Positions 1-64,000 of a stretch of 64,000 bases of DNA are shown here, one piece after another. The notes under the pieces are model-generated. The model did no database searches, was not told the origin of the DNA, and was given only the letters and a program-made list of their open reading frames with translations. The stretch is from Vicinamibacterales bacterium (GTDB taxonomy: Bacteria > Acidobacteriota > Vicinamibacteria > Vicinamibacterales > UBA823). The stretch spans positions 31,717-95,716 of the forward strand of contig CBDANA010000008.1 of the NCBI GenBank assembly GCA_965197385.1, read 5' to 3'. How positions within the stretch are numbered: the stretch's first letter is position 1; each line of letters starts with the position of its first letter. The translations under genes and the position numbers were made by a program.

Positions 1-49
1 CATTCACTTAGCAAATCACGTGGTTCGGGTTCGACTCCCGCCGCTTCCA
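1..49 (+). ncRNA. 3' terminal part of a tRNA-like RNA (T-arm plus acceptor 3' strand), cut by the window edge; tmRNA (ssrA) or a tRNA
   Basis: Positions 25-41 fold as a T-arm (TCGGG / TTCGACT / CCCGC). Positions 42-48 (CGCTTCC) are the acceptor 3' strand and A49 is the discriminator. The implied 5' partner GGGAGCG would give a G3:U70 pair as in tRNA-Ala/tmRNA. No anticodon arm can be drawn in 1-24, which favours tmRNA. Only 49 nt are visible. Confidence 0.35.
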
Positions 50-350
50 AGGTCGCGTGCGGCTCAGCGCCGGCCACCGAGCAGGCCCGCACTGCAGAGG
101 ACGTACAGGCACGTCCTGCGCGGCGGTTCGGCTCTCTTGTGCCGCTGTCCGCCGGCCACGCGTACGCGTCGCTGGCCGACGCGCGATCGTCGTTCGGTGA
201 CAACGGCTGGGGTGACGATGGTGCCCCGCGGCGCTGATCAGCGCGTGGTCGTCTCGGCGGTCCACGATCTCAAGTCGTCCACAGAGGGTCTTCACCGCCC
301 TCGGACATCTGATTGCGAACGAGGGATACGATGAGGGGAAGAGCTTACAG

Positions 351-1806
351 CTACAGCTGTAAGCTATTGCTATAGAATGAGTTACATTGTCTCCATGGCA
401 GGCCGTCGTGCCACATGCCGTGCACCAGGAACGGCCAGCGCGCGGCCTTGTCGTCCAGCTCATACGGAAATTGCAAGCGCGTGGGATAGGTCGCGCGAAA
501 GGCATCGACCTGGGCGGTGGCGTCCTGGCGCATGGTGGCGATCCGCGCCTCGGCGTCCTGCTGAGGCCAAGGAGTCAAAGTCCCAATACAACTCAGCGGA
601 TCGAACATCGAGCATGGCGGGAACACTAGTGAGATTCTCGCCAAATGCCTTCGCAAGTTCAGACGCGGCGGAGGCGGCCATGTCTTCGATCCGGAGCGAT
701 GCCAACATATCTCGGACGAGAGCCAGCGCCGCGTCGCCGGACTCCCATCTCTCTGACGGTCGCATGACCATCTCTCCCGTGGCAGGATCGCGTTCAAACA
801 CCGGCGTCGCCTCAGTGAGCGCTGGGTGCAACCAGGCCAACAGCGCGATACCGTTTGACACTTGGACAGCGATGTCGGGTTCGGCAATGCCGGCGTCTTG
901 GATAGCGGCAGCCTGCGATTCCGCCATGAGCGAGAATACTGACTTGCCAAGGAACCGCTCGCGAGCGGCACCAATGAGCTGATGCAGGTATGGCACTTCC
1001 GCCGCCGGCCAGCTTACCTCTTCCATCACCATGCAGTCGTTGTCAGCGTTGTACCAACCGGCCCAGTCCGCTTCTGCCACTGACAGGTTGCGCGGAAACA
1101 CACATGCCGGCGACTGCGGGACGACCCAGTCGCGCTCGTTATGGACAACACCATCTGGCGAAACGACGAATGACCGACCGCTCTCGCCGTGGACAAGCAG
1201 GCGGTCTCCATCCTCTGTCTCGGTCGGTTCGGCAGGCTGCAGCGGCACCAGTGATGGACGGCCGAGTCTGATCGTGTGTGTGGCTCCCCGCGGCACATTT
1301 GCAGCGATGGCATCGACAATTCGGGTCAGTGACGGTGACAACCCCCTGAAGTCTAGGGTCCCGGTGATTAGTGCTTCTTTACACAAGACGGTTTCGCCGC
1401 CAGACTCGCTAGAATCGACGATTCGAGGGGGGCGGTATGGTGCAAACACGCCCCTCGACGTACTGACGTTCTGGAAATTCACGCTATATTCCGGAGTTGC
1501 GAACGGAGAAGTATCCACATGGATAGGCCTGTCGTCCACAGCACGGCGAACGATGAACGGAACGGCAACCGAGACCGCACGACGCTGAACCGAGTCCCCG
1601 TGGAGCCAGAGCTCAGTCAGGAGTGGGCTCGACAAGACATGGTCAACCAGTTGAAGCCCGTCCCAGAACTCCAGCTCAAACCCAGGAAAGTCATTCAGGT
1701 ACTCTCGTTTGCTTTGGGGAGAGAGCCGCGCCGTGGTCACGAATAAACCACTCTTACAGCCGAACTTCAGTAGGGCGTTGTTGCATGAATCGGAGCTAGC
1801 CCGCAC
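351..1806 (-). pseudogene. Disrupted gene: Mrr-type (PD-(D/E)XK) restriction-endonuclease-like domain fused to a ~380 aa domain of unknown family; 5' end cut by an IS, with a frameshift near 555-570
   Basis: ORF 460..1806 begins ..FGCKSGLFVTTARLSPQSKREY..FELEFWDGLQLVDHVL, which matches the C-terminal signature of Mrr-like nuclease domains. I do not recognise the rest. The coding-like frame switches near 555-570 into the frame of ORF 351..974 (..PWPQQDAEARIATMRQDATAQVDAF..). The upstream end abuts the IS5-family element. Confidence 0.5.
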
Positions 1807-2860
1807 CGATCCCGATCCACAGTTCCTTCACCGACCGATGCGGTACGACAATGGCCTGCCAAGCCCAGTCATCTGATTCAGGATGTTGCACGCGAGGACG
1901 ACCTCAGTCCCCCGCCCTGCGGGGCTGCACGCTCGAAGGCTGTCTCCGATGATCGACTTGTATCGGAAGAACGCGTTCTCCACGCGGGCCTGCCCATGAT
2001 AGCCCGACGTCTTCTTCCAGCGTCGCCGTCCTCTCTCCTTGACCGCCAGGATCGTGCGATCACGAGCGCTCGACCGCGGTCCGTATCGAGACACGTTGGC
2101 CGTCCTCGTCGGCGGAACCACGACGGTCGCGCCACGCGCACCGGCGGCCTCGTAAAAGCCGATCGTATCGTAGGCGGCATCCGCCGTCACCCGTCCGAGG
2201 GCGCCGTCGGTCGCCTCGATCAGCGCGATGCCAGTCGTCGCGTCGTCAACGCTCGCCTCCGTCAGGGCCCGGGCGACGATCACACCCGATCGGTCGACAC
2301 CAAGATGCAGCTTCTTCCAGCCTCGCCTCCCCCGTCCTCCATGTTTCGCCGCGGCCCATTCACCCTCGCCCACGATCGAGAGGCTCGTGCTGTCGACAAT
2401 GAGATGCAGGCCGGCACCGGCGGGGGCGCGACGCAGCGGGAGGTCGAGATGCTGGCCACGCCGGGAGAGCGTGGTGTGATCGGGCGCGGACAGGTCGAGA
2501 CCCAGCATCCCGAAGATCGACGTCAAGAAGCCTTCAGTCTGCCGCAAAGGCAGGTGGAAGATGAGCCGGAGCGTCAGCGCGGTTTCGATGGCGAGATCGG
2601 AATACTGCCGCTGCCCGCCACGTTTGCCGACGCCCACGGCCTCCCAAGTGGCGATCGCATCCGGGGCCAACCACACGGTGATATCGCCGCGCTGGACCAG
2701 CGCTCGGTCGTATGCCGGCCAATTCCCGACGTGGTATTTTGTCTTGTACTTTGGGTGCACGCTCGACTTCATGTCGAGATCATGCACCTGCTGTCGCCAC
2801 GATGGCCAGGAGGTCGATCGTGGCGCACCGAGGGCGCGGGATCCGTGCACCAACGCCGCC
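1800..2860 (-). mobile_element. IS5-family (IS903-group-like) insertion sequence, about 1.05 kb; ends approximate
   Basis: Contains the transposase below. An imperfect terminal match is seen between CGGGATCGGTGCGGG (reverse complement of ~1800-1815) and CGGGATCCGTGCACC (~2836-2850). I could not identify a target-site duplication. Confidence 0.6.
1828..2772 (-). CDS. IS5-family DDE transposase (IS903 group)
   Basis: ORF 1828..2892. The homologous part starts at MKSSVHPKYKTKYHVGNWPAYDRALVQRGDITVWL.. and continues through typical DDE_Tnp_1 blocks (..LHLIVDSTSL.., ..KLHLGVD.., ..ADAAYD.., ..RVENAFFRYK..). Confidence 0.9.
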   Translation of the reverse strand: MKSSVHPKYKTKYHVGNWPAYDRALVQRGDITVWLAPDAIATWEAVGVGKRGGQRQYSDLAIETALTLRLIFHLPLRQTEGFLTSIFGMLGLDLSAPDHTTLSRRGQHLDLPLRRAPAGAGLHLIVDSTSLSIVGEGEWAAAKHGGRGRRGWKKLHLGVDRSGVIVARALTEASVDDATTGIALIEATDGALGRVTADAAYDTIGFYEAAGARGATVVVPPTRTANVSRYGPRSSARDRTILAVKERGRRRWKKTSGYHGQARVENAFFRYKSIIGDSLRACSPAGRGTEVVLACNILNQMTGLGRPLSYRIGR

Positions 2861-3139
2861 CTGGGGGCGGTGCTGCTTGCCTGGCCGGACAACCGCGTGA
2901 CGCGGGATATCGACGTGCAGGTGTCGCCGGAGCGGGTCGCGGTTCGGCGGCGGTTCGGCTGGTAGTTCGTGGTGCGCGCTCTTCTCGAGTATCACGAGCC
3001 CCCACTGTTTGTCGCCGTTGGCCCGCAGGCGTTTCAGGTAGCGGTCAAATCGGCTGCATCGGTCCTCGAAGGCGATCTCCATCGGGTCTCGATTCGGAAA
3101 CGAGGGCTTGTGGACGACGCCGGGTGCTTCCGCCATCAA
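2861..3139 (-). pseudogene. Possible N-terminal fragment of the gene interrupted by the IS5-family element
   Basis: ORF 2780..3139 lies on the same strand and runs into the IS. The segment ..EIAFEDRCSRFDRYLKRL.. is loosely like the FE..l motif at the start of Mrr-type nuclease domains. The link to 351..1806 is inferred, not shown. Confidence 0.3.
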
Positions 3140-3215
3140 CTGTTGCTACCCCGCCCTTATCTCGTTCTAACCAAACCGCTTAGACTAGATATTCAGTGCC
3201 AGAGAGGTGCCAGCG

Positions 3216-3473
3216 TCAACATCGGCTGGAAGTATCTGGATGATTAGGGCTTAAGCTCTCTTCACCAACACTTGATGACGGAAGCACCGGACCGTCGCGC
3301 TGGACCCAGCGCCAGATGGTCGTGTGGTCCGCTTCCAGGCCGCGCTCGCGGAGCAGCTCTTCGACATCGCGGAACGAGAGCGAGTACCGAAGGTACCAGC
3401 GCACAGCACAAAGAATCAGCTCGGGCTCGGTTTGTCACCACTTGAAGATCGCCGGTCGGATTGCCTGCTTCAT
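3216..3473 (-). pseudogene. IS6-family transposase remnant (N-terminal ~65 codons, in-frame TGA, 3' truncated)
   Basis: The minus strand reads MKQAIRPAIFKW*QTEPELILCAVRWYLRYSLSFRDVEELLRERGLEADHTTIWRWVQR. This is the IS26-like N-terminus (..AVRWY..Y..SYR..EE...ERG..VDH.TI.RWVQR). A TGA lies at 3435-3437 and homology is lost below ~3285. Confidence 0.8.
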
Positions 3474-3515
3474 GATCTCTTCAGGCTACCAGCCGCCGCT
3501 GGCCAACGTTGCAAC

Positions 3516-4306
3516 GGCACAGTCAAGTTAACGAGTCCGGGACATACGAGGGCAGGCTAATCAGAGATCAGGCTGCCGTCACCGCGGTCCACACTGTGAA
3601 CGCTCGTGCCCGCAACATTCGATGCTGAACCGATCTCAGCCGGTGCCGACCCACGCGAAACAGATTGTGAATGATGCCGTGAACGTGCAAGAAACACTGC
3701 GCGTGGGCGGATGACGTGAAGCCGCGCATCTGACGCTCCCGTTGTCGCGTGGGTTGGTGCGACACTTCGGCCCGATTGTTCGCGTATCGCGTCGTGTCAT
3801 GGGTGACCAAAGGCATGACGTCCCGATGGGCGACACGGTAGCTGCCCAACGTGTCGGTCACGAGCCGCACGGGTTCCTGTCGCTGACTGTTCAACAGTCG
3901 GCGGAAGAATCTCCGCGCTGCCCGCGCGTCCCGACGGGGTTGTACGAGGATGTCGATCAGATCACCGTCTTGATCCACCGCGCGCCAGAGATACTGGCGC
4001 TCACCGTTGATCGTCACGAAGACTTCATCCAGGAACCACGTATCGCCGAGTCGACCCTGTCGGCGCTTCAACTGCCGAGCGTAGTCGGGGCCGAATGTCC
4101 CGCACCACTGCCGAATGGTTTCGTACGACACGATGATTCCTCGTTCGGCCAGCAGATCCTCAACATCCCGGAAGCTCATGCAGTATCTGTGGTAGAGCCA
4201 GACGGCATGGCTGATGATGTCGGGCGGAAAGCGATGCCGAAGGTAGCGGGGCCGGCGAGTGTTCATCCCGGCATTGTGCTGGGCGGAGAGTTAACTTGAC
4301 AATACC
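3516..4306 (-). mobile_element. IS6-family insertion sequence, copy 1 (~790 bp)
   Basis: Terminal inverted repeats are GGCACAGTCAAGTTAAC (3516-3532) and GGTATTGTCAAGTTAAC (reverse complement of 4290-4306). The flanking 8-mers differ, so there is no target-site duplication. Confidence 0.85.
3568..4266 (-). CDS. IS6-family transposase
   Basis: 232 aa, RFPPDIISHAVWLYHRYCMSFRDVEDLLAERGIIVSYETIRQW..LDEVFVTING..YLWRAVDQDG..TD.L.SY..NNRAEVSHQPTR.RER.MR.F. These blocks are IS26/IS6-like throughout. Confidence 0.92.
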   Translation of the reverse strand: MNTRRPRYLRHRFPPDIISHAVWLYHRYCMSFRDVEDLLAERGIIVSYETIRQWCGTFGPDYARQLKRRQGRLGDTWFLDEVFVTINGERQYLWRAVDQDGDLIDILVQPRRDARAARRFFRRLLNSQRQEPVRLVTDTLGSYRVAHRDVMPLVTHDTTRYANNRAEVSHQPTRQRERQMRGFTSSAHAQCFLHVHGIIHNLFRVGRHRLRSVQHRMLRARAFTVWTAVTAA

Positions 4307-4423
4307 CGCGACGTCGTGGTAGATGTTGACGGCGTCGACGCCCGCGGCCTGCAGCGCATCGCGCGGTAGGTCCAGCGACTAGGAGCCGTCCGCCTTGGAG
4401 ACGCGGGCGTAGCCGATCCGCCT
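4307..4423 (-). pseudogene. Serine recombinase (resolvase/invertase) N-terminal stub, truncated by IS6 copy 1
   Basis: The minus strand reads (AGG)RIGYARVSKADGS*SLDLPRDALQAAGVDAVNIYHDVAG and then runs into the IS6 inverted repeat. This matches the catalytic N-terminus MRIGYARVS..DQ.LD.Q...L..AG.....y.D. of serine recombinases. The start codon is AGG and a TAG lies at 4379-4381. Confidence 0.75.
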
Positions 4424-4462
4424 GTGTCGTAAACGGTCGTTTGCGATACACGGGCGATGGCC
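4403..4462. repeat. Imperfect ~60-bp palindrome (empty-site copy) upstream of and overlapping the recombinase stub start
   Basis: GCGGGCGTAGCCGATCCGCCTGTGTCGTAAACGG-T-CGTTTGCGATACACGGGCGATGGCC. The arms are about 75 percent self-complementary. The same sequence, split by the IS1182-family element, occurs at 9104-9137 and 10861-10884. Confidence 0.7.
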
Positions 4463-4573
4463 GAGGCGGTGCAGGTACCTACCGGCGCGCGGTGAAGCGG
4501 GCGACGAGGGCGTGATCCGCGCGGTTGAGGTCACGGTCCAGAGCGCGGCCGATGGTCGTCGGTCTGGGCGCCA

Positions 4574-4602
4574 TTGACTTAGGCGCCACTGACGTCTACG
4601 CT
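4574..4602 (+). promoter_or_regulatory. Possible sigma70-type promoter of the toxin-antitoxin operon
   Basis: TTGACT (4574-4579), a 17-nt spacer, then TACGCT (4597-4602), about 10 nt before the GTG at 4612. This is a pattern match only. Confidence 0.3.
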
Positions 4603-4611
4603 GTTTCTGAC

Positions 4612-4953
4612 GTGGGCCGCCTGCAAACCGTTGTGGAGACACCGGCCTACCTCAAGGCGGCCCGTGGCGTGCTATCTGACGCCCTCCGCGCGACAGTCGT
4701 CAATAGGGTGGCCGAGAATCCAGAGCTAGGCGTCCCGCTCGGTGGCGGTGTCCGAAAGGGCCGGGTCGCTCGTCTGGGACACGGGAAGAGCGTCGGGGCG
4801 CGCGTGGTGTTTCTGTTTGCCGGCGAGGACATTCCCGTGTTCCTGCTCACCGTCTTCGCCGAGAACGAGAAGGCGGATCTCAGTAACAGGGACCTGACGG
4901 CGTTGATCGCCACTGCGAAGGAGCTAGCCGCAGACTACAGGAGAGACCCATGA
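4612..4953 (+). CDS. RelE/HigB-like type II toxin (GKSGG-type addiction module killer)
   Basis: Lies within ORF 4525..4953. The blocks ..VVETPAYLKAA..NPELGVPLGGGVRKGRVARLGHGKSVGARVVFLFAGEDIPVFLLTVFAENEKADLS.. match the RK.R....GKSGG.RvIY....i.lL..y.KnE..dL pattern. The GTG start at 4612 was chosen for length. The stop overlaps the next gene (ATGA). Confidence 0.8.
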   Translation: MGRLQTVVETPAYLKAARGVLSDALRATVVNRVAENPELGVPLGGGVRKGRVARLGHGKSVGARVVFLFAGEDIPVFLLTVFAENEKADLSNRDLTALIATAKELAADYRRDP

Positions 4954-5267
4954 CCAAGGCAGTCGATAAGATCAGGGCCGGGCTCGACGATGCGCGCGCC
5001 TACCTGCATGGTGATCACGCCGGGTTCGCCGTGCATGAAATCGAGGTGTCTTGTCCAGATGTTGTTGCGATCCGAAGCAAGACGGGGCTATCGCAACCGG
5101 CCTTTGCGAGGAGCATCGGCATTCCGCTCGGCACGCTCAAGAACTGGGAGCAGGGCCGCCGCCGGCCGGAGGGACCGGCGCGCGTGCTACTCGCGCTGAT
5201 TGATAAACGGCCGGCGATTGTCCAAGAAGAGTTGGGCGCTGACTCGGAAACGGACGTGGGACCATAA
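4950..5267 (+). CDS. HTH (XRE-family) antitoxin, HigA/NadS-like
   Basis: 105 aa, ..IRSKTGLSQPAFARSIGIPLGTLKNWEQGRRRPEGPARVLL.. This is the typical SQ..FA..lG....Tl..WEQGrr.P pattern. It overlaps the toxin by 4 bp. Confidence 0.85.
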   Translation: MTKAVDKIRAGLDDARAYLHGDHAGFAVHEIEVSCPDVVAIRSKTGLSQPAFARSIGIPLGTLKNWEQGRRRPEGPARVLLALIDKRPAIVQEELGADSETDVGP

Positions 5268-5309
5268 CAAGTTGGGTTGGAGTAAGTGACCATTGAAAAT
5301 GGGAGAAAA

Positions 5310-5468
5310 ATGGAAAAATCAAAAGAACCGCTACCACGTTTGTCCGTGAAGTTGACGACGCCGCAGTCACAGCAGGTCTCCGAAGCTGCGAAGAAGGTTG
5401 ACGAGACGGCTGAACGATTCGTGAAGAGAGCGGTCTCCGAAAGACTGAAGCGCCTGAAGAAAGCGTAA
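5310..5468 (+). CDS. Small ribbon-helix-helix (CopG-like) protein, possible orphan antitoxin or regulator
   Basis: MEKSKEPLPRLSVKLTTPQSQQVSEAAKKVDETAERFVKRAVSERLKRLKKA shows a beta-strand then helix-helix pattern. GGGAGA lies 4 nt upstream of the ATG at 5310. The segment has lower GC than its surroundings. Confidence 0.45.
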   Translation: MEKSKEPLPRLSVKLTTPQSQQVSEAAKKVDETAERFVKRAVSERLKRLKKA

Positions 5469-5506
5469 GTTTCGTACGCGCAGGTGCGCGTGAGGGTTGC
5501 CAGGCG

Positions 5507-5686
5507 ATGCGGGTGACCAGCTGGAACTGCTTTCGCGGCGCCGACGTGTTACACGGCCTGTCGTTGCTGTCGCCGCTTCGCTCCGACCTGATTACGCTGC
5601 AGGAGTGCCGCCGGCCTGCCAGTGACAGCGCCTCGGTCATCTGGCGCGGTACCGATCCGCGTCAGGGGGTGGATGTGCATCACTGA
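5507..5686 (+). pseudogene. Endonuclease/exonuclease/phosphatase (EEP) family gene, N-terminal 59 codons only
   Basis: My own translation gives MRVTSWNCFRGADVLHGLSLLSPLRSDLITLQECRRPASDSASVIWRGTDPRQGVDVHH*. The motifs M.v.SWN and D...LQEC are the EEP N-terminal blocks. The rest of the domain is absent. Confidence 0.6.
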
Positions 5687-5752
5687 GGCATGCGCATCGG
5701 CGCAAGGCTCGTAGAATCAGACGGAGCCGCCGGCGCGTTGCGCGTCCGCATC

Positions 5753-6760
5753 ATGCCCACTGTTCGAGTCGTGTCCCTGCTGAGTCTGGCGCTGCTCTAC
5801 GGCTCCGCCGCGTCCGGACAGGCCCGGCCCACGGTTGTGGAGCGCGGCCCGGCGCCGATCTTCACCTCGGGCGTCGACATCGTGACGATCAACGTTTCCG
5901 TGCGCGACGGCCGGGGACGCGTCGTCCGCGGCCTCGACGCATCGCAGTTCCGGCTCATCGACAGCGGCTTCGGACGCCCCATCGACAGCGTCTTCCCGAG
6001 CGACGCGGCGTTGCGCATCGCCGTCCTAGTCGACGTGAGCGGGAGTATGGCCATCGACCGCAACATCGACCGGGCCTGGAGAGCGGTCGACCACATCGTC
6101 GACGCTCTGCAACCGGGTCGCGACGAGCTCGCGCTCTTCACCTTCGACACCGTCCTGCGCGAGGTGGTGCCGTTCACCACCGAGTTCGATCGGTTCGACG
6201 ACATGACCGAGAAGGGCACGGAGAAGCCCTACGGCAAGACCTCGCTCTACGACGCGGTTGCCGACACCGCTACCCTCGTCGGCCAGTTCGGCAGCATCCA
6301 CCACGCGCTGCTGGTGGTGACCGACGGCGTGGACACCGGCAGCCGGCGCACGGCGGAGGAGGTCTCGCGCGTGGCCAGCGAGGTCTCCGTGCCGGTTCAC
6401 CTACTCACCGTGGGCGGTCCGCTCGACGTGCGCGACGGCGCCGGCGGAGCGGGCGGCACCGACAGCGCCGCGCTGACCGCAACCCTCGCCGATCTCGATC
6501 TCGCGCGCTGGACGGGCGGCAGCGTGCGGGCGACGAGCACGGGTGATGACGTGCGCGAGGCGCTCGCGCACGTGCTGGAGGGGCTGCGCTATCAGTACGT
6601 CGTGACGTTCAAGCCCGGTTTCCGGCGAGGCTGGCATCCGATCCGGATTCGAATGTCGGATAATGACTGGGCTGTGCAGGTCCGCAACGGCTACGTGGCG
6701 GGAAGGGCGCGACTGACTCGAAGAGGACACACGTTACTCAAGGAGGAACCATGCGGATGA
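5753..6760 (+). CDS. Secreted vWA-domain protein (acidobacterial VWFA-related, TIGR03436-like)
   Basis: ORF 5690..6760. It has a signal peptide, MPTVRVVSLLSLALLYGSAASGQ, followed by ..DIVTINVSVRDGRGRVVRGLDASQFRLIDSG.. and a MIDAS-like block, VLVDVSGSM..LFTFD..KTSLYDAV..LLVVTDGVDTGS. Confidence 0.8.
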   Translation: MPTVRVVSLLSLALLYGSAASGQARPTVVERGPAPIFTSGVDIVTINVSVRDGRGRVVRGLDASQFRLIDSGFGRPIDSVFPSDAALRIAVLVDVSGSMAIDRNIDRAWRAVDHIVDALQPGRDELALFTFDTVLREVVPFTTEFDRFDDMTEKGTEKPYGKTSLYDAVADTATLVGQFGSIHHALLVVTDGVDTGSRRTAEEVSRVASEVSVPVHLLTVGGPLDVRDGAGGAGGTDSAALTATLADLDLARWTGGSVRATSTGDDVREALAHVLEGLRYQYVVTFKPGFRRGWHPIRIRMSDNDWAVQVRNGYVAGRARLTRRGHTLLKEEPCG

Positions 6761-7416
6761 TGCTGAAGCAGGTCGCGTTGGTGGGAGTGGTCGCGCTGGT
6801 CGCGTCGGCGTGCGCGACTCGGGGCTTTGTACGCCAGGAAGCCGCGGCGGTCGACGCCAAGGTCGACACCCTGGCGGCCACGGGCGAGGAGACACAGGAG
6901 CGCACGCTTCAGAACGAGGAACAGATTGGCGTGGTCGACCAGCGCGCCCAAGCGGCCGGACAGGCGGCGGAGATGGGTCAGCAGGCGGCGGACGCTGCCG
7001 TCCAGGCCGCCGAGGCGGTCGGCATGCGCGTGGATGGGGTCGAGGAAGAGGCGCGGCGCTTCATGTTCGAGGTCACGCTCAACGAGCCGCAGGGCAGCTT
7101 CGAGCTCGGCCGGGCCGACTTGCCGGATGCCGCGCGCGCCCGGATCGATCAGCTGGTGGGCCAGATCCAGGCCGACCCCCAGAACGTGTATTTCGAGATC
7201 GAGGGGCACACGGACTCGACCGGTTCGGAGCGCCGCAACATGCAGCTCGGCATGCAGCGCGCCGAGATGGTGAAGATATACCTGTACGACCAGCACAACG
7301 TGCCGCTGCACAGAATCAGCGTGCTGAGCTTCGGCGAAGATCGCCCGGCGGCACCGAACGACACCGCGGAAGGGCGGGCGCAGAACCGCCGCGTCGTGAT
7401 CCGGGTCCGGTCGTAG
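6751..7416 (+). CDS. OmpA-family lipoprotein (Pal-like) with an N-terminal coiled-coil
   Basis: Lipobox LVASAC. The C-terminus is ..YFEIEGHTDSTGSERRNMQLGMQRAEMVKIYL..FGEDRPAAPNDTAEGRAQNRRVVIRV. Confidence 0.88.
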   Translation: MRMMLKQVALVGVVALVASACATRGFVRQEAAAVDAKVDTLAATGEETQERTLQNEEQIGVVDQRAQAAGQAAEMGQQAADAAVQAAEAVGMRVDGVEEEARRFMFEVTLNEPQGSFELGRADLPDAARARIDQLVGQIQADPQNVYFEIEGHTDSTGSERRNMQLGMQRAEMVKIYLYDQHNVPLHRISVLSFGEDRPAAPNDTAEGRAQNRRVVIRVRS

Positions 7417-7708
7417 CATCGAGAGGTGGGGGCGGGCCGCGTCAGCGCCCCGACCCCACCCGATCACCGGCCGGCGGACTTTCCTTCCGCCATCGGGCGC
7501 ACCCGCGCCCGATGGTCCAGAGTACGGCCAGCAGCGAGCCCGTAGACCACCTCGAGCTGTGCTGGGAAGCGGAGCACATGCTCCCGAGTCGAGCGCGAAT
7601 GTCCGATGTGTGTCTGGCAGGTGTCTCCCGTCTAAAACGGACTCGGTGTGAGTGCCGTTGTCAGCCGCTAGTCCGCGGCGGCCGTCATGCCACCTTTCGG
7701 GAAGGTCG

Positions 7709-9007
7709 TTACAGCCAAGCGAACTTCACGGCGAAGAGAAATGCCACCGCGATCAATGTCGGCGAACACTCACCTCGGCGTCCCGCCATCCCCTTGATCA
7801 AGACGTAGGTGAGGAAGCCGAGGCCGAGGCCGTCGGCAATGGAGAACGTCAACGGGATGGCGATCCCGGTCATGACGGCGGGGGCGGCCTCGGTGACGTC
7901 GCGCCAGTCCACCTCTGCCAGTGGTCGCACCATAAGACATGCGACATACAGGAGGGCGGCCGCCGTCGCCTGGGGTGGTATGGACTCGGCCAGCGGCGCG
8001 AGAAAAAGGCAGGAGAGAAACAGCCCGGCGACCACAACTGCGGTCAGACCCGTACGCCCACCTGCGCTGACACCCGTTGCGCTCTCGATGTAGCTCGTCA
8101 CCGGGGAGGTGCCGAGCAGGGTGCCGCCTATCGTGCCCGTCGAATCGGCGATCAGCGCTCTTTGCATGCCCGGTAGACGTCCGCCCTCGTCCAGAAGCTG
8201 CGCCTGGTGTGCGACACCGATGAGTGTCCCGGTCGTGTCGAACAGGTCGACCATGAGGAACGCGAGGATGACCGTAATCATGCTCGCCTGCAGCGCACCC
8301 GCGATGTCCAGGGCCAGCAGCGTCGGCGTCGGATCAGGTGGTAGCGACACGATGCCCTGCCACTCAGAGACACCGAGAGCGAGGCCGGCACCGGCGACAC
8401 CCAGCATCCCGATGATCGCCGCGCCGGGCACACGGCGCGCCGACAGCGCCACGATGGTGCAGAAACCGAGCAGGGACAACACCGGCCCAGGCGTCATCAA
8501 CTCACCGGCGGTGACCAGCGTCGCTTCGCTGGCTTGGATGATGCCGGCGTTCCGCAACGCGATGACCCCAAGCAAGAGGCCAATCCCGGCCACGATGGCC
8601 AGTTGCAGTCCTTGGGGGATCGCTTCGAGGATCCAGCGTCGCACCGGCAGTATGCTGAGAATCAGGAACAGCACACCCGAGACGAAGACCGCGCCGAGCG
8701 CGACCTCCCACGTGTGGCCCAGACCGAGGACGACACCGTAAGCGAAGAACGCGTTGAGTCCCATGCCCGGCGCCAGCGCGATCGGGTAGTTGGCATACAG
8801 CCCCATCACCAGAGTGCTGAACGCAGCGGACAGACAAGTGGCAACGAACACCGCGTCGAACGGCATGCCAGCCTCGGAGAGGATCTGGGGGTTGACAAAG
8901 GCGATATAGGCCATCGTCAGGAATGTCGTCACACCCGCCCTCACCTCTGTCCGCACGTCAGTGCCGCGCTGTGCCAAACTGAAGAAGCTTTCAAGCGTCG
9001 CGGCCAT
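7709..9007 (-). CDS. NCS2-family nucleobase permease (AzgA/adenine-guanine-hypoxanthine type)
   Basis: 432 aa, ..FSLAQRGTDVRTEVRAGVTTFLTMAYIAFVNPQILSEAGMP..LAPGMGLNAFFAYGVV.., and multi-pass hydrophobic throughout. Confidence 0.88.
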   Translation of the reverse strand: MAATLESFFSLAQRGTDVRTEVRAGVTTFLTMAYIAFVNPQILSEAGMPFDAVFVATCLSAAFSTLVMGLYANYPIALAPGMGLNAFFAYGVVLGLGHTWEVALGAVFVSGVLFLILSILPVRRWILEAIPQGLQLAIVAGIGLLLGVIALRNAGIIQASEATLVTAGELMTPGPVLSLLGFCTIVALSARRVPGAAIIGMLGVAGAGLALGVSEWQGIVSLPPDPTPTLLALDIAGALQASMITVILAFLMVDLFDTTGTLIGVAHQAQLLDEGGRLPGMQRALIADSTGTIGGTLLGTSPVTSYIESATGVSAGGRTGLTAVVVAGLFLSCLFLAPLAESIPPQATAAALLYVACLMVRPLAEVDWRDVTEAAPAVMTGIAIPLTFSIADGLGLGFLTYVLIKGMAGRRGECSPTLIAVAFLFAVKFAWL

Positions 9008-9137
9008 GGGTTCCTCTAGTCGATTCTCGCTGGCTTCGCCGCATTAGGCGCATCCGCCGCCCTGTCCATTCCTGGCGTCTGTCTCGGTGCCGTGCTTGAT
9101 TTTGCGGGCGTAGCCGATCCGCATGTGTCATAAACGG

Positions 9138-10860
9138 CCCAGACCGTGTGAAAAGTCCAAGTCGTGGGTCGCTGATCCGGCAGCATCGAGGCTTGAGCAC
9201 GGTGGCGGGCTCGCGACCGCGGCGCCGATCAGTCGGGGCGTCAGTCGTGTCGGTCGCGTGAGGGACTGCTGCGATCGCCTGACGGCCAGATTCGGGCTGA
9301 TTGTCGCCCTGGAAGCGGGCGAAATAGGGGTTCAGCCGGCTGCCGCGGCGATCATCGCGGGAAGTCCCGCGAGATTGATCGCGCGTCGCATGTTGTAGGC
9401 CAAGGCGGTGAGGCTGAACTCCCCGCGGACGTTGTCGAGTCGACGCGTCAGGAACGCGCCCTGGCCCATCCACTGCTTGATCGACCCGAAGGGATGTTCG
9501 ACGGACTCCCGACGACGGTCCATCACCTCGGGCCGAGCCGCGAGGCGAGCCGCCATCCGATCCATCGTGGCTTCGTTCTCGTAGCGGACGAGCCGTCGGT
9601 GGGTGCCTTTGGTGCATCGGTCGCGTCGATCGCAGGACCGGCAGGCTGCGCGATTACCGTAGCTGATCACCCAGATCCCGTCGCGGGTCTTGCCGGCCCT
9701 GCCCCGATACAAGGGCACCAGACGCTGGCCAGCCGGACAACGGTAGGTGTCGGTTGCGGCGTCGTACTGGAACTCGGACTTGGTAACGTGGCCGCTGCTC
9801 CTGGCTGGGCTTCTATCGGGCTTCGGCACGAAGGGCGTGATCCCCCCAGCTTCGCAGTCCTCCATGTCCTCGATCTTGTAGTAGCCGCCGTCCGCGACCG
9901 CATCGAGCTCGTCGACAGCGAGGTTCTGCCGCGCCGCGGTGGCCGTCTCCGCCAGCAGGCCGAGGTCCGAGACCTTGCTGTGGACCTGCTGCTCGGCGAT
10001 CAGGTTGTGCTTGCTGTCGACCGCGATCTGGACGTTGTAGCCCACGCCGACCCGTGTCCCGGAGTGCATCGACCGGGAGTCCGGATCCGTAAGCGACAGC
10101 TGTGCCTCCCCGGTCTCGTCCAGCTTCTGCCGATGGCCCTCCAAGGTCTCCTTGCGTTTGCGGATCGACGCGATCTTGTCCTGAAGGTCCGCTACGGAGT
10201 TCCCTCCACCGCTGGCTGCGTTCGCATCGGCCTCGTTCATCTGTTCGAGGTAGCGTTCCAGCTGGTCGTCGATGCGCTGCAGGTCCCTCTTCAACGTGGC
10301 TCGCGTGAAGTTGCGGTCACGGTTGTTCACCGCCTTGATGCGCGTGCCGTCCACCGCGATCAACTCGCGCCCGTACAGGTCAAGTTCTCGGCATAGCCGC
10401 ACGAACTCCCGAAAGACCTGCCGGAAGGCGCTCCGGTTGTCGCGGCGGAAGTCGGCGATCGTCTTGAAGTCGGGGCGAAGCTGGCGCAGCAGCCAGATCA
10501 CCTCCAGGTTGCGGTGCGTCTCGACCTCCAGGCGCCGGCTGGACCGAACACGGTTGAGATACCCGTAGATGTAGAGCTTCAGCAGATCCGCAGGATCGTA
10601 GCCCGGGCGGCCCTTGTCGTTGGGCCGAACGCGCTGGAACCCCGTCTCCTCGAGATCGAGGCTATCGACGAAGGCATCAATGAAACGGACCGGGTTGTCC
10701 GGCCCCACATAATCGTCCACAGCGTCGGGGAGAAGCAGAAGCTGGGAACGGTCTTCACCGGATATGTGTCCCATGCCGCATTTTACCGAACGCCGTGGTG
10801 ACTCGCCGCTGGCTGATCGACCCTAAGCACTCCTGTCGACGACTTTTCACACGGTCTGGG
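9138..10860 (-). mobile_element. IS1182-family insertion sequence (1723 bp) with perfect 20-bp terminal inverted repeats, inserted at the centre of a palindrome
   Basis: CCCAGACCGTGTGAAAAGTC at 9138-9157 is the exact reverse complement of 10841-10860. The flanks 9104-9137 and 10861-10884 reconstitute the palindrome seen intact at 4403-4462. Confidence 0.88.
9332..10774 (-). CDS. IS1182-family transposase
   Basis: 480 aa, MGHISGEDRSQLLLLPDAVDDYVGPDNPVRFIDAFVDSLDL..GRPGYDPADLLKLYIYGYLNRVRSSRRLE..NLEVIWLL..L.PDFKTIADFRRDN.. Confidence 0.92.
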   Translation of the reverse strand: MGHISGEDRSQLLLLPDAVDDYVGPDNPVRFIDAFVDSLDLEETGFQRVRPNDKGRPGYDPADLLKLYIYGYLNRVRSSRRLEVETHRNLEVIWLLRQLRPDFKTIADFRRDNRSAFRQVFREFVRLCRELDLYGRELIAVDGTRIKAVNNRDRNFTRATLKRDLQRIDDQLERYLEQMNEADANAASGGGNSVADLQDKIASIRKRKETLEGHRQKLDETGEAQLSLTDPDSRSMHSGTRVGVGYNVQIAVDSKHNLIAEQQVHSKVSDLGLLAETATAARQNLAVDELDAVADGGYYKIEDMEDCEAGGITPFVPKPDRSPARSSGHVTKSEFQYDAATDTYRCPAGQRLVPLYRGRAGKTRDGIWVISYGNRAACRSCDRRDRCTKGTHRRLVRYENEATMDRMAARLAARPEVMDRRRESVEHPFGSIKQWMGQGAFLTRRLDNVRGEFSLTALAYNMRRAINLAGLPAMIAAAAG

Positions 10861-11016
10861 CCGTTTGCAACACACGGGCAAAGGCGCCTTCCGACGCCCA
10901 CCACCGTGTGTCGTATCCCGTGTCGGATTCTATGTCTTGCAGACGTCACGCGAAACAGCAGGGCTCGGAGACCTACCTTGGCCGTCGGCCAGGTCACGAT
11001 CTTCGTGGTGCCAAGA

Positions 11017-11862
11017 CTACCGCTGCGCCCTCTCCAAAACACAATACCGATACAGCTTGAGCGACTCGCGCCAGTCTTCCGGATAGGCCGCCACCACCTC
11101 ACCCAATCCGTACTCCTCGGCAAGCCCGAAAAAAGACCCCGCTTCGGCGACCCTGAACGGCGCCTGCTCCTCGAAGACGGTCAGGTCGGGGAACCCGGTG
11201 GGGAACGAGGCGCCCATCGCCCGCTCCATGCCTTCGAGCCACCTGCGATCCTCGGGGTCCGCAGACTCGCGATTCTGCAGGTCCAGCGCGAAGTAGTCGA
11301 AGGCCATGCGGAACGAAGACATCGCGTCAGCCAGCCGGTTGAGGAACGGCATGATGCTCTCTGGAGGCAGGTACATGGTGTTGCCTTCCCATATGATCAG
11401 CGTCGGTGCGTGCGGGTCGAAGCCGAACTCGGCGAGGCCGCCGGGGACGTCAACCTCGAGGTAGTTGGCGAGGAGCGAGGGTGGCTGCGCGAGCGCGCTC
11501 CGCTCCAGGACCACGCGTTTGAATTCGAGAACGGCCTTCTGGTCGACCTCGAAGAACGCGACGTCCGGAACGCCGTACCTGTGGGCGCGCATGTCGAAGC
11601 CGCCGCCGAGCAGCACGACCTGGCGGGCCCCGTCCGCGATCCCGCGCTCGACGAAGCGGTTGAAGTAGCGGGTGCGGAAGCGGACCATGGTCGTCGAATG
11701 GGGAAAGGCGACGTCCAGTTGCCGCGCCGCTCCTCGAGCGCGCTCGTTGGAGAACCATTCGGCGTACGGGTCGCTGAACAGAGGCTCCGGTCTTTCATTC
11801 TCCACTGCGCGAATGGATGCGATGACGAACGCGGTCGCCCCGATTTCGTTAATGTCGATCAT
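11017..11862 (-). CDS. SAM-dependent O-methyltransferase (LCM / TIGR00027-like family)
   Basis: ORF 11017..11955. The likely start is MIDINEIGATAFVIASIRAVE..DPYAEWF.. (ATG at 11862), followed by ..VVLLGGGFDMRAHR..FFEVDQ..IWEGNTMYLP. The upstream extension runs into the IS6 end. Confidence 0.75.
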   Translation of the reverse strand: MIDINEIGATAFVIASIRAVENERPEPLFSDPYAEWFSNERARGAARQLDVAFPHSTTMVRFRTRYFNRFVERGIADGARQVVLLGGGFDMRAHRYGVPDVAFFEVDQKAVLEFKRVVLERSALAQPPSLLANYLEVDVPGGLAEFGFDPHAPTLIIWEGNTMYLPPESIMPFLNRLADAMSSFRMAFDYFALDLQNRESADPEDRRWLEGMERAMGASFPTGFPDLTVFEEQAPFRVAEAGSFFGLAEEYGLGEVVAAYPEDWRESLKLYRYCVLERAQR

Positions 11863-11901
11863 CTCTCTCCTCCTCAAGCAATGCTCGCCTACAATCCAGG
11901 G

Positions 11902-12706
11902 GGTACTGTCAAGTTCAGTGGGAGCGTGGCAGACTTGGCCGATGAAACACGACACGCTGAGCTACCATGGATATCGATTTCCCCCCGAGATCATCAGCCA
12001 CGCCGTCTGGCTGTATCACCGCTTCGGTGTGAGCTTTCGCGATGTCGAAGATCTCCTGGCCCAACGCGGCATCACGGTGTCCTACGAAGCGATCCGGCTG
12101 TGGTGCCTCACGTTTGGTTCAGTATACGCTCGCCGGCTCAAGCGTCGACAGGGCCGGCTGGGCGACATCTGGCACCTGGACGAGGTCTTCGTCACCATCC
12201 AGGGACAGCGGCGCTATCTCTGGCGTGCCGTCGATCAAGATGGTGACGTCATCGATATCCTCGTCCAGTCGCGTCGCGACTGTCGGGCGGCTACACGCTT
12301 TTTCCGCAAGCTGTTGAAGGGTCAGGAGCGTACGCCTGGGCGGTTGGTCACCGACAAGCTGAGCAGCTACAGGGCTGCGCACCGAGCGGCCATGCCGTCC
12401 GTCGCCCATCGCACGGACCGATACGAGAACAATCGTGCCGAAGTCTCCCACCAGCCCACACGGCAACGCGAGCGACACATGCGCCGGTTCAAATCTCCCG
12501 GGCAGGCACAACGATTCTTGTCCGTGCATGGACTCGTCCGCAACCTCTTCCGCGTTGGCCGTCACCTGGTGCGAGCGGTGCATCATCGGGAGCTACGAGG
12601 ACGCTCTTTTCTCATTTGGGATGCAGTCACGCTCGCCGCCTGACTCGAACTGAGATCACGACCCCGAGTACCGGCTCGCTCGACGAACGCTAACTTGACT
12701 GTGAGC
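11902..12706 (+). mobile_element. IS6-family insertion sequence, copy 2 (~805 bp), inverted relative to copy 1
   Basis: The ends are GGTACTGTCAAGTT (11902-) and ..AACTTGACTGTGAGC (12692-12706), sharing the ACWGTCAAGTT core with copy 1. Confidence 0.85.
11942..12643 (+). CDS. IS6-family transposase
   Basis: 233 aa starting at MKHDTLSYHGYRFPPEIISHAVWLYHRFGVSFRDVEDLLAQRG... By eye it is about 70 percent identical to the copy-1 protein. Confidence 0.92.
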   Translation: MKHDTLSYHGYRFPPEIISHAVWLYHRFGVSFRDVEDLLAQRGITVSYEAIRLWCLTFGSVYARRLKRRQGRLGDIWHLDEVFVTIQGQRRYLWRAVDQDGDVIDILVQSRRDCRAATRFFRKLLKGQERTPGRLVTDKLSSYRAAHRAAMPSVAHRTDRYENNRAEVSHQPTRQRERHMRRFKSPGQAQRFLSVHGLVRNLFRVGRHLVRAVHHRELRGRSFLIWDAVTLAA

Positions 12707-12953
12707 ATGATTCCCCTGCCTGTCGGGGTTGCTCAGTGACACCGGTGGGTGCCGGTGGGCGCTGGCCTGACCCACAAGTTGACTGACCTACGGTCCTGGC
12801 TACTGAACTGTCGGTCATCGTCCGTCGGCGATTGACACGGCAACCCGTCTGACCGGATGGGCAGTGACCCAATAGGGGCCTGCTGCAACGTCGACCCATC
12901 ACAGTCCTGTCCGCCCATCCGGCCGACGCACCAGCACCCGAGGAGGCCACCCG
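12707..12953 (+). ncRNA. Structured non-coding left end of the IS110-family element; candidate bridge/seek RNA
   Basis: No credible ORF is present. Local hairpin CACCGG-TGGGTG-CCGGTG (~12742-12759). Long-range pairing of CCGGATGGGC (12853-12862) with GCCCATCCGG (12912-12921). Its position upstream of the recombinase matches the IS110 subgroup. Confidence 0.3.
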
Positions 12954-14039
12954 GTGACGAACCACAGGACTATCCAGCCTGACGCGCGGAAGGTGATCGT
13001 CGGCGTGGACACCCACAAGCACGTCCACGTGGCCGTGGCGATCGACACGAGGGGGGTCCGCCTCGACGATCGATCGTGTGCCGCCGACTCAGACGGCTAC
13101 CAACAGCTGATCACCTGGGCCGAGCGTCACGGCCGCATCGCCGCGTTCGGCATCGAGGGCACCGGCAGCTACGGGGCGGGACTCACTCGCGCGGTCCGGC
13201 GAGCCGGGCACCAGGTGCTCGAAGTGAACCGAGGCGACCGGCGCACACGTCGAATCGCCGGGAAGTCCGACCCCGTGGATGCCGAGACCGCCGCGCGGTC
13301 GGTTCTGGCGGGCCAATCGACCGCCATCCCGAAGACCGCGGACGGAGCGGTCGAGATGATGCGCCACCTCAAAGTCGCGCGCCGGACGGCGGTCAAAGCC
13401 CGCACCTCGGCGATGATCACGCTGAAGCAGATCGTCGTCACCGCGCCGCCCGCGCTGCGAGAGACCCTCAACCCGCTCGCCGACCAGGCGCTCCTCAAAC
13501 GCTGCCGCGGATGGCGCTGCGGCACGATCGATACGCCGACCGCCTCGGCGAAACATACCCTCCGGGCGCTCGCCCGTCGCTGGTTCGCTCTCTCCGTCGA
13601 AATCGTGGACCACGACCGTCACGTGAGTCGACTCACCACCCAGACCTCACCGACGCTGCGTGAGGGCTTCGGCATCGGTGCCGACACCGCCGCCGAACTG
13701 CTGATCATCTTTGGCGACACCCCCGATCGGATTCATTCTGAAGCCGCCTTCGCCAAGCTTTGCGGGGCCTGCCCCATCCCGGCTTCGTCCGGGATGACGA
13801 CGGGGCGCCACCGCCTCTACCGCGGCGGTCATCGCCAGGCCAACGCCGCGCTCCACCGGGCCGTCATCGTGCGGATGCGGTTCCACACACCAACCCTCAA
13901 CTACGTCGAACGACGCACCGCTGAAGGGCGGCCCAAACGGGAGATCATCCGCTGTCTTAAACGCTTTCTCGCCCGCGAGATCTTTCAGCGCGTGATGGCA
14001 GACTACCGAGCGCGCCAAGCCGCAGACTTGGCGGCCTGA
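12954..14039 (+). CDS. IS110-family transposase/recombinase
   Basis: 361 aa, ..VIVGVDTHKHVHVAVAID..FGIEGTGSYGAGL..AGH.VLEVN..KSDPVDAE.AAR.. (DEDD N-domain) and a C-terminal ..PIPASSG....HRL.RGG.RQANAALH... block. GTG start. Confidence 0.92.
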   Translation: MTNHRTIQPDARKVIVGVDTHKHVHVAVAIDTRGVRLDDRSCAADSDGYQQLITWAERHGRIAAFGIEGTGSYGAGLTRAVRRAGHQVLEVNRGDRRTRRIAGKSDPVDAETAARSVLAGQSTAIPKTADGAVEMMRHLKVARRTAVKARTSAMITLKQIVVTAPPALRETLNPLADQALLKRCRGWRCGTIDTPTASAKHTLRALARRWFALSVEIVDHDRHVSRLTTQTSPTLREGFGIGADTAAELLIIFGDTPDRIHSEAAFAKLCGACPIPASSGMTTGRHRLYRGGHRQANAALHRAVIVRMRFHTPTLNYVERRTAEGRPKREIIRCLKRFLAREIFQRVMADYRARQAADLAA

Positions 14040-14070
14040 ACGACCGTCTTGACATATAGGGGCGTCAGTA

Positions 14071-14125
14071 CCTGGCGGGATGCATCGGCGGTCGAATGCA
14101 GCGGGACTTTCACCACGGGTTGCTA
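14071..14125. repeat. Half copy (~53 bp plus TA) of the MITE found intact at 17446-17639
   Basis: TGGCGGGATGCATCGGCGGTCGAATGCAGCGGGACTTTCACCACGGGTTGC-TA is the reverse complement of 17448-17500 with 3 mismatches over the 53 bp. It is cut on its inner side by the IS110-family element. Confidence 0.8.
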
Positions 14126-14194
14126 AGGCTGCCCGGGCCAGGGACGTGTTTGCCCGACACGAGGGTACAATCTCGACCTAAGGCCTCTCCACCC

Positions 14195-15699
14195 ATGGCT
14201 AAACCAGTGGCTGAACCAGGCCGCTTGCGCGTGTCCCGCCTCGTCCCGGCCGTCTGGCTGTGCTTGCTGCTCGCTGGCGGCACTGCCCAGGCGCAGGTGC
14301 CGGACCAGGAGCATGACCTCGGCGCCGGCGACAGCGTCATCCAGATCCTGGGCGGTCTCCTGTTCGACTCGGTGGGCGACAGCGTCCGGCCCAACCCGGG
14401 TCTCCTCATCCGAAACGGCGTCATCCTGGCGGTCGATGCGGAGCTGGGCGACGCCCCACGCGCCGGGGCGACCGTCATCACGCTTCGGGACGACGAGACG
14501 ATCCTCCCGGGACTCTTCGACCTGCACGCCCACTACGCCGTGGACCTGTTCGGCGAGGGCCGGGTCGACGAGTACGACGTCAACCCGCTGGTCTTCCTGG
14601 CGAACGGCGTCACCTCGACGTTTCCTGCCGGTGAGGTCGATCCGGAGGGCATGCGCGCCGCGCGGCTGCGTCTCGACGCCGTGGAGCAGATCGGGCCGCG
14701 TCTTTACAATTCGGGACCCTATTTCGGGACGGCTCGGCCCGGTTGGCAGGCCGGCGACGTCACCGCGGCAGACATTCACCGCGACGTGGACGCCTGGGCG
14801 GCCAAGGGCGCACGGGGGTTCAAGGCGAAGGGAATCCGTCCGGAGCATCTCGAGATCCTCATCGCGCGCGCACACCTCCACGGCCTGCCGGTCACCGGAC
14901 ATCTCGGATCCGGATACCGGCGTTCGGTCAATCCGCGCGATGCCATCGCGATGGGCATCGATCGCATCGAGCACTTTCTCGGCGGCGACGCCCTCACCTC
15001 CGATCGATCGGCCTACGCGTCGCTCGAGGTGCTGGACACCGCGCGCCCAGAGGTCGCGGCGATCATCCAGCAGTATCTCCGCCACCGGGTGTTCTTCGAC
15101 CCCACGCTGACCGCCTACGGATACTTCGGGCAGCGTGAGCCGACGGTGTACGAGTACTGGGCCGACGAGATGGCGCTGCTCACGCCATACGCGCGACGCG
15201 TCGTCGAATCGCGTCTCCCTCGCCGCGTCAGCGCCCAGTTCGAGAGAATCTACTGGATCAAGCGGCGGACCCTGAAGGCGTTCTACGACGCGGGCGGCGC
15301 CGACCTGATCACGCTCGGCACGGACCATCCCAGCTGGGGGGAGTTCTTCTCCGGCTTCGGATCGCACCGGGAGCTGCACGCGATGGTCCTGGCCGGCATT
15401 CCCGAGGCGGCGGCGCTCAAGATCGGCACGATCAACGGCGCCGGGCGCTCGGCGTGAGCGACCGGCTGGGGACGATCGAGCCGGGCAAGCTTGCCGACCT
15501 GATTGTCGTCGCCGGTGATCCGCTGCAGGACATCCGCATGACCCGGCGGGTACGCCTCGTCGTGAAGGCGGGTATCGCCTACGATCCGGCCGAGTTGCTC
15601 GAGTCGGCCCGCGGACGCTTGGGGCCGGCCAGCCAGGACGACGCCGACTGGTGGAAAGGCCGCCTCCGGTTCGCGTCGGCGCGCGAGGAGCAGCCGTGA
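14195..15699 (+). pseudogene. Secreted amidohydrolase-family protein, split by a 1-nt frameshift near 15440-15445
   Basis: ORF 14096..15457 (..ILPGLFDLHAHYAVD..GHLGSGY..IDRIEH..) ends ..KIGTINGAGRSA*. ORF 15454..15699 continues SDRLGTIEPGKLADLIVVAGDPLQDI..VVKAGIAY, the canonical amidohydrolase C-terminus. Adding one C in GCCGGG would restore ..TINGARALGVSDRLGTIEPGK... Confidence 0.85.
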
Positions 15700-16871
15700 C
15701 GACCGTCCGATCCGACACCCGCCGGATCCAAGCGATCCGCCCGCCGGTCGTCGCTGTCATCCAGCGGCTGATCGCATCGACGCCAGGCACCATCTCCCTC
15801 GGCCAGGGCATGGTTCGATTCGGGCCACCGGCGGCGGCGGCCGAAGCGCTGGCACGTGCCGGCGGGTCGCCGGACCTGCATCGCTACGGTCCAGTGGACG
15901 GCTTGCGCCCGCTCGTCGAGGGGTTGGCGGACAAGCTCGAGCAGGACAACGGCATCACCGTCTACCCCGCGAGCCGCGTCGTCGTCACGGCGGGCAGTAA
16001 CATGGGCTTCGTCAACGCGGTCCTGGCCATCGCCGACCCCGGCGACGAAATCGTGCTGCCCGTCCCGTTCTACTTCAATCATGAGATGGCGGTCGTCATG
16101 GCCGGCTGCCGGCCAGTGCCGGTCCCCACTGACGAGCACTACCAGCTCGACCTCGACGCCCTCGAGGAGGCAATCACGCCGCGGACCCGCGCCGTCGTGA
16201 CGGTCTCCCCGAACAATCCGGCCGGCGTGATCTATCCGGAAGCGGCGCTGCGGACCGTCAACACGCTGTGCCGCGATCGCGGCCTGTTCCACATCTCGGA
16301 CGAGCCGTACGAGTACTTCCTCTTCGACGGCGCCACCCACTTCTCACCCGGCAGCCTCCCCGACGCCGGGGCGCACACCATCTCGCTGTATTCCTTTTCC
16401 AAGGCGTTCGGGTTTGCCGGCTGGCGGATTGGCTACATGGTAATCCCGGAGGCGTTGGTCAGCGCGGTCGACAAGATTCAAGACACCATCCTGGTCTGTC
16501 CGCCGGCCGCCAGCCAGTATGCCGCGGCGGGCGCGCTGTCAGTCGGTGTGGCCTACTGTCGCGAACGTTTGCCCGAGCTGGCCGAAGTGCGGCGCATCGT
16601 CCGCGACACGCTGGCCGACGTCTCCGACCTGTGCACGCTGCCGGACGCCGACGGCGCGATGTACTACCTGGCCCGCATCCAGGCGCCGATCGGCTCGCTC
16701 GACCTCGCCACACGCCTGATTCATGAGCACCGAGTGGCGGTCATTCCAGGGACCGCGTTCGGGCTCGCTGACGGATGCTATCTGCGCATCTCCTATGGCG
16801 CCGTGGACGCGCGGGAGGCGGCCGAGGGCACGTCGCGGCTGGCGCGGGGACTGCGTGCGATCGTCGGGTGA
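15696..16871 (+). CDS. Class I/II PLP-dependent aminotransferase
   Basis: ..ISLGQGMVRFGPP..VVVTAGSNMGF..GDEIVLPVPFYFNHEM..VSPNNPAGV..ISDEPYEYF..SFSKAFGFAGWRIGY.. The GTG at 15696 overlaps the upstream stop (GTGA). Confidence 0.88.
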   Translation: MTTVRSDTRRIQAIRPPVVAVIQRLIASTPGTISLGQGMVRFGPPAAAAEALARAGGSPDLHRYGPVDGLRPLVEGLADKLEQDNGITVYPASRVVVTAGSNMGFVNAVLAIADPGDEIVLPVPFYFNHEMAVVMAGCRPVPVPTDEHYQLDLDALEEAITPRTRAVVTVSPNNPAGVIYPEAALRTVNTLCRDRGLFHISDEPYEYFLFDGATHFSPGSLPDAGAHTISLYSFSKAFGFAGWRIGYMVIPEALVSAVDKIQDTILVCPPAASQYAAAGALSVGVAYCRERLPELAEVRRIVRDTLADVSDLCTLPDADGAMYYLARIQAPIGSLDLATRLIHEHRVAVIPGTAFGLADGCYLRISYGAVDAREAAEGTSRLARGLRAIVG

Positions 16872-16905
16872 GGCTGCCGCCATGACTGCATGACTGCGTG
16901 ACCGC

Positions 16906-17448
16906 ATGACCGAGCACCTCCCTTACACGGCCACGACCCTGTCGGCAGCCTACGAAGGCATCGACCGTCTCCCGGTGTCGTTGCTCCTCGACAACGTCCG
17001 CAGCCTGTACAACGTCGGAGCCTTCTTCAGGAGCGCCGACGCCGCCGGGCTCGACCACCTCTACCTGTGTGGCTACACGGGTCACCCGCCGAGCCGCGAG
17101 ATCGCGAAGACCGCGCTCGGCGCGGAAACGGCGGTCGCGTGGAGCCGATGCGCCGATCCGCGGGCGCTGCTGGAACGGCTCGCGACGGACGGCGTCGAGC
17201 TCGCGGCGATCGAAACGAGCGTGCGGGCCGTCGATCTGTTCGACTGGGAACCGAGGTTTCCCATCTGTGTCCTGTTCGGGAACGAGGTCGAGGGACTGCG
17301 CGCGGAGTTGCTGGAGCGATGCGACACGCACGTGAGGCTGCCCATGCTGGGTGTGAAGCGCTCGCTCAACGTCGCGACCGCCGGCGGCGTCGTCGCCTAT
17401 GAGCTGCTGCGCAAGTACCGACACCGCCTCGAGCTGGCGCCGCGCTAG
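16906..17448 (+). CDS. SpoU/TrmH-family RNA 2'-O-methyltransferase
   Basis: 180 aa, ..LLLDNVRSLYNVGAFFRSADAAG..LFGNEVEGL..LPMLGVKRSLNVATAGGVVAYEL.. Its TAG stop (17446-17448) is built from the MITE junction. Confidence 0.85.
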   Translation: MTEHLPYTATTLSAAYEGIDRLPVSLLLDNVRSLYNVGAFFRSADAAGLDHLYLCGYTGHPPSREIAKTALGAETAVAWSRCADPRALLERLATDGVELAAIETSVRAVDLFDWEPRFPICVLFGNEVEGLRAELLERCDTHVRLPMLGVKRSLNVATAGGVVAYELLRKYRHRLELAPR

Positions 17449-17639
17449 CAGCCCGTGGTGAAAGTCTCACTGCATTCGACCGCCGATGCATCCCGCCATG
17501 GGCGGCGCTGGGCGTTGTCCACGATGGGTCAAATACTCCCGGTATGCTCCCGCCTCGCGCCTGGCGGGGCCGACCGCTGCCTCGGGCTTGACCTTAGCGG
17601 GGTCTCGGTGCCGCGCTGGACTTTCACCACGGGCTGCTA
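17446..17639. mobile_element. MITE (190 bp) with 19-bp perfect terminal inverted repeats and flanking TA duplication
   Basis: TA-GCAGCCCGTGGTGAAAGTC (17446-17466) ... GACTTTCACCACGGGCTGC-TA (17619-17639). There is no ORF inside. The TA flanks fit IS630/Tc1-mariner-type transposition. Confidence 0.75.
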
Positions 17640-18809
17640 AGCGATCGACCGGGTGAGCATCGCCTCGGCGATCGCCCGGTAGCCCGCCGCCGCGCCGGTC
17701 AGCTGGCTGACCTCAAGATACTCGTCGCAGACGTGCGCGTGGTGCTCCGACGACGGGCCAAAGCCGATCGTCGGGACCCCCGCAGCACCGGCACTGTAGG
17801 CCGCATTCGTGCAGAACTGATAACTCCGCATCGAAGAATCGAGCCGGGCGGCGCGCAGCCCGCCGAGCGCCTGCTGCACGAGCACGTGCGACTCGTCGGT
17901 CTGCCAGGGTGCGTACCACTTCGGCTCGTCCCAGCGTATCCCGGTGTAGCTCTGATAGTCGGTCGTCGCCAGGTGCAGGGTTGTGTCCGCCGCCCCCGCC
18001 CGCGTGCACGCCTCGCGCATCTCGCCGAACAGCATCGCCTGCGTCTCGCCCGGCAGCAGCCGCCGCTCGTAGGTCGCGCGGCAGCCGCTCGGCACGACCG
18101 AGTGCGCCGGGTACGGCACGGAGATCACGTCGGTCAAGCACATCACCCCCCCTCCGACGAACGGATCGGTCGGCATCGGCAGTGCCTCGATCTCGGCGAT
18201 CACGTCCCGCATCACGTGCACGGCATTCAGGCCGCGGTCCGGCGTCGATGCGTGCGACGGCCGGCCGTGTGTCTCGACGACCACTTCCGCCCGGCCGCGA
18301 CCGGCGCGCACGAGGTGCAGCTCGGAGGCTTCCCCGATGACCACGAAATCAGGGTGAATCGACTGCATGACGTGACGGAGCGCCGCACCCTCGATCAGCT
18401 CCTCACCCACGGAAGCCGAGACGACGGCGCGTCCGGCCGTCGCCTCTCGATCCAGCCCGGCCACGGCGTGGACCATCGCCGCCAGCGCGCCCTTCATGTC
18501 CGAGCTGCCACGCCCGTAGATGCGATCATTCTCGAGCGCCGCGCCGAACGGGTCGTGCGTCCAACCCTCACGCGGCACGACGTCGACCGTGTCCATGTGC
18601 GCGTCGAACAGGAGCACGGGGCCGTCTGTGCGCCCCTCGACGACGCCGACCACGTTGCCCGCCTCGTCGGTCGTCACGCGGTCGAAGCCCAGCCGCTCCA
18701 TTTCCTCCCGGACGCGCACAGCCATCGCCTGCTCGTGGCCGAGCACACTCGGCGTCCGCACCAGGGCGCGGGTGAACTCGACCAGCGCCGCCTCGCCTTG
18801 GCCGGTCAT
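17637..18809 (-). CDS. M20-family metallopeptidase/deacylase (ArgE/DapE/YgeY-like)
   Basis: 390 aa, ..LVRTPSVLGHEQ..LLFDAHMDTV..GRGSSDMKGALAAM.. Confidence 0.85.
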   Translation of the reverse strand: MTGQGEAALVEFTRALVRTPSVLGHEQAMAVRVREEMERLGFDRVTTDEAGNVVGVVEGRTDGPVLLFDAHMDTVDVVPREGWTHDPFGAALENDRIYGRGSSDMKGALAAMVHAVAGLDREATAGRAVVSASVGEELIEGAALRHVMQSIHPDFVVIGEASELHLVRAGRGRAEVVVETHGRPSHASTPDRGLNAVHVMRDVIAEIEALPMPTDPFVGGGVMCLTDVISVPYPAHSVVPSGCRATYERRLLPGETQAMLFGEMREACTRAGAADTTLHLATTDYQSYTGIRWDEPKWYAPWQTDESHVLVQQALGGLRAARLDSSMRSYQFCTNAAYSAGAAGVPTIGFGPSSEHHAHVCDEYLEVSQLTGAAAGYRAIAEAMLTRSIA

Positions 18810-18819
18810 CCTCGCTTTC

Positions 18820-20025
18820 TCAACCGGCCGTCCGTTCCATGACCTCGACGCCGTCGACGACGGTATCGCTCGGATGCACGACGACTCGGTCGCCAGCCGA
18901 GAGCCCGGACAGTACCTCGGCCTCGAGGCCGTTCCGCCGCCCGATGTCGATCACCTGCCGCACGGCCCGGCCCTCGGCGACGCGGTACACCGCCCAGGCC
19001 TCGCCGGCGCGGAACAAGCTGCTGGTCGGCACCTTCAGCACGTCCTCCCGCTCCCAGACAATCACGCGCACTTCGACCCGGTAGCCGTCACCGAGGGCCT
19101 GCCAGGCGTCGCGGACATCCACGAAGTCGACGATGACATTCACCCGTTGCTCCTCCACGCCGAGCGCGGAAACCTTCATGAAGCCCGACGGCTCGACCAG
19201 CCGCACCCGCCCGCGCAGCTCGGTGCCGCCGCCCCACTGGTCGATCAGTACGTCATCACCCGCCCTGATCTGCACGGCATCGACCGACAGCATGTCCGAG
19301 ACGATCTCGAGATTCACCGGATCGGCGACTTCTAGGATCGGTTCTCCGGCCGGCACGACCGATTCGCTCTCGCGAAGCCGGCGCAGGACGACGCCGTCGA
19401 TCGGCGAGCGCAGGACGATGGCCCCGTCCCCGCCGCCACCCTGGACCTGGACCAGGCTGGCGCGCGCCACCTCGAGCTGGTACTCGGCGGTCCGGAACGC
19501 GAACTCGGCTGCGCGCTGCGCCTGCTCCCGGCTGCGCGCCTGATGCTCGGCGGCGTCCAGCCGCTCCTCCGACACGATGCCGTCGTCGGCCAGCTCCCCG
19601 GCTCGCGCCACCTCGTTCCGCGCAAACTCGGCCTCGACGATCGCCCGCTCCCGGTCGGCCCGCGCACGGCCCAGCGCCGACTCGGCCGCCCGGACGCGAG
19701 CCTCGGTCTCCGCGCGTGTGCGCGCGTCGAGCAGAATCGGATCGTTCGGCTGGAAGGTCGCCAGCACGCTCTCGCCCGCCGTCACCGGGTCGCCCGGTTC
19801 GAGCTCAATGCGCAGCGCCCTGCCAGCCAGTGGCGCCGAGACGACGAAGCGATCGTGGACGCGCGTTTCGCCTTCCTCGTCCAGCGTCACGCGCAGCCCG
19901 CCGCGCTCGACGGCCCCCAGGTCGACCGGCACCGGCGCCGGACGCAGCGCCAGCCCGAGCGCCACGAGCACGCCCACCACGACGACCCACGTCACGATGC
20001 GACTGGTGCGAATGGCCATCCTCAT
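18820..20025 (-). CDS. HlyD/MacA-family periplasmic adaptor subunit
   Basis: 401 aa with an N-terminal TM segment, a coiled-coil hairpin (..AEAEFARNEVARAGELADDGIVSEERLDAAEH..) and a beta-barrel C-terminus. The start overlaps the permease stop. Confidence 0.85.
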   Translation of the reverse strand: MRMAIRTSRIVTWVVVVGVLVALGLALRPAPVPVDLGAVERGGLRVTLDEEGETRVHDRFVVSAPLAGRALRIELEPGDPVTAGESVLATFQPNDPILLDARTRAETEARVRAAESALGRARADRERAIVEAEFARNEVARAGELADDGIVSEERLDAAEHQARSREQAQRAAEFAFRTAEYQLEVARASLVQVQGGGGDGAIVLRSPIDGVVLRRLRESESVVPAGEPILEVADPVNLEIVSDMLSVDAVQIRAGDDVLIDQWGGGTELRGRVRLVEPSGFMKVSALGVEEQRVNVIVDFVDVRDAWQALGDGYRVEVRVIVWEREDVLKVPTSSLFRAGEAWAVYRVAEGRAVRQVIDIGRRNGLEAEVLSGLSAGDRVVVHPSDTVVDGVEVMERTAG

Positions 20026-22385
20026 TCTCGCGTCTTCAGCACCGCGACCAGATCCAGCTGGTCGAGCTTCCGGCGCACCGACAGTCCCGACAGCGTCGCC
20101 GCCGCCAGGATCACGAGGGCTGCCAGCGCGAACGTCCGGGCCGTCACGACCAGCGGAAACCGGTAGAGCTCGGTGTCGAGTGCCGTGACGGTCAGCGCGG
20201 CGAGGCCGTACCCGAGCAGCAGCCCGACCGGAATGGCGATCAGGGTCACCACCCCGAGCTCACCGAGCAGGATGGCAGAGATCTCGGCCCGCGTGAAACC
20301 GAGCACCCTTAAACTGGCCAGCTCCCAACTGCGCTCCGAGAGGGAGATGCTCGCCGCATTGTAGACCACGCCGAACGCGATGATGCTCGAAAACAAGATG
20401 TTGAAGAAGATCATCACGTTGAAGTTCCGCCGAAGCGTCTCGTCGAAGTTCTCGATCGCAGTCCATTTCAGGGCCACCCCCGCCACCGCCGGCGTCTCCT
20501 TGAGCCGCGCGTACAGTTGCTCGAGCTCGAGACGGTCGACCGCCATCGACGTTCCCGACAACGTGCCCCCTTCACGCATGACGCGGCGCAGCGCGTCGAT
20601 CTCCATGTAGGCCGACATGCCCATGTACTCTTCGACCAGACGATTGACGACGACCGGCCGCACCGGCCGAGCCCCTTCCAGCACTTCCATGTACACGGTA
20701 TCGCCTGGACCGACTGCCAGCAACTCGCCGAGCTTCGCCGACAGGACGAGCCCGTCCGGGGGTAGCTCGATCGGCCGAAGCGAGCGATCGACCACGCGGT
20801 GCAGGCTGGGCCGCGCGGGCAACCCGGTCACCGCCAGCTGGCGCACGCGATGGCCGGACCGCAGCCGGGCCGGGACGACGCGCATCGGCTCGGCCGAGAT
20901 CACGCCGGGCAAGTGGGCGACTTCGTGGAACGCCCGTGCGGAGGCCGGCTCGACGAAGCTCACGGTCACGTCCTGCCGCTGCGCCACCTGGAACTGCACC
21001 TCCATCAGTTCGTCCATTGCGTCGATGAAGAAGGTGCCCACGATCAAGATGGCGGCACCGAACGCAATGCCGACGATCGACGTCACCGTCCGGAACGGCT
21101 GCCGTTGGAGGTTCCGTGCGACCATCCGCGCCGGCGGCGATAGCAGCCCCCGCAGGCCGACGCGCTCGATCCAGCTCTCGCGATAGTCCTTTGGCGGCTC
21201 CGGGCGCATCGCTTCGGCCAGCGGCAGGCGCACCGCCTGACGGACGGCGCCCAGGGCACCGAGCACCGCCGCGGCGGCGCTCACCGCGACACCGGTCACC
21301 ACGGTGACCGGCATCAGGCGATAGATGAGGACAGGAAACCGAAAGTAGTCGCTGTACAGAGAGACGAGGCCCGAGCCGAACCAGCGGCCGGCCGCGATGC
21401 CAATCACCGTGCCCACGGCAGCGATCACCACGCCCCACTGCACGTAGTGCAGGCCGACCTCGCGGTTGGCGTAGCCGAGCGCCTTTAGCATCGCGATCTG
21501 CTCCCGCTGCACCGCGACGATCCGCGTGAGGACGACATTCAGCAGGAACGCCGCCACGCCGAGAAAGAGCAACGGAATCGCCACGCCGAAGCTCTGGAGC
21601 TGCGTCAGCTCGCTGTCGAGATACCAGTGCGAAAACTGCAGCGAGCGGGGAATCGCTCCGAGTCCGCCGTACGGCTCGAGCAAGCGGTCGAGCCGCGCGA
21701 TGACTTCCGCCTCCGACGCGCCGCGGCCGAGCCGGATTGCCACGTCATTGAACCCGCCTTCCATGTCGAACGCGGTGGCGAGCGCCCGGCGCTCCATCCA
21801 GAAGATGCCGAAGCGCGCATCGTCCGGGATGATCTCGCCGGGACGGATGCTGTAGACATACTCGGGCGACAAGGTAATTCCGACGATCTCGAGCTTCTGC
21901 CGTCGGCCGTTGATGACCGCGGTGACCGTGTCGCCCGGCTCCAGGTCGTGCGCGAGGGCGAACGACTCGCTCACGAGGACTTCGCCGGCGCGACTGGCGT
22001 CGACGTAGCGTCCGACCCGGAAGAACAGGTCGTTCAGCATCGCCCGGCGTCGGGACGGCACCGAGATCAGTCGCCCGGTCGCCGGCTCCGCCAGGCCCGG
22101 CACATCGAGCGCGACGTCCACGACGACCCGGGTCTCGAGCTGCGCCACGCCGGGAATCTGGACGATCCGGTCTCGAAGCCGAGAGGGTGCCCGCTTGAGA
22201 CTGGCAAACACGTCGGCGAACCGGTAGCGCTCGTAGTAGGCGCGCTGCGTGGCGCGCAGCGAATCGAACGCACTCAAATACATCACGTACATCGTGACGC
22301 CGGCCGCGATGACCATCGCGATCGCGAACGCCTGTCCCTTGATCGCCCAGAGATCGCGCAGCAGTTTCCGGGTCAGCGCACGCAC
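20022..22385 (-). CDS. ABC transporter permease with two FtsX-type domains (MacB/DevC-like)
   Basis: ORF 20022..22502. The probable GTG start at 22385 (VRALTRKLLRDLWAIKG..) is typical of FtsX-family permeases. The duplicated 4-TM modules are separated by large periplasmic domains. Confidence 0.85.
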   Translation of the reverse strand: MRALTRKLLRDLWAIKGQAFAIAMVIAAGVTMYVMYLSAFDSLRATQRAYYERYRFADVFASLKRAPSRLRDRIVQIPGVAQLETRVVVDVALDVPGLAEPATGRLISVPSRRRAMLNDLFFRVGRYVDASRAGEVLVSESFALAHDLEPGDTVTAVINGRRQKLEIVGITLSPEYVYSIRPGEIIPDDARFGIFWMERRALATAFDMEGGFNDVAIRLGRGASEAEVIARLDRLLEPYGGLGAIPRSLQFSHWYLDSELTQLQSFGVAIPLLFLGVAAFLLNVVLTRIVAVQREQIAMLKALGYANREVGLHYVQWGVVIAAVGTVIGIAAGRWFGSGLVSLYSDYFRFPVLIYRLMPVTVVTGVAVSAAAAVLGALGAVRQAVRLPLAEAMRPEPPKDYRESWIERVGLRGLLSPPARMVARNLQRQPFRTVTSIVGIAFGAAILIVGTFFIDAMDELMEVQFQVAQRQDVTVSFVEPASARAFHEVAHLPGVISAEPMRVVPARLRSGHRVRQLAVTGLPARPSLHRVVDRSLRPIELPPDGLVLSAKLGELLAVGPGDTVYMEVLEGARPVRPVVVNRLVEEYMGMSAYMEIDALRRVMREGGTLSGTSMAVDRLELEQLYARLKETPAVAGVALKWTAIENFDETLRRNFNVMIFFNILFSSIIAFGVVYNAASISLSERSWELASLRVLGFTRAEISAILLGELGVVTLIAIPVGLLLGYGLAALTVTALDTELYRFPLVVTARTFALAALVILAAATLSGLSVRRKLDQLDLVAVLKTRE

Positions 22386-22392
22386 ATCGACC

Positions 22393-23130
<738 letters not shown>

Positions 23131-23133
23131 ATC

Positions 23134-24300
23134 TTATGGCTTCCCCATCGTCGGTCCGCCGGTCTCGAACTGGCGCGGGATTCTGTCGGCAACCGCCGGC
23201 AGCTCGGGAAACGCGCCGTGGGGCTCCGTCTGGTACCAGTAAGCGACCGTGTAGAAGTTGTCGGCGCGGTGGTTCCCGTGGCCGTGTTCGATCGTCACCT
23301 TGATCGAGTCCTGGAACACGACCGGCGATTCGGTGTGCAGCCGGTACACCATCCACTTGGCGCCGCGGTCGTCGCCCCCGTTCACCGGATTCCCGTAGCG
23401 CTGGAACGCGAAGGTCGGTCGCGCGTTGCCGAACGGGCTAATCCCGCACCCGCCGTAGCACCAGGCGCCGAGGTAGTAGTCCTCCGAGCCGGTACCGATG
23501 ATCCGCGGCGTTGTGTCGCCGTCGATCACGATCATCTCGTCGCCTTCACCCCACCAGTCACCCTGGTTCTGCAGGATGCTATGGATCACGGCGACGTAGT
23601 GGCCCCGGCCGGTGGCGTCGAGCAGCACGTAGTTGTCAGCACCCTCCAGGTTGCGGTGCTCGTTGACCAGGTTGTCGCCGTTCAGCGCCCAGTCGGTCGT
23701 CCAGCCCGGGGTGGGCGTTCCTTGGCGATACTGCGCGTGAAAGTAGCCAATGTCGTCCGGCAACCGCTCGTGCTGCTCATAGTCGATGTTGTAGTAGAAG
23801 GCGCTGACCGTCTCGTCCCCTTCGTTCGTCACGGTGAGTCGAGCCGAGCGGCGGAACGGCATCGGAAAGAACGTGTTCAGCGCCCGCTGCGAGCCGACCG
23901 ACAGCACGGCGGATTCGTAGAGAAAATACTCGCCGAACCCCAACCCGAAGAAGTCGCCGATCGGCGCCTCGACGCTCGGCGTCGCTTCGCCGTCCCAGAA
24001 CATCCGCAGCACGATCTTCTTCAGGTGGTAACTCTCGGGCGTGGGGATCGTGATCCAGATGTGGCTGATGATCGCCGGGCCGTCGATCTCGGCGATCGTC
24101 CGCGTCTCACCGGCGCGGATCGGATTCTGCCAGTTGCCATCGTCGTTCGCGCCAGTCCGGTCGTGGCTCGACACGCGATGGTTCGAGTAGGTCCGCAGCA
24201 CCGGCAGCGTGCTCAACTCCGACGACACGGACTGGGCGGTCGCGGGTGACGCGAGCCCGATCAGCGTCAGCGCAAGGGTCAGGTGGCTGAGCATCCTCAT
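23134..24300 (-). CDS. Secreted DUF2961 / GH172-family protein
   Basis: MRMLSHLTLALTLIGLASPATAQ signal peptide; ..SSHDRTGANDD..HIWIT..LRMFWDGE..PIGDFFG..FPMPF...A...V.NE..YY.IDY..GDWWGEGDE..IDGD...I.GTGSEDYY.. GGAGGTG lies 5 nt upstream of the ATG at 24300. Confidence 0.75.
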   Translation of the reverse strand: MRMLSHLTLALTLIGLASPATAQSVSSELSTLPVLRTYSNHRVSSHDRTGANDDGNWQNPIRAGETRTIAEIDGPAIISHIWITIPTPESYHLKKIVLRMFWDGEATPSVEAPIGDFFGLGFGEYFLYESAVLSVGSQRALNTFFPMPFRRSARLTVTNEGDETVSAFYYNIDYEQHERLPDDIGYFHAQYRQGTPTPGWTTDWALNGDNLVNEHRNLEGADNYVLLDATGRGHYVAVIHSILQNQGDWWGEGDEMIVIDGDTTPRIIGTGSEDYYLGAWCYGGCGISPFGNARPTFAFQRYGNPVNGGDDRGAKWMVYRLHTESPVVFQDSIKVTIEHGHGNHRADNFYTVAYWYQTEPHGAFPELPAVADRIPRQFETGGPTMGKP

Positions 24301-24316
24301 GATTCCACCTCCAAGG

Positions 24317-24344
24317 TCATCGATCATCCATCATCGATCATCCG
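24317..24344. repeat. 14-bp tandem direct repeat (2 copies) in the 5' leader of the DUF2961 gene
   Basis: TCATCGATCATCCA / TCATCGATCATCCG, followed by GTCAT-rich sequence to 24360. On the coding strand it reads as GATGA-type repeats. Confidence 0.6.
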
Positions 24345-24358
24345 TCATTTGTCATCTG

Positions 24359-25627
24359 TCATCGCCCGGCCGCCCGCAGCCGGACAGGGTCGTAGACACG
24401 GCCGTCCTTGACGACACGCCAGATCCGCGCCGTCGCCTCGATCGCGTCGCTGGGGTCGCCCTCCACGACCACGACGTCGGCGTACTGCCCCACGTCGATC
24501 GCCCCCAGCGTGTCGGCGCGGCCGAGCGCCCGCGCCGCCGTCGCCGTCGCACCGCGCAACGCGGCGCATGGGCTCAGCCCGCAGCGCACGAGCAGCACCA
24601 GCTCTTCGTGCAAGTCGCCCAGATCCTCCGTGTCGGTACCGGCGCCAATCGTCACCCCTCGACGGGCGGCCTCGCCCACCATACGGCACGCCGCGTCGAA
24701 TCCACGCAGCGCCCGTGCGCGGTCCTCGGCGCTCCAGCCGCGCGTCAGCGGCACCTGTCCACTCGCCAGGCGATGGCCGAGCACGAGCGTCGGCGTCCAG
24801 ACCGTGCCCGTCTCCGCGAGCCGCTGCAAGAGCCGCCCCGCGCGCGCGGACGATGGATCCAGGTGATTCGCCCAGCGTGTGTAAATCTGGAAAAATGCGT
24901 CGGCCGTCGTGACCGGCGCCGGCCCAGACCACTCTGGCAGCAACTCGCGAAAGATGTACAGGTGTTCGACGCCGTCCACGCCAAAGTCGAGAGCCAGGGA
25001 CAGCGGGACGCTGAGATGCCACGTGACCGGGAGCCCGCGGGCGTGGGCCTCCTGGATGGCGACCTGCGCGTGGGCCGCCGGCGTGCGCATGTAGAGCTTG
25101 ACGAGATCGATCCCGGCGGCTGCCGCCGCAGCAACGTCACGCCGGACCGACCCGCGCGTCTGCCCCGCCAACAGGTCGAGCAGCAGCCCGACGAACAGTC
25201 GAGGCCCAGCCATCCGGCCCGCCTCGATCGCCGCGCGGGTACGGCACGCACGCTCGAGGTCGGCGCCCGGAGCGCGCACGGTGGTCACGCCGTGGGAGAG
25301 CCACCGTGCAGGAGCCGCGGACACGCTGGCCGCGTGCTGATGCAGATCGATGAGCCCCGGGATGACCACACGGCCGCCAACGTCGAGCGTCGCTGCGTCC
25401 AGGGGCAGGCGCAGATCGGCGTCGGCGCCGACCCACCCAACGACGGTGCCCTCGACGACCACGGCGCGGTCCACACCGGGAAACGGCGTGGTGCCGGCTA
25501 GCAGCGTGGCGTGCCGGATGACAAGAAACGGCGCGGACCCGGTCGAGCCGGCCTGCGCGGCCGCGCCGCCGGTCAGGCCGGCTAGGCACGCCGCCGCGAG
25601 CAGCCCGAGGCGAAAATCCCGCTGCAT
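24359..25627 (-). CDS. Secreted amidohydrolase-family protein
   Basis: 422 aa with a signal peptide; ..VVIPGLIDLHQHAA..VDGVEHLY..GAGTD..CGLSP..ALRGATATAARALGR.DTLGAIDVGQYADVVVVEGDP.. Confidence 0.85.
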   Translation of the reverse strand: MQRDFRLGLLAAACLAGLTGGAAAQAGSTGSAPFLVIRHATLLAGTTPFPGVDRAVVVEGTVVGWVGADADLRLPLDAATLDVGGRVVIPGLIDLHQHAASVSAAPARWLSHGVTTVRAPGADLERACRTRAAIEAGRMAGPRLFVGLLLDLLAGQTRGSVRRDVAAAAAAGIDLVKLYMRTPAAHAQVAIQEAHARGLPVTWHLSVPLSLALDFGVDGVEHLYIFRELLPEWSGPAPVTTADAFFQIYTRWANHLDPSSARAGRLLQRLAETGTVWTPTLVLGHRLASGQVPLTRGWSAEDRARALRGFDAACRMVGEAARRGVTIGAGTDTEDLGDLHEELVLLVRCGLSPCAALRGATATAARALGRADTLGAIDVGQYADVVVVEGDPSDAIEATARIWRVVKDGRVYDPVRLRAAGR

Positions 25628-25657
25628 TCGGTTCCTGACCGTAATTCGATGTGACGC

Positions 25658-26179
25658 TCAGAAGGCGAGGCGCCGCGGTTCCGCGTCGAGCGCCACGCCC
25701 TCGTGCTCGAGCAGCCAGCGCTTCCGCTCGAGGCCGCCGCCGTACCCCCTTAGCGATCCGTCCGCACCCAACACGCGATGGCACGGCACGATGATGCTCG
25801 CAGGATTTCGGCCGACCGCCAGACCGACGGCACGGGCGCCGTTCGGGCGCCGCAGCTCCCGCGCCAGCGCGCCGTAGGAATCCGTCCGGCCAAACGGGAT
25901 ATCGAGCAGCGCCTGCCAGACGGACAGCTCGAAGGAGGTCCCGCGCAGATCCAGGCTGATGTCGGACGCCCGGGGCCACGCGCCGGCGAAGTACCGATCG
26001 AGCCAGTCGCCGATCGGCGCAGGTGGGTCCGGTGCGGCCTCCACGATCTCGGCATCCGGAAACCACCGGCGCCGTGTGGGGCGCGGGCACTCGAGCGCGC
26101 AGACCCCGCGCGCGGACGTCACGGCGAGGACCTCACCCAGCGGCGTGCGCAACATCGTCATCGCGATCGTCTGAGGCAT
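25658..26179 (-). CDS. ogt: Methylated-DNA--protein-cysteine methyltransferase
   Basis: ..TSFELSVWQALLDIPFGRTDSYGALA..ARAVGLAVGRNPASIIVPCHRVLGADGSLRGYGGGLERKRWLLEHE, with the PCHRV active site. Confidence 0.92.
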   Translation of the reverse strand: MPQTIAMTMLRTPLGEVLAVTSARGVCALECPRPTRRRWFPDAEIVEAAPDPPAPIGDWLDRYFAGAWPRASDISLDLRGTSFELSVWQALLDIPFGRTDSYGALARELRRPNGARAVGLAVGRNPASIIVPCHRVLGADGSLRGYGGGLERKRWLLEHEGVALDAEPRRLAF

Positions 26180-26274
26180 CGGTGGGTCACCGCGGACGCT
26201 GGACGGCCGCTATCATCGCTCGTCCGCGGGCGCTTCGGCAAGTGAGCTGGGGGGACAAAGGGGGCGCCCAACGC

Positions 26275-27180
26275 CTACTGGTTAGACGCGCCGCCGTCAG
26301 CCAGGACGGCTATCAGCGACAGCGGATCGACACGCGCGGTGTTCAAACGCACGGTCCAGTGCAGATGCGGTCCGGTCACGCGCCCGGTCGCCCCGACGTG
26401 GCCGACCAGATCGCCGGCCGCGACGCGGTCGCCTTCCGCGACGGTGATGCGCGACAGGTGCGCGAAGAAGGAATACAGCCCCAGGCCGTGATCGAGGATG
26501 ACGCAGTTGCCGGAAAAATACAGGTCGCCCGCCAGCACGACCGTGCCCACGTTGGGGGCCTGCACGGGCGTCCCCGCGCCCGCCCGAAAATCGGCGCCGC
26601 TATGCGGGCTCCGTGCCTCGCCGTTGAAGACGCTTCGGCGTCCGAAAGCGCTGGTCGCTTCGCCCGGCACGGGGCGCAGGAACGGACCGGACCACTGGGG
26701 CTCCGGCGTCTGCGTCTTGAAGAGCTGCGTGGTCCGCGCCGCTTCCCGCTGGATGCGCTCGAGGACGTCGTCTGGCGGCGTCACGTATTCGGGCGCGACC
26801 ATCAGACGGCGAGTCGCGAACGCCTTGGAGACCACCGCCAGCGGATATCGCGTCTGCACCGTGGCGCCGTCCGGCGCCGTGCCGGCGATCGCCAGCAGAT
26901 GCTCCCGGATGGCCACGTCCAGATCGATCCCAACCAGGCCTTCCCAGATTCGGCGGTCGCCCGTCGGCTGAAACAGCACGGCCCGGTCGAACACCCGGGC
27001 GCGCACGGCGCGCACCGGCCGGGAGAAGGTCGCCGTGACCCGGACGGCCTCGCCCGGTTGAATCGACCTGGCACGGTGTGACACCTCGAGCCTCAGCGCT
27101 GTGTCCTGGGCCATCGCCAGCCACGCATCGGACCCGAGAAGCGCCGTGACGCAGATCAGAATCGCTGGAAGCGGTCGCAT
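26275..27180 (-). CDS. M23-family metallopeptidase
   Basis: ORF 26275..27366. The probable start is MRPLPAILICVTALLG (27180). The C-terminus reads ..HSGADFRAGAGTPV.AP..G.VV..G...FSGNCVILDHGLGLYS.FAHLS...V..GD.V..G..VG.VG.TGRVTGPHLHW. Confidence 0.88.
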   Translation of the reverse strand: MRPLPAILICVTALLGSDAWLAMAQDTALRLEVSHRARSIQPGEAVRVTATFSRPVRAVRARVFDRAVLFQPTGDRRIWEGLVGIDLDVAIREHLLAIAGTAPDGATVQTRYPLAVVSKAFATRRLMVAPEYVTPPDDVLERIQREAARTTQLFKTQTPEPQWSGPFLRPVPGEATSAFGRRSVFNGEARSPHSGADFRAGAGTPVQAPNVGTVVLAGDLYFSGNCVILDHGLGLYSFFAHLSRITVAEGDRVAAGDLVGHVGATGRVTGPHLHWTVRLNTARVDPLSLIAVLADGGASNQ

Positions 27181-27257
27181 ACGACGACTATCGGCGGCCG
27201 ATACGCCGACCTCCAGCCGCCCCGCGCGCGTCCCGCGAACGCGCCCGGAGCCGCAGA

Positions 27258-27767
27258 CTACTGGGTGCGGGCGGTCGAGGGCAGCACGATGCACTTGAGC
27301 CGTATGTAGGTCACGAGGTTGCCGTAGTGCTCGTTGTTGTGGGCGACGTTGAACATGAGGCCCCACACCCGCGTCCGCTCACCGACGAGCTCACCGACCT
27401 TGGCATCGGTCATCGGGGCATAGACACCGTCGCAATACTCGAACGAGGTCCTGAGCCCCTCCACCAGTGCGGCCTTCGCCGTCACGTCCTGTTCGTAACT
27501 CGTCGAGCTCGGGTTGCTGTCGCCGGCCGCCGAGGAGCAGAAGAAGAACTGCGTGCCGGCGACATGGCCGATGAACTCGCCGATGCTACGGACCTCCGGC
27601 GTCGGCCGGAAGCTATACTCGGCCTCCGGGACCAGCTCGGCCGTCTCGATCAAGTTCAGCCGGATGCTTTTGTAGAACTGGATCAAATGCTCCGTCACCG
27701 GATTGTCACTGTCCTGGGCCATTGCCGGCACGCTCGTCACGAGCACGGCAGCCACGAGCCACGTCAA
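27258..27767 (-). CDS. DinB-family (DinB_2-like) protein with a signal peptide
   Basis: 169 aa; ..EAEYSFRPTPEVRSIGEFIGHVAGTQ.. and ..MFNVAHNNEHYGNLVTYIRL.. give the His triad pattern of the DinB superfamily. Confidence 0.7.
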   Translation of the reverse strand: MTWLVAAVLVTSVPAMAQDSDNPVTEHLIQFYKSIRLNLIETAELVPEAEYSFRPTPEVRSIGEFIGHVAGTQFFFCSSAAGDSNPSSTSYEQDVTAKAALVEGLRTSFEYCDGVYAPMTDAKVGELVGERTRVWGLMFNVAHNNEHYGNLVTYIRLKCIVLPSTARTQ

Positions 27768-27963
27768 CTTCTTCCTCGATGAGTACTCCCTGATTGCGGC
27801 CGGGCACGCCCGGCGCGACTCCTTGCGCCGCGTCCTGCCAGCCGAGTGACTTCTCTAGCCTGACCTTACCCGATTCTGTCACAACTGTACGCTTGGCGGG
27901 CGGGTGTAACGTGTATTCGACACTGGCCTACGTGCTGTCCCCGAGCGGCCTCGTCGTCGAGGA

Positions 27964-28968
27964 TTAGCGTCTCGACGCCGAAACCCTGCCGGCGGTCTCG
28001 AGCATCGCGTCGGTGGCCGCGCGACTCACCTCGACGAGGCGCGCCGCCACCCCGTCCCGGGATCGGGTGCCGGGGGTCGGCTGCTCGGCCATCACGACGT
28101 AGACAATCACGCCCTCCGGTCCATCCCAGAATCCCGATCGAATCCGGGTCATCGGGTCGCTGCCGAGCGATCCGCTCTTGAAGTAATGCATCCCCAGCGA
28201 GCCGTCATCCTCCGGCACTCGCAGGATCTTCCAGAGCGCGGTCACCGTGTCGCTCGAGAGCCCGGGCAGGTCGCGTGCGGCCACTCGCTGCAGCACCGCA
28301 GCCAGCGCCGCGGCCGTGGCCTCGTTGTCGCCGGTGACGTCGCGGGCTGCGAGCATGTAGCGCCGCACCACGAGCCCGCCGAACGCCGGATCCCGATCGT
28401 GGATGAGGCCGGTCAGCGCCTCCGGGCCGCCCAGCAGCGCGGTCGTGACGTTCGCCGCGGCGTTGTAGACCGCGTTCGACACGTCGGTGCCGCGGATCAT
28501 CATCTACCCGATCCGCCGGATCGTCGCATCGGCGATCTCGGCCCGTATGTCGGCCCGGTCGTCTACCGTGAAGTGCGCGATGGCCGGGTGGGCGTCGTCG
28601 TTGACGATCGCATCGGCGCCAGACGCCGGCGCGTCGAGCGCGTCGGCATAGGCGGCGAACAGCTCGATCAGATAGGCGGTCCTGATGGCGCTGGCCGACG
28701 CCCGGATCGTCGAGGCCTCGCGCGCGAACCAGGCCTCGCCGGTCGGTCCGCCGACCCACACGCTCAGCGCCAATCCGTCGCCGCGGCCTGGCGTGACGAG
28801 CGCGTCGAGACGCCGGTCGAGTGCCTCGACGTCGACCGTTGGCGTCGGCACCTGCGCCGGATTGGCCGATTGCGGCTCGACGGGCGGCGCGCCGTAGCCG
28901 GCCACCCACAGCCCAGCCACCAGGGCTAGCAGCTGACTCGGCCGGCTAGTCGTCCATCCAGCGCTCAT
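27964..28968 (-). pseudogene. Class-A beta-lactamase-fold serine hydrolase interrupted by an in-frame TAG (28504-28506)
   Basis: ORFs 28504..28968 and 27964..28503 are contiguous in one frame: ..ATIRRIG*MMIRGTDVSNAVYN.. The SxxK position reads SAIR (..RASASAIRTAYLIELF..) and a KSG motif is present (..HYFKSGSLG..). Confidence 0.65.
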
Positions 28969-29009
28969 GCGATCCTCCTCGTGCGCGGCCGCCGAGGCCG
29001 TTCATCAAT

Positions 29010-30635
29010 TCATGGCACCGACGGCGGCGCCGTGTGCTCACGATATTCGGCTGGATCGATCGGCACGTCGATCACGACCGGATCGCCCGTCCGCCGGCCC
29101 TCCCGCACCGCCGCCTCGAGCCCGTCCAGCGTCGTCACCCGGCGGCTCCACGCGCCCAGCGCGGCCGCCGCGGCAGCGAAGTCCGCCTCACCGTACCGGA
29201 CGCCGCGTTCGGTGAGACCGCGGCGCGATTGCGCCTCCTGAATCAGGCTGAGCGACGCGTCGTTGAACACGACGACCACGATCGGCAGCTGGAGTCGCAC
29301 GCAGGTCTCGACGTCGGCCAGCGTCATGCCGAATCCGCCGTCGCCGATCGTGCACAGCACCGGACGCCCGGGATGGACCAGCGTCGCCGCCATGGCCGCC
29401 GGCAAGCCGTAGCTCATCGAGGACAGCCCGTTCGATTCGAAGAAGGTCATCGGCTCATAGGTCGTCCACACCTGCGACGTCACGAACTTCACGGACCCGA
29501 CGTCGGTCGTCGCAATCGTCTCGCGCGGCAGAATGTCCCGCAGACGACGGACGACCGCGCTGGGGGACAACCCGGCCTCCCCGGATGCGGCCGGCTCCAA
29601 GATCGACGCCAGCCGCCGTCGAAACGTCGTCAGCTTGTCGTCGGTCCACTCGACGCCGCCCAGGTCGGCATCGCTCAGGGCCGCCAGCGACTCCCCGACC
29701 GCCCCCGCGAGCTCGAGCGCCGGGCGGAACCGGCCCGCCGCGATCGACAGTGGGCCGATGTTGACCAGCGGCGTCGTCTGGTGCCAGAGCTTGTCCGATT
29801 CGACCGGCTCGAATCCCACACCGACGAGCAGGTCGGCCGACGTCAGAAAGTCCACGATGGCGCCGTCGCCCGACACCCCGGCGCACACGCCGAAGAACTG
29901 CGGGTGATCTTCGGACAGCATGCCCTTGGCCTTCGGCGTCACGAACACCGGCGCGCCCAGGTGCTCGACGAACCGGCGGACGGCGTTGGCGTCATCGGCC
30001 ACGAGGTCGAGGCCGAGCAGGACGACGGGACGACTGGCCTCGCGCAGCCGTGCGATCATCTGCCCGATCGCCTCGGCTGAGGGGGATGGCACGGGCGCGG
30101 GCTCGAGCGGCTCGTCGGCCGGATCGGAGATCTGCCAATCAGCCACCTGGGCAACGTCACTCGGCAGGGCGATGTGTACTGGACCCATGCGCGGCTCCAG
30201 CGCCGTACGGAACGCCCGGCGGACTTTGCGGGCCGTATCCTCCCCGTCGAGCGTCAGCGCCGCCTTCGTGAATGGCCGGTAGACGGCGTTCAGATCGAGC
30301 TGTTGATGCGTCACGTACGGCCGGACGGCCGTGGACGTCGCGGCAGTGATCGCCAGGAGCGGCGAGCGATCGAGAAACGCGTTGGCGACCCTGAGCGTCA
30401 TATTCACGGCGCCTGGACCGAGCGTGGCGACGCAGACACCGGGTCGCCGGAGCATCTGGCCGGTCGTATCCGCCATGAACGACGCGGTCGCCTCGTGCCG
30501 CGTCAGCACGAAGTCGATGTCGACCCGGCGGGCCGCCTCGACGAAGTCGAGGATCTCGCCGCCCGGCAACCCGAAGACCGTCGTGACGCCGCCTGCCTTG
30601 AGCGTTCGGGCCAGCACCTCGGCGCAGGTCGGCAT
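29010..30635 (-). CDS. Thiamine-pyrophosphate-dependent enzyme (acetolactate-synthase-large-subunit-like)
   Basis: 541 aa; ..VTTVFGLPGGEILDF..THEATA.FMAD..G.....GVC.ATLGPGAVN.. and a C-terminal ..IGDGGF.M...E..T.VR..LP...VVFND.. Confidence 0.85.
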   Translation of the reverse strand: MPTCAEVLARTLKAGGVTTVFGLPGGEILDFVEAARRVDIDFVLTRHEATASFMADTTGQMLRRPGVCVATLGPGAVNMTLRVANAFLDRSPLLAITAATSTAVRPYVTHQQLDLNAVYRPFTKAALTLDGEDTARKVRRAFRTALEPRMGPVHIALPSDVAQVADWQISDPADEPLEPAPVPSPSAEAIGQMIARLREASRPVVLLGLDLVADDANAVRRFVEHLGAPVFVTPKAKGMLSEDHPQFFGVCAGVSGDGAIVDFLTSADLLVGVGFEPVESDKLWHQTTPLVNIGPLSIAAGRFRPALELAGAVGESLAALSDADLGGVEWTDDKLTTFRRRLASILEPAASGEAGLSPSAVVRRLRDILPRETIATTDVGSVKFVTSQVWTTYEPMTFFESNGLSSMSYGLPAAMAATLVHPGRPVLCTIGDGGFGMTLADVETCVRLQLPIVVVVFNDASLSLIQEAQSRRGLTERGVRYGEADFAAAAAALGAWSRRVTTLDGLEAAVREGRRTGDPVVIDVPIDPAEYREHTAPPSVP

Positions 30636-30665
30636 CTCTCACCAGTAGCGCGGGATGTTAGTCCG

Positions 30666-31445
30666 TTAGTACCCGCTGCCGCCGCCCCGGGCCGAGTCCG
30701 GCACCGACGCCTGATAGATCACCCGGCCGACGAAGAACGGGCCCATCGCCTGGATGAACTCGGAGGTCTGGCGAGTGAATCGCATGTCTTTGATCAGCTT
30801 GGACAACGGATACAGGTCCGGCCCGAGAATGCCGAGCACGAATTCATTGTCGTCCCGATCCAGGCCGTGGCACTCCAGCCGAATGTCGACGGCATGGCCG
30901 GCCTCGCCGTAGCCGCGCCCGATCATCGCGTGCTCGCCCATGATCTTCGCCTGCTCGCCCCGCGGAAGCCGGTTGAACGCACCGAAGCGCCTGAGTGGAT
31001 ACCACACGGCCCACTCGAGCTCTGGGTTGAGCGCGTGCCGCCGCGCCTTGCGCAGCAGGAAGTCTTCCACGTCTGGCTCCCGGCCGCCCGCATACGTCCG
31101 ACCGAGCATCGTGAAATCTGGAAGGGGCATCAGCGCGGTGAACTCCGGCGTGAGGAACAACTCGCGCGCCACGGTGGCGAAGTGGCGCGGATCCTCCGTC
31201 AGCACCAGCACACCGATACCGCGCGGATCGTTCACGTTGGCGTAGACCACGGCTTCCAGCCCACTCCGCCGAACCGCCTCGACCGCCGGCGCTGTGTCCA
31301 GCACACCGGTAAACACCTGCAACTGCACGAACAGCCGCCGATCGAGCGTCTGCGGCGCGCCGCGCCGCGGCCCGCCATGCTCCAGCAGGTCTGGAACGAA
31401 GCGGTCGAACGGCGCTCCCCCAACTGATGCGTGTCGGTCACCCAT
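30666..31445 (-). CDS. Chlorite-dismutase-family protein (Cld/HemQ-like)
   Basis: ..WAVWYPLRR...FN.LP..EQ..IM.EH...GR.Y......D.RL.CHGLD..DNEFV.G..G.DL.PLS.L...MR.T.QTS.. The start is the ATG at 31445 (a GTG lies at 31448), directly abutting the hexanucleotide array. Confidence 0.7.
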   Translation of the reverse strand: MGDRHASVGGAPFDRFVPDLLEHGGPRRGAPQTLDRRLFVQLQVFTGVLDTAPAVEAVRRSGLEAVVYANVNDPRGIGVLVLTEDPRHFATVARELFLTPEFTALMPLPDFTMLGRTYAGGREPDVEDFLLRKARRHALNPELEWAVWYPLRRFGAFNRLPRGEQAKIMGEHAMIGRGYGEAGHAVDIRLECHGLDRDDNEFVLGILGPDLYPLSKLIKDMRFTRQTSEFIQAMGPFFVGRVIYQASVPDSARGGGSGY

Positions 31446-31446
31446 C

Positions 31447-31562
31447 ACTCATACTCATACTCATACTCATACTCATACTCATACTCATACTCATACTCAT
31501 ACTCATACTCATACTCATACTCATACTCATACTCATACTCATACTCATACTCATACTCATAC
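31447..31562. repeat. Perfect hexanucleotide microsatellite, (ACTCAT)x19 plus AC
   Basis: Counted directly: 114 nt of uninterrupted ACTCAT units from 31447 to 31560, followed by AC. It is AT-rich in a GC-rich context and reads (ATGAGT)n on the minus strand. Confidence 0.98.
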
Positions 31563-31653
31563 GCTGATGCCTCGCCCCGGGCACCCTCGGCGGCGCCCGA
31601 ACGCACGGATCTTACCTCGGGAACGGCATGGCGGTCGCGCCCGGCGGCACGGC

Positions 31654-32603
31654 TTACGCGCCGTCGAGAACTGCTCGCACCTTTCGGGTGAGGGTCTCCT
31701 CCGTCAACGGTTTCGGCAGGAACGCGAGCCCAGGCTCCAGGACCCCGTGGCGCACGATCAACTGATCGGCGAACCCGGACATGTAGAGCACTTTCAGCGT
31801 CGGACAGAGCTCGGAGGCGGCCATGGCCAGCTCCCGACCGTTCATACCCCGCATGACGACGTCGGTCAGCAGCAAATCGACCCGGCCGGCATGGGCGCGG
31901 CATTCACGTAGCGCGGCCGCGCCGCCCGACGCCTCGATGACGGTGTAGCCGCTCTTCTGGAGGACCTGACGGGCCAGCTGGCGCACGGACTGCTCGTCGT
32001 CGACGAGCAAAATCGTCTCGGTGCCGCGGGGATTCGCGCTCGACGCCTCGGGCGCGGTCGCCGAGTTGGCTGGCCCCTCGACTTCCGGCAGATAAATTCG
32101 GAAGGTCGTCCCCTGCCCCGGCTCGGACTCGGCCGTGATCGTCCCGCCACTCTGGGTGACGATGCCGTAGGCGGTCGACAATCCGAGCCCGGCCCCCTTG
32201 CCGCGAGGCTTCGTCGTGAAGAACGGCTCGAAGACATGCGCACGCGTCTCCTCTCGCCGACCAGGGCACGCAGGCGCGGCGCGCAGCGACTGACGAACGA
32301 TCCGAGATCGACGATCTGCGGCTGGAGAATCTGCCGCTGACTGAACGCCAGCAACTGGTTCGTCAGCTCGGCCGCGCGCTGCCCGGCGCCCAGAATTTTC
32401 TTGACGTCGTCGACCCTCGCGTCGTCGCCCGGCAACGCTTCCAGCACGATCTGGGCAAAGCCATTGATGGTCGTCAGCAGGTTGTTGAAGTCGTGGGCGA
32501 CACCGGCCGCCAGACGACCGATCGCCTGCAGTTGCCGTGTCTCCTGGCGCTGGTCTTCGATCGTCAGAGTCTTGGTGACATCCTCACGTAGCCGCTTGGT
32601 CAT
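31654..32603 (-). pseudogene. Remnant of a hybrid sensor histidine kinase/response regulator (no sensor domain, internal deletion of most of the ATPase domain, frame change)
   Basis: ORF 31866..32603 has the H-box ..[20 protein letters not shown].. then ..[24 protein letters not shown], after which the frame is lost. A third frame reads ..[33 protein letters not shown].. and continues into ORF 31654..32181, which has an intact REC domain (..[22 protein letters not shown]..). The N and G1 boxes are missing. Confidence 0.8.
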
Positions 32604-32757
32604 TGAGTCATAGGGTCATCGAATCACTGGTCGCCGGCGTACAGCTGCGCGGCGGCGTCTGCTCGGCGCTGCACGAAGCACAGCCTATCAGCCCGTCGAG
32701 TATGCTACACGCTGGCAGGGTCGTCCATCGACACGAGATGCACAGCCTTGAAGGTCA

Positions 32758-34443
32758 ATGAATGACGTTGCCATGACAGAAAGACGTCCGATCCTCATCG
32801 TCGCTAGCGGCGATTCCAGGCGCAGCGCCAACCGCCGCTGCTGGCCGACCCAGCAGGCGCTCGAGGCGGCCGTCGGGGCCGCGATGACGGAGCTGGGCCG
32901 GGAGACGCGTCGGGCCCACGCGCCCGACCCGGACGCCGGCCATGGCTTCATCGACGGCCAGGCTCGAGGTCTCGAAGTGTTTCGCCGCGTCGACCCCCAG
33001 GCCCCGCTCGTCGTCGCCACCGCCGTCTGGCAGTACACCAGCCACGTGCTGGCCGGGCTCACCCGTCATCGGGGGCCAATCCTGACGCTCGCGAACTGGA
33101 GCGGCGAGTGGCCGGGTCTCGTCGGCCTGCTCAACCTGAACGGCTCGCTCACCAAGGCCGGCATTTCGTACAGCAGCATTTGGAGCGAAGAGTTCAGAGA
33201 CGAGTTCGCCACCCGCGCGCTACGCGAGTGGCTGGACCACGGCCGGATCACGCACGACCTGTCCCACGTCAACCCGTTCGACGAACGCCCCTGGTCAGAC
33301 CGGTTCAACGCACACCATGAGCCGGAGACCCGCGGCCGGGCCCTGGGCGTGAGCCTGCGCGCCGACCAAGCGATTCTCGGTGTGTTCGACGAGGGGTGCA
33401 TGGGCATGTTCAACGCCATCGTGCCCGACCACCTGCTCCACTCCCTCGGCCTGTTCAAGGAACGGCTCAGCCAGTCCGCGCTCTACGCCGCCATGCTCGA
33501 GGTGAAGGACACGACGGCCCGGGCGCATCTGGCCTGGCTCCGAGAGCGAGGGATGCAGTTCGTCCTGGGCCCGGACCCCGAGCAGGATCTGACCGAGGAG
33601 CAAGTGCTTGAGGGGCTGAAGATGTACGACGCGGCGGCCCGTCTGGCCGACCGGTTCGGTTGCGCCGCCATCGGCATCCAGTATCAGCAAGGCTTGAAGG
33701 ACCTCTGCGTCGCCTCGGATCTGGCCGAAGGCTTGCTCAATAATCCGGACCGCCCGCCGGTGGCCGGCGATGACGGCCGGCCCGCCTTCGACGGCCTGGC
33801 CATTCCCCATTTCAACGAGGTGGACGAGTGCGCCGGCGTCGACGCACTGCTGACCCACCGGGTGTGGACGGCGCTGGGCCTTGACCCGTCCACGACGCTG
33901 CATGACGTGCGCTGGGGCGAGGCCGTTCGTGCGCATGGGGTGGATGAATTCGTCTGGGTCTTCGAAATCTCGGGCGCGGCGCCCGCCAGCCATTTCATCG
34001 ACGGCTATGCGGGTGCCGTCGGCGAGCGCCAGCCGGCGATGTACTTCCCGGGCGGTGGCTCGACGCTGAAGGGCATCAGCAAGCCGGGTGAGATTGTCTG
34101 GAGCCGCATCTACGTCGAGCGGGACGCGCTCCACATGGACATCGGGCGCGGCGGCGTCGTCCGGCTGCCCCGCGACGAAACCGAGCGGCGGTGGCGCCTG
34201 ACCACGCCGCAGTGGCCAATCATGCACGCCGTGCTGTACGGCGTCGGCCGCGACCAGCTGATGGCGAAGCACAAGGCGAACCACATCCAGGTGGCCTACG
34301 CGCGGGATGACGCGTCGGCGCTCGACGCGCTCGTGATGAAAGCGGCCATGGCCGACGAGCTGGGCCTGCAGGTGAATCTGTGCGGCCAGATCGTCGACTC
34401 GCTGGACCGGCATCAGGCGCCGGAGCACCGACACCGACGATGA
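32758..34443 (+). CDS. Putative sugar isomerase of the L-fucose/L-arabinose isomerase superfamily
   Basis: 561 aa. The assignment rests on a general resemblance (..[32 protein letters not shown]..) and on translational coupling (ATGA) to ribulokinase. It is tentative. Confidence 0.45.
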
Positions 34444-36146
34444 CCGCCGCGCCGCCAGCCTGCTCGATCGGCATCGATTTCGGCACGGCGTCGTGTCGCG
34501 CTGTGGTCGTCGCAATGGCAACCGGCCGCCAGCTGGCGACGGCCGTGGCGGACTTCCCGCACGGCGTCATCGACCGCCAGCTCCCGCAGGGCCGGGTGGC
34601 GCTGGGCGCCGACTGGGCGCTGCAGCATCCCGGAGACTACCTCTCGTCGATGTCGGCCGCCGTCACGGCGGCGCGCGCCGCAGCCGGTGTGCCGCCCGAG
34701 GCCATCGCCGGACTCGGCATCGACTTTACCGCCTCGACCGTCCTGCCGATTGACGCCAAGCACCAGGCCCTGTGTCTTGGCGACGACTTCGCCGACCGGC
34801 CCCATGCCTGGGTCAAGCTGTGGAAGCATCATGCCGCGCAGCAGCAGGCCGACCGGATCAACGCCGTGGCGCGGGAGCGGCGCGAGCCGTTTCTGGCGGA
34901 CTACGGCGGCCGGACGTCATCGGAGTGGCTCGTCGCCAAGACACTGCAGATTCTCGACGAGGACCCGGAGATTTACGAGGCCGCCGCCGGCATCGTCGAA
35001 GCGGCGGACTGGGTCGCGGCGCAACTGACCGGCACGCTAGTCCGGAACGCCTGCGGCGCTGGCTACAAGGGGTTTTGGAGCCGGGCGCACGGATTCCCCT
35101 CTGAGGAGTTCTTCGCCGCACTCGATCCGCGGCTGCGTCACGTCGTGCGCGACAAGCTCCCCGGCGAGATCCTACCGCCCGGCAAGCGGGTGGGCGGCCT
35201 GACGGCGGACTGGAGCGATCGGCTGCAGCTGCCGGCCTGCCTGCCAGTCGCGGTGCCGATCATCGATGCGCACGCCGCCGTGCTCGGCGCCACCGTTGTC
35301 TCGCCCGGCCGGATGGTGGCCGTGCTCGGCACGTCCGCCTGTCACATGCTGCTCGCGGAGCATCATGCGCCCGTCGAAGGCGTCGCCGGTATCGTGCGGG
35401 ACGGCATCGTCGAGGGGCTCTACGGCTACGAAGCCGGTCAGGCAGCGGTGGGCGACATCTTCGACTGGCTGGTCGGGCTGACCCTGCAGACGACCGCCGG
35501 CCGGGACGACCGTGCCCAGACCTTCGCCAGGCTCGAACAGGAGGCGGCACTCGCCCCGCCAGGCGGGAACGGCCTCATCGCGCTGGACTGGTGGAACGGC
35601 AACCGGTCCGTCCTCGCCAACGCCGATCTCTCCGGCCTGCTCGTCGGCCTGACCCTGCAGACGACTGCCGGCGAGCTGTATCGCGCCTTGATCGAGGCGA
35701 CCGGGTTCGGCACGTGCCGGGTGCTGGAGGCATTCGAGGCGGAGCAGATTCCGGTGGCCGAGCTCATCGCGACGGGCGGGCTCGCCGAGCGTAGCCCACT
35801 CCTGCTGCGTATCTACGCCGACATCACGCAGCGGCCGATCCGGCTGGTGACTTCACCGAACGCGTCGGCACTCGGCGCGGCGATTCTCGGGGCGGTGGCG
35901 ACTGGACCGAAACGGGGCGGCTACGACTCGCTCGAGGCCGCCGTCGAGCAGATGGCTGGCCTGGGTGAGAAGACCATCCAACCGGACGTCGCCGCCGGGC
36001 AGATCTACGACGACCTCTATCGGGAGTACCTGGAGCTGCACGATCACTTCGGACGCGGCGGCACCGGTCTCATGTCACGGCTACGAAGGCACCGGGAGCC
36101 ACCACACGTGGGCGGTTCCCCCAAATACCGGCGCAGCGCCCCGTAG
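34440..36146 (+). CDS. araB: Ribulokinase (FGGY family)
   Basis: ORF 34380..36146 with the ATG at 34440 overlapping the upstream stop. ..[78 protein letters not shown].. About 568 aa. Confidence 0.85.
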
Positions 36147-36321
36147 ATCGCTTTCTTCCGCTATTTCGGGATGAAGACCACGTGACACTGACAGGCCCAT
36201 TTCGTGCGGTTTAGACTACGGTAGTTCGTCATGGGGACTCCCTTTCGTGATGCTTTGGCGGCTCACGTGGGGCAGTTCCTCATTTCATTCCCGGCCGCAC
36301 GAGGTCGGACATGTCGCTCGT

Positions 36322-37611
36322 CTACCGGACGTAGCCGAGCGAACGGAGGGTTTCCATGCCTTCCTCGCTCAGTCCCGGCACCTCACCGGCCGACACCGCC
36401 GTTCGCGGTTCGCGCAGCGCCTGTCCCAGTAGGGCGGCAAGGCATAGCGATGTGTCGAGCTCTACGGAAACGAGGTTCGTCGTTTCGCCGGGATCGGCGG
36501 TGAGGTTGTACACTTCCGGTCGGGCCAGGTCGTCGCCTCGTACAATGACCTTCCACCCGAGCGTGCGGTACGCATAGGCGGGCCGCTCGCCGACGGATCG
36601 CGCGACCACCGATCGCCTGACCTCGTACGTCGCTGGGGCCAGAAGGTCCGATCCCGTTAGAGGTCGATCGGGCTCGAGTCCTACGTAGCCGAGCACCGTC
36701 GGTAGGACGTCGGCGAGCGTCACCAACGCCTCGGTGTCCACCGATTCCGGAACGACACCGCCGGGCAGGCGCTGGATGAACGGAATCCCGAGCATCTCGT
36801 CGTAGACGGTCGTGTTGTGGCCCATGCGGCCATGTTCCTCGAACGCTTCACCATGATCGGACAGCACGATCACCATCGTCTGATCCCACCGGTCGCGCCG
36901 CCGTAAGGTCTCCAACACTTGACCCACCGCATCGTCACCCATGCGCAGGTTACCGTCGTAGAGCGACACAATGTGGTTCAGATCGGCCGCGCCCGGCTGC
37001 AGCTCGCCCTGATTGATCGCGCGTACCGTCCGCAACAGGCCGGTGTACGGTCCAGCGTAGTCGGCGTCGGTGAAGATGTCGAACTCCTCCGTGGGTTCAT
37101 ACGGCAAATGGGGAGGGACATAGTGCAGCATCAGGAGCAGCGGCTGATCGGAGTCCTAGAGGAGGTGTTCGTTGGCCAGCGCCGACAGCCGGTGCGGGTT
37201 GTTCCATTCCTCGTGCTGCCGTCCATCCGGCCCGCGCCACAGTTCGTGAAACTCGTCGCAGCCTTGATCAGTGCCGGAGGCGACCGAGTGGTTCGCGTTC
37301 GCTGTGTAGCAGACCGTTCGGTATCCGACGTCTTGGAGGTACTCGGCCAAGGTGCGGGCATCGTCGCCCAGGACCCGATCCTGGGAGATCACCTCGTGCT
37401 CGTCGAACGACAATCCCGTGATCATCGTGGGCACCGATGAGCGGGTGTACGGCGTCGATGCGAACGCGTGGCGGAAGACGAGGCTCTCGGTGGCCAGATC
37501 GTCGATGTACGGCGTCGTATCACGTCCGTAGCCATACACGCCGACGTGATCGGCTCGGGCAGCGTCCAGCAAGATCACGACGATATCGGGCAGCGCTTCG
37601 GTCCCTGACAC
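36322..37611 (-). pseudogene. Sulfatase-family hydrolase interrupted by an in-frame TAG (37156-37158)
   Basis: ORF 37156..37611 (..IVVILLDAARADH..FASTPYTRSSVPTMITG..) ends ..ANEHLL*. The same frame continues DSDQPLLLMLHYVPPHLPY... into ORF 36322..37131 (..VLSDHGEAFEEHG..GHNTTVYDE..). Confidence 0.8.
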
Positions 37612-37643
37612 GGACCGCGCGACTGATTCGCGGGCGGCAGCAT

Positions 37644-37925
37644 CCGAGCCGGTGGAGCAAGGAGTTTCTCGAGGCCGGCAAGAAGCGTCTTGTCGGCGAT
37701 ACGAGCCGTGAAGCGACGGCCCCCGAGGTCACCGATCTGCGCAAGGAGAATAGCCGCCTGAAGCAGCTCGTGGCCGAGGTCGTCCTCGAAAACCGCCTGC
37801 TCAAAAAAAACGTGACGGGCTCCGACTCGGGAGACGACACGTGCGACTGACGGCGGCCGAGAAGGCCGAAGTCATTCGCTTGGTCGAAGGCTCAGACCCA
37901 GCAGTCTCGGGTCGAAGGAATTCTA
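37644..37925 (+). pseudogene. IS3-family-like transposase remnants (end of OrfA plus first ~25 codons of OrfB)
   Basis: ..HPSRWSKEFLEAGKKRLVGD......VTDLRKENSRLKQLVAEVVLENRLLKK.. is a leucine-zipper OrfA tail. It is followed by the overlapping VRLTAAEKAEVIRLVEGSD.. and is then degenerate. Confidence 0.6.
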
Positions 37926-38059
37926 TCTGGCCGATGGCGGGGAGGAAAAGTTCCGAAGGAGCTCGCCAGGACCTGCGACATCGTAACGGATGGCGGGCCT
38001 GACGCTTAATCCCAAACTCCACCGTTCATCGGTCGAGTGTGTTGCGCGCGCTGCGGCGG

Positions 38060-38320
38060 ACGGGATATGTGTTTTAAAAAAACGTCCGCGGCCTGCCTGG
38101 GCCGCACCCAACTGATCATCGTCAAGTTGTCTCCGCGGGTCGACCACCACGGTCCCCCGCGGGACCCACGCGTGCGACCGGCCCATCGCCAGATTCGCGC
38201 CCGGTTTATCCACAAATACGAGCCGCGCGGGATCTACCTGCACGACCCACTGGCAGAACGGGTGACGCGGCTTCTGCCAGGCATGCCCCGGCGAGTGCCC
38301 ACCGGGGTGCACCTTTCGTT
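38060..38320 (-). pseudogene. IS630-family transposase remnant (frameshifted fragment around the first catalytic Asp)
   Basis: ..DPARLVFVDKPGANLAMGRSHAWVPRGTVVV.. matches the ..lvF.DEsG.n..m.r.ygWa.rG.. block. It continues in another frame as ..GDNLTMISWV... Confidence 0.55.
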
Positions 38321-38358
38321 TGCCGGACTTCCAGGCGTCCGGTAGCATTGCGGCGGGC

Positions 38359-38934
38359 ATGGCTGCTACATCCTCGCTCTCGCTCGACGACCGCGCGTTC
38401 ATCACCCAGTTGGACGGGGCCGTTCAATGCCCGACCGTCCCCGATACCGTCCGGAACGTCAAATCCCTGCTCGAAGAGACGTTCCACCGGAGCCTGCGGC
38501 TCGCCGACCGCTATCGGCAGCCGCACCCTGAGCGCTACGCGCGCCGCCTCCTGCACCGAAATCCCGACCTGGGCTATACGGCCGTCGTCATGACCTGGGG
38601 CCCAGGCCAGCGCACCGGTTTGCACGACCACGCCGGCATCTGGTGCGTCGAGGTCGTGGCCGAGGGCCGGATGCAGGTGATCCGTTACGACCTGGAGCGT
38701 GAGGTGGCCGGCGTCTACGCATTCGCAAAGCAGGACGAGATCGACGCGCGCGTCGGCGATGCCGGATCGCTGATCCCGCCGTTCGAATATCACGTCCTCG
38801 CCAACGCGCAGCCGGACGCCACGTCGATCACCTTGCACGTCTACGGCGGCCAGATGGACCGGTGCAACCTCTATGTGCCGCGAGGCGACGGCACGTACGA
38901 GCGGCAAGACCGCGCCTTGTCCTACGACGACTGA
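38359..38934 (+). CDS. Cysteine-dioxygenase-type-I-like cupin
   Basis: ORF 38320..38934, probable start MAATSS (38359). ..YARRLLHRNPDLGYTAVVMTWGPGQRTGLHDHAGIWCVE.V..G.....Y......HVL.N.....S.TLHVYGG.. shows the cupin His motifs of CDO-like proteins. Confidence 0.6.
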   Translation: MAATSSLSLDDRAFITQLDGAVQCPTVPDTVRNVKSLLEETFHRSLRLADRYRQPHPERYARRLLHRNPDLGYTAVVMTWGPGQRTGLHDHAGIWCVEVVAEGRMQVIRYDLEREVAGVYAFAKQDEIDARVGDAGSLIPPFEYHVLANAQPDATSITLHVYGGQMDRCNLYVPRGDGTYERQDRALSYDD

Positions 38935-38939
38935 CACCC

Positions 38940-39191
38940 TCACCCCTTTTCGACCCACCGCTCGCTCGGCAACGACATGAGCGCGTAGCGGCGGCGCAGC
39001 TGGAACACCCTCCCGGCGTAGTCCTGTTTCGGAAAACTGCCGCGGACCATGGCGGCGCGCAGCGATCGCAGCTCGTAGAGGTAGAGCGCCGTCACCTGAT
39101 CCTTAACCAGCGCCGCCGGCGTGGACGACGCCGGCCGCAGCCCATGCACCGCGAGCGCGGCGAGAACGTTTGGGCGGTAGGAGGGTGACAT
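38940..39191 (-). CDS. Hypothetical small protein (83 aa)
   Basis: The composition is coding-like, but I recognise no motif. Its start abuts the terminator hairpin, so expression is uncertain. Confidence 0.3.
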   Translation of the reverse strand: MSPSYRPNVLAALAVHGLRPASSTPAALVKDQVTALYLYELRSLRAAMVRGSFPKQDYAGRVFQLRRRYALMSLPSERWVEKG

Positions 39192-39215
39192 AAAAAAAGG
39201 GGTCAGACCCCTTTT
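39192..39215 (-). terminator. Rho-independent terminator downstream of the aldolase gene
   Basis: The minus-strand RNA GAAAAGGGGUCUGACCCCUUUUUUUAU has the stem AAAAGGGG/CCCCUUUU, the loop UCUGA and a trailing U-run, 33 nt after the stop at 39249. Confidence 0.65.
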
Positions 39216-39248
39216 CTAGGAACGCGCCCGCCGGCCGCGAGGCTGCGG

Positions 39249-40259
39249 TCAGGCGAGCGCGTCGGCCGACGCCGCGCCGTAGGCAGCAAACCAGGGACTT
39301 GCCGCCCTGAGCCGGTCGTTCACGTTGCCGATGTTCTTCACGCCCTCATCTTCGAGCCAGCTCCGGAACGCCGCCACCCCCTGCTTTGCGTAGACCGGAA
39401 TCCCTTCCTTCCAGGTCGCCCGGCCGCACAGGACACCGGAGAACTTCACGCCCGACTCGGCCGCCAGCTCCAGCGCCTCGGTGAACTCGGCGTTGCTCAC
39501 GCCGGCCGACAGGTAGATGAACGGCTTCGTCGCAACCGCGGCGGCGGCACGGAAATGGTCGAGCGCGTCGTCGCGCGAGTAGGCCTTCGTGCCGGCAAAC
39601 GCCTTGGCGCCCTCGACGCACTTCATGTTGACCGGCACCTCGACCTTCATGACGTCCACGCCGTAGCGGTCCTTGGTGAACTCGACCATGCTCCGCGTCA
39701 CGACGTCCGGCTTGATCTTGGCGTAGTCCGGTCCTTTCTCATCACCGCCCGCCGGATCGTAGCCGACCGGCTCGAGGAAGAACGGGATGTCGCAGGCGCG
39801 GCACTCGTCGCCGATCCGCTCGATGAACGCCAGCTTCTGCTCGTTCACGTCGGCGGCCTCGAACGGCGTGTAGTACAGCAGGATCTTGATGCAGTTCGCC
39901 CCCTGCTCCTTCAGCCGGCGCACCGACCAGCCGGGCAGCAGGCTGGGCAGCCGCCCCGGCTGGGTGTTGTCGTAGCCGCTCGCCTCGTAGGCCAGCAGCA
40001 GCCCCGCGTCCTTGGCGCGCTGCTTCGACGCTTCGAGCCCCCACTGCGGATCGAGCAGAATCGCGCTGGCGTGGCCGGTCAGCACCTCGGTCACCGTCGC
40101 CTTGAACTCGCGCATCATCGCGTCGCTGACGTCGCTGCCTTTTTCCTTGGCCAGCGTCTTCTGCAGCGAGCCGCGCTGATCCATGGCGGCCGCCGCGATG
40201 ACCCCCCGCCGGTCCGAGACCGCCTTCATGCCAGCCAGCTTTCCCGGTGTCATCTTCAC
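39249..40259 (-). CDS. Class I tagatose-1,6-bisphosphate aldolase (LacD family)
   Basis: 336 aa; ..GVIAAAAMDQRGSL..ILLDPQWG..LLLAYE.SGYD..KILLYY..FFLE.V.YD..VDV.KVEVP.. is the LacD-family pattern. Confidence 0.75.
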   Translation of the reverse strand: MKMTPGKLAGMKAVSDRRGVIAAAAMDQRGSLQKTLAKEKGSDVSDAMMREFKATVTEVLTGHASAILLDPQWGLEASKQRAKDAGLLLAYEASGYDNTQPGRLPSLLPGWSVRRLKEQGANCIKILLYYTPFEAADVNEQKLAFIERIGDECRACDIPFFLEPVGYDPAGGDEKGPDYAKIKPDVVTRSMVEFTKDRYGVDVMKVEVPVNMKCVEGAKAFAGTKAYSRDDALDHFRAAAAVATKPFIYLSAGVSNAEFTEALELAAESGVKFSGVLCGRATWKEGIPVYAKQGVAAFRSWLEDEGVKNIGNVNDRLRAASPWFAAYGAASADALA

Positions 40260-40372
40260 CTGACGTCTCCTGTCTCGCTGTGCCGCGCCCGATCGGCTAG
40301 AGCGTTTGTCCGCCGGCTTTCGGCGCGGCTGTCTGCCCGAGCCGCTATTGTAGTCGCTCGGCGGCTGGCCGA

Positions 40373-43300
40373 CTACCGCCGCGCGTCCGCATCCTGACGG
40401 AGAATGATGGCCGGCACGCCCTTGCTCCGCACCAACTCGTTGAAACGGGGCAGCTCCGTGGCCAGCGTCACCTCGGCCTGCTCGAGCAGTTCCGCAAGAC
40501 CGGGCTGAATGTCCGCGAACCGCTCCCGGGTCCCGGCGGAGGGACGCCGGTCGGCCCCGGCCACGTTGTTGTACAGCGCGACGAACTGATTATCCAGGCG
40601 CCCCGGAAAATTGAGGGCGTCCTGACCCTCTTCACCCTCCAGCTGGGTCAACTCGCCCTCGATCGCCGTGAGCCGCTCACTCAACGCCGCGGCGGCGGCG
40701 GCCACGTCATCGCCGTGGCCGGCCCGCTCCAGGCGCTCGCCGATGTCGGTCGCCTGCGATTTGACCTCCCGCAGTCGGCGCAGCTCCGCGTAGAGATCGG
40801 CGATACGAAGCCCCACCGCCCTGGCCAACTCCAGCTGCTCTCGGTACTCCGCCTGCGTCGTCTCCAGGCGCGGATCGCCCCACACCTCGAACGACTGCGT
40901 GTCGCTCCAGTCACCCATCGTCGCCCGCACCTGGTACCGGCCCGGCACGACGCGCGGCGCGCCCTGGGATCGGTCCCACATGACGATCCCCTCTGAAATC
41001 TTGAACAGCGACGCATAGCGAGCGTTCCACGACACCTTGTTCAAGCCGTCGCTCAGCGTCACGGCGTCGGGATCGTCGTCGGCCGCCTCCCCGCCTTCAT
41101 CCTCGTCTTCTGCGCGGCCCGTGTAGCTGCGCACCACTTGGCCGGCCTCGTCGAGGATGTCGATCGTCACCTCAACCTCACTGTCCGTCGCTTCGTCCAG
41201 ATACAGGAAGATGGACGCAGGGCCGGCGCCGCTGCGGTACACGTCGGCCGGCGCGAACAGGCGCGGGCCGTCGACCGCGACGCCCGGCTCGAGCTGCCGG
41301 ACCACGGCGAGATCGTCGAGCACCCAGAAGGCGCGTCCCTGTGTCGCGACGATGAGGTTGCTCTGGTGCACCGCCAGGTCGGTCACCGGCGTCACCAGCA
41401 GGTTCAGCTGCAGCGGCTGCCAGTGCGCGCCGTCGTCGAAGGAGACGTACAGCCCGAACTCGGTACCGGCGTAGAGCAGGCCGCGTCGCCCTGGATCCTC
41501 CCGTACGACGCGCACGAACTGATCGGCCGGAAGGCCGTTGTCGCCGTCGGTGAGACGCGCCCAGGTGGGGCCGTAGTCGTTCGTCTGAAAGATGTAAGGT
41601 GCAAAGTCGTCCTGCCGGTACCGATAGACGGCCACGTGCGCCCGTCCCGCATCGTGGCGCCGACAGATCGACCACGTTGACGACGCCAAACTCGGGCATC
41701 CCCGGTGGCGTGATCTCGGTCCACGCGCCACCGCCATCCCGCGAAAGATGAATGCGCCCGTCGTCGGAGCCAGCCCACAGCAATCCAGCCGCGTGGGGTG
41801 ACTCCTCGAACGCGAAGATCGTGCCGTAGACCTCGACGCCGGTGTTGTCGCGCGTGATGCCACGACCGCCTGAATAGTCCTGCTTCGTGCCATCGTCGCG
41901 GGTCAGGTCTGGGCTGATGACCTCCCAGCGGTGTCCGCCGTCGCGCGTCCGGTGCACGACCTGCGAGGTGTGGTAGACGACATCCGGATCGTGCGGGGAA
42001 ATCCGGATCGGCGCGTTCCACTGGAACCGGTAGGTCATGTCGACCGCGCGCTGGCCGGTCTGCAAGTCCGGATAGGCGCGGATGTTTTCGAGAATCCGCG
42101 TGCGGACGTTCATCCGGGTGATGGTGCCGCCGTAGCTCCCAGCGAAGACGATGTCCGGATCTCTCGGATCCACCGCCATGTGCCCGCTCTCTCCGCCGCC
42201 CACCGAATAGAAGTTGCCGGGGCCCCAGCTCGCAACCAACACAGTGCTGTTGTCCTGCTGGGCGCCGTAGACGCGGTACGGGAACTGGTTGTCCGCCGTG
42301 ACGCGGTAGATCTCGGCGGTCGGCTGATTCACCTGCGTCGACCAGGCCTGCCCCCGGTGAGCGACACGTTCGCGCCGCCGTCGTTCGCATTGACCATCAC
42401 CGCCGGATCGTCGGGATTGATCCACAAGTCATGGTTGTCCCCATGTGGCACGGCGATCTGGTCGTAGGTACGGCCTCGATCCGTGGACTTGTAGAGCGCG
42501 GTATTGAGTGCGTAGACCGTATCCGGATCGTTCGGATCGGCGTAGATGTGGATGTAATACCAGGCGCGCTGCAACAACTTCCGCTCGCCATTGACGCGCT
42601 CCCAGGTGTCACCGGCGTCGTCCGACCGATACATGCCGCCCCGGTCGTCGGCCGCCTCGATGAGCGCCCAGACCCGCTCCGGATTCGCTGGGGACACCGC
42701 CACCGCCGTTTTCCCCACCATGACGTCGGTCGGCAGCCCGCCCTCGAGCCGCGTCCACGTGTCGCCGCCGTCGGTTGTCCTGTAGATCCCGCCGTCCATG
42801 CTGCCGCTGTCTATCGACCAGGGGGTGCGCCGCGCCGCCCACATGCCGGCGTAGAGCACTCGAGGATTCGACGGATCCATCGACAGATCGACGGCGTCGG
42901 TCTGGTCGCTCACCGCCAGGACGTGCTCCCAGGACTCCCCGCCGTCCTTCGACCGGAAGACGCCGCGCGGCGCGCTCGGACCGAAGAGGTTGCCGAGCAC
43001 GGCGACGTACACCAGATCGTGGTTCGTCGGATGGACCCGGATCTTTCCGATTTGGCCGGCCTCGGGCAGGCCGGCATGCCGCCAGGTCTTGCCGGCGTCG
43101 GTCGAGCGGTACATTCCGACGCCGGGCGATACATTGCCGCGGGGGCAGGCCGACCCGGTCCCGACGTAGATGACGTTCACATCGGAGTCCGCGACGGCGA
43201 TCGCCCCGATCGACCCGGCCTCGAACGCCTCGTCGGAGACCGGGATCCACGACTGGCCGGCATCGACCGTCTTCCACACGCCACCACCGGTCAAACCGAA

Positions 43301-43552
43301 GTAGTAGACCAGGGGCTGCCCCCGGACGCCGGTGACTGCCGTCGACCGTCCACCACGCGAAAAATCGAGCTGACGATACTCGAGCGTGTCGAACAACGCC
43401 GGATCGACCGTGATGTGACGCGCCGCCTCGGGTGCGCGCGGCCGAGCGCCGAGTGGGACGGGCGCAGCGATCGCACTCCCCACCAGGACGAGGACTGCCA
43501 GCAGGATCCCGCTGAACGTTCCGACCGCGGATGATGACGATGACCAGGACAT
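40373..43552 (-). pseudogene. Large secreted sortilin/BNR-repeat (VPS10-like) protein broken into three ORFs by two frameshifts
   Basis: ORFs 42329..43615, 41178..42425 and 40373..41893 each carry one consecutive third of a single ~1060 aa protein (..GGGVWKTVDAGQSW.., ..YRSTDAGKTW.., ..TTDGGDTW.. / ..QPTAEIYRVTADNQFPYRVYGAQQDNSTV.. / ..YRYRQDDFAPYIFQTNDYGPTW..). The shifts are at the C5 run 42351-42355 and near 41655-41662. Confidence 0.85.
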
Positions 43553-43662
43553 ACCCACACTCCCTGCGAAATGGTCGGCCCGCGCGAGAGGCCGACTATA
43601 CCCGCAGCCCCGCACGGCCGCCGCTGCGTGTCATCGCGGCTCGCCATGGTACTCTGTCCGAG

Positions 43663-45891
43663 ATGCGACCCACGGCACTCCGTCTCGCGGCGATGCTGGG
43701 AACGTGCCTGTGGATGGGATCGGCGGCAGGTCAAGACGCTGGCGAGTTACGACTTCCCTCTCCCATCTTTCCTGAGGCGATCGTCTTGTGGCGCGACGGC
43801 CGCGTGCACGAGGCGCTTACCCGGCTCACAGACGCCCGCGTCGTCGTCGATGGCACAGCGATCGAGCCCAGGGTTCTTCGCGCGCGGCTGCTCGAAGCGG
43901 CCGAGCGATCGGTCGAGAGCGAAGCAATCTGGCGCGGGATCGCCGATGACGAACCGGCGCTCCGCGCCTTCGCCCTCGACCGGCTAGTCGGCCTCGCGGC
44001 GGCCCGGGGCGCGGCCACCGACGCGGATGCCTACCTGACGGCACTCACGGACGGTCGTCCGACGCGGGTTCACCTGGCCCGACTCCTGGCCGTCGCCAAG
44101 GCGCTCCGGGCGGCGAACGACCTGAATCGGGCCGAGCGCCGGTATCGCGAGTTGCTGCGGCTCGCGCGCTCCAATGCAACCGCCGACAGGGGCCGAATGG
44201 GTCTGGCCGCCATTCACGAGGCCAACGGCGACGTCGCGCGCGCGATCGCGCGCTACCGCGAGACACAACTGGAATTTCGCTCGGCCGCGGCGTTCGTGGA
44301 GGCCCGTGCCGCGGAGCGACGCCTGGCGCGCACCGCCGGACGCCCGCTCGACCCGCTGACGGCCGATCAGTATCGGGGCCTCGTGCGACGTCTCCGGAAC
44401 ACCGCCCGGTACGGCACGGCGCTCGAGCTCATCGAAGAGTGGTCGGAGGCGAATGCCGGTGGAGCAGAGGCCGAGATCATCGATCTCGAGCGAATCGAAA
44501 CGCTCTACGCCCAGCGCGCGAACGACGCGGCGATCGCCCGCTGCGCCAACTTCACGGTCCGCTACCCGTCGAACCGGCAGCTGCCCCGAGTGCGGCTCAT
44601 CCGCTTTCGTCTCGCGGTGCGCCTCGGCCGCACCGACGAGGTCACGGCGCTCGGCGGCGAATTATGGAACGACCCGAGCATCCCCGCAGGCATCCGGCGC
44701 GACACCGGTACCTTGCTCGGCGCTTATCTGGTCGCCGTGGGCGACGTCGAGACCGGGCTCGACGTCTACCGTGAGCTCTTCCGGATCACCCGAAGGGCGG
44801 ACGACCAGCGGGCGATTCTGTGGCGGGCCGGCGTCGCCGCGCTGCGCGCCGGACAGCTGGAGCGCGCCGCAACGAACCTTCGCGGACTCGTCAGACGCCG
44901 CCCGTCAGGCAACCTGGCGCCGGCAGCGCTCTACTGGCAGGGCATCGCCGAGCAGCGGCTCGGGCGAACGCAGGCCGCCCTCACGGCGTTTCGCAGCCTG
45001 ACGGCACGCTACCCGTATCATTACTACGGCGTGCGTGCCTCAGAGCGGCTAAGAGAAGACCGCCTCCTCGAAGACCCGCTCGTCGAGGCGGCAGGTGCGC
45101 GGCGGCAGGTGCCGCTCGCATTCCCGGCGCTGACGTTATCGCGCGGTACGCGGGCGGCCGCCGAGCTGCGTGCCGCGACGCTCCTGGCGCGGGCTGGACT
45201 ACCCGAGGATGCTGCCGCGTCGCTCCTGCGTCTGCTGGATCGACAGTCGCGGGATCGCGGCCTGGCGCTCCTGACCGCGCGGGCGCTGGCCGACGCCGGT
45301 GAGTTCGGCCGGGTCTCGCGCGTGATCACCAACCACTTCGGAGAGTTTCTGCACCGCCCGGCCGACGACCTGCCACCCGACTTCTGGCAGCTTGTCTACC
45401 CCAGACCGTTCTGGGACGCCGTGCGGCCGGCGGCTGAGGCCAACGGCCTCGATCCGCTCATGCTGTATGCCGTGATGCGTCAGGAGTCGCGCTTCGATCC
45501 GCAGGCGCGCTCCGCGGTCGGCGCGATCGGACTGTTCCAGATCATGCCGTACACGGCTGCCGAGCTCGGCCCGCGCGTCGGGGTCGGCGACATCAGCGAC
45601 GACGAGGCAGCGATGATGCGGCCGGGCGTCAATGCGGCGATCGGCGCCCGGCTCACCAGCAGCCTCCTCGACATGTTCGACGGCCACCTCGCCCCGGTGG
45701 CCGCGTCGTACAACGCCGGCGAGGACCTGGCGCGCATCTGGTGGACGGCCACCGAGGGCTGGCGCGAAGACTACTTCGTCGATGCGATTCCCTACAGCGA
45801 GACCCGCCGGTTCGTACGGGAGGTCCTGACGAACTACGCCACGTATCGGCGGCTCTACGGCGACGGCGCGGCGTCGCCACGGCGGCCTTGA
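43663..45891 (+). CDS. Soluble lytic murein transglycosylase (Slt70-like)
   Basis: ORF 43531..45891, probable start MRPTALRLAAMLG (43663). It has long TPR/superhelical repeats and a C-terminal SLT domain, ..LMLYAVMRQESRFDPQARSAVGAIGLFQIMP..ASYNAGE... Confidence 0.85.
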   Translation: MRPTALRLAAMLGTCLWMGSAAGQDAGELRLPSPIFPEAIVLWRDGRVHEALTRLTDARVVVDGTAIEPRVLRARLLEAAERSVESEAIWRGIADDEPALRAFALDRLVGLAAARGAATDADAYLTALTDGRPTRVHLARLLAVAKALRAANDLNRAERRYRELLRLARSNATADRGRMGLAAIHEANGDVARAIARYRETQLEFRSAAAFVEARAAERRLARTAGRPLDPLTADQYRGLVRRLRNTARYGTALELIEEWSEANAGGAEAEIIDLERIETLYAQRANDAAIARCANFTVRYPSNRQLPRVRLIRFRLAVRLGRTDEVTALGGELWNDPSIPAGIRRDTGTLLGAYLVAVGDVETGLDVYRELFRITRRADDQRAILWRAGVAALRAGQLERAATNLRGLVRRRPSGNLAPAALYWQGIAEQRLGRTQAALTAFRSLTARYPYHYYGVRASERLREDRLLEDPLVEAAGARRQVPLAFPALTLSRGTRAAAELRAATLLARAGLPEDAAASLLRLLDRQSRDRGLALLTARALADAGEFGRVSRVITNHFGEFLHRPADDLPPDFWQLVYPRPFWDAVRPAAEANGLDPLMLYAVMRQESRFDPQARSAVGAIGLFQIMPYTAAELGPRVGVGDISDDEAAMMRPGVNAAIGARLTSSLLDMFDGHLAPVAASYNAGEDLARIWWTATEGWREDYFVDAIPYSETRRFVREVLTNYATYRRLYGDGAASPRRP

Positions 45892-46000
45892 CTCCGGCCG
45901 CGGCCCGCTTCTCCGTCGCGGGCCACAGCGGGTATCCTAGCCAAGCCCGTATGAGGTCAACGGCGAATCACTGGAACAGGACCCGAGGACGACGTCCAAC

Positions 46001-46789
46001 GTGGAACTGGGATTGAAGGGAAAACGTGCGCTCGTCTGCGCCTCCAGCCGAGGGCTGGGATATGCCTGCGCGCTCGGACTGGCCAGGGAGGGCTGCAACC
46101 TCGTGATGTCGAGCCGAGATCAGGGCCGCATCGACGCGGCGGCCGCCCGGATTCGGAAGTTGACCGACGCCCAGGTGCACGCCGTCGCCGCCGACATCAG
46201 CCAGCCGGAGGCGATCACACAGCTCGTAGGGACCTGCGTCGCCAAGCTCGGCGGACTGGAAATCGTGATTCACAACGCCGGTGGTCCGCCACCCGGCGGC
46301 TTCTCGGACGTGGACGAGGCCGAATGGGCGCTGGCCTTCGAGCTGAGCCTGATGAGCTTCGTGCGAGTCGCCCGTGCCGCCGTCCCGCACATGAAGCAGG
46401 CGGGCTACGGCCGGGTGATCGCCATCGCATCCTCGTCGATTCGCCAGCCCATTCCGAACCTGGTGTTGTCGAACGCCATGCGCATGGGGATCCTCGGGAC
46501 GGCCAAGACGCTGTCGAAGGAGCTCGCCAAGGACAACATCCTGGTCAACGTCATTGCGCCAGGACGCATCTACACCGAGCGGATCGACGAGCTGGATCGG
46601 GCGGACGCTGCGCGCGAAGGCACGACGGTCGAGGCGATCCGAAAAGCGTCGGTGGCGACCATCCCGATCGGCCGGCTAGGCCGGCCGGAAGAGCTGGCGA
46701 ATCTGGTGGTCTTTCTGGCATCCGAGGCGGCCAGCTACATCGCCGGCGCTGCCATTCAGGTGGATGGCGGCATGTTGAGCGCGTATTGA
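46001..46789 (+). CDS. SDR-family oxidoreductase
   Basis: ..KRALVCASSRGLGYA.. (TGxxxGxG-like), ..NAGGPPPG.., ..IASSS...P......SNA.R......K.L..E... GTG start. Confidence 0.85.
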   Translation: MELGLKGKRALVCASSRGLGYACALGLAREGCNLVMSSRDQGRIDAAAARIRKLTDAQVHAVAADISQPEAITQLVGTCVAKLGGLEIVIHNAGGPPPGGFSDVDEAEWALAFELSLMSFVRVARAAVPHMKQAGYGRVIAIASSSIRQPIPNLVLSNAMRMGILGTAKTLSKELAKDNILVNVIAPGRIYTERIDELDRADAAREGTTVEAIRKASVATIPIGRLGRPEELANLVVFLASEAASYIAGAAIQVDGGMLSAY

Positions 46790-46851
46790 GGCGCGCACAG
46801 CGCGCCTCGCGCGGGTCGGCGTGGGGCACTCGGGGTCCCCGCAGAGACCCG

Positions 46852-46860
46852 CGGGGGGGG
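46852..46860. repeat. G9 homopolymer in the convergent intergenic region between the SDR and ggt genes
   Basis: Counted directly. It is part of CCCCGC-AGAGACCC-GCGGGG hairpin-capable sequence. Confidence 0.9.
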
Positions 46861-46883
46861 TCGGGGGCGAAGCCCACGTCTCA

Positions 46884-48575
46884 TTAGCGATCCGTCCCGA
46901 CCGCACCGCCGTCCGCGCTCCGCCGATCCAGGGCACCTGCCAGCAGGTTCTTTTCGACGTCGAAGAGGATCGCCTCGGCCGCGCCCTGGCCGCTGACCTC
47001 GCGCAGCGCATGGCCGCGCAGCTCGAGCAGGCTGATCGTGTCGGGCGACAGTCCGTGCCGCTCGTAGTTGATGCGATCCGGCAGCCACTGGTGGTGGAAC
47101 CGCGGCGCGTCAATCGCCTCCTGCACATTCATGCCGAAATCGACGACGTTCAGGATGGTGTGCAAGACCGTGTTGATGATCGTCCGGCCGCCCGGGCTGC
47201 CGGTGACCATGAACAGCCGGCCATCCTTGGCGACGATCGTCGGCGTCATGCTCGACAGCATGCGCTTCCTCGGCTGGGCCAGGTTCGGCTCGGTGCCGAT
47301 GAGGCCGTCGGCGTTCGTCGTGTCGGGTCCGGCGTTGAAATCCCCCATCTCGTTGTTCAGCAGGAAGCCGGCGCCTGGCACCACGATTCCTGAGCCATAG
47401 CCGAATTCCAGCGTATAGGTGAGCGAGACCGCGTTCCGCTCGCGATCCACAATGGAGAAATGGGTCGTCTCGGGGCTCCCCGCAGGCCAGGTGAAGCTGG
47501 TCGGGCTAGACACGGACGCCGCGTCCTCGTCGATCGAGGCGCGCTGTTCGACAGCGTACGCCTTGGACGTCAGCCGGTCGATCGGCATGTCCGGATTGAA
47601 GTCCGGATCGCCTAGGTGCAGCGCACGGTCCGCGTAGGCGCGGCGCATCGCCTCGGCGATCAAGTGGACAGTCTGTGCCGAGCGAAAGCCGAGCGTCGCC
47701 AGGTCGTACTCCTCGAGCACGTTAAGCATCTGCACCAGCACGGTGCCGCCAGAGCTCGGCGGTGGCATCGAGATGATTTCGTAGCCACGATAGGTGCCGC
47801 GGATCGGCTCCCGCTTCTTGGCCTCGTAGCTCGCCAGGTCCTCCTCGGTAATCAGCCCGCCGTTCTTCCGCATCTCGTCGGCAATGAGCTTGGCAGTCTC
47901 CCCCGCGTAGAAGCCGGCCGGCCCCTGGTCGGCGATCCGCTCCAGCGTGTCCGCCAGGTCGGGCTGCGCGAACGTCTCACCCGCCGCGTAGGGCACGCCG
48001 TGCTTGGAGAAGTGCGCGACCGATGGCGGATACTGGCTCATGCGCTCCAGCACGCGCGCGAGCGAGGCGGACAGCGCATGCGTCACGTTAAATCCGTCGC
48101 GCGCCAGTGCGATCGACGGCTCCACGAGGCGCCGCCAGGGCAACCGGCCGTGGTTCTGCCAGGCCAGATGCAGGCCGGCTACCGTTCCCGGTACCCCCAC
48201 CGACAGGTGACTCAGGTGGTGTCGATCAGACGAGTACTCATCGTTCTCGAACCACATGGTCGACGACGCACTGGCCGGCGCGGCCTCCCGGAAGTCGTAG
48301 GCGATCGCCTCGCCCGACGCCGCGCGGTGCACCAGAAAACCACCGCCGCCGATGTTGCCCGCGGTCGGGTGGGTGACGGCGAGCGCGAACGCCGTCGCGA
48401 CCGCCGCGTCCACCGCGGTGCCGCCGTCCTCCAGCGCCTCGACTCCGACGCGCGAGGCAATTTCGTTCTGTGACACGACCATGCCAGTGCGGGCCATGAT
48501 CGGCTGGCTCCCGGCGTGCACCAGCGCAATCGCGGTGCCTGCGATCAGTGCGACGACGATACTGAAACGCTTCAT
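46884..48575 (-). CDS. ggt: Gamma-glutamyltransferase
   Basis: ORF 46884..48602, start MKRFSIVVALIAG (48575, preceded by GAGGTGAGGGG). ..NIGGGGFLV..TTHFSIVD..GSGIVVPGAGFLLNNEMGDF..SSMTPTIV..GSPGG..I.... Confidence 0.92.
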   Translation of the reverse strand: MKRFSIVVALIAGTAIALVHAGSQPIMARTGMVVSQNEIASRVGVEALEDGGTAVDAAVATAFALAVTHPTAGNIGGGGFLVHRAASGEAIAYDFREAAPASASSTMWFENDEYSSDRHHLSHLSVGVPGTVAGLHLAWQNHGRLPWRRLVEPSIALARDGFNVTHALSASLARVLERMSQYPPSVAHFSKHGVPYAAGETFAQPDLADTLERIADQGPAGFYAGETAKLIADEMRKNGGLITEEDLASYEAKKREPIRGTYRGYEIISMPPPSSGGTVLVQMLNVLEEYDLATLGFRSAQTVHLIAEAMRRAYADRALHLGDPDFNPDMPIDRLTSKAYAVEQRASIDEDAASVSSPTSFTWPAGSPETTHFSIVDRERNAVSLTYTLEFGYGSGIVVPGAGFLLNNEMGDFNAGPDTTNADGLIGTEPNLAQPRKRMLSSMTPTIVAKDGRLFMVTGSPGGRTIINTVLHTILNVVDFGMNVQEAIDAPRFHHQWLPDRINYERHGLSPDTISLLELRGHALREVSGQGAAEAILFDVEKNLLAGALDRRSADGGAVGTDR

Positions 48576-48601
48576 GTCGATTCCCCTCACCTCTTGCCCC
48601 A

Positions 48602-51043
48602 TCAGCGGCTCAGCGGCTCAGCGGGCACCAGCCGTTCGGTGCGCTCAGCGACCGACTCGATCGTTGCGCGCGAATAGAATACTGGAAAATACTTCCCCTC
48701 CGCCCACAGGTCGAAGAGATCGCGGTAATGCGGGTCGTCGGGATCGCCCGACTGCCCCGGCGCGTTGGTCCCAACCGAATGGTCCCAGTTCTCGGTGTCG
48801 GCAATGATCCGGAACGAGGCGCCCGACGTTTGGTTGTCGCCGTTGCCGGTGTTGTTGAGGGTACGGCCGTAGCCGCCGCGGGCCACGGGGCCCACGTCGA
48901 GCCTGGCTCGTGTCGCGTCGTCGACCGCCGAGCTCATCGGGTGGCGGATCAAGGCGTGCTTGTACGCCGGCTGGCCGTACCGCCACGCGCGCATGTCCGG
49001 CCCCAATCGTGATTCGAGATCATCGATCGCCTGCTGTAAGCTGTCGGCGAGCAGCCGATCGCGGCCGGCGATCGGGTCGTCACCGAAGCGCCCGTCGGGT
49101 GCCGCCAGCCAGTTGAGGAGCTTCTTCATATTGAGCCCACCGAGCAGATCGCGGATCGACTCCGGCACCAGGAGATCCCGGGCATTGCTCGCGAGACGCC
49201 GTTCCCACGCCACGTAGATCGCCGCGGCAATCGACTCACGGTCGAGCACGGCGTCCCACTCCAGCAGCCGACGGCGCGCCTCACGGGCCGTGTCTCCGTC
49301 GATGCTGACACCCTCCAGAAACGGCACGAGGTTGCGCGCCAGCACCGACAGCTCGTCGTGCTGCAAGCGCATCATGTCGATGATGGTGTGCCGCCGCCCG
49401 GACCGGAGCACCTCGTTCAGCCGGACGGCACGCAATTCGTCGCCCCACGTGTAGTGCAGCGCATCGAGGTGAGGGTAACCGTTGGGCACCATGAAGTTGT
49501 TCGCCGTGCCGAAATATCCCTCGGGCGGGTTGACGACGTGCGGCAGCGCCTGGATCGGCAGGTAGCCGTCCCACTCGTATCGACCGTCGCCCGGCATCGG
49601 AACGAGGCCGCTCCAGTTCGGTCGGATGGGTGACACGCCGACGGCCTGATAGCCGATCGTCTTCTCTCGATCGGCCCACACCATGTTCTCCGCCGGAATG
49701 CGGCTGTAGCTGCACGCCTCCCGGAACGCCTCCCAGGTGGTGGCCTGGTCCATTCTGAGGCTCGCCAGGTACGGGGCCGACCCGATGTCGAGCCACGCCG
49801 CCCGCAACGCATAGGCCGTGTGATGCTCGAGATCCTCGTGCAGCACCGGGCCGTGACGCGTGTACTTGAGCGCCACCGTGACGGGCGACTCTCCCTTGAC
49901 GGTAATCTCCTCCTCGATGACCCGCATGCGCTCCCAGCCGCCGAGGTACCGGTACTCCAGCGGGTCATCCGGATTCGTGTCGTAAACGTACAGGTCCTCG
50001 CTGTCTTGACCGAAGACAGTCAAGCCCCAGGCGCCGTACTCGTTGTGGCCGATGGAGACGCCAGGCAGAACCGGCTCACCACCGCCGATGACGTTCCACC
50101 CAGGTCCGACGAGGTGCACCCAGTAACGGAGCGATGGCGCCTGCTGGACGCGATGCGGATCGTTCGCCATGAACGGGAAGCCGCTCAGCGTCCGTCCGTC
50201 GCCGATCACCCAGTTGTTGCTGCCGATCGCTTCATGCTCGTCGGCCAGGTCCGCTTCGGCCGGGATCGCCGCCGCGCGCCCCTCGAAGGACGCCCGGTCG
50301 GCCCGGAACGCCGGGACGATGTCTTCGGGAACGAAGCGGATCGGCCGCTTGAAGGCTCGATAGACGGTCAGGATCTCGTCGGTCAGGAGCGTTCCGTCGA
50401 TGGCCGGGTCGAGAGCAAGGTCGGGCTCTCCCGGCCTGAACCAGGACAGCTCGCGCACCTGCTCGGCCCCGACGCGCTCGACCGCCTGCCCGTACGCGAC
50501 CTCGCTGGTCAGATTGGCGAGGAGCCCCTGATGCCGAGAGATCACGACTTCGGCGGTCCAATGGCCCGGCGTGATCCCGAGCAGCGCGAACTCGATCGGG
50601 AGCAACTCGGGCTGCTGCTCGCTGAGATTGATGTAGGCGTTGATCCCGCGAACGAACGCCTGGATGATGGCCTCACCGTGCGGGTGATAGTGGTTGAGCT
50701 CCTGCTGAAGATTGCCGCGAACTCGAAGAAGGCGAGTGCCGATGTCGTCTTCCAGCATCCGCCGGCCGAGGATCTCCGCAGTCGTTCCAGTCGCCTTGCG
50801 ACGCCACAGCTCGAACTGAAACAGCCGGTCGCGCGCCGCGTTGAATCCCTGGGCGAAGAACAGATCGGCTTCGGTCTCGGTGTAGATATGGGCGATGCCC
50901 CACCGGTCCTTGATGATCTCCACCGGCTCGGTGAGCCCGGCCAGTTGCAGGGTTTCCGCCTGCGCCTGTGCGCGGCCGGTCGTACCGACCAGCCCAGCAA
51001 AGACGAACACGAGACCGATGGTCACGAGACGAATGATCTTCAT
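48602..51043 (-). CDS. Penicillin acylase family protein (peptidase S45, Ntn hydrolase)
   Basis: ORF 48602..51193, start MKIIRLVTIGLVFVFAG (51043). ..IKDRWGIAHIY.....DLFFAQGF..A.DRLFQ.E..RR...G..AE..G.. and the nucleophile region ..IGSNNWVI. Confidence 0.88.
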   Translation of the reverse strand: MKIIRLVTIGLVFVFAGLVGTTGRAQAQAETLQLAGLTEPVEIIKDRWGIAHIYTETEADLFFAQGFNAARDRLFQFELWRRKATGTTAEILGRRMLEDDIGTRLLRVRGNLQQELNHYHPHGEAIIQAFVRGINAYINLSEQQPELLPIEFALLGITPGHWTAEVVISRHQGLLANLTSEVAYGQAVERVGAEQVRELSWFRPGEPDLALDPAIDGTLLTDEILTVYRAFKRPIRFVPEDIVPAFRADRASFEGRAAAIPAEADLADEHEAIGSNNWVIGDGRTLSGFPFMANDPHRVQQAPSLRYWVHLVGPGWNVIGGGEPVLPGVSIGHNEYGAWGLTVFGQDSEDLYVYDTNPDDPLEYRYLGGWERMRVIEEEITVKGESPVTVALKYTRHGPVLHEDLEHHTAYALRAAWLDIGSAPYLASLRMDQATTWEAFREACSYSRIPAENMVWADREKTIGYQAVGVSPIRPNWSGLVPMPGDGRYEWDGYLPIQALPHVVNPPEGYFGTANNFMVPNGYPHLDALHYTWGDELRAVRLNEVLRSGRRHTIIDMMRLQHDELSVLARNLVPFLEGVSIDGDTAREARRRLLEWDAVLDRESIAAAIYVAWERRLASNARDLLVPESIRDLLGGLNMKKLLNWLAAPDGRFGDDPIAGRDRLLADSLQQAIDDLESRLGPDMRAWRYGQPAYKHALIRHPMSSAVDDATRARLDVGPVARGGYGRTLNNTGNGDNQTSGASFRIIADTENWDHSVGTNAPGQSGDPDDPHYRDLFDLWAEGKYFPVFYSRATIESVAERTERLVPAEPLSR

Positions 51044-51329
51044 ACGTCGCTCCAGTCGACAGGTGCCGCCAGCGGCATTATACGGGGCAGCGTGCGAAGG
51101 CCGGCCCAGGAAGGATCGCTCTCGGAGTGCGTCTAGGCAGAACTTCACAACGCGATTGGCCGCCGCGGGCGCGCCACATCGTCGAGCCGGCATTCGACCC
51201 GCCCGAATCCCCGGCGGCGGAAGCGATCGCTGGACCGGCGAGCCTACCCGGCCAGGCGGACGCCAGCTCGTAGGCCGCGCTGTCGAGCGTTCTTCGTATT
51301 CGCTCTAGCGGCCCTGGACTCACCCCCCC

Positions 51330-51870
51330 ATCCGCCACAGGGTCCGCGCTAGCAGCCCGCGGCCTCCAGAGGACGTCAATCGCCCAGACCTCATCCAGGC
51401 GTTGCGCTAGTCGCTCGAATGCGGCTGGTTCGAGCTTCTTGGTGAGAATGTGGTGCAGCCTCTCACGCCACTCAGCGTCGTCGTTAGACGGATCGTCGGT
51501 CGTACTGCTCTTGGCCTACGGCTTCGTCTTTGGTCCCTCCGTCTTGTCGAGGGCCCTGACGAACTTCACAACTTCGCCCGAATCGATTTCTTCGGTAGCT
51601 TTCGCTTTCGGAGTCAGTGCCCAGACGCCACGGCTTGAGTTCTCCAGCAGTCCAAATTTCCGTAGATAGGTCCGCGCCCAGGCAAGGCGATACGCCACTT
51701 CTGACACATTGCTCTTCTCGGGGTCGTGAAGCTGTCCAAGCACCTCTTCCGGGATGCTCTCCAGTTCAGCAACCTTGTCGTAGATTCCGTCGATCGAGCC
51801 TGACCCCCCCCAAGGCGCAAAGGGCCCGAAGCAACGGGTTCATCAGACTGTCGTATGTTGGCAGCTTCAC
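51330..51870 (-). pseudogene. Mrr-like restriction endonuclease remnant: N-terminal winged-helix (Mrr_N) domain with a +1 frameshift in a C8/G8 tract, an in-frame TAG, and loss of the catalytic domain
   Basis: VKLPTYDSLMNPLLRALCALGG (ORF 51766..52023) continues, after removing one G of the G8 run (51804-51811), as SGSIDGIYDKVAELESIPEEVLGQLHDPEKSNVSEVAYRLAWARTYLRKFGLLENSSRGVWALTPKA.. (ORF 51516..51743). A TAG lies at 51516-51518. The frame then reads ..AEWRERLHHILTKKLEPAAFERLAQRL.. and homology fades. The segment has lower GC. Confidence 0.75.
51804..51811. repeat. C8 (G8 on the coding strand) homopolymer inside the Mrr-like gene
   Basis: Counted directly. It is the site of the +1 frameshift. 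Confidence 0.95.
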
Positions 51871-52185
51871 GATTGTATTTTCCTGACGTCTGACGTCAAA
51901 CAAATGTCGGCCGAACTCGATAACCCAGTATCTGAGCGACGGCTGCGGTGTAGCGCGCCGGTCGGCCGGATTCAATTTGCCAGGAAGTGCTACTACCATC
52001 GTTGCTTGTCGTTGTATCAGCAAGGGCAGCAGGCGGGATACGCAGAACTCGACAACACGGAGGCGGGCCGCAGGTCGCGCCTGAATACCGGTGAGTACTC
52101 AGGCCAATTTCTGACAGATTGCGACTATGATCGCCCCAGGGGCGCGGGCTGATCCGCGCTCCTCCGACCGACTCGAGGGCTCCCC

Positions 52186-52755
52186 ATGGCGTGGATCAAG
52201 ACGATCGGCTACGAACACTCCGCCGGCCTGCTGCGCCTGGAATACGACAAGGCGATCAAGCGCGCCGGCAAGATCTACAACATCGTCGGCATCATGGGCC
52301 TGCGGCCGATGCAGATGAAGGCGAGCATGGATCTCTACGGCGCCATCATGCACGGCCGCGCCGCGCTCAGTCGCGCGCAGCGGGAAATGCTGGCGGTCGT
52401 CGTCTCGCAGATCAACCAGTGTCATTATTGAGTGGAAGCGCACGCCGACGACCTCCGGGCCGAGGTCGCCGAGATCGAGGACGACGCGTTCGTGGACCGC
52501 TTCAAAGTGGACTGGCGCAGCGCCGACCTGACGTCGCTGGACGGTGCGCTCATGGCGTACGCGGAGAAGCTGACCCGCACGCCGTGGGACGTCAGACCCG
52601 AGGACCTGGACCAGCTGCGCGGGGCCGGCGCGACCGACGACCAGATCAGCGACGCGGCCCAGGTGATCGCCTACTTCAATTACATCAATCGGGTCGCCGA
52701 CGGCCTGGGCGTGGACCTCGAGCCGTCGATGCCCCCCGATCCGCGGGGCGGCTAA
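52186..52755 (+). CDS. AhpD/carboxymuconolactone-decarboxylase-family 'peroxidase-related' protein with an in-frame TGA at 52429-52431 (candidate selenocysteine; otherwise a pseudogene)
   Basis: ORFs 52186..52431 and 52432..52755 are contiguous in one frame. The junction reads ..LAVVVSQINQCHY[TGA]VEAHADDLR.., matching C-x-x-[C]-x-x-x-H of the family. The C-terminal half (..ALMAYAEKLT......L..L...G..D..I.DAAQVIAYFNYINR.A..LG) is typical of the family. Confidence 0.6.
52447..52470 (+). promoter_or_regulatory. Hairpin 15 nt downstream of the in-frame TGA; candidate bacterial SECIS element
   Basis: GACGACCUC-CGGGCC-GAGGUCGCC gives 8 Watson-Crick pairs with one A/C mismatch and a 6-nt loop containing G. 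The apical loop is ~27 nt from the U of UGA. Confidence 0.4.
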
Positions 52756-52770
52756 CGGCCCGCAGACGCC

Positions 52771-53763
52771 TCACTCGGTCGCGTCATCACCGCCGTTAGC
52801 GTCGTCAGTGTCGTCCGGGCCGCCGCCGCCCGCCGCCGGCTCACCGCGCGCCACGACGACCGGCGTCGGCCGCTCGTTGACCTCCAGGCGAAAGATGTCG
52901 GGCCGCGAGTAGTGCCCGACGACATCGAAGTCGTACTTGCCCCGCGTCAGGTCGCCCGCGTCCAGGTCAGCGGTCAGCAGGCACGGCCCCTCGTACTGCG
53001 GACCGGCCAGGAGCTGCCCGAACGGATTGATGATGCAGCTGCCGCCACGCGACACGATGGTCTGCGGGTCGTCGCCCTGGACCGTCGCGTAGTCGTCTGG
53101 AAAGTCCTTGCGCGTGGTGTACTGGTTCGCCGAGAGCACGAAACAGCGTCCTTCCATCGCGATGTGCCGCATGGACGCCAACCAGGTGTCGCGCTCGTCC
53201 GCCGTCGGGGCGCAGTAGATCTGGATTCCCTTGGAATACATGTGCAGCCGCATCGCCGGCATGTAGTTCTCCCAGCAGATCACCGCCCCGAGGCGGCCGA
53301 GCGGCGTGTCGAACACCGGCATGGTCGACCCGTCGCCGAATCCCCAGACCAGCCGCTCCGCCGCCGTCGGCATCAGCTTCCGGTGTTTCCCCATCAGCTG
53401 GCCGTCGGCACCGAAGAACAACACGGTGCAGTACAGCGTGCCTCCGTCCCGCTCGATGACGCCGATCACGAGATGGATACGATGCCGCTTCGCGACGGTG
53501 CCGATCCGATCCACGGCAGGACCTGGCACGTCCACGGCGCTGTTCCAGTACCGCAGAAAGTCATTCCGCCCGGCGGGCGTCCGCAGCCCGACCCGCGCGC
53601 CAAAGTCGAGCCCCTTCGGATAGCCGGAGACGAACGCTTCGGGAAACAGGACGAGCGTGGCGTCTGCGTCGGCGGCGCGAGCGGTCCAGTCGGCGACGAC
53701 CTCCAGCGTCCGATCGCGATCGAAGACGATGGGGGCGGCTTGCACGACGGCGACACGGGGCAT
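52771..53763 (-). CDS. Nitrilase (carbon-nitrogen hydrolase superfamily)
   Basis: ORF 52771..53877, start MPRVAVVQAAP (53763). ..LVLFPEAFVSGYP..GKHRKLMPT..ERL.WG.GDGS..VICWENYMP..R..MY..G..IY.APT.D.. shows the Glu-Lys-Cys triad context. It has an acidic low-complexity C-terminal tail. Confidence 0.9.
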   Translation of the reverse strand: MPRVAVVQAAPIVFDRDRTLEVVADWTARAADADATLVLFPEAFVSGYPKGLDFGARVGLRTPAGRNDFLRYWNSAVDVPGPAVDRIGTVAKRHRIHLVIGVIERDGGTLYCTVLFFGADGQLMGKHRKLMPTAAERLVWGFGDGSTMPVFDTPLGRLGAVICWENYMPAMRLHMYSKGIQIYCAPTADERDTWLASMRHIAMEGRCFVLSANQYTTRKDFPDDYATVQGDDPQTIVSRGGSCIINPFGQLLAGPQYEGPCLLTADLDAGDLTRGKYDFDVVGHYSRPDIFRLEVNERPTPVVVARGEPAAGGGGPDDTDDANGGDDATE

Positions 53764-53894
53764 GGCGAACACCTTTCTCCGAATGACCGAATGACCGGAC
53801 GCCCGGCGACGGCTGTATCGTAGTGACCGACCACCCAGAATTGCCCATGGTAAACTCGTCTTGGTTCGGCGGAGCATTCACACGGAGGACCGCC

Positions 53895-56063
53895 ATGCGC
53901 CGTATGTTGATCGGCATCTCCATCTGCCTGTGGGCGGTCGCCGCGTGGCCGCACGACGCCCAGGCTCAGCGCCGCGGCTTGCAGCCCGAGGATTACTACC
54001 GGGAAATCGGCGTCAGCCAGACCGCCATCTCGCCGGCCGGTGACCTCACCGCGTTCACGGTCATGACCATCGACGAGGACGAGAGCACGCGGCACCGTGA
54101 GATCTGGCTGCAGCCGTTGCGGGGCGCCGGGCCAGACGGCGAGCCGTTCCGCTTCACGGATCCAACGCAGGAATCGTCGGCACCCCGGTGGTCGCCGGAC
54201 GGCCGGATACTGTCGTTCCAGTCCAGCCGCGGCGACGACCCGAACACGACCTGGTTCGCCCGGGTGACGGCGCCGGGCGGCGAAGCGTATCACATCGACG
54301 GTGTTGACGGCGAGCCCGTTTGGTCACCCGACGGCGCCTGGATCGCATACGCGCCGGAGGCGGAGGCGGACGACACCGACGAGCGGCGCGGATGGATCGC
54401 GCCTGATGCGATCAGCCGAACGCTCGACGCCGAGCGGTTCGACGGACGGGTGATCACGTCGATGCGCTACAAGCGTGACGGCCGCTTGGTGATGCAGCCG
54501 CACCCGTCGATCGCCGAGAAAGCGCAGCTCTACGTCGTCGCCGCCGCTGGCGGCGAGCCGCAGCAATTGACGACCCTCGCATTCGACGTCGAGGGCATCG
54601 TCTGGTCGCCCGACTCGTCAAGGCTGTACTTCACCGGCGACGAGCTCGAGGACGACGAGCACAGCCCGGATCTGACGACCGACATCTACCTGATCGACCG
54701 GGAAGGCGGCGAGCCGCGCCGGCTCACGTCGAACCCCGGCGCTGAGCGTTCGGTCGCCCTCTCCGCCGACGGCACCTTTCTGGCCTACCTGGCGACGGCG
54801 GCGCGGGGTAAGGAGACCGAGATTAAGATCGTCCGGCTCAACACCCGCGGTCGCTTCAGCGGTGCCGCACGGACGCTGACGAACGACTGGCACCTGACGC
54901 CCGGCGCCCCGACCTGGACGCCCGAGGGGATGGTTCGGTTTCAGGCGGGGATCGGCGGCAGCGTGCACCTCTTCGAGGTGACGATCCAGGGCGGCCTGGT
55001 CCGGCAGGTTACCAGCGGCGCCCGCCGCGTCCAGAACCTCACGACCTCCGACGATGGCCAGGTGATGGCCTACACCGTCACCAACGCCGTGAGCCCAGCC
55101 GAGGCGTTCGTCGCGCGCAACGACGGCTCCGGCGAGCGGCGCCTCACGTCCTTCAACGACGCGTGGCTCGCCGACGTCGAGCTGATGCCGGCCGAACGCC
55201 TGTCCTGGTTCGTCGAGGACGGCAGCGAGATCGAAGGCTGGGTCATCAAACCGGTGGGCTATCAGCCCGGCACCCCGTATCCCATGGTGCTGAAGATCCA
55301 CGGCGGGCCCCACAGCGCCTACGGCGACACCTTCTTCCGGACGTTCCACGTGCTGTCCAGCGCCGGGTTCTTCGTGCTGTATCCGAATCCGCGCGGCTCG
55401 ACCGGCTACGGTCACACATTCACCTACGCCACACGCGGCCAGTGGGGCGAGCTCGATTCAGAGGACTACCTGGGCGGGTTAGACGCGGCGCTGGCCAAGT
55501 ATCCCGACATTGACCCGGAGCGGATCGGCGTGTCGGGCGGCAGCTACGGCGGCTTCATGACTAACTGGCTGACGGCGACGACCGATCGATTCGCGGCGGC
55601 CGTCACGAGCCGGTCGATCGCCAACTGGGAAAGCTGGTACGGCGCGTCCGACGCGCAGGGCCTCACGGAGTACGAGTTTCTCGGCGCGCCGTGGGAGCAG
55701 CGAGAACGCTACCGCCGGCTGTCGCCGATCTCCTACGTCGAGCAGGTGACCGCGCCGACACTCATCATCCACTCCGAGAACGACTACCGCACGCCGATCG
55801 CCGACGGCGAGCAGTGGTTCATGGCGCTCATGAAGCGTCAGGTGCCGGTCGAGCTGGTCCGCTACCCAAGATCGTCCCACGGACTCTCGAGAACCGGCGA
55901 GCCGTGGCTGCTCGTGGACCGGCTCGAGCGGATCAGGTCGTGGTTCGCCCACTGGTTGATCGACGAGCCTGCCGCGGCGCGCACGGATCAGTTCGGTGAC
56001 GACCGGCTCTTCGACCTCGAAAAACAGGTCACACAGGACTTCTTTAGCATGGAGCCGGTCTGA
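53895..56063 (+). CDS. S9-family serine peptidase (acylaminoacyl-peptidase/prolyl-oligopeptidase type) with an N-terminal beta-propeller
   Basis: ORF 53823..56063, start MRRMLIGISICLWAVAA (53895). PD40-like repeats (..WSPDGR..,..WSPDGA..,..WSPDSS..). The catalytic region reads ..GVSGGSYGGFM.. ..IIHSENDYR.P.. ..SSHG... Confidence 0.9.
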   Translation: MRRMLIGISICLWAVAAWPHDAQAQRRGLQPEDYYREIGVSQTAISPAGDLTAFTVMTIDEDESTRHREIWLQPLRGAGPDGEPFRFTDPTQESSAPRWSPDGRILSFQSSRGDDPNTTWFARVTAPGGEAYHIDGVDGEPVWSPDGAWIAYAPEAEADDTDERRGWIAPDAISRTLDAERFDGRVITSMRYKRDGRLVMQPHPSIAEKAQLYVVAAAGGEPQQLTTLAFDVEGIVWSPDSSRLYFTGDELEDDEHSPDLTTDIYLIDREGGEPRRLTSNPGAERSVALSADGTFLAYLATAARGKETEIKIVRLNTRGRFSGAARTLTNDWHLTPGAPTWTPEGMVRFQAGIGGSVHLFEVTIQGGLVRQVTSGARRVQNLTTSDDGQVMAYTVTNAVSPAEAFVARNDGSGERRLTSFNDAWLADVELMPAERLSWFVEDGSEIEGWVIKPVGYQPGTPYPMVLKIHGGPHSAYGDTFFRTFHVLSSAGFFVLYPNPRGSTGYGHTFTYATRGQWGELDSEDYLGGLDAALAKYPDIDPERIGVSGGSYGGFMTNWLTATTDRFAAAVTSRSIANWESWYGASDAQGLTEYEFLGAPWEQRERYRRLSPISYVEQVTAPTLIIHSENDYRTPIADGEQWFMALMKRQVPVELVRYPRSSHGLSRTGEPWLLVDRLERIRSWFAHWLIDEPAAARTDQFGDDRLFDLEKQVTQDFFSMEPV

Positions 56064-56097
56064 GGCCTTCGGTTTGGGCCGCACCGAGAGCCCAGAG

Positions 56098-57452
56098 TCA
56101 GGCCCGCACGATGCCGAGCGGCGGAGAGGTCCGCCACCGGCCGCGCGTGAAGTCTGGGAACGCCTGCGGACGGCTGCCGTCGGCCACGGATCGCTCGGAC
56201 AGCTCCGACACCGCGCTCAAGGCCGCCGCATCGTACACGTTCATGTCGGTCGGCAGCCCTTCGCGCAAGCACTTGATCAGTCGGTAGTCCTCCAGGAAAT
56301 CCATCCCCCGTGGGCCGCGCCGCGGGAGCGCCCGCCGATCTCTTGCCAGAGCGGGTGCTCGTACTCGTCGTAGTACGTCTCGGCCGCATCCCACTGGTGC
56401 TCGGCGCTCCGCCCTTCGACGTAGACGCGGTCGGGATAGCCCTGGAAGATCCCCTTGGTCCCCTGCACGAGGTTGATCCGACTGTAGGGCCGCGGCAAAT
56501 TCGTGTCGTGACTGAGGAAGATGGTGCGACCGGTGACAGTCCGGATCAGGCTGACGTTTACGTCCCCGAACGAATACGGCTCGCGGCGCTGCGGCGCGTC
56601 CGGCGGAAAGTGTGCCTCCGCGTAATCTCTGAGCCCGCGGGCGTTGCTGCTCATCGACGCCAGAAAGTCGAACCGATCGTCGCGATTGATGTCCATGCAA
56701 TTGGCGACCGGCCCCAGTCCATGCGTAGGATACAGGTTCCCGTTGCGCGCGATCGAATGCGCACGGCGCAGAGCCCCTCGTTCGCGTTTTCGAACTTCAC
56801 CTCCCGCAGATCGTGCAGGTAGCCGCATTCGCCGTGCAGGATTTCTCCGAACACACCCTGGCGCACCATGTTGAACACCATCATCCATCTCGGCGCGCCC
56901 GTAGTTCACGTTCTCCATCATCACGCAGTGTTTCTGCGTGCGCTCCGCGGTCTCGACGAGCTGCCAGCAGTCGTCGACCGTCACGGCGGCCGGGACCTCG
57001 GTGGCGGCATGCTTGCCGTTCGTCATCGCAACCACGCAGACGGGAACGTGCCATCGCCACGGCGTTGCCGTGAACACGAGATCGAGATCTTCCTCCTGGC
57101 ACATCCGCTCGAAGTCGTGCTCGCCGCGGACGTAGCCGCGCGGTCTGGGCTGCCCCGCGTCCTCGGCCCAGCCCTGCACCCGCGTTACCTTCTCCTCAAC
57201 GATATCGCACACGGCGGCGAGGCGCACGCCCTCGATCCGGAGGAGGTTCCGGCAATGCGAGGAGCCCTGGAGGCCCACGCCGACAAACCCGATTCGCACG
57301 AGGTCGATCGGTGGCGCGGCGAACGGCCGCTCCGGCGCTGGCGCCAGTCGCCGTTGCTGGCCGGCGGCGGCCGCCCGCGGATTAACGATCGCGGCGCCGA
57401 GGCCCGCTGCACCCAGGCCGATGAACGCTCGACGATCAAACCGTGTCACCAT
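56098..57452 (-). pseudogene. Tat-signal Gfo/Idh/MocA-family oxidoreductase (glycoside-hydrolase-109-like) broken by three frameshifts
   Basis: MVTRFDRRAFIGLGAAGLGAA.. ..RIGFVGVGLQGSSH.. ..[13 protein letters not shown] | [38 protein letters not shown] | [37 protein letters not shown]...YEHPLW...AHGG | MDFLEDYRLIKCLREGLPTDMNVYDAAALSAVSELSE..FPDFTRGRW. The consecutive pieces lie in three different frames (ORFs 56277..57452, 56651..56884, 56098..56700). Confidence 0.85.
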
Positions 57453-57476
57453 GACGTCTCCTTCTCAGTCACTTAC

Positions 57477-59897
57477 TCACTGACGGCTCGGCGTCGTTCC
57501 GGTCTCTGTCCGCGTCGCCTTCAGCACCCGATCGAACAGCTTGACGCGGCGTCGCATCACATCGAGCCGATCGTACTCTTCCCCGCGCAGGCTGTGCGCC
57601 TCGATCGGATAAATCATGATCTCCCAGTTCTCTTTCTTCAGCTCGAGCAAGCGCTGCGCCAGCCGCACCGAATCCTGGAAGTGCACGTTGTCGTCCTGCA
57701 CGCCATGCTGGATCAACAGGTGATCCTGCAGCCCGTCGGCGAAGTAGATCGGCGAGCTCCGCTCGTAGGCCATCGTGTCGTTGTACGGGCTGTTCAGGAT
57801 GCGGGTCGTGTACCCATGGTTGTAGTGCGCCCAGTCGGTGACCGGAGCCCTGACCGCGCCGGCGGCGAACACGCCAGGGTGCTTGAACATCGCCATCAAG
57901 GTATAGAAGCCGCCATAGCTGCCGCCAAACAGGCCGATCCGCGACCGGTCGACGTTTAGCTCGCGCACCAGATACTCGACCGCGGCCAAGCCACTCTTGA
58001 TCTCCGTTTCGCCCATGTGGCGGTAGATGCCCGTGCGGAAGTCTCGTCCGTACCCGCGACTCCCGCGATAGTCGACGCTCATCACGATGTAGCCTTCCTG
58101 CACGAGGTAATGCAGGAAGGGCCGCATACCCGACCACCGCCGGGAGACGCCCTGCGCCCAGCCGGCACCGTGCACGTAGATCACGGCGGGGCGCGCGGGA
58201 TGCACGCGGTCCGGCACGAACAGGTCGGCATAAATCGTGTGTCCCTCACCGTCGTCGAACGTCACGATCTCGTTGGCTTGCCACGCGTGGCGGCGAAACT
58301 CCTCCTTGATCGAATCGGTGAGCTGCGTCGGTTCGGCGCTCACCTCAAAGTTAGACTGGCTCGCCATGACGAACAGATCCCCAGGCGAGGTCTGGTTCGA
58401 GTACGTCAACGCCACATGCCGCTCATCCGGTGACAGCACGTAGGTGTACCAGCCGGAGTTCTGCGTCAGCCGGGTGCGCGCACCGCCTTCCAAAGGCATC
58501 GAGTACAGCTGATGCTCGCCTGGATGCACCTCGTTCGAGATGAAGTGCCAGCGTGTCCGGTCCGCTGACATCCTGAGATCGGTCAGTTCGAACGCACCGC
58601 GTGTGAGCTGCGTGGTCGCGCCGCCATCCACGTCAGTCACATACAGGTGGTAGTCGCCGTCCCGCTCCGACAAGAAGTAGACACGTTCGCTGTCGGGCAT
58701 CCATCCGTACGCGATGCCGTCGCCCCGGGACAACCGGCCGGCACGGAAGCCCCGCACCCAGGCGTCGTCCCGTTCGTGCACGATCGTCCGAGACGCGCCG
58801 GTCGTGAGGTCGAGCAGCAGCAGCCACGCGTCCTTGTGATCGACGGCGCCCGCCCAGACCACGGCGCGCCGGCCGTCGGGCGACCAGACTGGCGCGTTAA
58901 CGTTGACCGCCCGTTCACCCTGCCCCTGGTCGATCCAGGTCACGGTCCCGTCGGTCAGGTCGACGGCACCCAGCCGGTAGTGCATCACCGGCTCGCCGGC
59001 CTTCACGCGCCCGGCGCCCGTCTCGCGGCTCAGGGTCTGCATTTCCACGAAGCCGCTCTCGGTCACGTACTTCGGCATCTCGACGACCTGGCCATCCCGA
59101 GCGTCGGACCGATCGGCGAGGATGAACGTGACCCAGCGCCCATCCGGCGACAACTCGAGCTCGGAGACGCGCTCGCCCTCCTGCAGATACACGGGATCCG
59201 GCCGGGCTCCACGTTCCGCCTTCTCGCGCGTCTTGCGCTCCGCCTCCAGCCGCTCAGTCTTGCGCACGTAGTCGAAGAGATCGCGCTGCTGCTGCTCGAG
59301 GTACTCCTGCAGCGGTGTGCCTTCCGGATCCGCGTCAGGGTCCGGACCGGCCTGAAAGTTCGTGACCTGGCGCACCCGACCGCCCTCGAGCGCCGCCTCA
59401 AACAGGTTCTGCCCGCGCTCGAACGTCATGGCCTGCCCGTCGAACGTGAACCGCGGGTTGCGTTCCGTCGCCTCCGTGTCGGTCATCTGCCGGGAGGTCC
59501 CATCTGCCCCGGCGACGAAAATGTCCCCGCCGGCCACGTACACCTTGCGCGTGCCGGCACGATCGCGCTCGCCGGCGACGGCCGGCACGAACCGCCGACG
59601 GTCGGGCGGGACCTTCGTGGGCGTCCCGCCGCCCCGCGGGACGACATACAGCTCGGGCAGGTCGGCTGCCTCCGGATTCCACATGAAGTAGATCGACTCG
59701 CTATCTTCTGACCACCGCACCTGCGTGGGCGGCGCGCCGATCCAGGCCGCCTGGTCCTGCGCAATACCTTCCAGCGTCAGTCGCGCAGCCGACCCGCGCT
59801 CCTGCGCGGTGGACAGCCCAACCCCGACAGTGACGACCAACCCGCACACCACGTACCGACGAAGCAGCGCCGTCCCCATGAGTAGCTCCTTTGTCAC
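57477..59897 (-). CDS. S9-family serine peptidase (DPP-IV-like) with an N-terminal beta-propeller
   Basis: 806 aa with a signal peptide; ..GLFGGSYGGFYTLMA.. (GxSxG) and ..LLIQHGVQDDNVHFQDS.. ..IEAHSL... Confidence 0.9.
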   Translation of the reverse strand: MTKELLMGTALLRRYVVCGLVVTVGVGLSTAQERGSAARLTLEGIAQDQAAWIGAPPTQVRWSEDSESIYFMWNPEAADLPELYVVPRGGGTPTKVPPDRRRFVPAVAGERDRAGTRKVYVAGGDIFVAGADGTSRQMTDTEATERNPRFTFDGQAMTFERGQNLFEAALEGGRVRQVTNFQAGPDPDADPEGTPLQEYLEQQQRDLFDYVRKTERLEAERKTREKAERGARPDPVYLQEGERVSELELSPDGRWVTFILADRSDARDGQVVEMPKYVTESGFVEMQTLSRETGAGRVKAGEPVMHYRLGAVDLTDGTVTWIDQGQGERAVNVNAPVWSPDGRRAVVWAGAVDHKDAWLLLLDLTTGASRTIVHERDDAWVRGFRAGRLSRGDGIAYGWMPDSERVYFLSERDGDYHLYVTDVDGGATTQLTRGAFELTDLRMSADRTRWHFISNEVHPGEHQLYSMPLEGGARTRLTQNSGWYTYVLSPDERHVALTYSNQTSPGDLFVMASQSNFEVSAEPTQLTDSIKEEFRRHAWQANEIVTFDDGEGHTIYADLFVPDRVHPARPAVIYVHGAGWAQGVSRRWSGMRPFLHYLVQEGYIVMSVDYRGSRGYGRDFRTGIYRHMGETEIKSGLAAVEYLVRELNVDRSRIGLFGGSYGGFYTLMAMFKHPGVFAAGAVRAPVTDWAHYNHGYTTRILNSPYNDTMAYERSSPIYFADGLQDHLLIQHGVQDDNVHFQDSVRLAQRLLELKKENWEIMIYPIEAHSLRGEEYDRLDVMRRRVKLFDRVLKATRTETGTTPSRQ

Positions 59898-59921
59898 ATC
59901 ACCGCGGAACGCGTGACCCGG

Positions 59922-61505
59922 CTACGGGGCCGAGACGGCCGTCCCCATCTCCTGCATGATCTGGAGCGCCGACACGCCCACCCAGCAATGCCCTTCGCCG
60001 GGTCCGTAGACAATCCGGCCCGCGTACGGCGGGTCGGCGCTGGCGAGGAACTCGTCGAGCAGGTGCACCGCGTTGTTCAGGAAATAGTTGTCCGCGTCCC
60101 CGATCCAGATGTTGATCTTACCCCGCAGCTTCGGTCCGAGTTCGCTCCAGTCCCGTTCGAGCACGCGGCGCACGTCGTAGCGCTCCCAGTGAACGAGCAC
60201 GTCCCGGTCGATCGTTCCAGTTGTGGGATCCCAGAGCGGCACGGGCCGTCCGTCGTCTCCCCGGGGGCCGTACGTCGCGTTCCAGGCGCCCCATTGACGG
60301 CCAGACATCGTCCAGCTGTCCCCCGACCCGATGAGATTCTCCAGACGCGCCTCGTGGCGCATCGTGAACCGCACGTCGCCATCGACGTCGCGCGCGCTCG
60401 GGCGCTCGAACCCTCGATCGTTGACGTAGGCGTTGTCGTCCGCGTAGATGTCGATCAACTGAAAGGCGCGGAAGTCCACGCCATCCGGACAGTACGACCA
60501 GGCGCCGTTGAAAAAGTCGGGGTAGAACACCTGCAGCGCCAGCGATACCCAGCCGCCCGTCGATCCCCCGTCGAGCACCCGCGCGTGCGGGCGTCCGATG
60601 GCACGAAACTCGCGCTCGACATGTGGAATGAGCTCCTGCGTGATCGCGCTCCCATACGGACCGTGGTTCGCCGAGTTCACCTGGTAGGGGTCACCGAACG
60701 GCCCGTCGCCATCCAGATGCAGCAGGATCATCCGTGGCGCGGCGTCCGACAGCCACGCCTCGCGAAACTCGGGGTCGTCGGTCATCATTCGCTGCACCCG
60801 CGTGTATCGCGACCCGTACCCCCCGATCCGCACCCGCAGCGGGTAGCGCCGCTCGGGCTCCTGTTCGTAATCGCGGGGCAGGATGACGCCGGCCCGCAGG
60901 TAGATCGGGCGACCGTGGAATTCGCTGAGCAGCGACGAATGCAGCTTGACGAACCGAAGATACTCGGTCGGCTCCGGCAGGACCTCGTCCGGCACGCGGT
61001 GCGTGAGCTCCAGCTCGACCGACGCCCCCGCCAATGGATCGACTGATGGATCGACGCGGACGTCCCACACGTCGCTATAAAGATTGCCCGGCGCGTTCGG
61101 CGACTTCAGATCGATGTTGGAATCGAACAGCGCCTGCACCCGATAGTCGCCGGCCTCCAACGCGTCGAGGCTGACCACCGGAAATCCGTACGCCGTCGCA
61201 TCGACGACGTGTCGGCTGCCGGGCCGGACATCAGCGACGTCCACGGCGAAGATCGGCGCCGAATCCACTCCGGTCCGTCCGATGAGCTGTCGGGGTTCGG
61301 CCGCCCCTGGAGGACCGAGCACGACGAACAGCCGCCCCTCGTTCCGGCTCGGCCGCTGACCGGCACCGACCGTGATCTCGAACCGAACGCCGGCCGCCGC
61401 GTCGCCCTGAGCCTGAGCCTGACCCGACACCGCACGCTCCGCCGTGAGGACAAACACGAGCGGCAGCGCTATCAGCAGACTGGTGACACGAGGGAAACGG
61501 TGCAT
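59922..61505 (-). CDS. Secreted alpha/beta-hydrolase of the 'putative esterase' (enterochelin-esterase-like) type
   Basis: 527 aa with a signal peptide; ..RVLDGGSTGGWVSLALQVFYPDFFNGAWSY.. is the nucleophile-elbow context. AAGGAG lies 6 nt upstream of the ATG at 61505. Confidence 0.65.
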   Translation of the reverse strand: MHRFPRVTSLLIALPLVFVLTAERAVSGQAQAQGDAAAGVRFEITVGAGQRPSRNEGRLFVVLGPPGAAEPRQLIGRTGVDSAPIFAVDVADVRPGSRHVVDATAYGFPVVSLDALEAGDYRVQALFDSNIDLKSPNAPGNLYSDVWDVRVDPSVDPLAGASVELELTHRVPDEVLPEPTEYLRFVKLHSSLLSEFHGRPIYLRAGVILPRDYEQEPERRYPLRVRIGGYGSRYTRVQRMMTDDPEFREAWLSDAAPRMILLHLDGDGPFGDPYQVNSANHGPYGSAITQELIPHVEREFRAIGRPHARVLDGGSTGGWVSLALQVFYPDFFNGAWSYCPDGVDFRAFQLIDIYADDNAYVNDRGFERPSARDVDGDVRFTMRHEARLENLIGSGDSWTMSGRQWGAWNATYGPRGDDGRPVPLWDPTTGTIDRDVLVHWERYDVRRVLERDWSELGPKLRGKINIWIGDADNYFLNNAVHLLDEFLASADPPYAGRIVYGPGEGHCWVGVSALQIMQEMGTAVSAP

Positions 61506-61517
61506 GCAGGCTCCTTC

Positions 61518-61527
61518 GGGGGGGGGG
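61518..61527. repeat. G10 (C10 on the esterase strand) homopolymer in the divergent promoter/leader region
   Basis: Counted directly. It sits 13-22 nt upstream of the esterase ATG and ~95 nt upstream of the TAXI gene start. Confidence 0.95.
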
Positions 61528-61622
61528 CGTCTCGAGCGTCAACTCATGCTACCGCAGGCCTGAAGCGAACGGTAGAACGGCCTGCAGTCCGTGGTGCGAG
61601 CCAGCTACCGACAGCGTGTAGA

Positions 61623-62660
61623 ATGAGGATCCTCATGAGCGAACTGCTGGGGCGGACCCGCAGGCGAGCCGCGGCCGCACTGATCGTCGCGCTCGCGGCG
61701 CTGGCCATCGGCGCCTGCAACCCGCAGGAACTGGCCCAGCAGGCCAGCCCGACGCGGTGGCTCTCGGTGGCGACGGGCGGCACGGGCGGCGTGTACTACC
61801 CGTTTGGCGGCGGCATCGCCAAGGTCCTCAGCGACCATCTCGAGAACATCGAGGCCACGGCGGAGGTGACCGCCGGCACGGTCGACAACTTGAAGTTCCT
61901 CAGCGAGCGCAGTGCGGACATTGCGTTCGCCCTGGCCGATTCGCTGCGCGACGCGGTGGCGGGCGAAGGGGTCTTCGCCGAATTCGGCGCCGTCCCGGCG
62001 CGGTCGCTCGCCGTGCTCTACACGAACTACACGCACATCGTCACGCTGGAGGGGACCGGCATCGAACGCATCGCCGGCCTGCACGGTCGCGTCGTGTCCA
62101 CCGGGGCGCCCGGAAGTGGTACGGAGATCATCGCGTTCCGCGTCCTCGAAGCCGCCGGCCTCGATTCAGACACCGACGTCAGCCGGCAGAGCCTAGGCGC
62201 CTCGCAGTCGGTCGGCGCCCTCAAGGACGGCAAGATCGACGCGTTCTTCTGGAGCGGCGGTCTGCCGACCGGCGCGATCCTCGATCTGGCGACGACGCCC
62301 GGCATGACGCTCCGGCTCGTGCCGAGCGACGACGTCCTGCCGATCCTGCAAGCGCGCTACGGCGACACCGTCTATCACGAGATCGTCGTACCACAATCCG
62401 CCTATCCCGACCTCGAGGCGGACGTCCGCGTCGTCGGCGTCTCGAACATTCTCGCCGTCCACGAGTCGATGCCGGACGATCTGGCGTACGACATCACGCG
62501 GATCCTGTTCGAGCGCCAGGCAGAGCTGGCAGCCATTCACGTGGAAGCGGAGCACCTGGTGATCGACACCGCGGTGGTTGGGTCGCCCACGGCATTCCAC
62601 GCCGGCGCCATCCGGTACTACCAGGAGCAGAACGTCTGGTCCGGCGCCGACGAGTTCTAA
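61623..62660 (+). CDS. TAXI-family TRAP transporter solute-binding lipoprotein
   Basis: Lies within ORF 61209..62660. Start MRILMSELLGRTRRRAAAALIVALAALAIGAC (lipobox). ..SVATGGTGGVYYPFGGGIAKV..TAGTVDNL.....ADIAFALAD..TGAPGSGTE..DAFFWSGGLPT.. Confidence 0.88.
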   Translation: MRILMSELLGRTRRRAAAALIVALAALAIGACNPQELAQQASPTRWLSVATGGTGGVYYPFGGGIAKVLSDHLENIEATAEVTAGTVDNLKFLSERSADIAFALADSLRDAVAGEGVFAEFGAVPARSLAVLYTNYTHIVTLEGTGIERIAGLHGRVVSTGAPGSGTEIIAFRVLEAAGLDSDTDVSRQSLGASQSVGALKDGKIDAFFWSGGLPTGAILDLATTPGMTLRLVPSDDVLPILQARYGDTVYHEIVVPQSAYPDLEADVRVVGVSNILAVHESMPDDLAYDITRILFERQAELAAIHVEAEHLVIDTAVVGSPTAFHAGAIRYYQEQNVWSGADEF

Positions 62661-62739
62661 CAGCCCGTCCCGGGACCTCATCCTGGAACCAACAGCGCGC
62701 GATCCCGTCGTCGACGCTCCGGACGATCCTGAATCCGAA

Positions 62740-64000
62740 GTGCCCACCCGCTCGTTGCACGGGGTGACCGGTCGCCTCGCCTCCGTGCTGGCGATCGGCG
62801 TGTCGGCCTACGCGCTCTACTGGGTCATCGGCATCATCCAGCCGCAGATCTATCGCGTCACGTTCCTGATGATGACGCTGACGCTGTCCTTCCTCCTGTT
62901 TCCTGGTTCGCGCGCGTCGCGAGCCCGCGTCAGCGTCGTCGACTGGCTGCTGCTGGGCACCACCGTGGTCGCGCTGGCCTGGCCGATCGTCGACTTCTGG
63001 GAGTTCGTCTACCGCGCCGCCACGCCGATCGGACTCGATATCACCCTCGGGGTCGTCACGATCGGCCTCGTGCTCGAAGCGACGCGCCGCACCGTCGGTT
63101 GGATTCTGCCGGCGACGGCCCTCGGATTCCTGGCCTATGGGTACCTCGGGCCGCTCCTCGGCCTCGTCGGTCTGGGCCTGATCGCGCATCGCGGCTACTC
63201 GGTCGCCCGGCTCGTCGGCACGCTCTACATGACGCTGGAGGGAATCTTCGGCGTCCCCCTGGACGTCGCTGCAACCTACATCGTGTTGTTCACAATCTAC
63301 GGCGCCATCCTGCAGCACTCGGGCGCCGGTCAGTTCTTCATCAACTGGGCGATGGCCGCCATGGGCCGATCGGGCGGCGGCAGCGGACCCGGACGCGCGA
63401 TCGCGCTGTCTGGCTTCCTGCTCGGCACGGTCTCGGGGAGCGGCGTTGCGACAACCGTCACCCTCGGCGCCGTCGGCTGGCCACTCCTCCGGCGCGCGGG
63501 CTATCCGGCCGACGTCGGCGCGGGCATCCTGTCGGCCGCCGGAATCGGCGCCATCATGGCGCCGCCCACCTTGGGCGCCGCTGCCTTCCTCATCGCCGAG
63601 TTCCTGAAGATCTCGTATCTGCAGGTCATCACGATGGCCGCCATCCCGGCGGTGCTCTACTACTTTTCGATTCTGCTGATGATCGAAGCCGACTCGCGGC
63701 GGATGGGCACCCGAGCGGTCGACGTCGATCTGCCGACACTCGGCACCCTCACCCGGCGCTCGGGGTACCACTTCGCGTCGCTCGTCGTCATCGTCGTGCT
63801 GCTCGTCACGGGGACGACGCCGTTCCGCGCGGTGTTCCTGGCGATGGTGGTCGCCGTCGCGCTCAGCTTCCTGCGTTCCGAGCATGCGTTGTGGCCCACC
63901 CGGCTGCTCGCCGCCCTGGAGGCGGGCGGCCGCGGCGTGCTCACGGTCGCCGCCACGACCGCGACGGCCGGCATCATCGTTGGCGTCGTGACGCTGACCG
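62740..64000 (+). CDS. TRAP transporter fused permease (TAXI-associated, DctQM-like), 3' end beyond the window
   Basis: It is absent from the ORF track because it has no stop in the window. My translation reads ..VPTRSLHGVTGRLASVLAIGVSAYALYWVIG..LEATRRTVGWILPA..GIFGVPLDVAATYIVLFTIYGAIL..SGSGVATTVTLG..AAGIGAIMAPPTLGAAAFLIAEFL.. The start (GTG 62740) is uncertain. Confidence 0.8.
   Translation, partial: MPTRSLHGVTGRLASVLAIGVSAYALYWVIGIIQPQIYRVTFLMMTLTLSFLLFPGSRASRARVSVVDWLLLGTTVVALAWPIVDFWEFVYRAATPIGLDITLGVVTIGLVLEATRRTVGWILPATALGFLAYGYLGPLLGLVGLGLIAHRGYSVARLVGTLYMTLEGIFGVPLDVAATYIVLFTIYGAILQHSGAGQFFINWAMAAMGRSGGGSGPGRAIALSGFLLGTVSGSGVATTVTLGAVGWPLLRRAGYPADVGAGILSAAGIGAIMAPPTLGAAAFLIAEFLKISYLQVITMAAIPAVLYYFSILLMIEADSRRMGTRAVDVDLPTLGTLTRRSGYHFASLVVIVVLLVTGTTPFRAVFLAMVVAVALSFLRSEHALWPTRLLAALEAGGRGVLTVAATTATAGIIVGVVTLT

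Follow-up and report, generated by a model that had tools for sequence, protein, structure and literature searches.

An IS1182-family insertion sequence at the centre of a putative resolvase-site palindrome in an Acidobacteriota genome

Introduction

Insertion sequences (IS) of the IS1182 family have terminal inverted repeats and are about 1.3-1.95 kb long. Among the described members, ISPse1 of Paracoccus seriniphilus measures 1653 bp, ends in inverted repeats of 16 bp and makes a direct repeat of 4 bp (PMC3281130), and in MITEPye1/ISPye18 of P. yeei the inverted repeats are 18 bp and the direct repeats 4 bp long (PMC11578231); the excerpts of these two papers on which we draw report neither a target consensus nor a res-site preference. 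Palindromic targets are known in the same family from IS1272 and TnSha1 of Staphylococcus, which insert into inverted repeats, and IS1272 leaves its target unduplicated, removes a part of the hairpin and has no primary-sequence consensus (PMC5678879, PMC4923244). Palindrome targeting by some IS1182 members is credited to Siguier et al. (2015) in PMC4923244. Insertions in or next to the res site of other mobile elements are described for the "res hunters" Tn5053 and Tn402, where they accumulate, as PMC9374279 and PMC12217951 mention. A literature search on IS1182 together with res sites, target specificity or tnpR found no res targeting described for the family, and the sole related item was a Tn402 res site reported in passing to carry an insertion that contains ISCfr1 (PMC9374279).

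Here we analyzed an IS1182-family element at positions 9140-10858 of a 64-kb stretch of a Vicinamibacterales (Acidobacteriota) contig, referred to below as the window. It is like ISPse1 and ISPye18/MITEPye1 in having a single DDE transposase, a length of ~1.65-1.7 kb, 16-18-bp inverted repeats and a 4-bp repeat, and the Paracoccus relatives in our sample (L011) carry the same CAGACYGTGTG tip, although the ISPse1 and ISPye18 transposases share at most ~65% amino acid identity with that of the window. Unlike IS1272, it duplicates 4 bp, leaves the target complete and shows a clear sequence logo; of the "IR-replacing" traits of IS1272, the inverted-repeat target was found at the occupied site, while lack of duplication and hairpin deletion were not.

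Results

The element encodes a single intact transposase of 480 aa on the reverse strand (9332-10774), and this DDE transposase ORF makes up its whole coding content, Tni-like accessory proteins being absent. The protein matched the NCBIfam IS1182 family model NF033551 with 398.9 bits (cutoff 270) over profile positions 2-487 of 488, which confirms the family named in an earlier reading of the sequence; its match to the IS5-family model NF033581 was weak and below the cutoff of that model. DUF772 (PF05598), DDE_Tnp_1_6 (PF13751) and DDE_Tnp_1 (PF01609) all lie in the one ORF, which is the IS1182-type architecture (DUF772 + DDE_Tnp_1/DDE_Tnp_1_6). In the sister IS5 family the DDE transposase is related, and IS5 itself duplicates 4 bp at a target that is short and symmetric; the window transposase is longer, and its target preference extends over ~28 bp as against 4 bp. 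No exact-protein record of the transposase was found in the assembly collection, and a plasmid megablast with the IS nucleotide sequence gave just partial matches of 60-80%. The window holds one copy of the IS. With 18-bp perfect inverted repeats, a length of 1719 bp and a 4-bp duplication at 9140-10858, this is an ordinary intact IS that behaves as known for the IS1182 family and not a new kind of element. It is probably also active, to judge from indirect pointers: the ORF and the duplication are intact, the inverted repeats are perfect, and copies with 97-99% identity lie at different loci.

The ends of the IS proper (9140-10858, reverse strand) are both marked by the conserved tip CAGAC[CT]GTGTG, and the near-identical copies at loci L001, L204, L205 and L220 (97-99% nucleotide identity) are likewise 1719 bp long. 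On the 3′ side of the transposase gene the IS ends in the inverted repeat CAGACCGTGTGAAAAGTC (9140-9157, forward strand), which pairs perfectly over 18 nt with its partner on the 5′ side (10841-10858, reverse strand). GGCC adjoins both tips (9136-9139 and 10859-10862) and was assigned as the target-site duplication on the basis that relatives generally have direct repeats of 4 bp and that exactly 4 nt (GGTC) stand between AAAC and GTTT in a paralogous empty site. Because GGCC is itself palindromic, it mimics two added inverted-repeat bases on each side; the 20-mer CCCAGACCGTGTGAAAAGTC occurs exactly twice, in inverted orientation, at 9138-9157 and 10841-10860, where chance predicts zero occurrences. 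The sequence-only reading had described a 1723-bp IS with 20-bp terminal repeats and no target duplication, and had held that the filled and empty sites define the ends to the nucleotide; the length, the 20-bp repeats and the lack of a duplication are all wrong, and the filled and empty sites cannot fix the ends, since duplications of 0, 2 and 4 bp all restore the same sequence at a palindromic centre.

Relatives of the IS provide what the window alone does not. Exact 4-bp direct repeats flank the conserved CAGAC tip in 38 of the 53 evaluable relatives, and 27 of these 38 are non-palindromic. Among the close relatives (82-98% amino acid identity) the duplications are GGTC, AGCC, GAAC, GTTC, GGAG, CACC and TACC; the 98% copy at L204 is bounded by GGTC on both sides and the 96% identical copy at L205 by the non-palindromic AGCC, each at the same kind of site, and in other close relatives the bases adjoining the tip are TATA, GCAC, GTTC or GAAC. 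This variation outside CAGAC between copies also disposes of a 26-bp inverted repeat as the real terminus, which had been put forward as the alternative that would undo the palindromic target. Five relatives have flanking 4-mers that are inverted rather than direct, which a simple 4-bp model does not explain. Short-read contigs with P0018 (L221-L228), whose two flanks are mismatched and which may be assembly chimeras, were taken as half-sites only. A metagenome scan with the 18-nt tip gave 120 stretches and no further close copy of the IS; the same scan showed that many IS and MITE-like elements have this tip in common and that their recurrent targets are different ones.

The target of the IS is a 28-bp palindrome (12+4+12), TGTGTCATAAAC-GGCC-GTTTGCAACACA, extendable to ~36 bp, with the IS at its dyad centre. 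The left half-site TGTGTCATAAAC (9124-9135, forward strand) shares bases with the start codon of tnpR, a serine resolvase gene of which a remnant of seven codons, MRIGYAR, was read off the sequence at 9104-9124 (reverse strand), and the right half-site GTTTGCAACACA (10863-10874, forward strand) has 2 mismatches against the left half-site pattern. The claim of an insertion at the dyad centre was borne out: both half-sites flank the IS, and the filled site minus the IS and one GGCC is colinear with the paralogous stretch at 4403-4456 (48/54 identity), which indicates that no target was deleted. The sequences quoted in support of that claim were recovered at their positions, while the palindrome of ~60 bp that it described is reduced to the 28-bp core (~36 bp extended), the rest of the 54-60-bp similarity being the first seven resolvase codons. 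Beyond the right half-site lies a res-like region (10875-10950, forward strand) with three tandem TGTC-type 12-mers at 10906-10947. TGTC motifs had been remarked on here before; they are real, and they are also conserved beside the IS at loci L001, L205, L208, L215 and L220. As candidate resolvase half-sites, the sequence shows one inverted pair plus these three tandem 12-mers.

The Tn5393 res region (Tn163 subgroup, Tn3 family) is arranged in a comparable way, and the N-terminus of the Tn5393 TnpR is 76-80% identical. Tn5393, an Agrobacterium Tn3-like element and an Octadecabacter plasmid each have a homologous CAAAC-N4-GTTTG palindrome that overlaps the ATG of tnpR; the Tn5393 res region and the window have the distal CGTYTNCAAGAC motif in common, and the divergent tnpA and tnpR genes of Tn5393, with an intergenic region of 125 bp, form a layout comparable to window positions 10875-10950. 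The window differs from Tn5393 in its tnpR, present only as fragments of 7 and 38 codons, and in its tnpA, no remnant of which was detectable within the window. The tnpR copies beside the IS are all decayed in the window, and most are decayed in related loci, so that a resolvase might have taken part when the IS inserted. From these likenesses we regard it as likely, as part of a joint reading with the IS insertion, that the palindrome is the tnpR-proximal res subsite of a decayed Tn5393-like (Tn3-family) transposon. It may be the crossover site or an accessory site: by position it would match site III of Tn3, whereas its 12+4+12 geometry recalls site I of gamma-delta, and we take its half-site to resemble TGTC-type resolvase half-sites. 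The earlier description of the palindrome had missed this possible tnpR-proximal site of a decayed Tn3-family module.

An unoccupied palindrome of the same kind, TGTGTCGTAAAC-GGTC-GTTTGCGATACA, is present at 4423-4450 (forward strand). It adjoins a decayed 5′ fragment of tnpR (4307-4423, reverse strand) in which the start ATG has become AGG and an in-frame TAG occurs; in tblastn the fragment showed 76% identity to Tn5393 TnpR over 37 aa (E = 8e-12), and it is 77-80% identical to TnpR/recombinase genes in >2000 plasmids. The two sites share a direct repeat of 34 nt (4403-4436 and 9104-9137, 94% identity). The site at 4423-4450 had been presented as the state before insertion; it is instead a paralogue, 89% identical and in a different context, and not the pre-insertion allele. 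The tnpR homology stops ~40 nt from an IS6-family transposase gene, and a GG...TGT...CAA motif that we assume to be that of an IS6 end lies there, so this tnpR may have been truncated by IS6; a convincing pair of terminal repeats was not found for the IS6 element beside it. On its other side the empty site is adjoined by a RelE-like toxin and HTH antitoxin pair (4525-5267, forward strand; Pfam RelE, PF06296, and HTH_31/MqsA_antitoxin), and toxin-antitoxin modules adjoining res are described for Tn3-family transposons (PMC7157771). A match at 49976 was considered as a third copy of the palindrome and rejected as a non-palindromic chance match.

In relatives of the IS the insertion lies centrally in palindromes of the AAAC-N4-GTTT type, and their half-site logo is informative. 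The preferred target is approximately TGTC-N3-AAAC, a 4-bp stagger and GTTT-N3-GACA, with the strongest preference at -11 (C), -8 to -6 (AAA) and -5 (Y). Symmetry within loci exceeded that of permuted controls (6.8 vs 5.5 matches of 12, p = 2e-4), and a second comparison gave 7.9 vs 5.8, with 0/5000 permutations reaching the observed value. A target matrix was built from 39 sites with no resolvase nearby and applied to 62,249 window positions. The filled site came first with a score of 17.5 and the empty site second with 17.3, against a next best score of 11.8 and a mean of -14.6 (sd 6.2). Compared with shuffled sequences the targets showed no excess of folding: the restored target reached -5.1 kcal/mol (z = 0.11), no better than its shuffles, and the Tn5393 site -2.9 kcal/mol (z = -0.9). 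Hairpin stability was rejected as the recognised feature for the filled target. The earlier suggestion of palindrome or hairpin targeting therefore survives in its palindrome half, given the symmetry above permuted controls and the repeated hits on the same type of site, and not in its hairpin half.

Insertion at resolvase genes was found to recur. Ten of ~27 distinct loci (relatives with at least 79% identity) have the IS at or just upstream of the start of a resolvase gene, and at least six different combinations of duplication and orientation are represented there; judged by these combinations, at least six insertions upstream of resolvase genes are independent. In L209/L210 the IS relative lies at the homologous position between an intact Tn3-family tnpA (DUF4158, DDE_Tnp_Tn3) and a Resolvase gene, an arrangement that Tn5393 has too, and the resolvase at the site is intact in these loci and in L233. 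The junction between a permease gene and the tnpR remnant (tnpR′) of the window is kept in L204 (97.4% identical), where the IS has the opposite orientation and a GGTC duplication. The window, L001 and L220 share orientation and the GGCC duplication, with ~97% identity over res, IS and tnpR′, and may descend from one event. The IS of L001 is 98.3% identical to the window copy and its flanks are ~88% identical; the IS is thus younger than the flanks, diverging by 1.7% where the flanks diverge by ~12%. In more distant relatives, Resolvase is the commonest Pfam family in the ORFs on either side. Ordinary chromosomal genes surround most of the sites at which relatives are inserted, and a resolvase is absent there within 1.5-2.5 kb. 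A protein search of plasmids found annotated IS1182 transposases, and in the four contexts inspected (Enterobacter, Klebsiella, Paracoccus and an Agrobacterium Ti plasmid) none had an adjoining resolvase; the association with res is therefore not family-wide.

Discussion

We consider it likely that an IS1182-family IS inserted by a 4-bp staggered cut at the dyad of a 28-bp res-subsite palindrome overlapping the tnpR start. The transposase would cut its target with a 4-bp stagger centred on the dyad of TGTGTCATAAAC-GGCC-GTTTGCAACACA, and a preference of the transposase itself for symmetric duplex sequence would determine the choice of target, with no need for a host or resolvase protein. In a GC-rich genome, palindromes bound by resolvase, as this one would be, may simply happen to be the best fit to that preference. 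For the IS1182 family there are already reports of palindrome targeting and of 4-bp duplications, and the recurrent hits on res sites are a modest new twist.

Several other explanations bear on the ends and on the history of the insertion. A blunt insertion at the dyad, giving a 1723-bp IS with 20-bp inverted repeats and no duplication, would account for the window alone, where the palindromic centre conceals whether 0, 2 or 4 bp were duplicated, and IS1272 of the same family does insert in that manner (PMC5678879, PMC4923244); the variable bases beyond CAGAC, the direct 4-bp repeats in 38/53 loci, and AGCC and GGTC on both sides of the 96 and 98% identical copies at the same kind of site make it very unlikely. 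It is scarcely credible that the true terminus is an inverted repeat of 26 bp or longer, the palindrome being partly IS and no palindromic target existing. The inverted repeat does reach 45 nt at 82% complementarity in the repeat comparison of the window, and AACGGCC adjoins the tip on both sides in L003 too, but the empty paralogue has both half-sites contiguous with no IS between them, Tn5393 and other plasmids carry the same palindrome upstream of tnpR with no IS, and the sequence adjoining the tip changes in other close relatives. That there is no site preference at all, one ancestral insertion in a res site having spread with its host transposon, is highly improbable: the duplications at other loci (GGTC, AGCC, GTTC, GAAC and CACC), both orientations relative to tnpR, the inverted IS at the same chromosomal junction in L204, and the lower divergence of the IS than of its flanks in L001 contradict it for the whole set, and it may hold for the trio of window, L001 and L220, whose shared features speak for it.

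Two further explanations concern what the transposase recognises, and we hold both to be unlikely. Recognition of an extruded hairpin or cruciform or of a single-stranded hairpin, as in IS1272, in place of duplex sequence would agree with the hairpins of little sequence conservation that IS1272/TnSha1 target and with a target symmetry greater than the shared consensus alone predicts, and loss of a hairpin tip could lie behind the inverted 4-mers of five relatives. The folding energies, no better than those of shuffles, stand against it, as do the clear primary-sequence logo, the ability of a sequence-only matrix to find both sites among all window positions, and a target that is duplicated over 4 bp and undeleted. 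Tn5053 and Tn402 are Tni-type transposons that depend on the resolvase of the target, and the IS could in like manner be drawn to DNA that a serine resolvase has bound or bent. Close relatives are at or near resolvase gene starts in about 40% of cases, Resolvase is the top Pfam family in the ORFs that flank more distant relatives, and the half-site is like TGTC-type resolvase half-sites. However, most relatives occupy sites with no resolvase close by, the res palindromes are predicted by a matrix from resolvase-free sites alone, and the window IS, with one gene for a DDE transposase and no Tni-like accessory proteins, stands outside the Tn5053/Tn402 group. The preference of the transposase itself for symmetric duplex sequence is the reading that we retain. 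A stronger form of it can be put forward only tentatively, as less likely than not: that this Acidobacteriota IS1182 lineage is a one-protein "res-site hunter" whose transposase evolved to read the resolvase-bound TGTC...AAAC-N4-GTTT...GACA and so lands preferentially in res/tnpR control regions.

For annotation, the analysis provides the exact ends of an IS that lacks a name, together with a rule by which palindromic duplications are no longer misread as longer inverted repeats or as "no duplication". For the biology of mobile elements, it adds a well-supported DDE IS with a long symmetric target that is predictable by a matrix and coincides with Tn3-family resolvase-binding sites, putative here, and the transposase could be a starting point for the study or engineering of sequence-selective DDE integration. 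Should the preference prove real and require no other proteins, it would help to explain the decayed state of the Tn3-like modules around the IS in these soil genomes. If the lineage were truly a res-site hunter, the IS would disable the resolution and regulation of other transposons and plasmids while riding on them, as a parasite of parasites whose target specificity, over 28 bp, would be unusual for a DDE insertion sequence.

Identification and Ends of the IS1182-Family Element

The window has exactly two copies of the 20-mer CCCAGACCGTGTGAAAAGTC, at 9138-9157 and, inverted, at 10841-10860, and the one long ORF between them (9332-10774, minus strand) encodes 480 amino acids. Since this product carries the Pfam domains DUF772, DDE_Tnp_1_6 and DDE_Tnp_1 and scored 398.9 bits against the NCBIfam IS1182-family model (cutoff 270; nearly the whole profile covered), the family assignment made in the sequence-only reading holds, judged from the encoded protein, and the transposase seems to be intact. 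The sequences quoted in that reading were also found where it had placed them.

That reading had described a 1723-bp IS with 20-bp terminal inverted repeats (TIRs) and no obvious multi-bp duplication. Because the target centre is palindromic, the ends cannot be fixed from the window alone: duplications of 0 bp (giving the 1723-bp IS), 2 bp or 4 bp each restore AAACGGCCGTTT. To place them, 80 loci encoding relatives (46-97% amino acid identity) were taken from one-genome-per-species contigs, and the stretch of the terminus that these relatives have in common, CAGAC[CT]GTGTG[AG]AAA (the tip), served as the anchor. The results showed that an exact 4-bp direct repeat abuts the tips at 38 of the 53 loci where both tips and flanks were readable, and 27 of these 38 repeats are non-palindromic (e.g., CTTG, CAAG, GGTG, GCAT, ATAC, CACG, and GATG). 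Further close relatives, recovered via protein homologues, carry 4-bp duplications as well: GGTC at locus L204 (98% amino acid identity), AGCC at L205 (96%), GTTC at L208, L212 and L215 (85%), GAAC at L209/L210, and CACC/TACC at L231-L233. Two published family members with 16-18-bp inverted repeats, ISPse1 (PMC3281130) and MITEPye1/ISPye18 (PMC11578231), also make 4-bp repeats. Given that relatives and published members make such repeats at their tips, the IS proper was placed at 9140-10858 (1719 bp), with perfect 18-bp TIRs and a GGCC target duplication at 9136-9139 and 10859-10862. The 20-bp TIR without duplication is thus an artefact of a palindromic duplication beside a palindromic target; a 26-bp inverted repeat as the IS terminus was rejected as a likewise artefactual reading. 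In five relatives (L010, L014, L016, L072, and L077) the flanking 4-mers are reverse-complementary, not direct, and the flanks carry on as inverted repeats of up to 74 nt (L014). These may reflect duplication-free insertion in a longer palindrome or flank exchange between IS copies, and they do not alter the main conclusion.

The Filled and Empty Sites

A 34-nt stretch left of the element (9104-9137) recurs at 4403-4436 with 94% identity. Taking out the element and one GGCC restores a sequence that aligns colinearly with 4403-4456, with 48 of 54 positions identical. The minus strand of the left flank reads ATG CGG ATC GGC TAC GCC CGC (MRIGYAR), with resemblance to the other copy stopping at 9104. 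The empty copy goes on as RIGYARVSKADGS*SLDLPRDALQAAGVDAVNIYHDVA, with its start codon mutated to AGG and an in-frame TAG, and its similarity ends ~40 nt from an IS6-family transposase gene. Annotated TnpR/recombinase proteins on >2000 plasmids match the empty-copy peptide at 77-80% identity, and the TnpR of Tn5393 matches it at 76% (tblastn). A CAAAC-N4-GTTTG palindrome overlaps the tnpR ATG, at the same place as the window target, in Tn5393, an Agrobacterium Tn3-like element and an Octadecabacter plasmid, and in the first two tnpA lies divergently, 125 bp away. Given the tnpR similarity and the same-place palindrome in these three plasmid elements, the window target, a 12+4+12 palindrome (TGTGTCATAAAC-GGCC-GTTTGCAACACA), is predicted to be the tnpR-proximal subsite of a res-like region. 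Its 12+4+12 geometry is reminiscent of the gamma-delta crossover site. By position, the palindrome corresponds to Tn3 site III (PMC7157771). The TGTC motifs reported earlier at 10905-10935 are real and belong to three tandem 12-mers (10906-10947) conserved beside the same IS at L001, L205, L208, L215, and L220.

The empty site lies in a decayed Tn3-family module (4307-5267) comprising a tnpR 5′ fragment (minus strand), the palindromic subsite and, adjoining it, a RelE-like toxin (4525-4953) and an HTH antitoxin (4950-5267), a position matching that described for toxin-antitoxin modules beside res in Tn3-family transposons (PMC7157771). No tnpA remnant was detectable within the 64-kb window. 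Given this, the decayed tnpR and the different contexts, both palindrome copies are relics, and the empty site, previously taken for the pre-insertion counterpart of the filled one, is a paralogue: a second decayed tnpR 5′ end beside a toxin-antitoxin pair. Similarity between the two copies ceases a few bases outside the palindrome, which does not alter the main conclusion.

Recurrent Insertion at Resolvase Gene Starts

Among relatives of at least 79% identity, 10 of ~27 distinct loci lie at the start of a serine-resolvase gene or up to ~150 nt upstream of it (the window, L001, L204, L205, L208, L212, L215, L209/L210, L220, and L233). Their duplications and orientations form six or more distinct combinations. 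At L209/L210 the IS lies between intact Tn3-family tnpA and tnpR genes and splits codons 10-11 of the restored ORF MAHPETVPETNVKETDGPARNGDILGYARVS. More distant relatives (L005, L011, L019, L053, and L076) are found 40-170 nt upstream of resolvase genes. Locus L204 (ENA ERZ25072076 ctg223964, 1-4443) is 97.4% identical to window 7724-9157 over 1434 nt and shares with it the junction of a permease gene, a 7-codon tnpR remnant and the left half-site. The L204 IS, 98.9% identical to the window IS and bearing the GGTC duplication, stands in the opposite orientation; since exchange between IS copies by homologous recombination leaves the IS in its orientation to a flank that is kept, this junction was hit at least two times. 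The far (right) flank of L204, on the ammonium transporter side, is unrelated to that of the window, and this does not alter the main conclusion.

A second hot spot was observed in a 68-69% identical subclade (L006, L008, L047, L049, L051, and L052; also L009 and L064), nested at one conserved position (...GGCTAYACC-NNNN-GTGAAGGA...). Insertions there span several alphaproteobacterial genomes, occur in either orientation and carry 4-bp duplications that differ. From its N-terminal motif, the host gene appears to be an IS21-like istA. At L232 (43-1066), a Gp49 toxin, HTH antitoxin and resolvase cluster lies ~360 nt from an 82% IS relative, another toxin-antitoxin and resolvase module paired with the window IS group.

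Evidence for Targeting of the Palindrome

Palindrome targeting, which the sequence-only reading had suggested from an insertion at the centre of a ~60-bp palindrome, is supported by five lines of evidence, two of which are the recurrence and the double-hit junction. As a third, a logo built from the half-sites of relatives with at least 58% identity (37 non-redundant loci) has C at -11, AAA at -8 to -6 and C/T at -5, with the 4-bp stagger next, and individual targets are symmetric beyond this shared consensus, with 6.8 vs. 5.5 expected matches of 12 in one subclade (p = 2e-4) and 7.9 vs. 5.8 in the other (0 of 5000 permutations as high). The same permutation comparison gave no symmetry excess in the clade below 58% identity. 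Fourth, the IS is younger than its flanks at L001, where it is 98.3% identical to the window copy and the res and tnpR flanks only ~88%. Finally, a position weight matrix trained only on 39 insertion sites of relatives without a resolvase gene nearby was applied to the IS-removed window; it ranked the filled site first (17.5) and the empty site second (17.3) of 62,249 positions, with a third-best score of 11.8 and a mean of -14.6 (sd 6.2). The empty site holds the sole uninterrupted AAAC-N4-GTTT of the 64 kb.

The simplest reading is that a DDE transposase, presumably dimeric, reads the symmetric duplex sequence and joins the IS ends to the target at two points that straddle the dyad with a 4-bp spacing, so that gap repair would then yield the 4-bp duplication. 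Recognition of a hairpin or cruciform has been proposed for IS1272 (PMC5678879, PMC4923244) and is less likely here, since the restored target folds no better than shuffles (-5.1 kcal/mol, z = 0.11), a primary-sequence matrix is enough to predict sites, and the window IS made a duplication and did not delete its target. Help from a resolvase, in the manner of Tn5053/Tn402, is a conceivable but less probable alternative and is not needed: ordinary chromosomal genes surround most relatives, and the sites there are already enough to predict the res palindromes.

Other Mobile Elements and Repeats

Two inverted IS6-family transposase genes, at 3568-4266 (-) and ~11950-12643 (+), bracket the whole region from 3.5 to 12.7 kb, in which the IS1182 element, the permease gene and the two res relics lie. 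The DNA similarity between these IS6 genes is weak, amounting to one inverted match of 36 nt with 78% complementarity, and clear terminal repeats were not detected for the IS6 elements; a further IS6 fragment lies at 3216-3404. An IS110-family transposase gene (12954-14039; DEDD_Tnp_IS110 and Transposase_20) directly precedes the first of two 60-nt inverted repeats (14073-14132 and 17439-17498, 90% complementary) enclosing 3.3 kb with a class I/II aminotransferase gene; 8 kb beyond them is a partial third copy (25599-25630). This repeat may be MITE- or REP-like, or a target of the adjoining IS110. At 31447-31562 the hexanucleotide ACTCAT is repeated perfectly in tandem, 19.3 times. In metagenome loci (L117, L120, L125, L127, L133, L139, and others) the same IS tips are paired ~100-165 bp apart, which suggests MITE-like derivatives, and a highly recurrent flank, GCCGCC[CT]AACAACTCGC|tip with partner flank TCGCTGCAGC[CT]GAC, suggests that a different lineage has a very specific target of its own.

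Novelty and Meaning

Palindrome targeting by some IS1182-family members is on record (Siguier et al., 2015, as cited in PMC4923244; also the IS1272 papers), as are, for proteobacterial members, the 4-bp duplication and 16-18-bp inverted repeats; the element is therefore an unnamed IS1182 member behaving in character. We found no description in the literature of recurrent use of the tnpR-proximal res palindrome of Tn3-family transposons by this family, or of a ~28-bp predictable target for it, and these two features would be a modest extension of known family behaviour. Landing in res regions would disable the resolution and regulation of the host transposon, which fits the decay of almost all tnpR copies beside the IS, to which ascertainment contributes in part as the sample comprises only loci still holding the IS. 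It would also put the IS on mobile vehicles, away from host genes.

Follow-up and report, generated by a model that had tools for sequence, protein, structure and literature searches.

Seven of about 32 genes (22%; 41 kb of coding sequence) are broken in a stretch of DNA from an uncultured marine Vicinamibacterales bacterium (Acidobacteriota), and most of the lesions are probably real mutations in accessory genes that are no longer maintained. Hereafter the window is the whole stretch analysed, which is 64 kb long. Among free-living bacteria, the usual fraction of broken genes is a few percent. The lesions and their ancestral states are seen directly, as is the decay of one of these genes in a sister population; relaxed selection on accessory functions would be the underlying cause. 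The case for real decay rests on a 244-nt deletion, truncations at the sides of insertion sequences (IS), the loss of a catalytic residue, an excess of amino acid change and the decay in the sister population.

Lesions in the window

Every lesion listed in the initial annotation is present where it had been placed (Table 1). One of these, a TGA codon in an AhpD-like gene that had been taken to mark an eighth broken gene, is indeed in the sequence, yet it appears to be a conserved selenocysteine codon and not damage. In each of the seven broken genes the frame-disrupting lesion falls where the sequence is homologous to an intact protein, and the repaired products display contiguous Pfam coverage. 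Intact orthologues were found for the BNR/sortilin gene (P0001), the GH109 oxidoreductase gene (P0131, P0132), the histidine kinase gene (L092) and the beta-lactamase-like gene (L088-L096).

Eleven lesions placed at random would hit seven genes or fewer with P = 0.08, and clustering among genes is accordingly not significant. About eight of the 11 are in genes that vary among relatives, and such genes account for about half the coding length (binomial p ~0.1, by hand estimate). A concentration of lesions in accessory rather than core genes is suggestive only. A search of the spacers with open reading frames from relatives found no additional gene remnants, an Rfam search of the window returned no RNA family, and the literature on the lineage yielded nothing of use. 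A scan of the GTDB representative genomes yielded no conspecific, the best match being 73%.

Table 1. Positions in the window of the broken genes, adjoining IS sequences and the AhpD-like gene
Feature	Position	Strand	Lesion or remark
IS6-family transposase gene	3568-4266		Adjoins the resolvase stub
Serine-recombinase (resolvase) stub	4267-4441	(-)	TAG 4379-4381; cut after ~45 codons; outside 14195-57452
Amidohydrolase pseudogene, signal peptide	14195-15699	(+)	1 nt missing at ~15440 in GGCGCCGGGCG
Class A beta-lactamase-like pseudogene	27964-28968	(-)	In-frame TAG 28504-28506
Hybrid histidine kinase/receiver pseudogene	31654-32603	(-)	244-nt deletion, junction ~32253; Pfam
Sulfatase-like hydrolase pseudogene	36322-37611	(-)	In-frame TAG 37156-37158; without signal or anchor region
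IS3-family transposase fragment	37650-37897	(+)	40 nt upstream of the sulfatase remnant; tblastn
BNR/sortilin (VPS10-type) pseudogene	40373-43552	(-)	Two shifts (frames 1, 0, 1): 1-nt deletion at C5 run 42351-42355, 1-nt insertion at ~41656
Mrr-like restriction-enzyme remnant	~51300-51873	(-)	C8 run 51804-51811; TAG 51516-51518
AhpD-like (CMD, TIGR01926) gene, intact, predicted selenoprotein	52186-52755	(+)	TGA 52429-52431, predicted selenocysteine
GH109 (Gfo/Idh/MocA) oxidoreductase gene, Tat signal	56098-57452	(-)	Three shifts: 4-nt GATG tandem duplication 56881-56888, GG-to-G at ~56768, G6-to-G5 at 56305-56309

Genes with evidence of inactivation beyond single-base indels

The relatives have one continuous beta-lactamase-like gene of ~300 aa that spans the TAG position. 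At the TAG position the closest relatives have CAG; among relatives the column is Gln or His, an ordinary variable residue. The lysine of the catalytic SxxK motif is changed to arginine in the window sequence only, which reads SAIR where nine of nine relatives read SAIK. Only a remnant of the gene is left in the sister population, represented by two JGI contigs (L097 and L098); it has undergone a 648-nt deletion and carries a separate stop. The protein gives a weak class A match in NCBIfam; Pfam gave no match on either half, and a PDB sequence search gave nothing meaningful.

The histidine kinase gene has a Pfam HisKA domain followed by HATPase_c in another frame, the latter matched at positions 51-109 of 111 only. 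Relative to L092, which has the intact orthologue, 244 nt are absent. The deletion takes out the N and G1 boxes of the ATP-binding region and shifts the frame, and its junction displays a short microhomology (CGA/GACGA).

Truncation next to IS sequences is found in two genes. The repaired sulfatase-like protein matches positions 1-300 of 301 of the Pfam Sulfatase model, and its gene is absent in all syntenic relatives. The 5′ end adjoins a degraded IS3 fragment, which has 57-65% identity to annotated IS3 transposases (E-values down to 5e-20 in tblastn against annotated plasmids); Pfam gave no match for this fragment. The resolvase stub, which matches the Resolvase N-terminal domain (E = 6e-4), is cut next to the IS6-family transposase gene.

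The Mrr-like gene has one extra G, a G7-to-G8 change, and seven bases would restore the frame. Its sole detectable domain is an N-terminal winged helix; the catalytic domain is not detectable. The related contig L087 has no Mrr-like gene, and its spacer between the CMD and amidase genes is 142 nt, compared with 992 nt in the window.

The BNR/sortilin gene can be compared with an intact sister protein that is 94% identical. Counts by branch are 39 nonsynonymous and 31 synonymous changes for the window, and 16.5 and 28.5 for the sister; the window gene therefore has 2.4 times more amino acid changes than the intact sister at equal synonymous change. Among the positions that three relatives conserve, unique amino acid changes number 29 in the window and seven in the sister (p = 0.0003). 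Seven genes served as controls, six of them intact (SLT, TPP, M23, GGT, SDR and amidase), the seventh being the frameshifted GH109 gene. Pooled, these have 120 nonsynonymous changes in the window and 99 in the sister. The control genes thus show a slight, non-significant excess of amino acid change in the window, which is cited for the streamlining reading considered below. The BNR excess gives p = 0.17 by Fisher's test against four near-sister controls and p roughly 0.03-0.04 (hand estimate) against all seven, and so differs only marginally from the pooled controls. The gene appears to be under relaxed constraint, as expected of a real pseudogene.

Thus, the kinase, Mrr-like, sulfatase-like, beta-lactamase-like and BNR/sortilin genes carry evidence of gene death that consensus error cannot produce.

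Genes with indels only

The three GH109 shifts were each called against two relatives. Intact orthologues are 95% (L086) and 87% (L087) identical, and no excess of substitutions was found in the window gene (nonsynonymous changes, 13.5 against 9 in the sister; synonymous changes, 23.5 against 20). Indels without substitution excess fit either indel-type consensus errors or a very recent inactivation. The amidohydrolase gene has a single 1-nt deletion as its sole lesion, after which the conserved C-terminus continues in another frame. Repair of the frame gives a Pfam Amidohydro_1 match over positions 1-342 of 345 at 70 bits, compared with 20.6 bits for the truncated open reading frame; no close relative of this gene was found. 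The lesions of these two genes could be assembly errors. We infer that their single-base indels may also be real.

The AhpD-like gene

The TGA of the AhpD-like gene lies in a C-H-Y-U (CxxU) motif, and the window reads NQCHY-U-VEAH. The protein matches TIGR01926 at 134 bits. Homologues have at the U column either Cys or W, or the protein ends or starts exactly there, i.e., it is split; the W is taken to be TGA read as Trp. This TGA is also found in the L087 orthologue, which equals the window gene in total length (189 codons) and has both halves of the protein conserved. A SECIS-like hairpin, GACCUC-CGGGCC-GAGGUC, is at ~52450-52470 and is the same in L087. It has a 7-bp G+C stem and the loop CGGGCC and starts ~18 nt after the UGA; its folding z-score is not significant, in a G+C-rich context. 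No SECIS model of Rfam matches at this TGA, and none of selA, selB, selC and selD is found within the 64-kb window. Because of the CxxU motif, the TGA and hairpin kept in a relative, and the Cys-containing or split homologues, the codon is read as encoding selenocysteine and would stand outside the decay.

Relatives at different stages of loss

The JGI contigs L097 and L098 have 94-97% DNA identity to the window. They are also without the MGMT, amidohydrolase-2 and DUF2961 genes. In contig L091 the cysteine dioxygenase gene is reduced to a scrap of 25 aa, and L087 has its own isolated 1-nt frameshift, in a conserved penicillin amidase gene. Independent assemblies therefore show the same decay process. 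The same accessory genes are found with a point lesion in the window, as a deleted remnant in one relative and completely absent in another. These stages provide a clean, small-scale picture of the turnover of the flexible genome in marine Acidobacteriota.

Decay versus error

TAG had been expected to be the commonest nonsense codon, and this is borne out: with the codon usage of this window, 62-64% of the single-base changes that create a stop give TAG, and the beta-lactamase-like TAG stands opposite CAG in its nearest relatives. All premature stops being TAG, and a TGA in the same window being apparently recoded, one may ask whether readthrough or reassignment of the TAG codons, together with programmed shifts, yields full-length products. 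This is hardly credible. The preponderance of TAG is that which codon usage gives in any case, the TAG positions are ordinary variable residues, the orthologues are unshifted, there is no tRNA gene within the 64-kb window, and TAG is the terminator of 10 of 40 ordinary genes. Reassignment of TAG was dismissed on this last ground. Nor are the stops likely to stem from random substitution error. Of random base changes in coding sequence, 2.3-2.8% create a stop; three or four random stops need a substitution error of ~0.3%, with far more indels than the seven small ones seen in 41 kb. In addition, a second and independent sign of gene death is present in all four TAG-bearing genes: the Lys-to-Arg change in the beta-lactamase-like gene, truncation in the sulfatase-like gene and the resolvase stub, and truncation together with a frameshift in the Mrr-like gene. 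It is thus very improbable that essentially all small lesions, indels and TAGs alike, are sequencing or assembly errors in functional genes. Some indels do lie in homopolymers, but the beta-lactamase-like gene is degraded in the separately assembled sister contigs also, and neither the 244-nt deletion nor the truncations can be consensus errors.

A mixed origin deserves more weight, although it is still rather unlikely. Structural lesions and TAGs would then be real, and some or all of the single-base indels of the GH109 and amidohydrolase genes, and possibly of the BNR/sortilin gene, would be long-read consensus errors. Low-coverage long-read consensus has error rates that encompass ~0.02%, which is the frequency given by seven small indels in 41 kb of coding sequence. 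Three of the indels are in G/C runs of 5-8 bases, the GH109 gene lacks a substitution excess despite its three indels, the IS island is intact, which points to a long-read assembly, and in the related long contig L087, too, a conserved gene carries a lone 1-nt frameshift. The homopolymer-error signature proposed in the initial annotation proves to be weak, with two or three of the seven small indels in runs of five or more bases and four of the seven in runs of three or fewer. Only one of 18 runs of six or more bases coincides with a shift (the Mrr-like C8, an insertion), and the C7 run in the M20 peptidase gene and C6 runs in other intact genes are undisturbed. Consensus error does not typically yield a change such as the GATG duplication, the BNR amino acid excess is that expected of a real pseudogene, and ~30 kb of other genes are free of frameshifts.

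Real decay of unmaintained accessory genes is therefore the preferred reading. The stretch would be a high-flux region, rich in accessory genes and visited by several IS families. The first event to inactivate a dispensable gene may be a deletion, the arrival of an IS, a CAG-to-TAG transition or slippage at a short repeat. Later lesions would accrue neutrally until a deletion clears the remnant, and relatives would sit at different stages of decay for the same genes. Genuine decay through relaxed selection on secreted hydrolases had been proposed earlier. Decay is supported for the resolvase stub and for five or more of the seven genes; to speak of "secreted hydrolases" is too restrictive, since the kinase, the Mrr-like protein and the resolvase are not such proteins and many secreted hydrolase genes of the window are intact. 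A broader interpretation is that the lesion density reflects a genome-wide state, in which a pelagic marine Vicinamibacterales lineage is at an early stage of genome reduction or streamlining. This would involve IS proliferation and a weakening of purifying selection, with secreted hydrolases being lost step by step among sister populations; we consider this interpretation doubtful.

Comparison with known systems

With respect to annotation, the seven genes should be flagged as pseudogenes and not "repaired", and the AhpD-like gene should be entered as one selenoprotein gene and not as two fragments. Relative-rate tests and second lesions can distinguish real decay from assembly error without reads.

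The AhpD-like gene probably belongs with known selenoproteins. In the sea, AhpD-like CxxU proteins rank among the most abundant of the selenoprotein families (PMC2398784). The window protein resembles AhpD-like 1 and 2 of Zhang and Gladyshev, TIGR01926 and AhpD_rel_CFYUT in the CMD/AhpD fold and in a C-x-x-U motif with U at the second redox cysteine. Other shared properties are Cys homologues, a candidate hairpin ~15-40 nt past the UGA and the family's abundance in marine samples; here the Sec machinery genes are not seen in the window. The NCBIfam model "AhpD_rel_CFYUT (seleno)protein" scores 74 bits against a cut-off of 175 bits, and the protein is accordingly a TIGR01926-type member and not that equivalog.

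Long-read homopolymer artefacts of assemblies and metagenome-assembled genomes are similar to the lesions described here in that there are single-base indels in G/C contexts within conserved genes (GH109 G6-to-G5 and Mrr-like G7-to-G8). They differ in that most indels here are outside long runs, both insertions and deletions occur, and one of the lesions duplicates 4 nt. That error class does not extend to the TAGs, the deletion and the truncations, and the longest runs in intact genes are unaffected.

A further parallel is with bacterial pseudogenes and the decay of flexible genome regions, with which the window shares nonsense transitions, slippage indels, microhomology deletions and IS-side truncation, and lesions that are mainly in accessory genes already lost by relatives. 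Gene decay in flexible regions often goes with IS activity, as in reductive evolution. The window differs from such cases in that it comes from a marine acidobacterium (67% G+C) that is apparently free-living and has many hydrolase genes intact, and this one 64-kb window carries no sign of genome-wide reduction or host restriction. The gene decay seen here is ordinary biology and not a new kind of system.

Disrupted genes and their lesions

Seven of the approximately 32 genes between 14.2 and 57.5 kb (22%) are disrupted, by seven small indels, one deletion of 244 nt and three in-frame TAG codons. Six-frame translations, Pfam coverage and DNA alignments to relatives bear out every lesion listed in the initial annotation at its coordinates; the resolvase stub, with a TAG at 4379, lies outside this range. 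When the shift at ∼15440 in the amidohydrolase gene is repaired, the Amidohydro_1 match rises from 20.6 to 70 bits and is contiguous over positions 1–342 of 345. Bridging the TAG of the sulfatase-like gene gives one Sulfatase match, at positions 1–300 of 301. The repaired GH109 (Gfo/Idh/MocA) protein is exactly 450 aa, equal in length to orthologues of 95% and 87% identity, and the repaired BNR/sortilin protein displays 94% identity over 99% of its length to an intact protein of 1066 aa.

Larger structural damage is also found. Compared with the sequence of a relative, L092, the histidine kinase gene lacks 244 nt that include the N and G1 boxes, with a short microhomology at the deletion junction, and the Pfam HATPase_c match is limited to positions 51–109 of the 111-position model. 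The sulfatase remnant begins right at the start of the catalytic domain, without signal or anchor sequence, and 40 nt upstream is a fragment similar to annotated IS3 transposases (E-values as low as 5e-20). The resolvase is truncated at ∼45 codons and adjoins an IS6 transposase gene. Only the N-terminal domain is detectable in the Mrr-like gene, which is absent at the same position in L087, a 985-kb contig of a relative, where the spacer is 142 nt vs 992 nt in the window. The probable start of the adjacent penicillin amidase gene is the ATG near 51041 (MKIIRLV, a sequence kept in L087) and not an upstream alternative ATG at 51193, in which case the spacer with the Mrr-like remnant would be longer than the ORF list suggests. 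In L087 itself, a 1-nt insertion, GCCGAG[A]CAGG, at ∼16170–16180 splits the penicillin amidase gene into ORFs of 239 and 568 aa; this is either a true pseudogene or an assembly error.

Features of the window by position
Feature	Position	Strand	Remarks
Inverted repeat, 60 nt, 90% complementary	14073–14132 and 17439–17498
DinB-family gene	27258–27767
Chlorite-dismutase-like gene	30666–31448	−
(ACTCAT) × 19.3, perfect hexanucleotide microsatellite	31447–31562
Degraded IS3-family transposase fragment	37650–37897	+	between sulfatase remnant and cysteine dioxygenase gene, well outside the 'IS island'
Candidate IS630-type DDE transposase stretch, short	38154–38222	−	resemblance by eye
G8 homopolymer	46853–46860		intergenic
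AhpD-like (CMD) gene	52186–52755	+
G10 homopolymer	61518–61527		intergenic

All genes with a TAG show a second defect as well. The TAG of the beta-lactamase-like gene corresponds to CAG (Gln) in the three nearest relatives, and the catalytic SxxK lysine, invariant in nine relatives, is arginine in the window alone. The same gene is a remnant in the ∼95%-identical JGI sister contigs (L097, 1780–2097, and L098, 1–1700; Ga0310121), where the first ∼8 codons are kept, followed by a 648-nt deletion, an in-frame stop of its own and a diverged 3′ end. MGMT, amidohydrolase-2 and most of DUF2961 have also been deleted in the sister population; all three genes are intact in the window. The expectation that TAG should be the commonest nonsense codon holds, as 62–64% of possible nonsense changes give TAG at the codon usage of the window, and four of four stops being TAG therefore has a probability of ∼0.16. 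Recoding of TAG is rejected: it ends 10 of 40 genes.

Genomic setting

The G+C content of the window is 61–71%. The closest proteins are those of uncultured Vicinamibacterales (Acidobacteriota), and marine metagenomes supply the nearest contigs, among them Tara-type CE.. records, JGI Ga0310121/Ga0310123 and genomes labelled Candidatus Marinacidobacterium. The samples with relatives of ∼95% identity are ENA ERZ23498356 and JGI Ga0310121. The best GTDB representative shows 73% identity in gamma-glutamyltranspeptidase (GGT).

Gene content of the region is a mosaic across relatives. Two contigs (L088 and L090) lack the BNR gene, in another (L091) only 25 aa of the cysteine dioxygenase gene are left, and genes for the TPP enzyme and the chlorite-dismutase-like protein are absent from some relatives. 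None of the relatives compared has the sulfatase, Mrr-like or DinB gene or the second S9 peptidase gene of the window, and IS elements occupy different sites in L002 and in L087. All of the broken genes except the GH109 gene, six of seven, are among these variable genes; the enrichment of lesions in variable genes, many of which are intact, is only suggestive.

The DinB-family gene, between the beta-lactamase-like remnant and the M23 peptidase gene, is missing there in every relative examined and is therefore probably a lineage-specific insertion. The microsatellite runs right up to the chlorite-dismutase-like start codon, ∼90 nt below the stop of the kinase gene, and is found in none of the relatives retrieved. 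It could serve as a slippage-prone switch on the 5′ region of that gene. The 60-nt inverted repeat flanks the block of amidohydrolase, aminotransferase and SpoU genes. A related sequence adjoins the aminotransferase in L091, so this may be a repeat dispersed between genes.

The TGA codon of the AhpD-like gene

The TGA of the AhpD-like gene, previously counted as a lesion, is read here as a selenocysteine codon; it should be removed from the list and annotated accordingly. The protein matches TIGR01926 at 134 bits (cut-off 82), and NCBIfam includes a related model, 'AhpD_rel_CFYUT (seleno)protein'. The TGA takes the place of the second cysteine in the CxxC redox motif (NQCHY-TGA-VEAH). In an exhaustive search, full-length homologues have Cys in this column; others have W, which is taken to be TGA called as Trp by the gene caller, and many database fragments stop at residue 81 or start at residue 83–84. 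The L087 orthologue keeps the in-frame TGA with both flanks conserved, and a hairpin 3′ of the TGA (GACCTC-CGGGCC-GAGGTC) is identical. The folding energy of the hairpin is unexceptional against the G+C-rich context of the window, and no selenocysteine machinery is encoded within these 64 kb. In the sea, AhpD-like CxxU proteins are one of the commonest kinds of selenoprotein (PMC2398784).

Gene decay and assembly error

The BNR gene has an intact sister, L001. The tree ((window, L001), L083), L084 is favoured by 16 informative sites, and the two other groupings by 0 and 5. Where the other three sequences are conserved, 29 amino acid changes are unique to the window branch and 7 to L001 (p = 0.0003). 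At the codon level, there are 39 nonsynonymous and 31 synonymous changes in the window vs 16.5 and 28.5 in L001. Synonymous changes are thus similar and nonsynonymous changes raised, and this points to equal branch time with weaker constraint on the window copy. The near-symmetry of the control genes further shows the assembly to be free of any large load of substitution errors.

Changes in control genes (synonymous / nonsynonymous) on the window and comparison branches; the comparison is the sister, except for GGT, SDR and amidase, where it is the deeper relative L087
Gene	Window	Comparison branch
SLT	15 / 13	sister 12 / 10
TPP enzyme	about 11.5 / 13	sister about 14 / 11.5
M23 peptidase	about 10 / 14	sister about 10 / 9
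GGT	53.5 / 32.5	L087 57 / 21
SDR	30 / 13	L087 26 / 13
Penicillin amidase	43 / 21	L087 37.5 / 25.5

The stops are also unlikely to stem from random substitution errors. In these genes only 2.3–2.8% of base changes create a stop, so that three stops imply ∼0.3% error; no platform is known to pair such a substitution rate with just 0.02% indels. Nor do the small indels fit the homopolymer-error signature proposed in the initial annotation. Four of the seven are in runs of three bases or fewer, and of 18 runs of at least six bases only the C8 in the Mrr-like gene is affected, by insertion; the C7 run of the M20 peptidase gene is undisturbed, as are several C6 runs. The longest homopolymers of the window are the G10 and G8 runs.

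In a minority scenario, rated improbable, assembly errors account for some single-base indels in the GH109, amidohydrolase and possibly BNR genes. When set against two relatives, the GH109 shifts are a GATG duplication, a GG-to-G and a G6-to-G5 change, and the branch displays no excess change (23.5 synonymous and 13.5 nonsynonymous vs 20 and 9). This would be expected if the gene was inactivated very recently, or else if both single-base deletions are consensus errors; an error would hardly account for the 4-nt duplication. In the amidohydrolase gene the 1-nt deletion is the sole lesion, and no close relative of this gene was found. Between the readings offered earlier, decay or a mixture of decay and error, genuine decay is favoured. 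The best explanation of these lesions is probably that accessory genes are undergoing decay in a region of high flux visited by IS elements, and decay of this kind is a known phenomenon.

Follow-up and report, generated by a model that had tools for sequence, protein, structure and literature searches.

A CTAG-targeting MITE whose duplicated target supplies the stop codons of two convergent genes

In a 64-kb stretch of DNA from a Vicinamibacterales bacterium (64,000 nucleotides, hereafter the window), two convergent genes both end in the flanks of a short inverted-repeat element, the plus-strand gene with TAG at 17446–17448 and the minus-strand gene with a TAG whose reverse complement, CTA, occupies 17637–17639, as a preliminary description of the locus had noticed. 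What kind of element is this, what brought it here, and how did the genes on both sides come to find a stop codon at its borders? We find that it is a CTAG-targeting MITE of a known kind and that both genes take their stop codons from the duplicated target.

An inverted-repeat element between two convergent genes

The locus comprises the following features.

16906–17448, plus strand: SpoU/TrmH-family RNA methyltransferase gene, 180 aa, which stops in the left target copy (TAG, 17446–17448)
17445–17448, unstranded: left target copy, CTAG, in which 17446–17448 is the TAG stop of the SpoU/TrmH-like gene
17449–17636, unstranded: MITE body, 188 bp, CAGCCC...GGGCTG, non-coding, one long imperfect hairpin
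17449–17466, plus strand: left terminal inverted repeat, CAGCCCGTGGTGAAAGTC, the same sequence as at the left, transposase-proximal end of insertion sequences of 1.44–1.54 kb
17619–17636, minus strand: right terminal inverted repeat, the perfect complement of the left repeat
17637–17640, unstranded: right target copy, CTAA (CTAG in sister contigs), in which 17637–17639 is the reverse complement of the M20 TAG stop
17637–18809, minus strand: M20 peptidase (YgeY-like) gene, 390 aa, with its TAG stop in the putative CTAG insertion target

The 180-aa open reading frame (ORF) matches SpoU_methylase (E 2.4e-30), and the 390-aa ORF matches Peptidase_M20 and M20_dimer, scoring 384 bits on the YgeY-type model NF009555 (cut-off 321); no record came up for a protein identical to the window's M20 protein. 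Between them, the arms at 17446–17466 and 17619–17639 (21 nt, 100% complementary, 152 nt apart) correspond to the 19-nt terminal repeat recorded earlier plus TA on each side, and they enclose about 150 bp of non-coding DNA. The 19-mer has four matches in the window at up to three mismatches, against 0.03 expected from shuffled sequences. The only ORFs overlapping the MITE, of 61 and 56 aa, are trivial chance ORFs, both of which would be broken by indels in the family alignment, confirming the combination of terminal inverted repeats and absent coding capacity first reported for the element. Reading the flanks as 4-mers places the element proper at CAG...CTG, 17449–17636, with terminal inverted repeats of 18 nt (21 nt with the flank) that are 100% complementary; the earlier identification of a 190-bp MITE holds as to kind, and the size becomes 188 bp. 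Both ends are of the insertion sequence "left end" type.

Two further copies or relics of the MITE lie in the window, one of them beside an IS110-family gene.

12954–14039, plus strand: IS110-family transposase gene (NF033542, 159 bits against a cut-off of 140)
14073–14126, minus strand: truncated second MITE copy, consisting of the last 50 nt (14073–14122) and a CTAA flank (14123–14126), with 94% identity over 53 nt
25599–25630, plus strand: decayed MITE end, matching the MITE terminus at 26 of 31 bases

The second copy is intact in relatives (L114:41-219); in the window, the right end of the IS110-family element, at 14072, cuts it inside an internal palindrome (between cccgcca and tgggcgg). 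An Rfam search of the IS110 region for a guide RNA gave no match. We rejected as spurious a minus-strand ORF (14123–15811) that ends in the repeat of this copy, as it has no domain match and relatives annotate a plus-strand amidohydrolase there, and a 13-nt match (CTAGCAGCCCGCG) at 51349 is too short to call. The minus strand of the decayed end apparently supplies the ATG and first codons of an amidohydrolase gene (24359–25627); MITE ends carry an outward-facing ATG, which is the apparent start of at least two genes (at 25627 in the window and P0135 in L132).

Family copies and their partner transposase

The dispersed copies implied by the preliminary description were found: ends identical to those of the window MITE occur at more than 113 genome loci in several phyla, on contigs labeled Acidobacteriota (mostly Vicinamibacterales), Planctomycetota, Myxococcota or "delta proteobacteria", Gemmatimonadales, and Binatia. 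Paired ends (n = 76) fall into classes of about 159–162 bp, ~270 bp, and 1444–1537 bp. Short (MITE) pairs number 56 and full-length insertion sequences 23, all of the latter at 1444–1537 bp. The window MITE can be aligned from end to end with the ~158-bp family, relative to which it carries insertions of 11 and 18 nt. Comparison of MITEs with the insertion sequences showed that similarity ends after 18–21 nt, and with nothing in common beyond the terminal repeats, an origin of the MITE as a simple deletion derivative of the insertion sequence is ruled out.

We scanned four of the partner transposases, which are ~450 aa long and carry DUF772 and DDE_Tnp_1 domains (PF05598, 1.4e-17; PF01609, 8.9e-8). 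Their best NCBIfam model is IS1182 (NF033551, 157–179 bits against a cut-off of 270), with IS5 models next (77–96 bits on IS5_4, cut-off 140), and because they fall below the curated cut-offs of IS1182 and of every IS5 model, the family label is approximate; none of the four matched IS630 in the Pfam and NCBIfam profiles. An autonomous partner with the same ends, a search for which the preliminary description had suggested, thus exists, but the four scanned transposases are IS1182/IS5-like and never of the IS630 type proposed. Full-length partners with matching ends all come from other genomes. The 64-kb window contains none, holding only a different, bona fide IS1182 element (9332–10774) whose transposase scores 399 bits and is 24% identical to the partner transposase. 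A second element family, with ends AAGTGGTTTCAAAACC, was also observed, which makes plain TA duplications and has an IS5-family transposase.

From these sequence comparisons, we consider it very probable that the 188-bp MITE was moved in trans by a ~450-aa DDE transposase of the IS5/IS1182 superfamily that duplicates CTAG/YTAR, an enzyme that would be encoded by the 1.44–1.54-kb insertion sequences with the same 18-nt ends. We found no description of this MITE/insertion sequence family in the literature searched, and as far as that literature extends, the family with CAGCCCGTGGTGAAAGTC ends is previously uncharacterized.

A probable 4-bp target duplication supplies stop codons

To judge from the flanks, the transposase would integrate into the rare palindrome CTAG, or more loosely YTAR, with duplication of these 4 bp. 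Of the family's 176 element ends, 111 are preceded by the 4-mer CTAG. The 4-mers on the left and right agree in 17 of the 23 insertion sequences and in 24 of the 56 MITEs, TA always lying within the flank. Eight pairs (at L004, L028, L053, L096, L040, L044, and L018 and in a relative on plasmid pLB1) have matched non-palindromic flanks of 4–5 nt, namely CTAC/CTAC, CTAA/CTAA (three times), TTAG/TTAG, TCAG/TCAG, and CTAAG/CTAAG, with CTAA/CTAA in the pLB1 relative. The duplication is best read from these flanks as 4-bp CTAG/YTAR rather than as the TA duplication originally proposed, as in IS5, for which CTAG is reported as the direct repeat (PMC10379815), and in MITEPsy1. The window copy is flanked by CTAG/CTAA and the same insertion in four sister contigs (L114, L115, L127, and L128) by CTAG/CTAG, the right border there reading CTGCTAG; the A at 17640 of the window is thus a later point change.

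On the 4-bp reading, both stop codons lie wholly within the duplicated target, against the earlier idea that each was assembled from TA plus the first nucleotide of the terminal repeat. Because CTAG contains TAG on either strand, the stops are rebuilt automatically, and a copy inserted at a TAG stop preceded by C leaves a stop for genes arriving from either side; such insertions would be harmless and would persist. Supplying stop codons is a family trait. Among the 52 MITEs for which both sides could be evaluated, the flank provides the stop of one gene in 12 and both stops in 3 (the window, L022, and L063), meaning that the flank is a neighbor's stop codon in ~29% of evaluated short copies (15/52). 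Among 472 empty CTAG sites, we counted 61 single stops and one double stop (L012:5580). The rebuilt stops are a by-product of the CTAG target and require no special adaptation at the trmH/M20 locus.

History of the trmH/M20 junction

Comparison of the trmH/M20 junction among relatives revealed the MITE as present or absent among near-identical contigs, five (the window and its four sisters) carrying it and nine lacking it. The 188 bp are not conserved unique sequence, being absent from those nine, and identical ends recur at more than 113 loci. In the nine MITE-less contigs, whose TrmH-like proteins are 99% identical, the gene ends in CGC-TGA and is followed by a 66-nt spacer and then by CTAG, which is the M20 stop; three of them (L121, L122, and L135) carry an IS5-family element (NF033581, 272 bits) in that same CTAG. 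An 87% relative (L116) also keeps TGA and a spacer. With at least five different structures among close relatives, the junction is a mobile-element hotspot and a useful natural record of how gene ends are remodeled without gene breakage.

The relatives show that the methyltransferase gene formerly ended with TGA and a 66-nt spacer, so the window lineage needs both an insertion and a loss of 69 bp. The element would have inserted into the CTAG that serves the M20 peptidase gene as its stop, and the 69 bp would have been lost in the window lineage, as a result of which the methyltransferase ORF ends, its protein unchanged, with the TAG in the left copy of the target. An exact empty site is missing because the nine MITE-less relatives differ by the extra 69 bp, and an ancestor with two genes sharing a single TA, as first envisaged, appears in no relative. 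Look-ups with eight TrmH-like proteins (that of the window itself, P0001 as a representative together with five from its cluster, and P0002 as the 87% relative) yielded neither an intermediate with spacer and MITE (GGACACTAGCAGCCCG) nor an exact empty-site allele (CGCGCTAGGCG), and the M20-end junction CTARGCGATCGACCGGGTGAG had no matches in JGI metagenomes. In sequence form, the fused empty site is CGCGCTAGGCGATCG.

The loss could have come before the insertion, with the MITE then hitting overlapping stops, or after it, as trimming flush with the base of the hairpin. Had the 69-bp deletion come first, the genes would have been fused tail to tail on one CTAG (CGCGCTAGGCG) before the MITE struck the shared stop. 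This order needs as many events as insertion followed by trimming, and it fits the recurrence of the both-stops layout at L022 and L063, where repeated flush trimming would be a coincidence, as well as the one known unoccupied double-stop CTAG, at L012:5580. However, such empty sites are very rare (1/472), the fused site occurs in none of the nine MITE-less relatives, all of which keep TGA and the 66-nt spacer, and the 87% relative likewise keeps TGA and a spacer. Trimming, moreover, would be explained by hairpin-stimulated deletion ending at the base of the palindrome, which is a known process. We lean slightly against deletion having come first.

Folding of the element

The MITE folds with an energy of -109.8 kcal/mol (z -6.2; z -5.3 on the other strand) and would place a long hairpin in the 3' ends of both convergent transcripts. 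The strong bidirectional terminator suggested earlier is not borne out, as we found no stem-plus-T-run (intrinsic terminator) site on either strand between 17200 and 17900 and the outer stem encloses 152 nt and is followed by AGCGAT and GCGCGG. Against Rfam 15, the element and its surroundings drew no hit at E<=1, and the whole window drew none at gathering score.

The 122-nt hairpin core of the ~158-bp family is kept by compensatory changes, and L116 has this core in a copy whose ends are unrelated and belong to a different IS5-family transposase; no other copies of it were found in loci with AAGTGGTTTCAAAACC-type ends. With its stop-leaving CTAG target and outward-facing ATG, the family may conceivably be more than passive junk and be built for gene boundaries, its core being a selected functional module, an idea we think unlikely. 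If true, the core could serve, for example, as a 3'-end hairpin that stabilizes or insulates convergent transcripts or as a transposition enhancer, and it would have been captured by more than one transposase lineage.

Alternative readings of the element

The preliminary description took the element for an IS630/Tc1-mariner-type MITE, duplicating TA and relying for movement on an IS630-family transposase, a decayed copy of which would lie at 38060–38320. TA does stand on both sides of the window element, IS630 inserts preferentially at CTAG and duplicates TA, and inspection by eye shows a DDE-like motif near 38090–38260 on the minus strand; yet searches of Pfam, NCBIfam, and (by tblastn) plasmids with the 38-kb peptide found nothing, and no copy of the terminal repeat lies near 38060–38320, leaving the supposed relic unsupported. 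The family assignment fares no better, given that all 23 full-length elements with the same ends measure 1444–1537 bp, that the four scanned partner transposases match IS1182 and IS5 models, and that a TA duplication would not be expected to yield matched non-palindromic 4-mers. This makes an IS630 origin very improbable. Nor is a TA duplication a hallmark of IS630, as the IS5-family group with AAGTGGTTTCAAAACC ends makes plain TA duplications too. A plausible family assignment is thereby corrected: TA beside inverted repeats does not prove IS630, and both the CTAG-duplicating IS1182-like group and a TA-duplicating IS5 group are present in these genomes. Still less credible is the notion that this is not mobile DNA and that a conserved intergenic structured RNA or a terminator common to both genes accounts for the strong fold on both strands and the compensatory changes in the family hairpin, since it has neither an Rfam match nor a stem-plus-T-run site, is missing here from nine near-identical relatives, and turns up between CTAG flanks at many unrelated sites.

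The same IS1182/IS5-like transposase might instead duplicate TA alone, making the element GCAG...CTGC, 190 bp, and C-TA-G a target preference. Five informative pairs (L021, L038, L055, L050, and L061), in which the distal flank base is not C/G while the element-adjacent base is still G/C, fit a TA-only duplication unless point mutation is assumed; the window flanks (CTAG/CTAA) and those of copy 2 in L114 behave likewise, and the neighboring AAGTGGTTTCAAAACC group clearly duplicates TA alone. The proximal G looks more constant than it is, since the database search pattern included that G, and on account of this ascertainment bias we did not accept a constant G/C beside the element as proof that the base is part of it. 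Against TA alone, the eight matched non-palindromic pairs would each require two coordinated changes, whereas a single point change apiece would account for the discordant pairs, at a rate comparable with that seen in the TA itself (~11% per position), and the window's CTAA was CTAG, judging by its sister contigs. We accordingly rate a TA-only duplication as improbable and retain the 4-bp reading.

Comparison with known systems

Among the closest known systems is MITEPsy1 with ISPsy2 in Pseudomonas syringae, a short non-coding element with ~18-nt repeats in common with an IS5-type insertion sequence, which inserts at CTAG (or YTAA) with duplication of those 4 nt (PMC3189936). MITEPsy1 differs in its ends (GGAAGGTCTGAAAAAGCC), in its length (100 nt against 158–188 here), and in its partner, a bona fide IS5-family transposase, whereas the partner here is ~450 aa and closest to IS1182; set against MITEPsy1, the MITE core here is also unrelated to its insertion sequence. 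E. coli IS5 and its group resemble this system in having a DDE transposase whose N-terminal domain is of the DUF772 type and in their 4-bp CTAG-type direct repeat (PMC10379815), and an IS5-family element sits in the very same CTAG in L121, L122, and L135, but the partner here scores only 77–96 bits on IS5_4 (cut-off 140). IS1182 is the best-scoring curated model, with matching domain composition (DUF772 and DDE_Tnp_1) and 488 model positions to the partner's ~450 aa, although the partner reaches only 157–179 bits, below the cut-off of 270, and is 24% identical to the window's true IS1182 transposase. An insertion sequence of ~1.46 kb on plasmid pLB1, annotated as encoding an "IS5 family transposase" (AB244976.1, 39.6–41.0 kb), has a transposase 50–53% identical over its full length, related ends (ACAGGCCGTTGACGAAGTC and GCAGCGCGGTGACGAAGTC), and CTAA on both sides, with copies also in Sphingobium and Novosphingobium plasmids; it differs in belonging to Alphaproteobacteria and in its terminal sequence.

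IS630/Tc1-mariner elements and their MITEs share TA within the duplication but belong to another transposase family, and for the present element a 4-bp duplication is the better reading. Neisseria Correia elements and comparable hairpin-forming bacterial MITEs measure 100–160 bp, have terminal inverted repeats and TA-containing duplications, and form long hairpins, often at gene ends, where they are co-transcribed; promoter and terminator roles have been shown for Correia elements. The window MITE differs from them in its unrelated sequence and its different host.

A CTAG-targeting MITE between convergent genes

The 188-bp non-coding element at 17449-17636 (copy 1) is very probably a genuine MITE that derives from the IS5 superfamily and targets CTAG, a judgement that takes identity and mechanism jointly. 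Repeat and ORF analysis bore out the preliminary description of its repeat arms and of the stops of both flanking genes.

Element and flanking genes
16906..17448, + strand: SpoU/TrmH-family methyltransferase ORF (180 aa; TAG stop 17446-17448; PF00588, E 2.4e-30)
17446-17466 and 17619-17639: inverted-repeat arms (21 nt, fully complementary, 152 nt between)
17637..18809, - strand: M20 peptidase ORF, YgeY type (390 aa; stop the reverse complement of CTA, 17637-17639; NF009555, 384 bits, cut-off 321)

At up to three mismatches, the window contains 4 matches to the 19-nt terminal sequence versus 0.03 expected from shuffles, those besides both MITE ends lying at 14105-14123 and 25600-25618. Folding of 194 nt gave -109.8 kcal/mol (z -6.2 against shuffles) for one strand and -102.6 kcal/mol (z -5.3) for the other; no Rfam family matches the element.

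An exact scan for GCARCCCGTGGTGAAAGTC in one genome per species recovered the same ends at at least 113 loci, mostly in Vicinamibacterales and other Acidobacteriota, confirming the MITE status proposed earlier. Among the matches listed, other loci are labelled Planctomycetota, Myxococcota or 'delta proteobacteria', Gemmatimonadales or Binatia, and forward and reverse ends pair into at least 76 elements of three size classes: a sharp one of 159-162 bp, one near 270 bp and one of 1444-1537 bp (at least 23 elements). The window copy aligns end to end with part of the short class, carrying one 11-nt and one 18-nt insertion relative to the ~158-bp consensus. The family shape is a single long imperfect hairpin with many pairs maintained by two-sided changes; this covariation is compatible with an RNA or a DNA hairpin alike and is no proof of RNA function.

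The partner transposase belongs to the IS5/IS1182 superfamily

Each 1444-1537-bp insertion sequence holds one gene, for a protein of ~450 aa with Pfam matches to DUF772 (1.4e-17) and DDE_Tnp_1 (8.9e-8). Among NCBIfam models, four different copies scored best with IS1182 (157-179 bits, cut-off 270) and next with IS5_4 (77-96 bits, cut-off 140), and none matched an IS630 model, the family to which the partner had been assigned. Sequence comparison thus places the partner in the IS5/IS1182 superfamily, nearest IS1182; with both scores below their cut-offs, it is a certified member of neither family. Its closest annotated relatives (50-53% identity, annotated 'IS5 family transposase' or 'transposase') are on plasmids of Sphingobium, Novosphingobium, Methylocystis, Solidesulfovibrio and Rhodovastum; the copy on pLB1 has related ends, ACAGGCCGTTGACGAAGTC and GCAGCGCGGTGACGAAGTC. 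MITE and insertion sequences have only the terminal 18-21 nt in common, and both MITE ends match the type at the insertion sequence's transposase-proximal end; simple internal deletion of the insertion sequence thus does not account for the MITE.

The window also contains a bona fide IS1182-family transposase gene (9332-10774, - strand; NF033551, 399 bits; DUF772 and DDE_Tnp_1_6), only 24% identical to the partner transposase. The 'decayed IS630' near 38.1 kb corresponds to a DDE-like fragment seen by eye (38090-38260, - strand), and found no support from Pfam, NCBIfam or plasmid tblastn. An IS3-type OrfA-like fragment with a leucine-zipper motif was likewise seen by eye at 37700-37900 (+ strand).

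Length of the target duplication

Read as CAG...CTG, the element is preceded by CTAG at 111 of 176 ends among the matches listed. Owing to the CTAG palindrome and the C-A-G that follows it, duplicating TA with G...C counted as part of the element yields a sequence identical to that left by duplicating CTAG, and the two readings separate solely at non-palindromic targets. Matched flanks favouring 4 bp are CTAC/CTAC (L004; the same insertion sequence in L051 has CTAG/CTAG), CTAA/CTAA (L028, L053, L040 and pLB1), TTAG/TTAG (L096), TCAG/TCAG (L044) and CTAAG/CTAAG (L018). If only TA were duplicated and the outer G...C were part of the element, each of these would need coordinated double changes. 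That reading fits five pairs (L021, L038, L055, L050 and L061) unless one point change is assumed; TA itself is decayed in ~11% of ends, so single changes are expected and coordinated double ones are not. We therefore regard the TA-only reading as unlikely; a 4-bp duplication at CTAG/YTAR is most likely on these flanks. An unusual constancy of the element-adjacent base was set aside as an artefact, since the search pattern included that base.

Alleles and history of the TrmH/M20 junction

We compared the window with 21 related contigs, located through the TrmH-like protein and the other members of its cluster at 90%. By our reading every junction allele retains a working stop for both genes, the allele D contig ending before the M20 stop.

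Alleles of the TrmH/M20 junction (TrmH end; intervening DNA; M20 stop)
A (window, L114, L115, L127, L128): CGC plus TAG of left CTAG; MITE; right CTAG (CTAA in the window alone)
B (L117-L120, L136, L137): CGC-TGA; 66-nt spacer; CTAG
B+IS (L121, L122, L135): TrmH end and spacer as B; 1.3-kb IS5-family element inside the M20-stop CTAG; CTAG
C (L123-L126): replaced C-terminus RHRLRA*; unrelated GC-rich 144 nt (139 nt in L126); TTA
D (L129): TGA broken, protein ends ...APRC*; different inverted-repeat element CTCTAATGTGACAAAAG; contig ends before the stop
E (L116, 87% relative): TGA; 33-nt spacer, MITE with CTAG both sides; 6 nt past right CTAG

Structural changes have accumulated at this junction, making it a hotspot. 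The B+IS element (L121:3612-4940, L122, L135; NF033581, 272 bits; ends CAGGTTGCTGAAG... and ...TTTTCAGCAGCCTG) has CTAG on both sides and is an independent insertion into the same M20-stop CTAG. Since alleles B (close relatives) and E (a more distant one) share TGA followed by GCCRCC, the arrangement of TGA plus spacer is the older one. Two changes separate allele A from B: a MITE occupies the M20-stop CTAG, and 69 bp (TGAGCC...GGACAC, with a 2-nt CT microhomology) have been lost without altering the 180-aa TrmH-like protein; a spacer-plus-MITE allele was seen in none of the 21 contigs and the window. The preliminary description had envisaged an empty site at which both genes ended on a shared TA. 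No relative has it: the fused site CGCGCTAGGCG is in none of the 21 contigs and the window, and a metagenome scan for the junction was also empty. It may have existed as a transient intermediate before insertion, at somewhat short of an even chance. Alternatively, the MITE inserted at the M20 stop and the flank was then trimmed flush with the hairpin base, which would be in keeping with palindrome-stimulated deletion as described in the literature.

The rebuilt stops need no special event, as CTAG carries TAG on both strands. With a C-preceded TAG stop as target, the left copy would preserve the stop of a rightward-reading gene and the right copy that of a leftward-reading one. The stop-codon geometry is thus a by-product of the target sequence and a trait of the family. 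We scored a flank as a stop where it ended an in-frame ORF of at least 80 codons with the best, high GC3.

Stop codons at CTAG flanks (both; one; neither)
MITEs, n=52: 3; 12; 37
Insertion sequences, n=19: 0; 2; 17
Unoccupied CTAG sites (same 0.88 Mb), n=472: 1; 61; 410

The double-stop MITEs are the window copy, L022:6552-6754 and L063:3186-3342. Their excess (Fisher p = 0.008) is only suggestive because the window, the discovery case, is included. CTAG is under-represented in the window (33 sites vs 71 expected from trinucleotide frequencies).

In the MITE of allele E (L116:3578-3735, 158 bp), the core matches the family consensus at 98 of 122 positions (80%), and the ends, AAGTGGTTTCAAAACC, are unrelated to those of the window MITE (33-39% identity). 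These belong to an IS5 group with at least 120 metagenome loci, mostly 141-bp copies, flanked as xTA|G...C|TAy with x and y free, a plain TA duplication; its full-length copies (892-898 bp) carry a frameshifted IS5-family transposase above the IS5_3 cut-off. TA duplication, earlier read as diagnostic of IS630, is thus not a hallmark of that family alone. The 120 loci retrieved for the group all lack the L116-type core, and the L116 MITE appears to be a chimera with exchanged ends.

Other copies and mobile-element surroundings

The window's first 14 kb are rich in insertion sequences.

Features around the other copies
3289-3515, - strand: 5' portion of a further IS6-type gene (92-94% identity to copies in L023 and L011)
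11672-12643, + strand: IS6-family transposase gene (NF033587, 206 bits)
12650-14072: IS110-family element (transposase 12954..14039, + strand; NF033542, 159 bits)
14073-14126: remnant of MITE copy 2 with its CTAA flank
14096-15699, + strand: amidohydrolase gene, split into ORFs 14096..15457 and 15454..15699
24359..25627, - strand: amidohydrolase gene, secreted-looking
25599-25630: decayed MITE end (26/31 positions match the terminus)

Copy 2 is intact in L114 (41-219; 82% identical to copy 1) and L115, so its interruption here at 14072/14073, within its internal palindrome, by the IS110-family element is recent; the missing half is not in the 64-kb window. The IS6-family gene adjoins that element on the left, and no Rfam guide RNA matched at it. 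L114 and L115 encode the neighbouring amidohydrolase as a single protein of 491 aa, and its split here suggests a frameshift, reflecting either a pseudogene or a sequencing error; a minus-strand ORF at 14123..15811 was discarded as spurious.

The decayed end contains the apparent ATG start and opening codons (MQRDF...) of the second amidohydrolase. In a 93% relative (L132, region 1330-1560) the relic retains its CTAG flank and has itself received another complete MITE (TTAG...TTAC), and an ATG internal to that MITE is the start of the predicted protein P0135 (MQQDFHHGLL-RLGLL...); in a 77% relative (L134) the protein begins ATGCAGAGG, with no recognisable MITE. Separately, 3123-3253 is 98.5% identical to DNA (L001, 6272-6402) immediately beside a full-length insertion sequence with the MITE's ends; the match breaks off precisely at the terminus of that insertion sequence, and the segment may be an unoccupied version of the site or another repeat. 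Window G+C is 66.9%, and neither tRNA genes nor Rfam families at gathering score were found in the 64 kb.

Possible function and known relatives

The analysis does not support the proposed strong bidirectional terminator in its canonical form, because the loop of the outer stem spans 152 nt and no T run follows; no promoter-like or terminator-like sites were found in 17200-17900. On read-through, both convergent transcripts would carry the hairpin, and a role in their stabilisation, processing or insulation is conceivable. Matching 4-bp duplications are described for IS5 (CTAG-type; PMC10379815) and MITEPsy1 (CTAG or YTAA; PMC3189936). In behaviour, MITEPsy1 is the known element closest to the window's MITE.

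Follow-up and report, generated by a model that had tools for sequence, protein, structure and literature searches.

The long hexanucleotide array in front of a chlorite-dismutase-family (Cld) gene is probably a microsatellite derived from that gene's own start codon, expanded from three to 19 units in a single strain and forming an upstream open reading frame (uORF) of variable length before Cld. Judged from the alignment of orthologous gene starts, the repeat unit ATGAGT corresponds to the first two codons (Met-Ser) that the gene had ancestrally, start codon and codon 2, and the array as a whole forms a (Met-Ser)19 uORF; both points had been missed by the original prediction. The window, by which we mean the whole 64,000-nt stretch analysed, carries the following features around the array (L-numbers denote the genomes, contigs and loci with which it was compared).

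29010..30635, minus strand: gene for an acetolactate-synthase-like TPP-dependent enzyme, 30 nt downstream of Cld and in the same order in L122-L135
30666..31445, minus strand: chlorite-dismutase-family gene of 259 aa, with its ATG at 31445 and an alternative GTG at 31448 (Pfam PF06778)
31438..31560, minus strand: uORF of 40 codons by translation, (Met-Ser)19-Asp-Gly-stop, with an equivalent frame layout at three units in L122-L130
31445-31443, minus strand: ATG, the start codon of the gene, directly after the junction G
31446, minus strand: junction G, with the same junction in eight independent assemblies (L122-L129) and G-ATGAGT in L130
31447..31562, minus strand: hexanucleotide array (ATGAGT)19, its full units running from 31560 down to 31447 and the GT before them continuing the period
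31570..31573, minus strand: GAGG Shine-Dalgarno (SD)-like motif, 9 nt ahead of the first array ATG, conserved across orthologues
31576..31601, minus strand: GC-rich leader stem-loop GGGCGCC...GGUGCCC, situated between -10-like box and SD and predicted for the leader with 19 units as well as for that with three
31609..31614, minus strand: -10-like box TAAGAT, a putative promoter element, conserved in L001, L130 and L135 and represented by TAGAAT in L002
31654..32603, minus strand: remnant of a hybrid histidine kinase that retains HisKA, the end of HATPase_c and the receiver; ~242 nt are missing internally, and the frame changes at ~32253

Direct reading and Tandem Repeats Finder agree on (ACTCAT)19.3 at 31447-31562, with a period of 6, 100% matches, no indels and a score of 232; it is the sole long array within the 64-kb window, where the next-best array scores 70. 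Head-to-tail units within the 1-9 nt range of microsatellites and VNTRs are thus present in 19.3 copies at 100% identity. The two-unit 12-mer ATGAGTATGAGT, searched with at most one mismatch, gave 18 overlapping matches, all on the minus strand and all inside the array, against an expectation of 0.06 from shuffles, and GC over the array drops to 0.505 (200-nt window) against 0.61-0.75 in the surroundings. The perfect (ACTCAT)x19 at 31447-31560 plus AC that had been described for an otherwise GC-rich window was therefore confirmed by reading, by Tandem Repeats Finder and by the GC profile. The claim that it abuts the Cld start also holds, since the G at 31446 is directly followed by the ATG at 31445-31443, and the GTG at 31448-31446 overlaps the last array unit on the minus strand. 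What follows the junction G is a degenerate 20th unit, ATGGGT, which constitutes the present start codon and codon 2, and the distance from the last perfect unit to GAC is 7 nt (G + ATGGGT) rather than 6. Owing to this single G, the array ATGs lie at +1 relative to the Cld frame, in which the units read GTA TGA, in agreement with the TGA at every second codon that had been described, and the array is out of frame with the gene.

Since the junction G sets the array ATGs out of phase with the gene, the array encodes a separate 40-codon uORF. Its stop codon, TGA at 31440-31438, lies across codons 2-3 of Cld (ATGGGTGA), the stop/start overlap as a whole reading AUGGGUGA. The layout is that of a uORF with an SD and an AUG at its entrance (GAGG-N9-AUG) and a stop within a few nucleotides of the main start, here a UGA overlapping the start at AUG 31445-31443. 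A unit of two codons means that a change in copy number shifts neither the uORF nor the Cld frame and that the overlap is retained, in agreement with the earlier statement that a 6-nt unit leaves the reading frame unchanged. With frames and stop/start overlap independent of length, the tract is free to expand and a frameshift-type phase switch is impossible; the array could be a translational rheostat at most, not a phase switch. An assembly error in a homopolymer (GGG versus GG), by which the array would in truth be in frame, was considered and rejected, the same junction being found in the eight independent assemblies and in L130; an identical junction in eight assemblies shows that the junction is real.

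The origin of the array is seen when orthologous loci, found via protein relatives, are aligned: the array begins exactly at the position of their single ATG. The gene starts compare as follows.

L135 and L136: GAGG-N9-ATGAGT-GACCA...
L001: GAGG-N10-ATGACT-GACCGACAC
L002 (87% aa, fully syntenic): GAGG-N9-ATGAGC-GAT...
L131-L134 and L155: GAGG-N9-ATG-GACCGACAC
Window: GAGG-N9-(ATGAGT)19-G-ATGGGT-GACCGACAC

An ancestral 5' end of the form ...GAGG-N9-ATG AGT GAC CGA CAC... would have been duplicated in tandem, with the one-base offset due either to an inserted G or to a first duplication that spanned the 7 nt ATGAGTG, and the outcome would have been the (ATGAGT)3-G-ATG(A/G)GT-GAC common to the whole clade. 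Natural intermediates (one unit; three units with the one-base offset; 19 units) thereby trace the birth of a microsatellite and a uORF from a start codon. Eight contigs from eight ENA assemblies, one of them a 4.38-Mb circular contig, represent the same species (L122-L129). The seven that are complete at this position (L122-L125, L127-L129), all from different samples, have exactly (ATGAGT)3-G-ATGGGT, and the eighth, L126, starts inside the tract and has an identical junction. L122-L127 are ~99.0% identical to the window over 6.8 kb, and apart from the array no length difference among the conspecific assemblies can be ascribed to the window. L130, which is 95% identical to the window and has an intact 397-aa kinase, carries (ATGAGT)3-G-ATGAGT. 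From this distribution, (ATGAGT)3-G is the old, stable state of the clade, and three units in seven conspecific assemblies and in L130 imply that the 19 units are a strain-specific, derived expansion (+96 nt). Only two allele sizes, 3 and 19, occur among the assemblies, the latter in a single one; this is the copy-number difference between near-identical genomes by which a VNTR is recognized. Replication slippage is the simplest way in which the perfect tract of the window strain could have lengthened from 3 to 19 units; the added units lie in its uninterrupted portion, upstream of the break in the repeat, which is where slippage would be expected to act. When DNA hairpin formation was considered as a driver of slippage, neither strand of the array was found to fold, so that structure offers no explanation of why expansion took place here and nowhere else.

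The 19-unit allele and its like were also sought more widely. Exact-protein look-ups in a public contig index, using Cld with ATG and GTG starts, the TPP enzyme and the receiver remnant, returned no second 19-unit haplotype, and the junction pattern ATGAGTGATGRGTGACCGACAC had 0 matches in JGI metagenome contigs. A protein scan of metagenome contigs yielded 80 orthologous loci, three of which start with a single ATGAGT; tandem ATGAGT copies were absent from the 45 nt before and the 24 nt after the inferred starts of all 80.

Two further observations concern the Cld gene in this clade. A 12-nt (4-codon) deletion in its N-terminal part, at ~31410-31420 on the minus strand, lies between two GCGCCG direct repeats (compared with L001 415-440); it is confined to the window and L122-L130 and marks the same clade as (ATGAGT)3-G. 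When L128 and L129 were set against L131 and L122, the body of the gene in L128 showed a dS of 0.012 to the array-less L131 as against 0.067 to L122, and the 5' leader and array of L128 are of the window type (99.8%), which suggests recombination within the Cld gene between co-occurring lineages.

The original prediction had the array take the place of a leader and ribosome-binding site, supply a -10 hexamer (TATGAG) in each unit and, through its length, alter promoter spacing and helical phase. None of these proposals could be sustained. The comparison of orthologous intergenic regions that it advised did reveal a variable copy number as anticipated, but the leader and ribosome-binding site proved to be collinear upstream of an array born at the start codon. 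The motif GCGAGGCATCA, which contains GAGG, is conserved in the window, L130, L131 and L002 although the leader of L002 has otherwise diverged; L135, L136 and L001 have the variant GAGGCA, and in array-less orthologues GAGG stands 9-10 nt before the single ATG. The sequence of the leader stem-loop is conserved in L001, L130 and L135, and TAGAAT boxes occur ahead of the start in many distant orthologues, so that TAAGAT is a plausible promoter element upstream of the array. With GAGG, -10-like box and hairpin all upstream, the array lies downstream of the leader and ribosome-binding site and does not replace them. TATGAG lacks the conserved final T of a -10 hexamer, and a consensus promoter scan found no full promoter-like site in or across the array, nor at TAAGAT. 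Since the conserved -10-like box and SD both precede it, the array presumably lies in the transcribed 5' leader, transcription starting from the conserved upstream promoter a few bases past TAAGAT; spacing and helical phase of the promoter would then be unaffected by unit number. The suggestion that the array is a rearrangement scar did not survive either, given that the deletion junction in the kinase (~32253) is ~700 nt away and the leader is collinear with that of relatives whose kinase is intact.

At the RNA level, the predicted fold of the 19-unit leader has -79.4 kcal/mol (z -5.9); in it the array forms a single long hairpin built from UAUG/UAUG helices, which relies on G-U pairs and tandem G-A mismatches, and the 3-unit leader folds no better than shuffles (z 0.08). 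No intrinsic-terminator-like site was found in 30400-32800 and no Rfam leader or riboswitch family in the leader. A transcription attenuator of the leader-peptide type was rejected on these grounds, neither a terminator nor an antiterminator being present in 30400-32800 and no Rfam leader family being recognized. A TRAP-type site is defined by at least nine GAG/UAG triplets separated by 2-3 nt in a leader, together with the TRAP (MtrB) protein. The array has 19 GAG triplets at 3-nt spacing and hence the sequence part of such a site, in a window that covers only 64 kb of the genome. A Fur-box-like site was likewise entertained as a possible reading of the hexamers.

Leaders of another kind were seen at many distant orthologous Cld loci among L137-L215 (e.g. 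L180, L184, L196 and L204), where a TATAGAAT box precedes the ATG by only 5-12 nt. In those lineages this would point to Cld transcripts that are leaderless or nearly so, as against the ~45-nt SD-containing leader of the window.

How the array might act follows from its geometry, from which both translation of the uORF and stop/start coupling are presumed. With the array between the conserved SD and the present Cld start, ribosomes that bind at GAGG would begin at the first array AUG, make (Met-Ser)19-Asp-Gly and stop at the UGA overlapping the Cld start. Production of Cld would then depend on termination-reinitiation or on initiation independent of an SD. No SD-like motif is found at -7 to -18 of the Cld AUG, and since such a motif is present at only 9 of the 29 called starts in this lineage, SD-independent initiation at Cld is plausible; by the same token ribosomes could go straight to the Cld AUG, and the uORF would perhaps be of little consequence. 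AGT is rare (2.7 per 1000 codons and 5.6% of Ser codons), and the uORF has 19 AGU codons. More units would thus mean a longer decoy ORF rich in a rare codon, more competing AUGs and a self-pairing RNA hairpin, and a longer array would probably lower expression of Cld and of the downstream TPP enzyme, whose gene is probably co-transcribed with Cld. The further step of regarding the array as a heritable, frame-neutral rheostat, in which slippage alters the (Met-Ser)n uORF and thereby dials Cld-TPP expression, and which would be one case of a wider, undescribed multi-phylum class of ATGAGT starts, is speculative and in our judgement quite improbable. If length does tune translation, SSR-based tuning of expression would extend to a non-surface gene of a non-pathogenic soil Acidobacterium; if it has no effect, the array is a clean strain marker (VNTR). 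Either way there is a caution for annotation, in that the SD-proximal ATG is not the start of the gene.

The assignment of the downstream gene to the chlorite-dismutase family, as originally made, was substantiated by a Pfam Chlor_dismutase match (E 1.4e-12) and 5181 homologues; those named by source are few and mostly from Acidobacteria MAGs. Identity with the coproheme decarboxylase HemQ/ChdC was rejected, the ORF scoring 36.8 bits against an NCBIfam equivalog cut-off of 253 (NF008913) and 27.3 bits against the HemQ_actino cut-off of 235, far below both, with membership at the level of the Pfam family only. The best PDB match is a coproheme decarboxylase (E 1e-7), and these sub-cut-off scores together with the weak PDB match point to an uncharacterised clade of the family. 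Pairwise dN/dS of Cld is 0.10-0.20 between array-bearing lineages, from which it follows that the gene is under purifying selection and has been expressed and constrained with the uORF in place.

It could be asked whether the expansion is instead an early step of silencing and decay, that is, a neutral or mildly harmful lesion by which expression of the Cld operon is reduced or lost, in a gene cluster where selection was already relaxed. The neighbourhood supplies most of what speaks for this. Upstream of the array, the original prediction of a decayed kinase proved right: the gene encodes a histidine kinase that is complete in L002, L130 and L135, has lost ~242 nt internally in the species of the window and is, independently, almost wholly deleted in L001 (1-290) and in L131-L134 (L131 2678-3000). 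Downstream, the TPP enzyme gene is split into two ORFs in L132, L133, L134 and L135 and is intact in the window, L122-L127, L130 and L131. A 334-aa beta-lactamase-like gene (27964-28968), two genes downstream of Cld, has an in-frame TAG at 28504-28506 on the minus strand where four conspecific assemblies have CAG (Gln), a nonsense mutation specific to the window strain. Cld itself has two derived substitutions on the window branch at well-conserved positions, T106M and P247S. Set against this, the Cld ORF is intact, M at 106 and S at 247 also occur in other Cld homologues, and the low Cld dN/dS in the array-bearing lineages indicates a constrained gene. The nonsynonymous:synonymous ratios on the window branch are alike in the four genes tested and similar to those on the L122 branch, with few changes to go by, and among these four genes no decay signal specific to Cld was detected on the window branch, again from few changes. 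We therefore regard decay as unlikely, though not negligible. Farther away in the window, an amidohydrolase paralogue (ORF 14096-15457, plus strand) has apparently lost its last ~50 residues through a frame change near 15442; the homology resumes in another frame up to 15597, which reflects either a real frameshift or an assembly error. No tRNA genes were found in the window.

Long perfect repeats also recall contingency loci, and a slipped-strand switch had been part of the original prediction. An adaptive contingency locus would imply a hypermutable tract whose frequent and reversible length changes switch or grade the Cld operon. The system closest to such a case is the hypermutable rheostat of hmw1A/hmw2A in H. 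influenzae, where a heptanucleotide SSR lies in the 5'-UTR (Dawid 1999, cited in PMC2651432; PMC12721329). Expression of hmw falls as the repeat number rises, in a graded manner and not by frameshift; the repeat RNA forms part of a long hairpin, the system is RNase III-dependent, carries at least 11 repeats in nature and is hypervariable, and the product is an adhesin (PMC12721329). The array resembles this arrangement in being a long perfect SSR between a putative promoter and the start codon, in what we take to be a leader, with a copy number that differs between conspecific strains (3 versus 19) and a long RNA hairpin, which folding predicts for the expanded form alone. Its 19 perfect units imply recent or ongoing slippage, and contig L126 begins inside the tract. 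The hmw unit, however, is 7 nt long and has neither a start codon nor a uORF, whereas here a 6-nt unit consists of a start codon and codon 2; and in place of a hypervariable tract of at least 11 repeats before an adhesin gene there is a stable common allele of three units before a Cld-family gene. The variation in unit number between strains that a switch requires was thus found, but there is no sign of hypervariability, with three units in seven assemblies from different samples and in the 5%-diverged lineage L130, so that the locus appears to be stable as a rule. Against a true contingency locus speak both the constancy of the 3-unit allele and the kind of gene involved, which encodes a cytoplasmic protein of a heme-enzyme family and not a surface, host-interaction or restriction-modification function; so does the position of promoter and SD upstream of the array, where their spacing is unaffected. 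At contingency loci of H. influenzae such as lic1A, slippage in an intragenic tetranucleotide SSR toggles the frame ON and OFF, and no role in phase variation was found there for hexanucleotide SSRs (PMC2651432). The array shares with loci of the lic1A type its place at the very start of a gene and the presence of several potential initiation codons, but their unit is not a multiple of three, and a 6-nt unit cannot toggle the frame. All in all we consider a contingency locus quite unlikely.

The start-codon-derived microsatellite with its uORF can be set beside three other kinds of element. Leader ORFs of bacteria may be coupled to the main gene through overlapping stop and start codons, and known leader peptides are of fixed length and often sense a metabolite or antibiotic via alternative RNA structures. 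The uORF is like them in being a short SD-led ORF that ends a few bases from a main start without a good SD, and differs in being a length-variable microsatellite with no terminator or antiterminator found. The 6-bp repeat in rpoT of Mycobacterium leprae, present in three or four copies, is an in-frame VNTR used for strain typing. It has in common with the array a 6-nt unit, a strain-variable copy number and a retained gene; it lies inside the coding frame, however, and varies by one unit, in contrast to a uORF with a 16-unit jump. The genes that begin with in-frame (ATGAGT)n (GatB and others, below) have the same unit with the same apparent origin from an ATG and an AGT codon directly after a ribosome-binding site, but there the protein is lengthened, whereas here the one-base offset creates a separate uORF overlapping the true start. 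In kind, then, the array is a bacterial leader SSR/VNTR; what is new is its out-of-frame, start-codon-derived form with a length-variable uORF.

That the true tract has three units and that 19 were produced by the assembler or polisher is very unlikely. The 19 units do occur in one assembly only, with no second copy of the haplotype in the public contig index, but the array is perfect, its flanks match HiFi-style contigs base for base without other indels, a 3-unit tract (~21 nt periodic) would presumably be too short for a copy-inflating de Bruijn loop, and genomes of isolates contain (ATGAGT)n arrays of 10-23 units. Hardly credible is a programmed +1 frameshift at GGG-UGA-C by ribosomes coming from the first array AUG, which would give Cld a variable N-terminus of (Met-Ser)n-Asp-Gly-Asp-Arg-His...: the SD is well placed for that AUG, the uORF ends in UGA followed by C, a weak-stop context like that of the prfB shift site (CUU-UGA-C), tRNA-Gly slipping by +1 from GGG to GGU would land precisely in the Cld frame, and in-frame (Met-Ser)n N-termini are tolerated on other proteins, yet a strong SD-like stimulator is missing from the position 3 nt upstream of the shift site, GGG re-pairs poorly on GGU, an AUG already stands at the junction and makes such a mechanism needless, and the relatives are too nearly identical for conservation of the junction to be informative.

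In order to place the start-codon-derived microsatellite among comparable sequences, GTDB species genomes were scanned for exact (ATGAGT)4, which gave more than 119 stretches. Among the matches listed, only one array is longer than that of the window, with 23 units in Paenibacillus campi. In several genomes (ATGAGT)n is in frame at real gene starts and yields N-termini of (Met-Ser)4-10, as follows.

L096 1914-1973, minus strand: in-frame array of 10 units, GatB, Actinomycetes MAG
L117 (6677-6700) and L100: in-frame arrays, ABC-transporter ATPases
L074: in-frame array, beta-galactosidase
L070/L106: in-frame arrays, PaaI-type thioesterase
L024 and L038: in-frame arrays, Paenibacillus proteins

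Such in-frame (Met-Ser)n starts indicate that amplification of ATGAGT at the start codon recurs. A coherent class of gene starts with amplified ATGAGT, whether in frame and giving the (Met-Ser)n N-termini of GatB, ABC ATPases and others or out of frame as a uORF, is the wider part of the rheostat reading given above and is equally doubtful.

Other ATGAGT arrays are intergenic. Those of Paenibacillus and Bacillus (L050 7304-7399, the orthologous L069, L059, L014 and L101) consist of 15-23 perfect units. In L050 and L069 the array is followed by a ribosome-binding site and the start of a conserved 78-aa protein (VEVTAQDVAEW...), and in L069 a sigma-70-like TTATAAT box precedes the array, the upstream flank of L050 being unsequenced; in L059 TTGACA...TAATTG is found just upstream. 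The GAG-N3 periodicity of these arrays is reminiscent of TRAP-type RNA sites. Yet another arrangement was met in Verrucomicrobiales, Akkermansiaceae and related MAGs (L021, L033, L039, L041, L060, L075, L082, L086, L099, L108, L111 and L115). The window contains no inverted partner arm of the kind found in these genomes, where (ACTCNT)n, a short spacer and (ANGAGT)n form long hairpins that recur several times in a genome and frequently stand immediately upstream of long ORFs, and these Verrucomicrobiales hexamer hairpins look like a family of inverted repeats with GAGTAN units.
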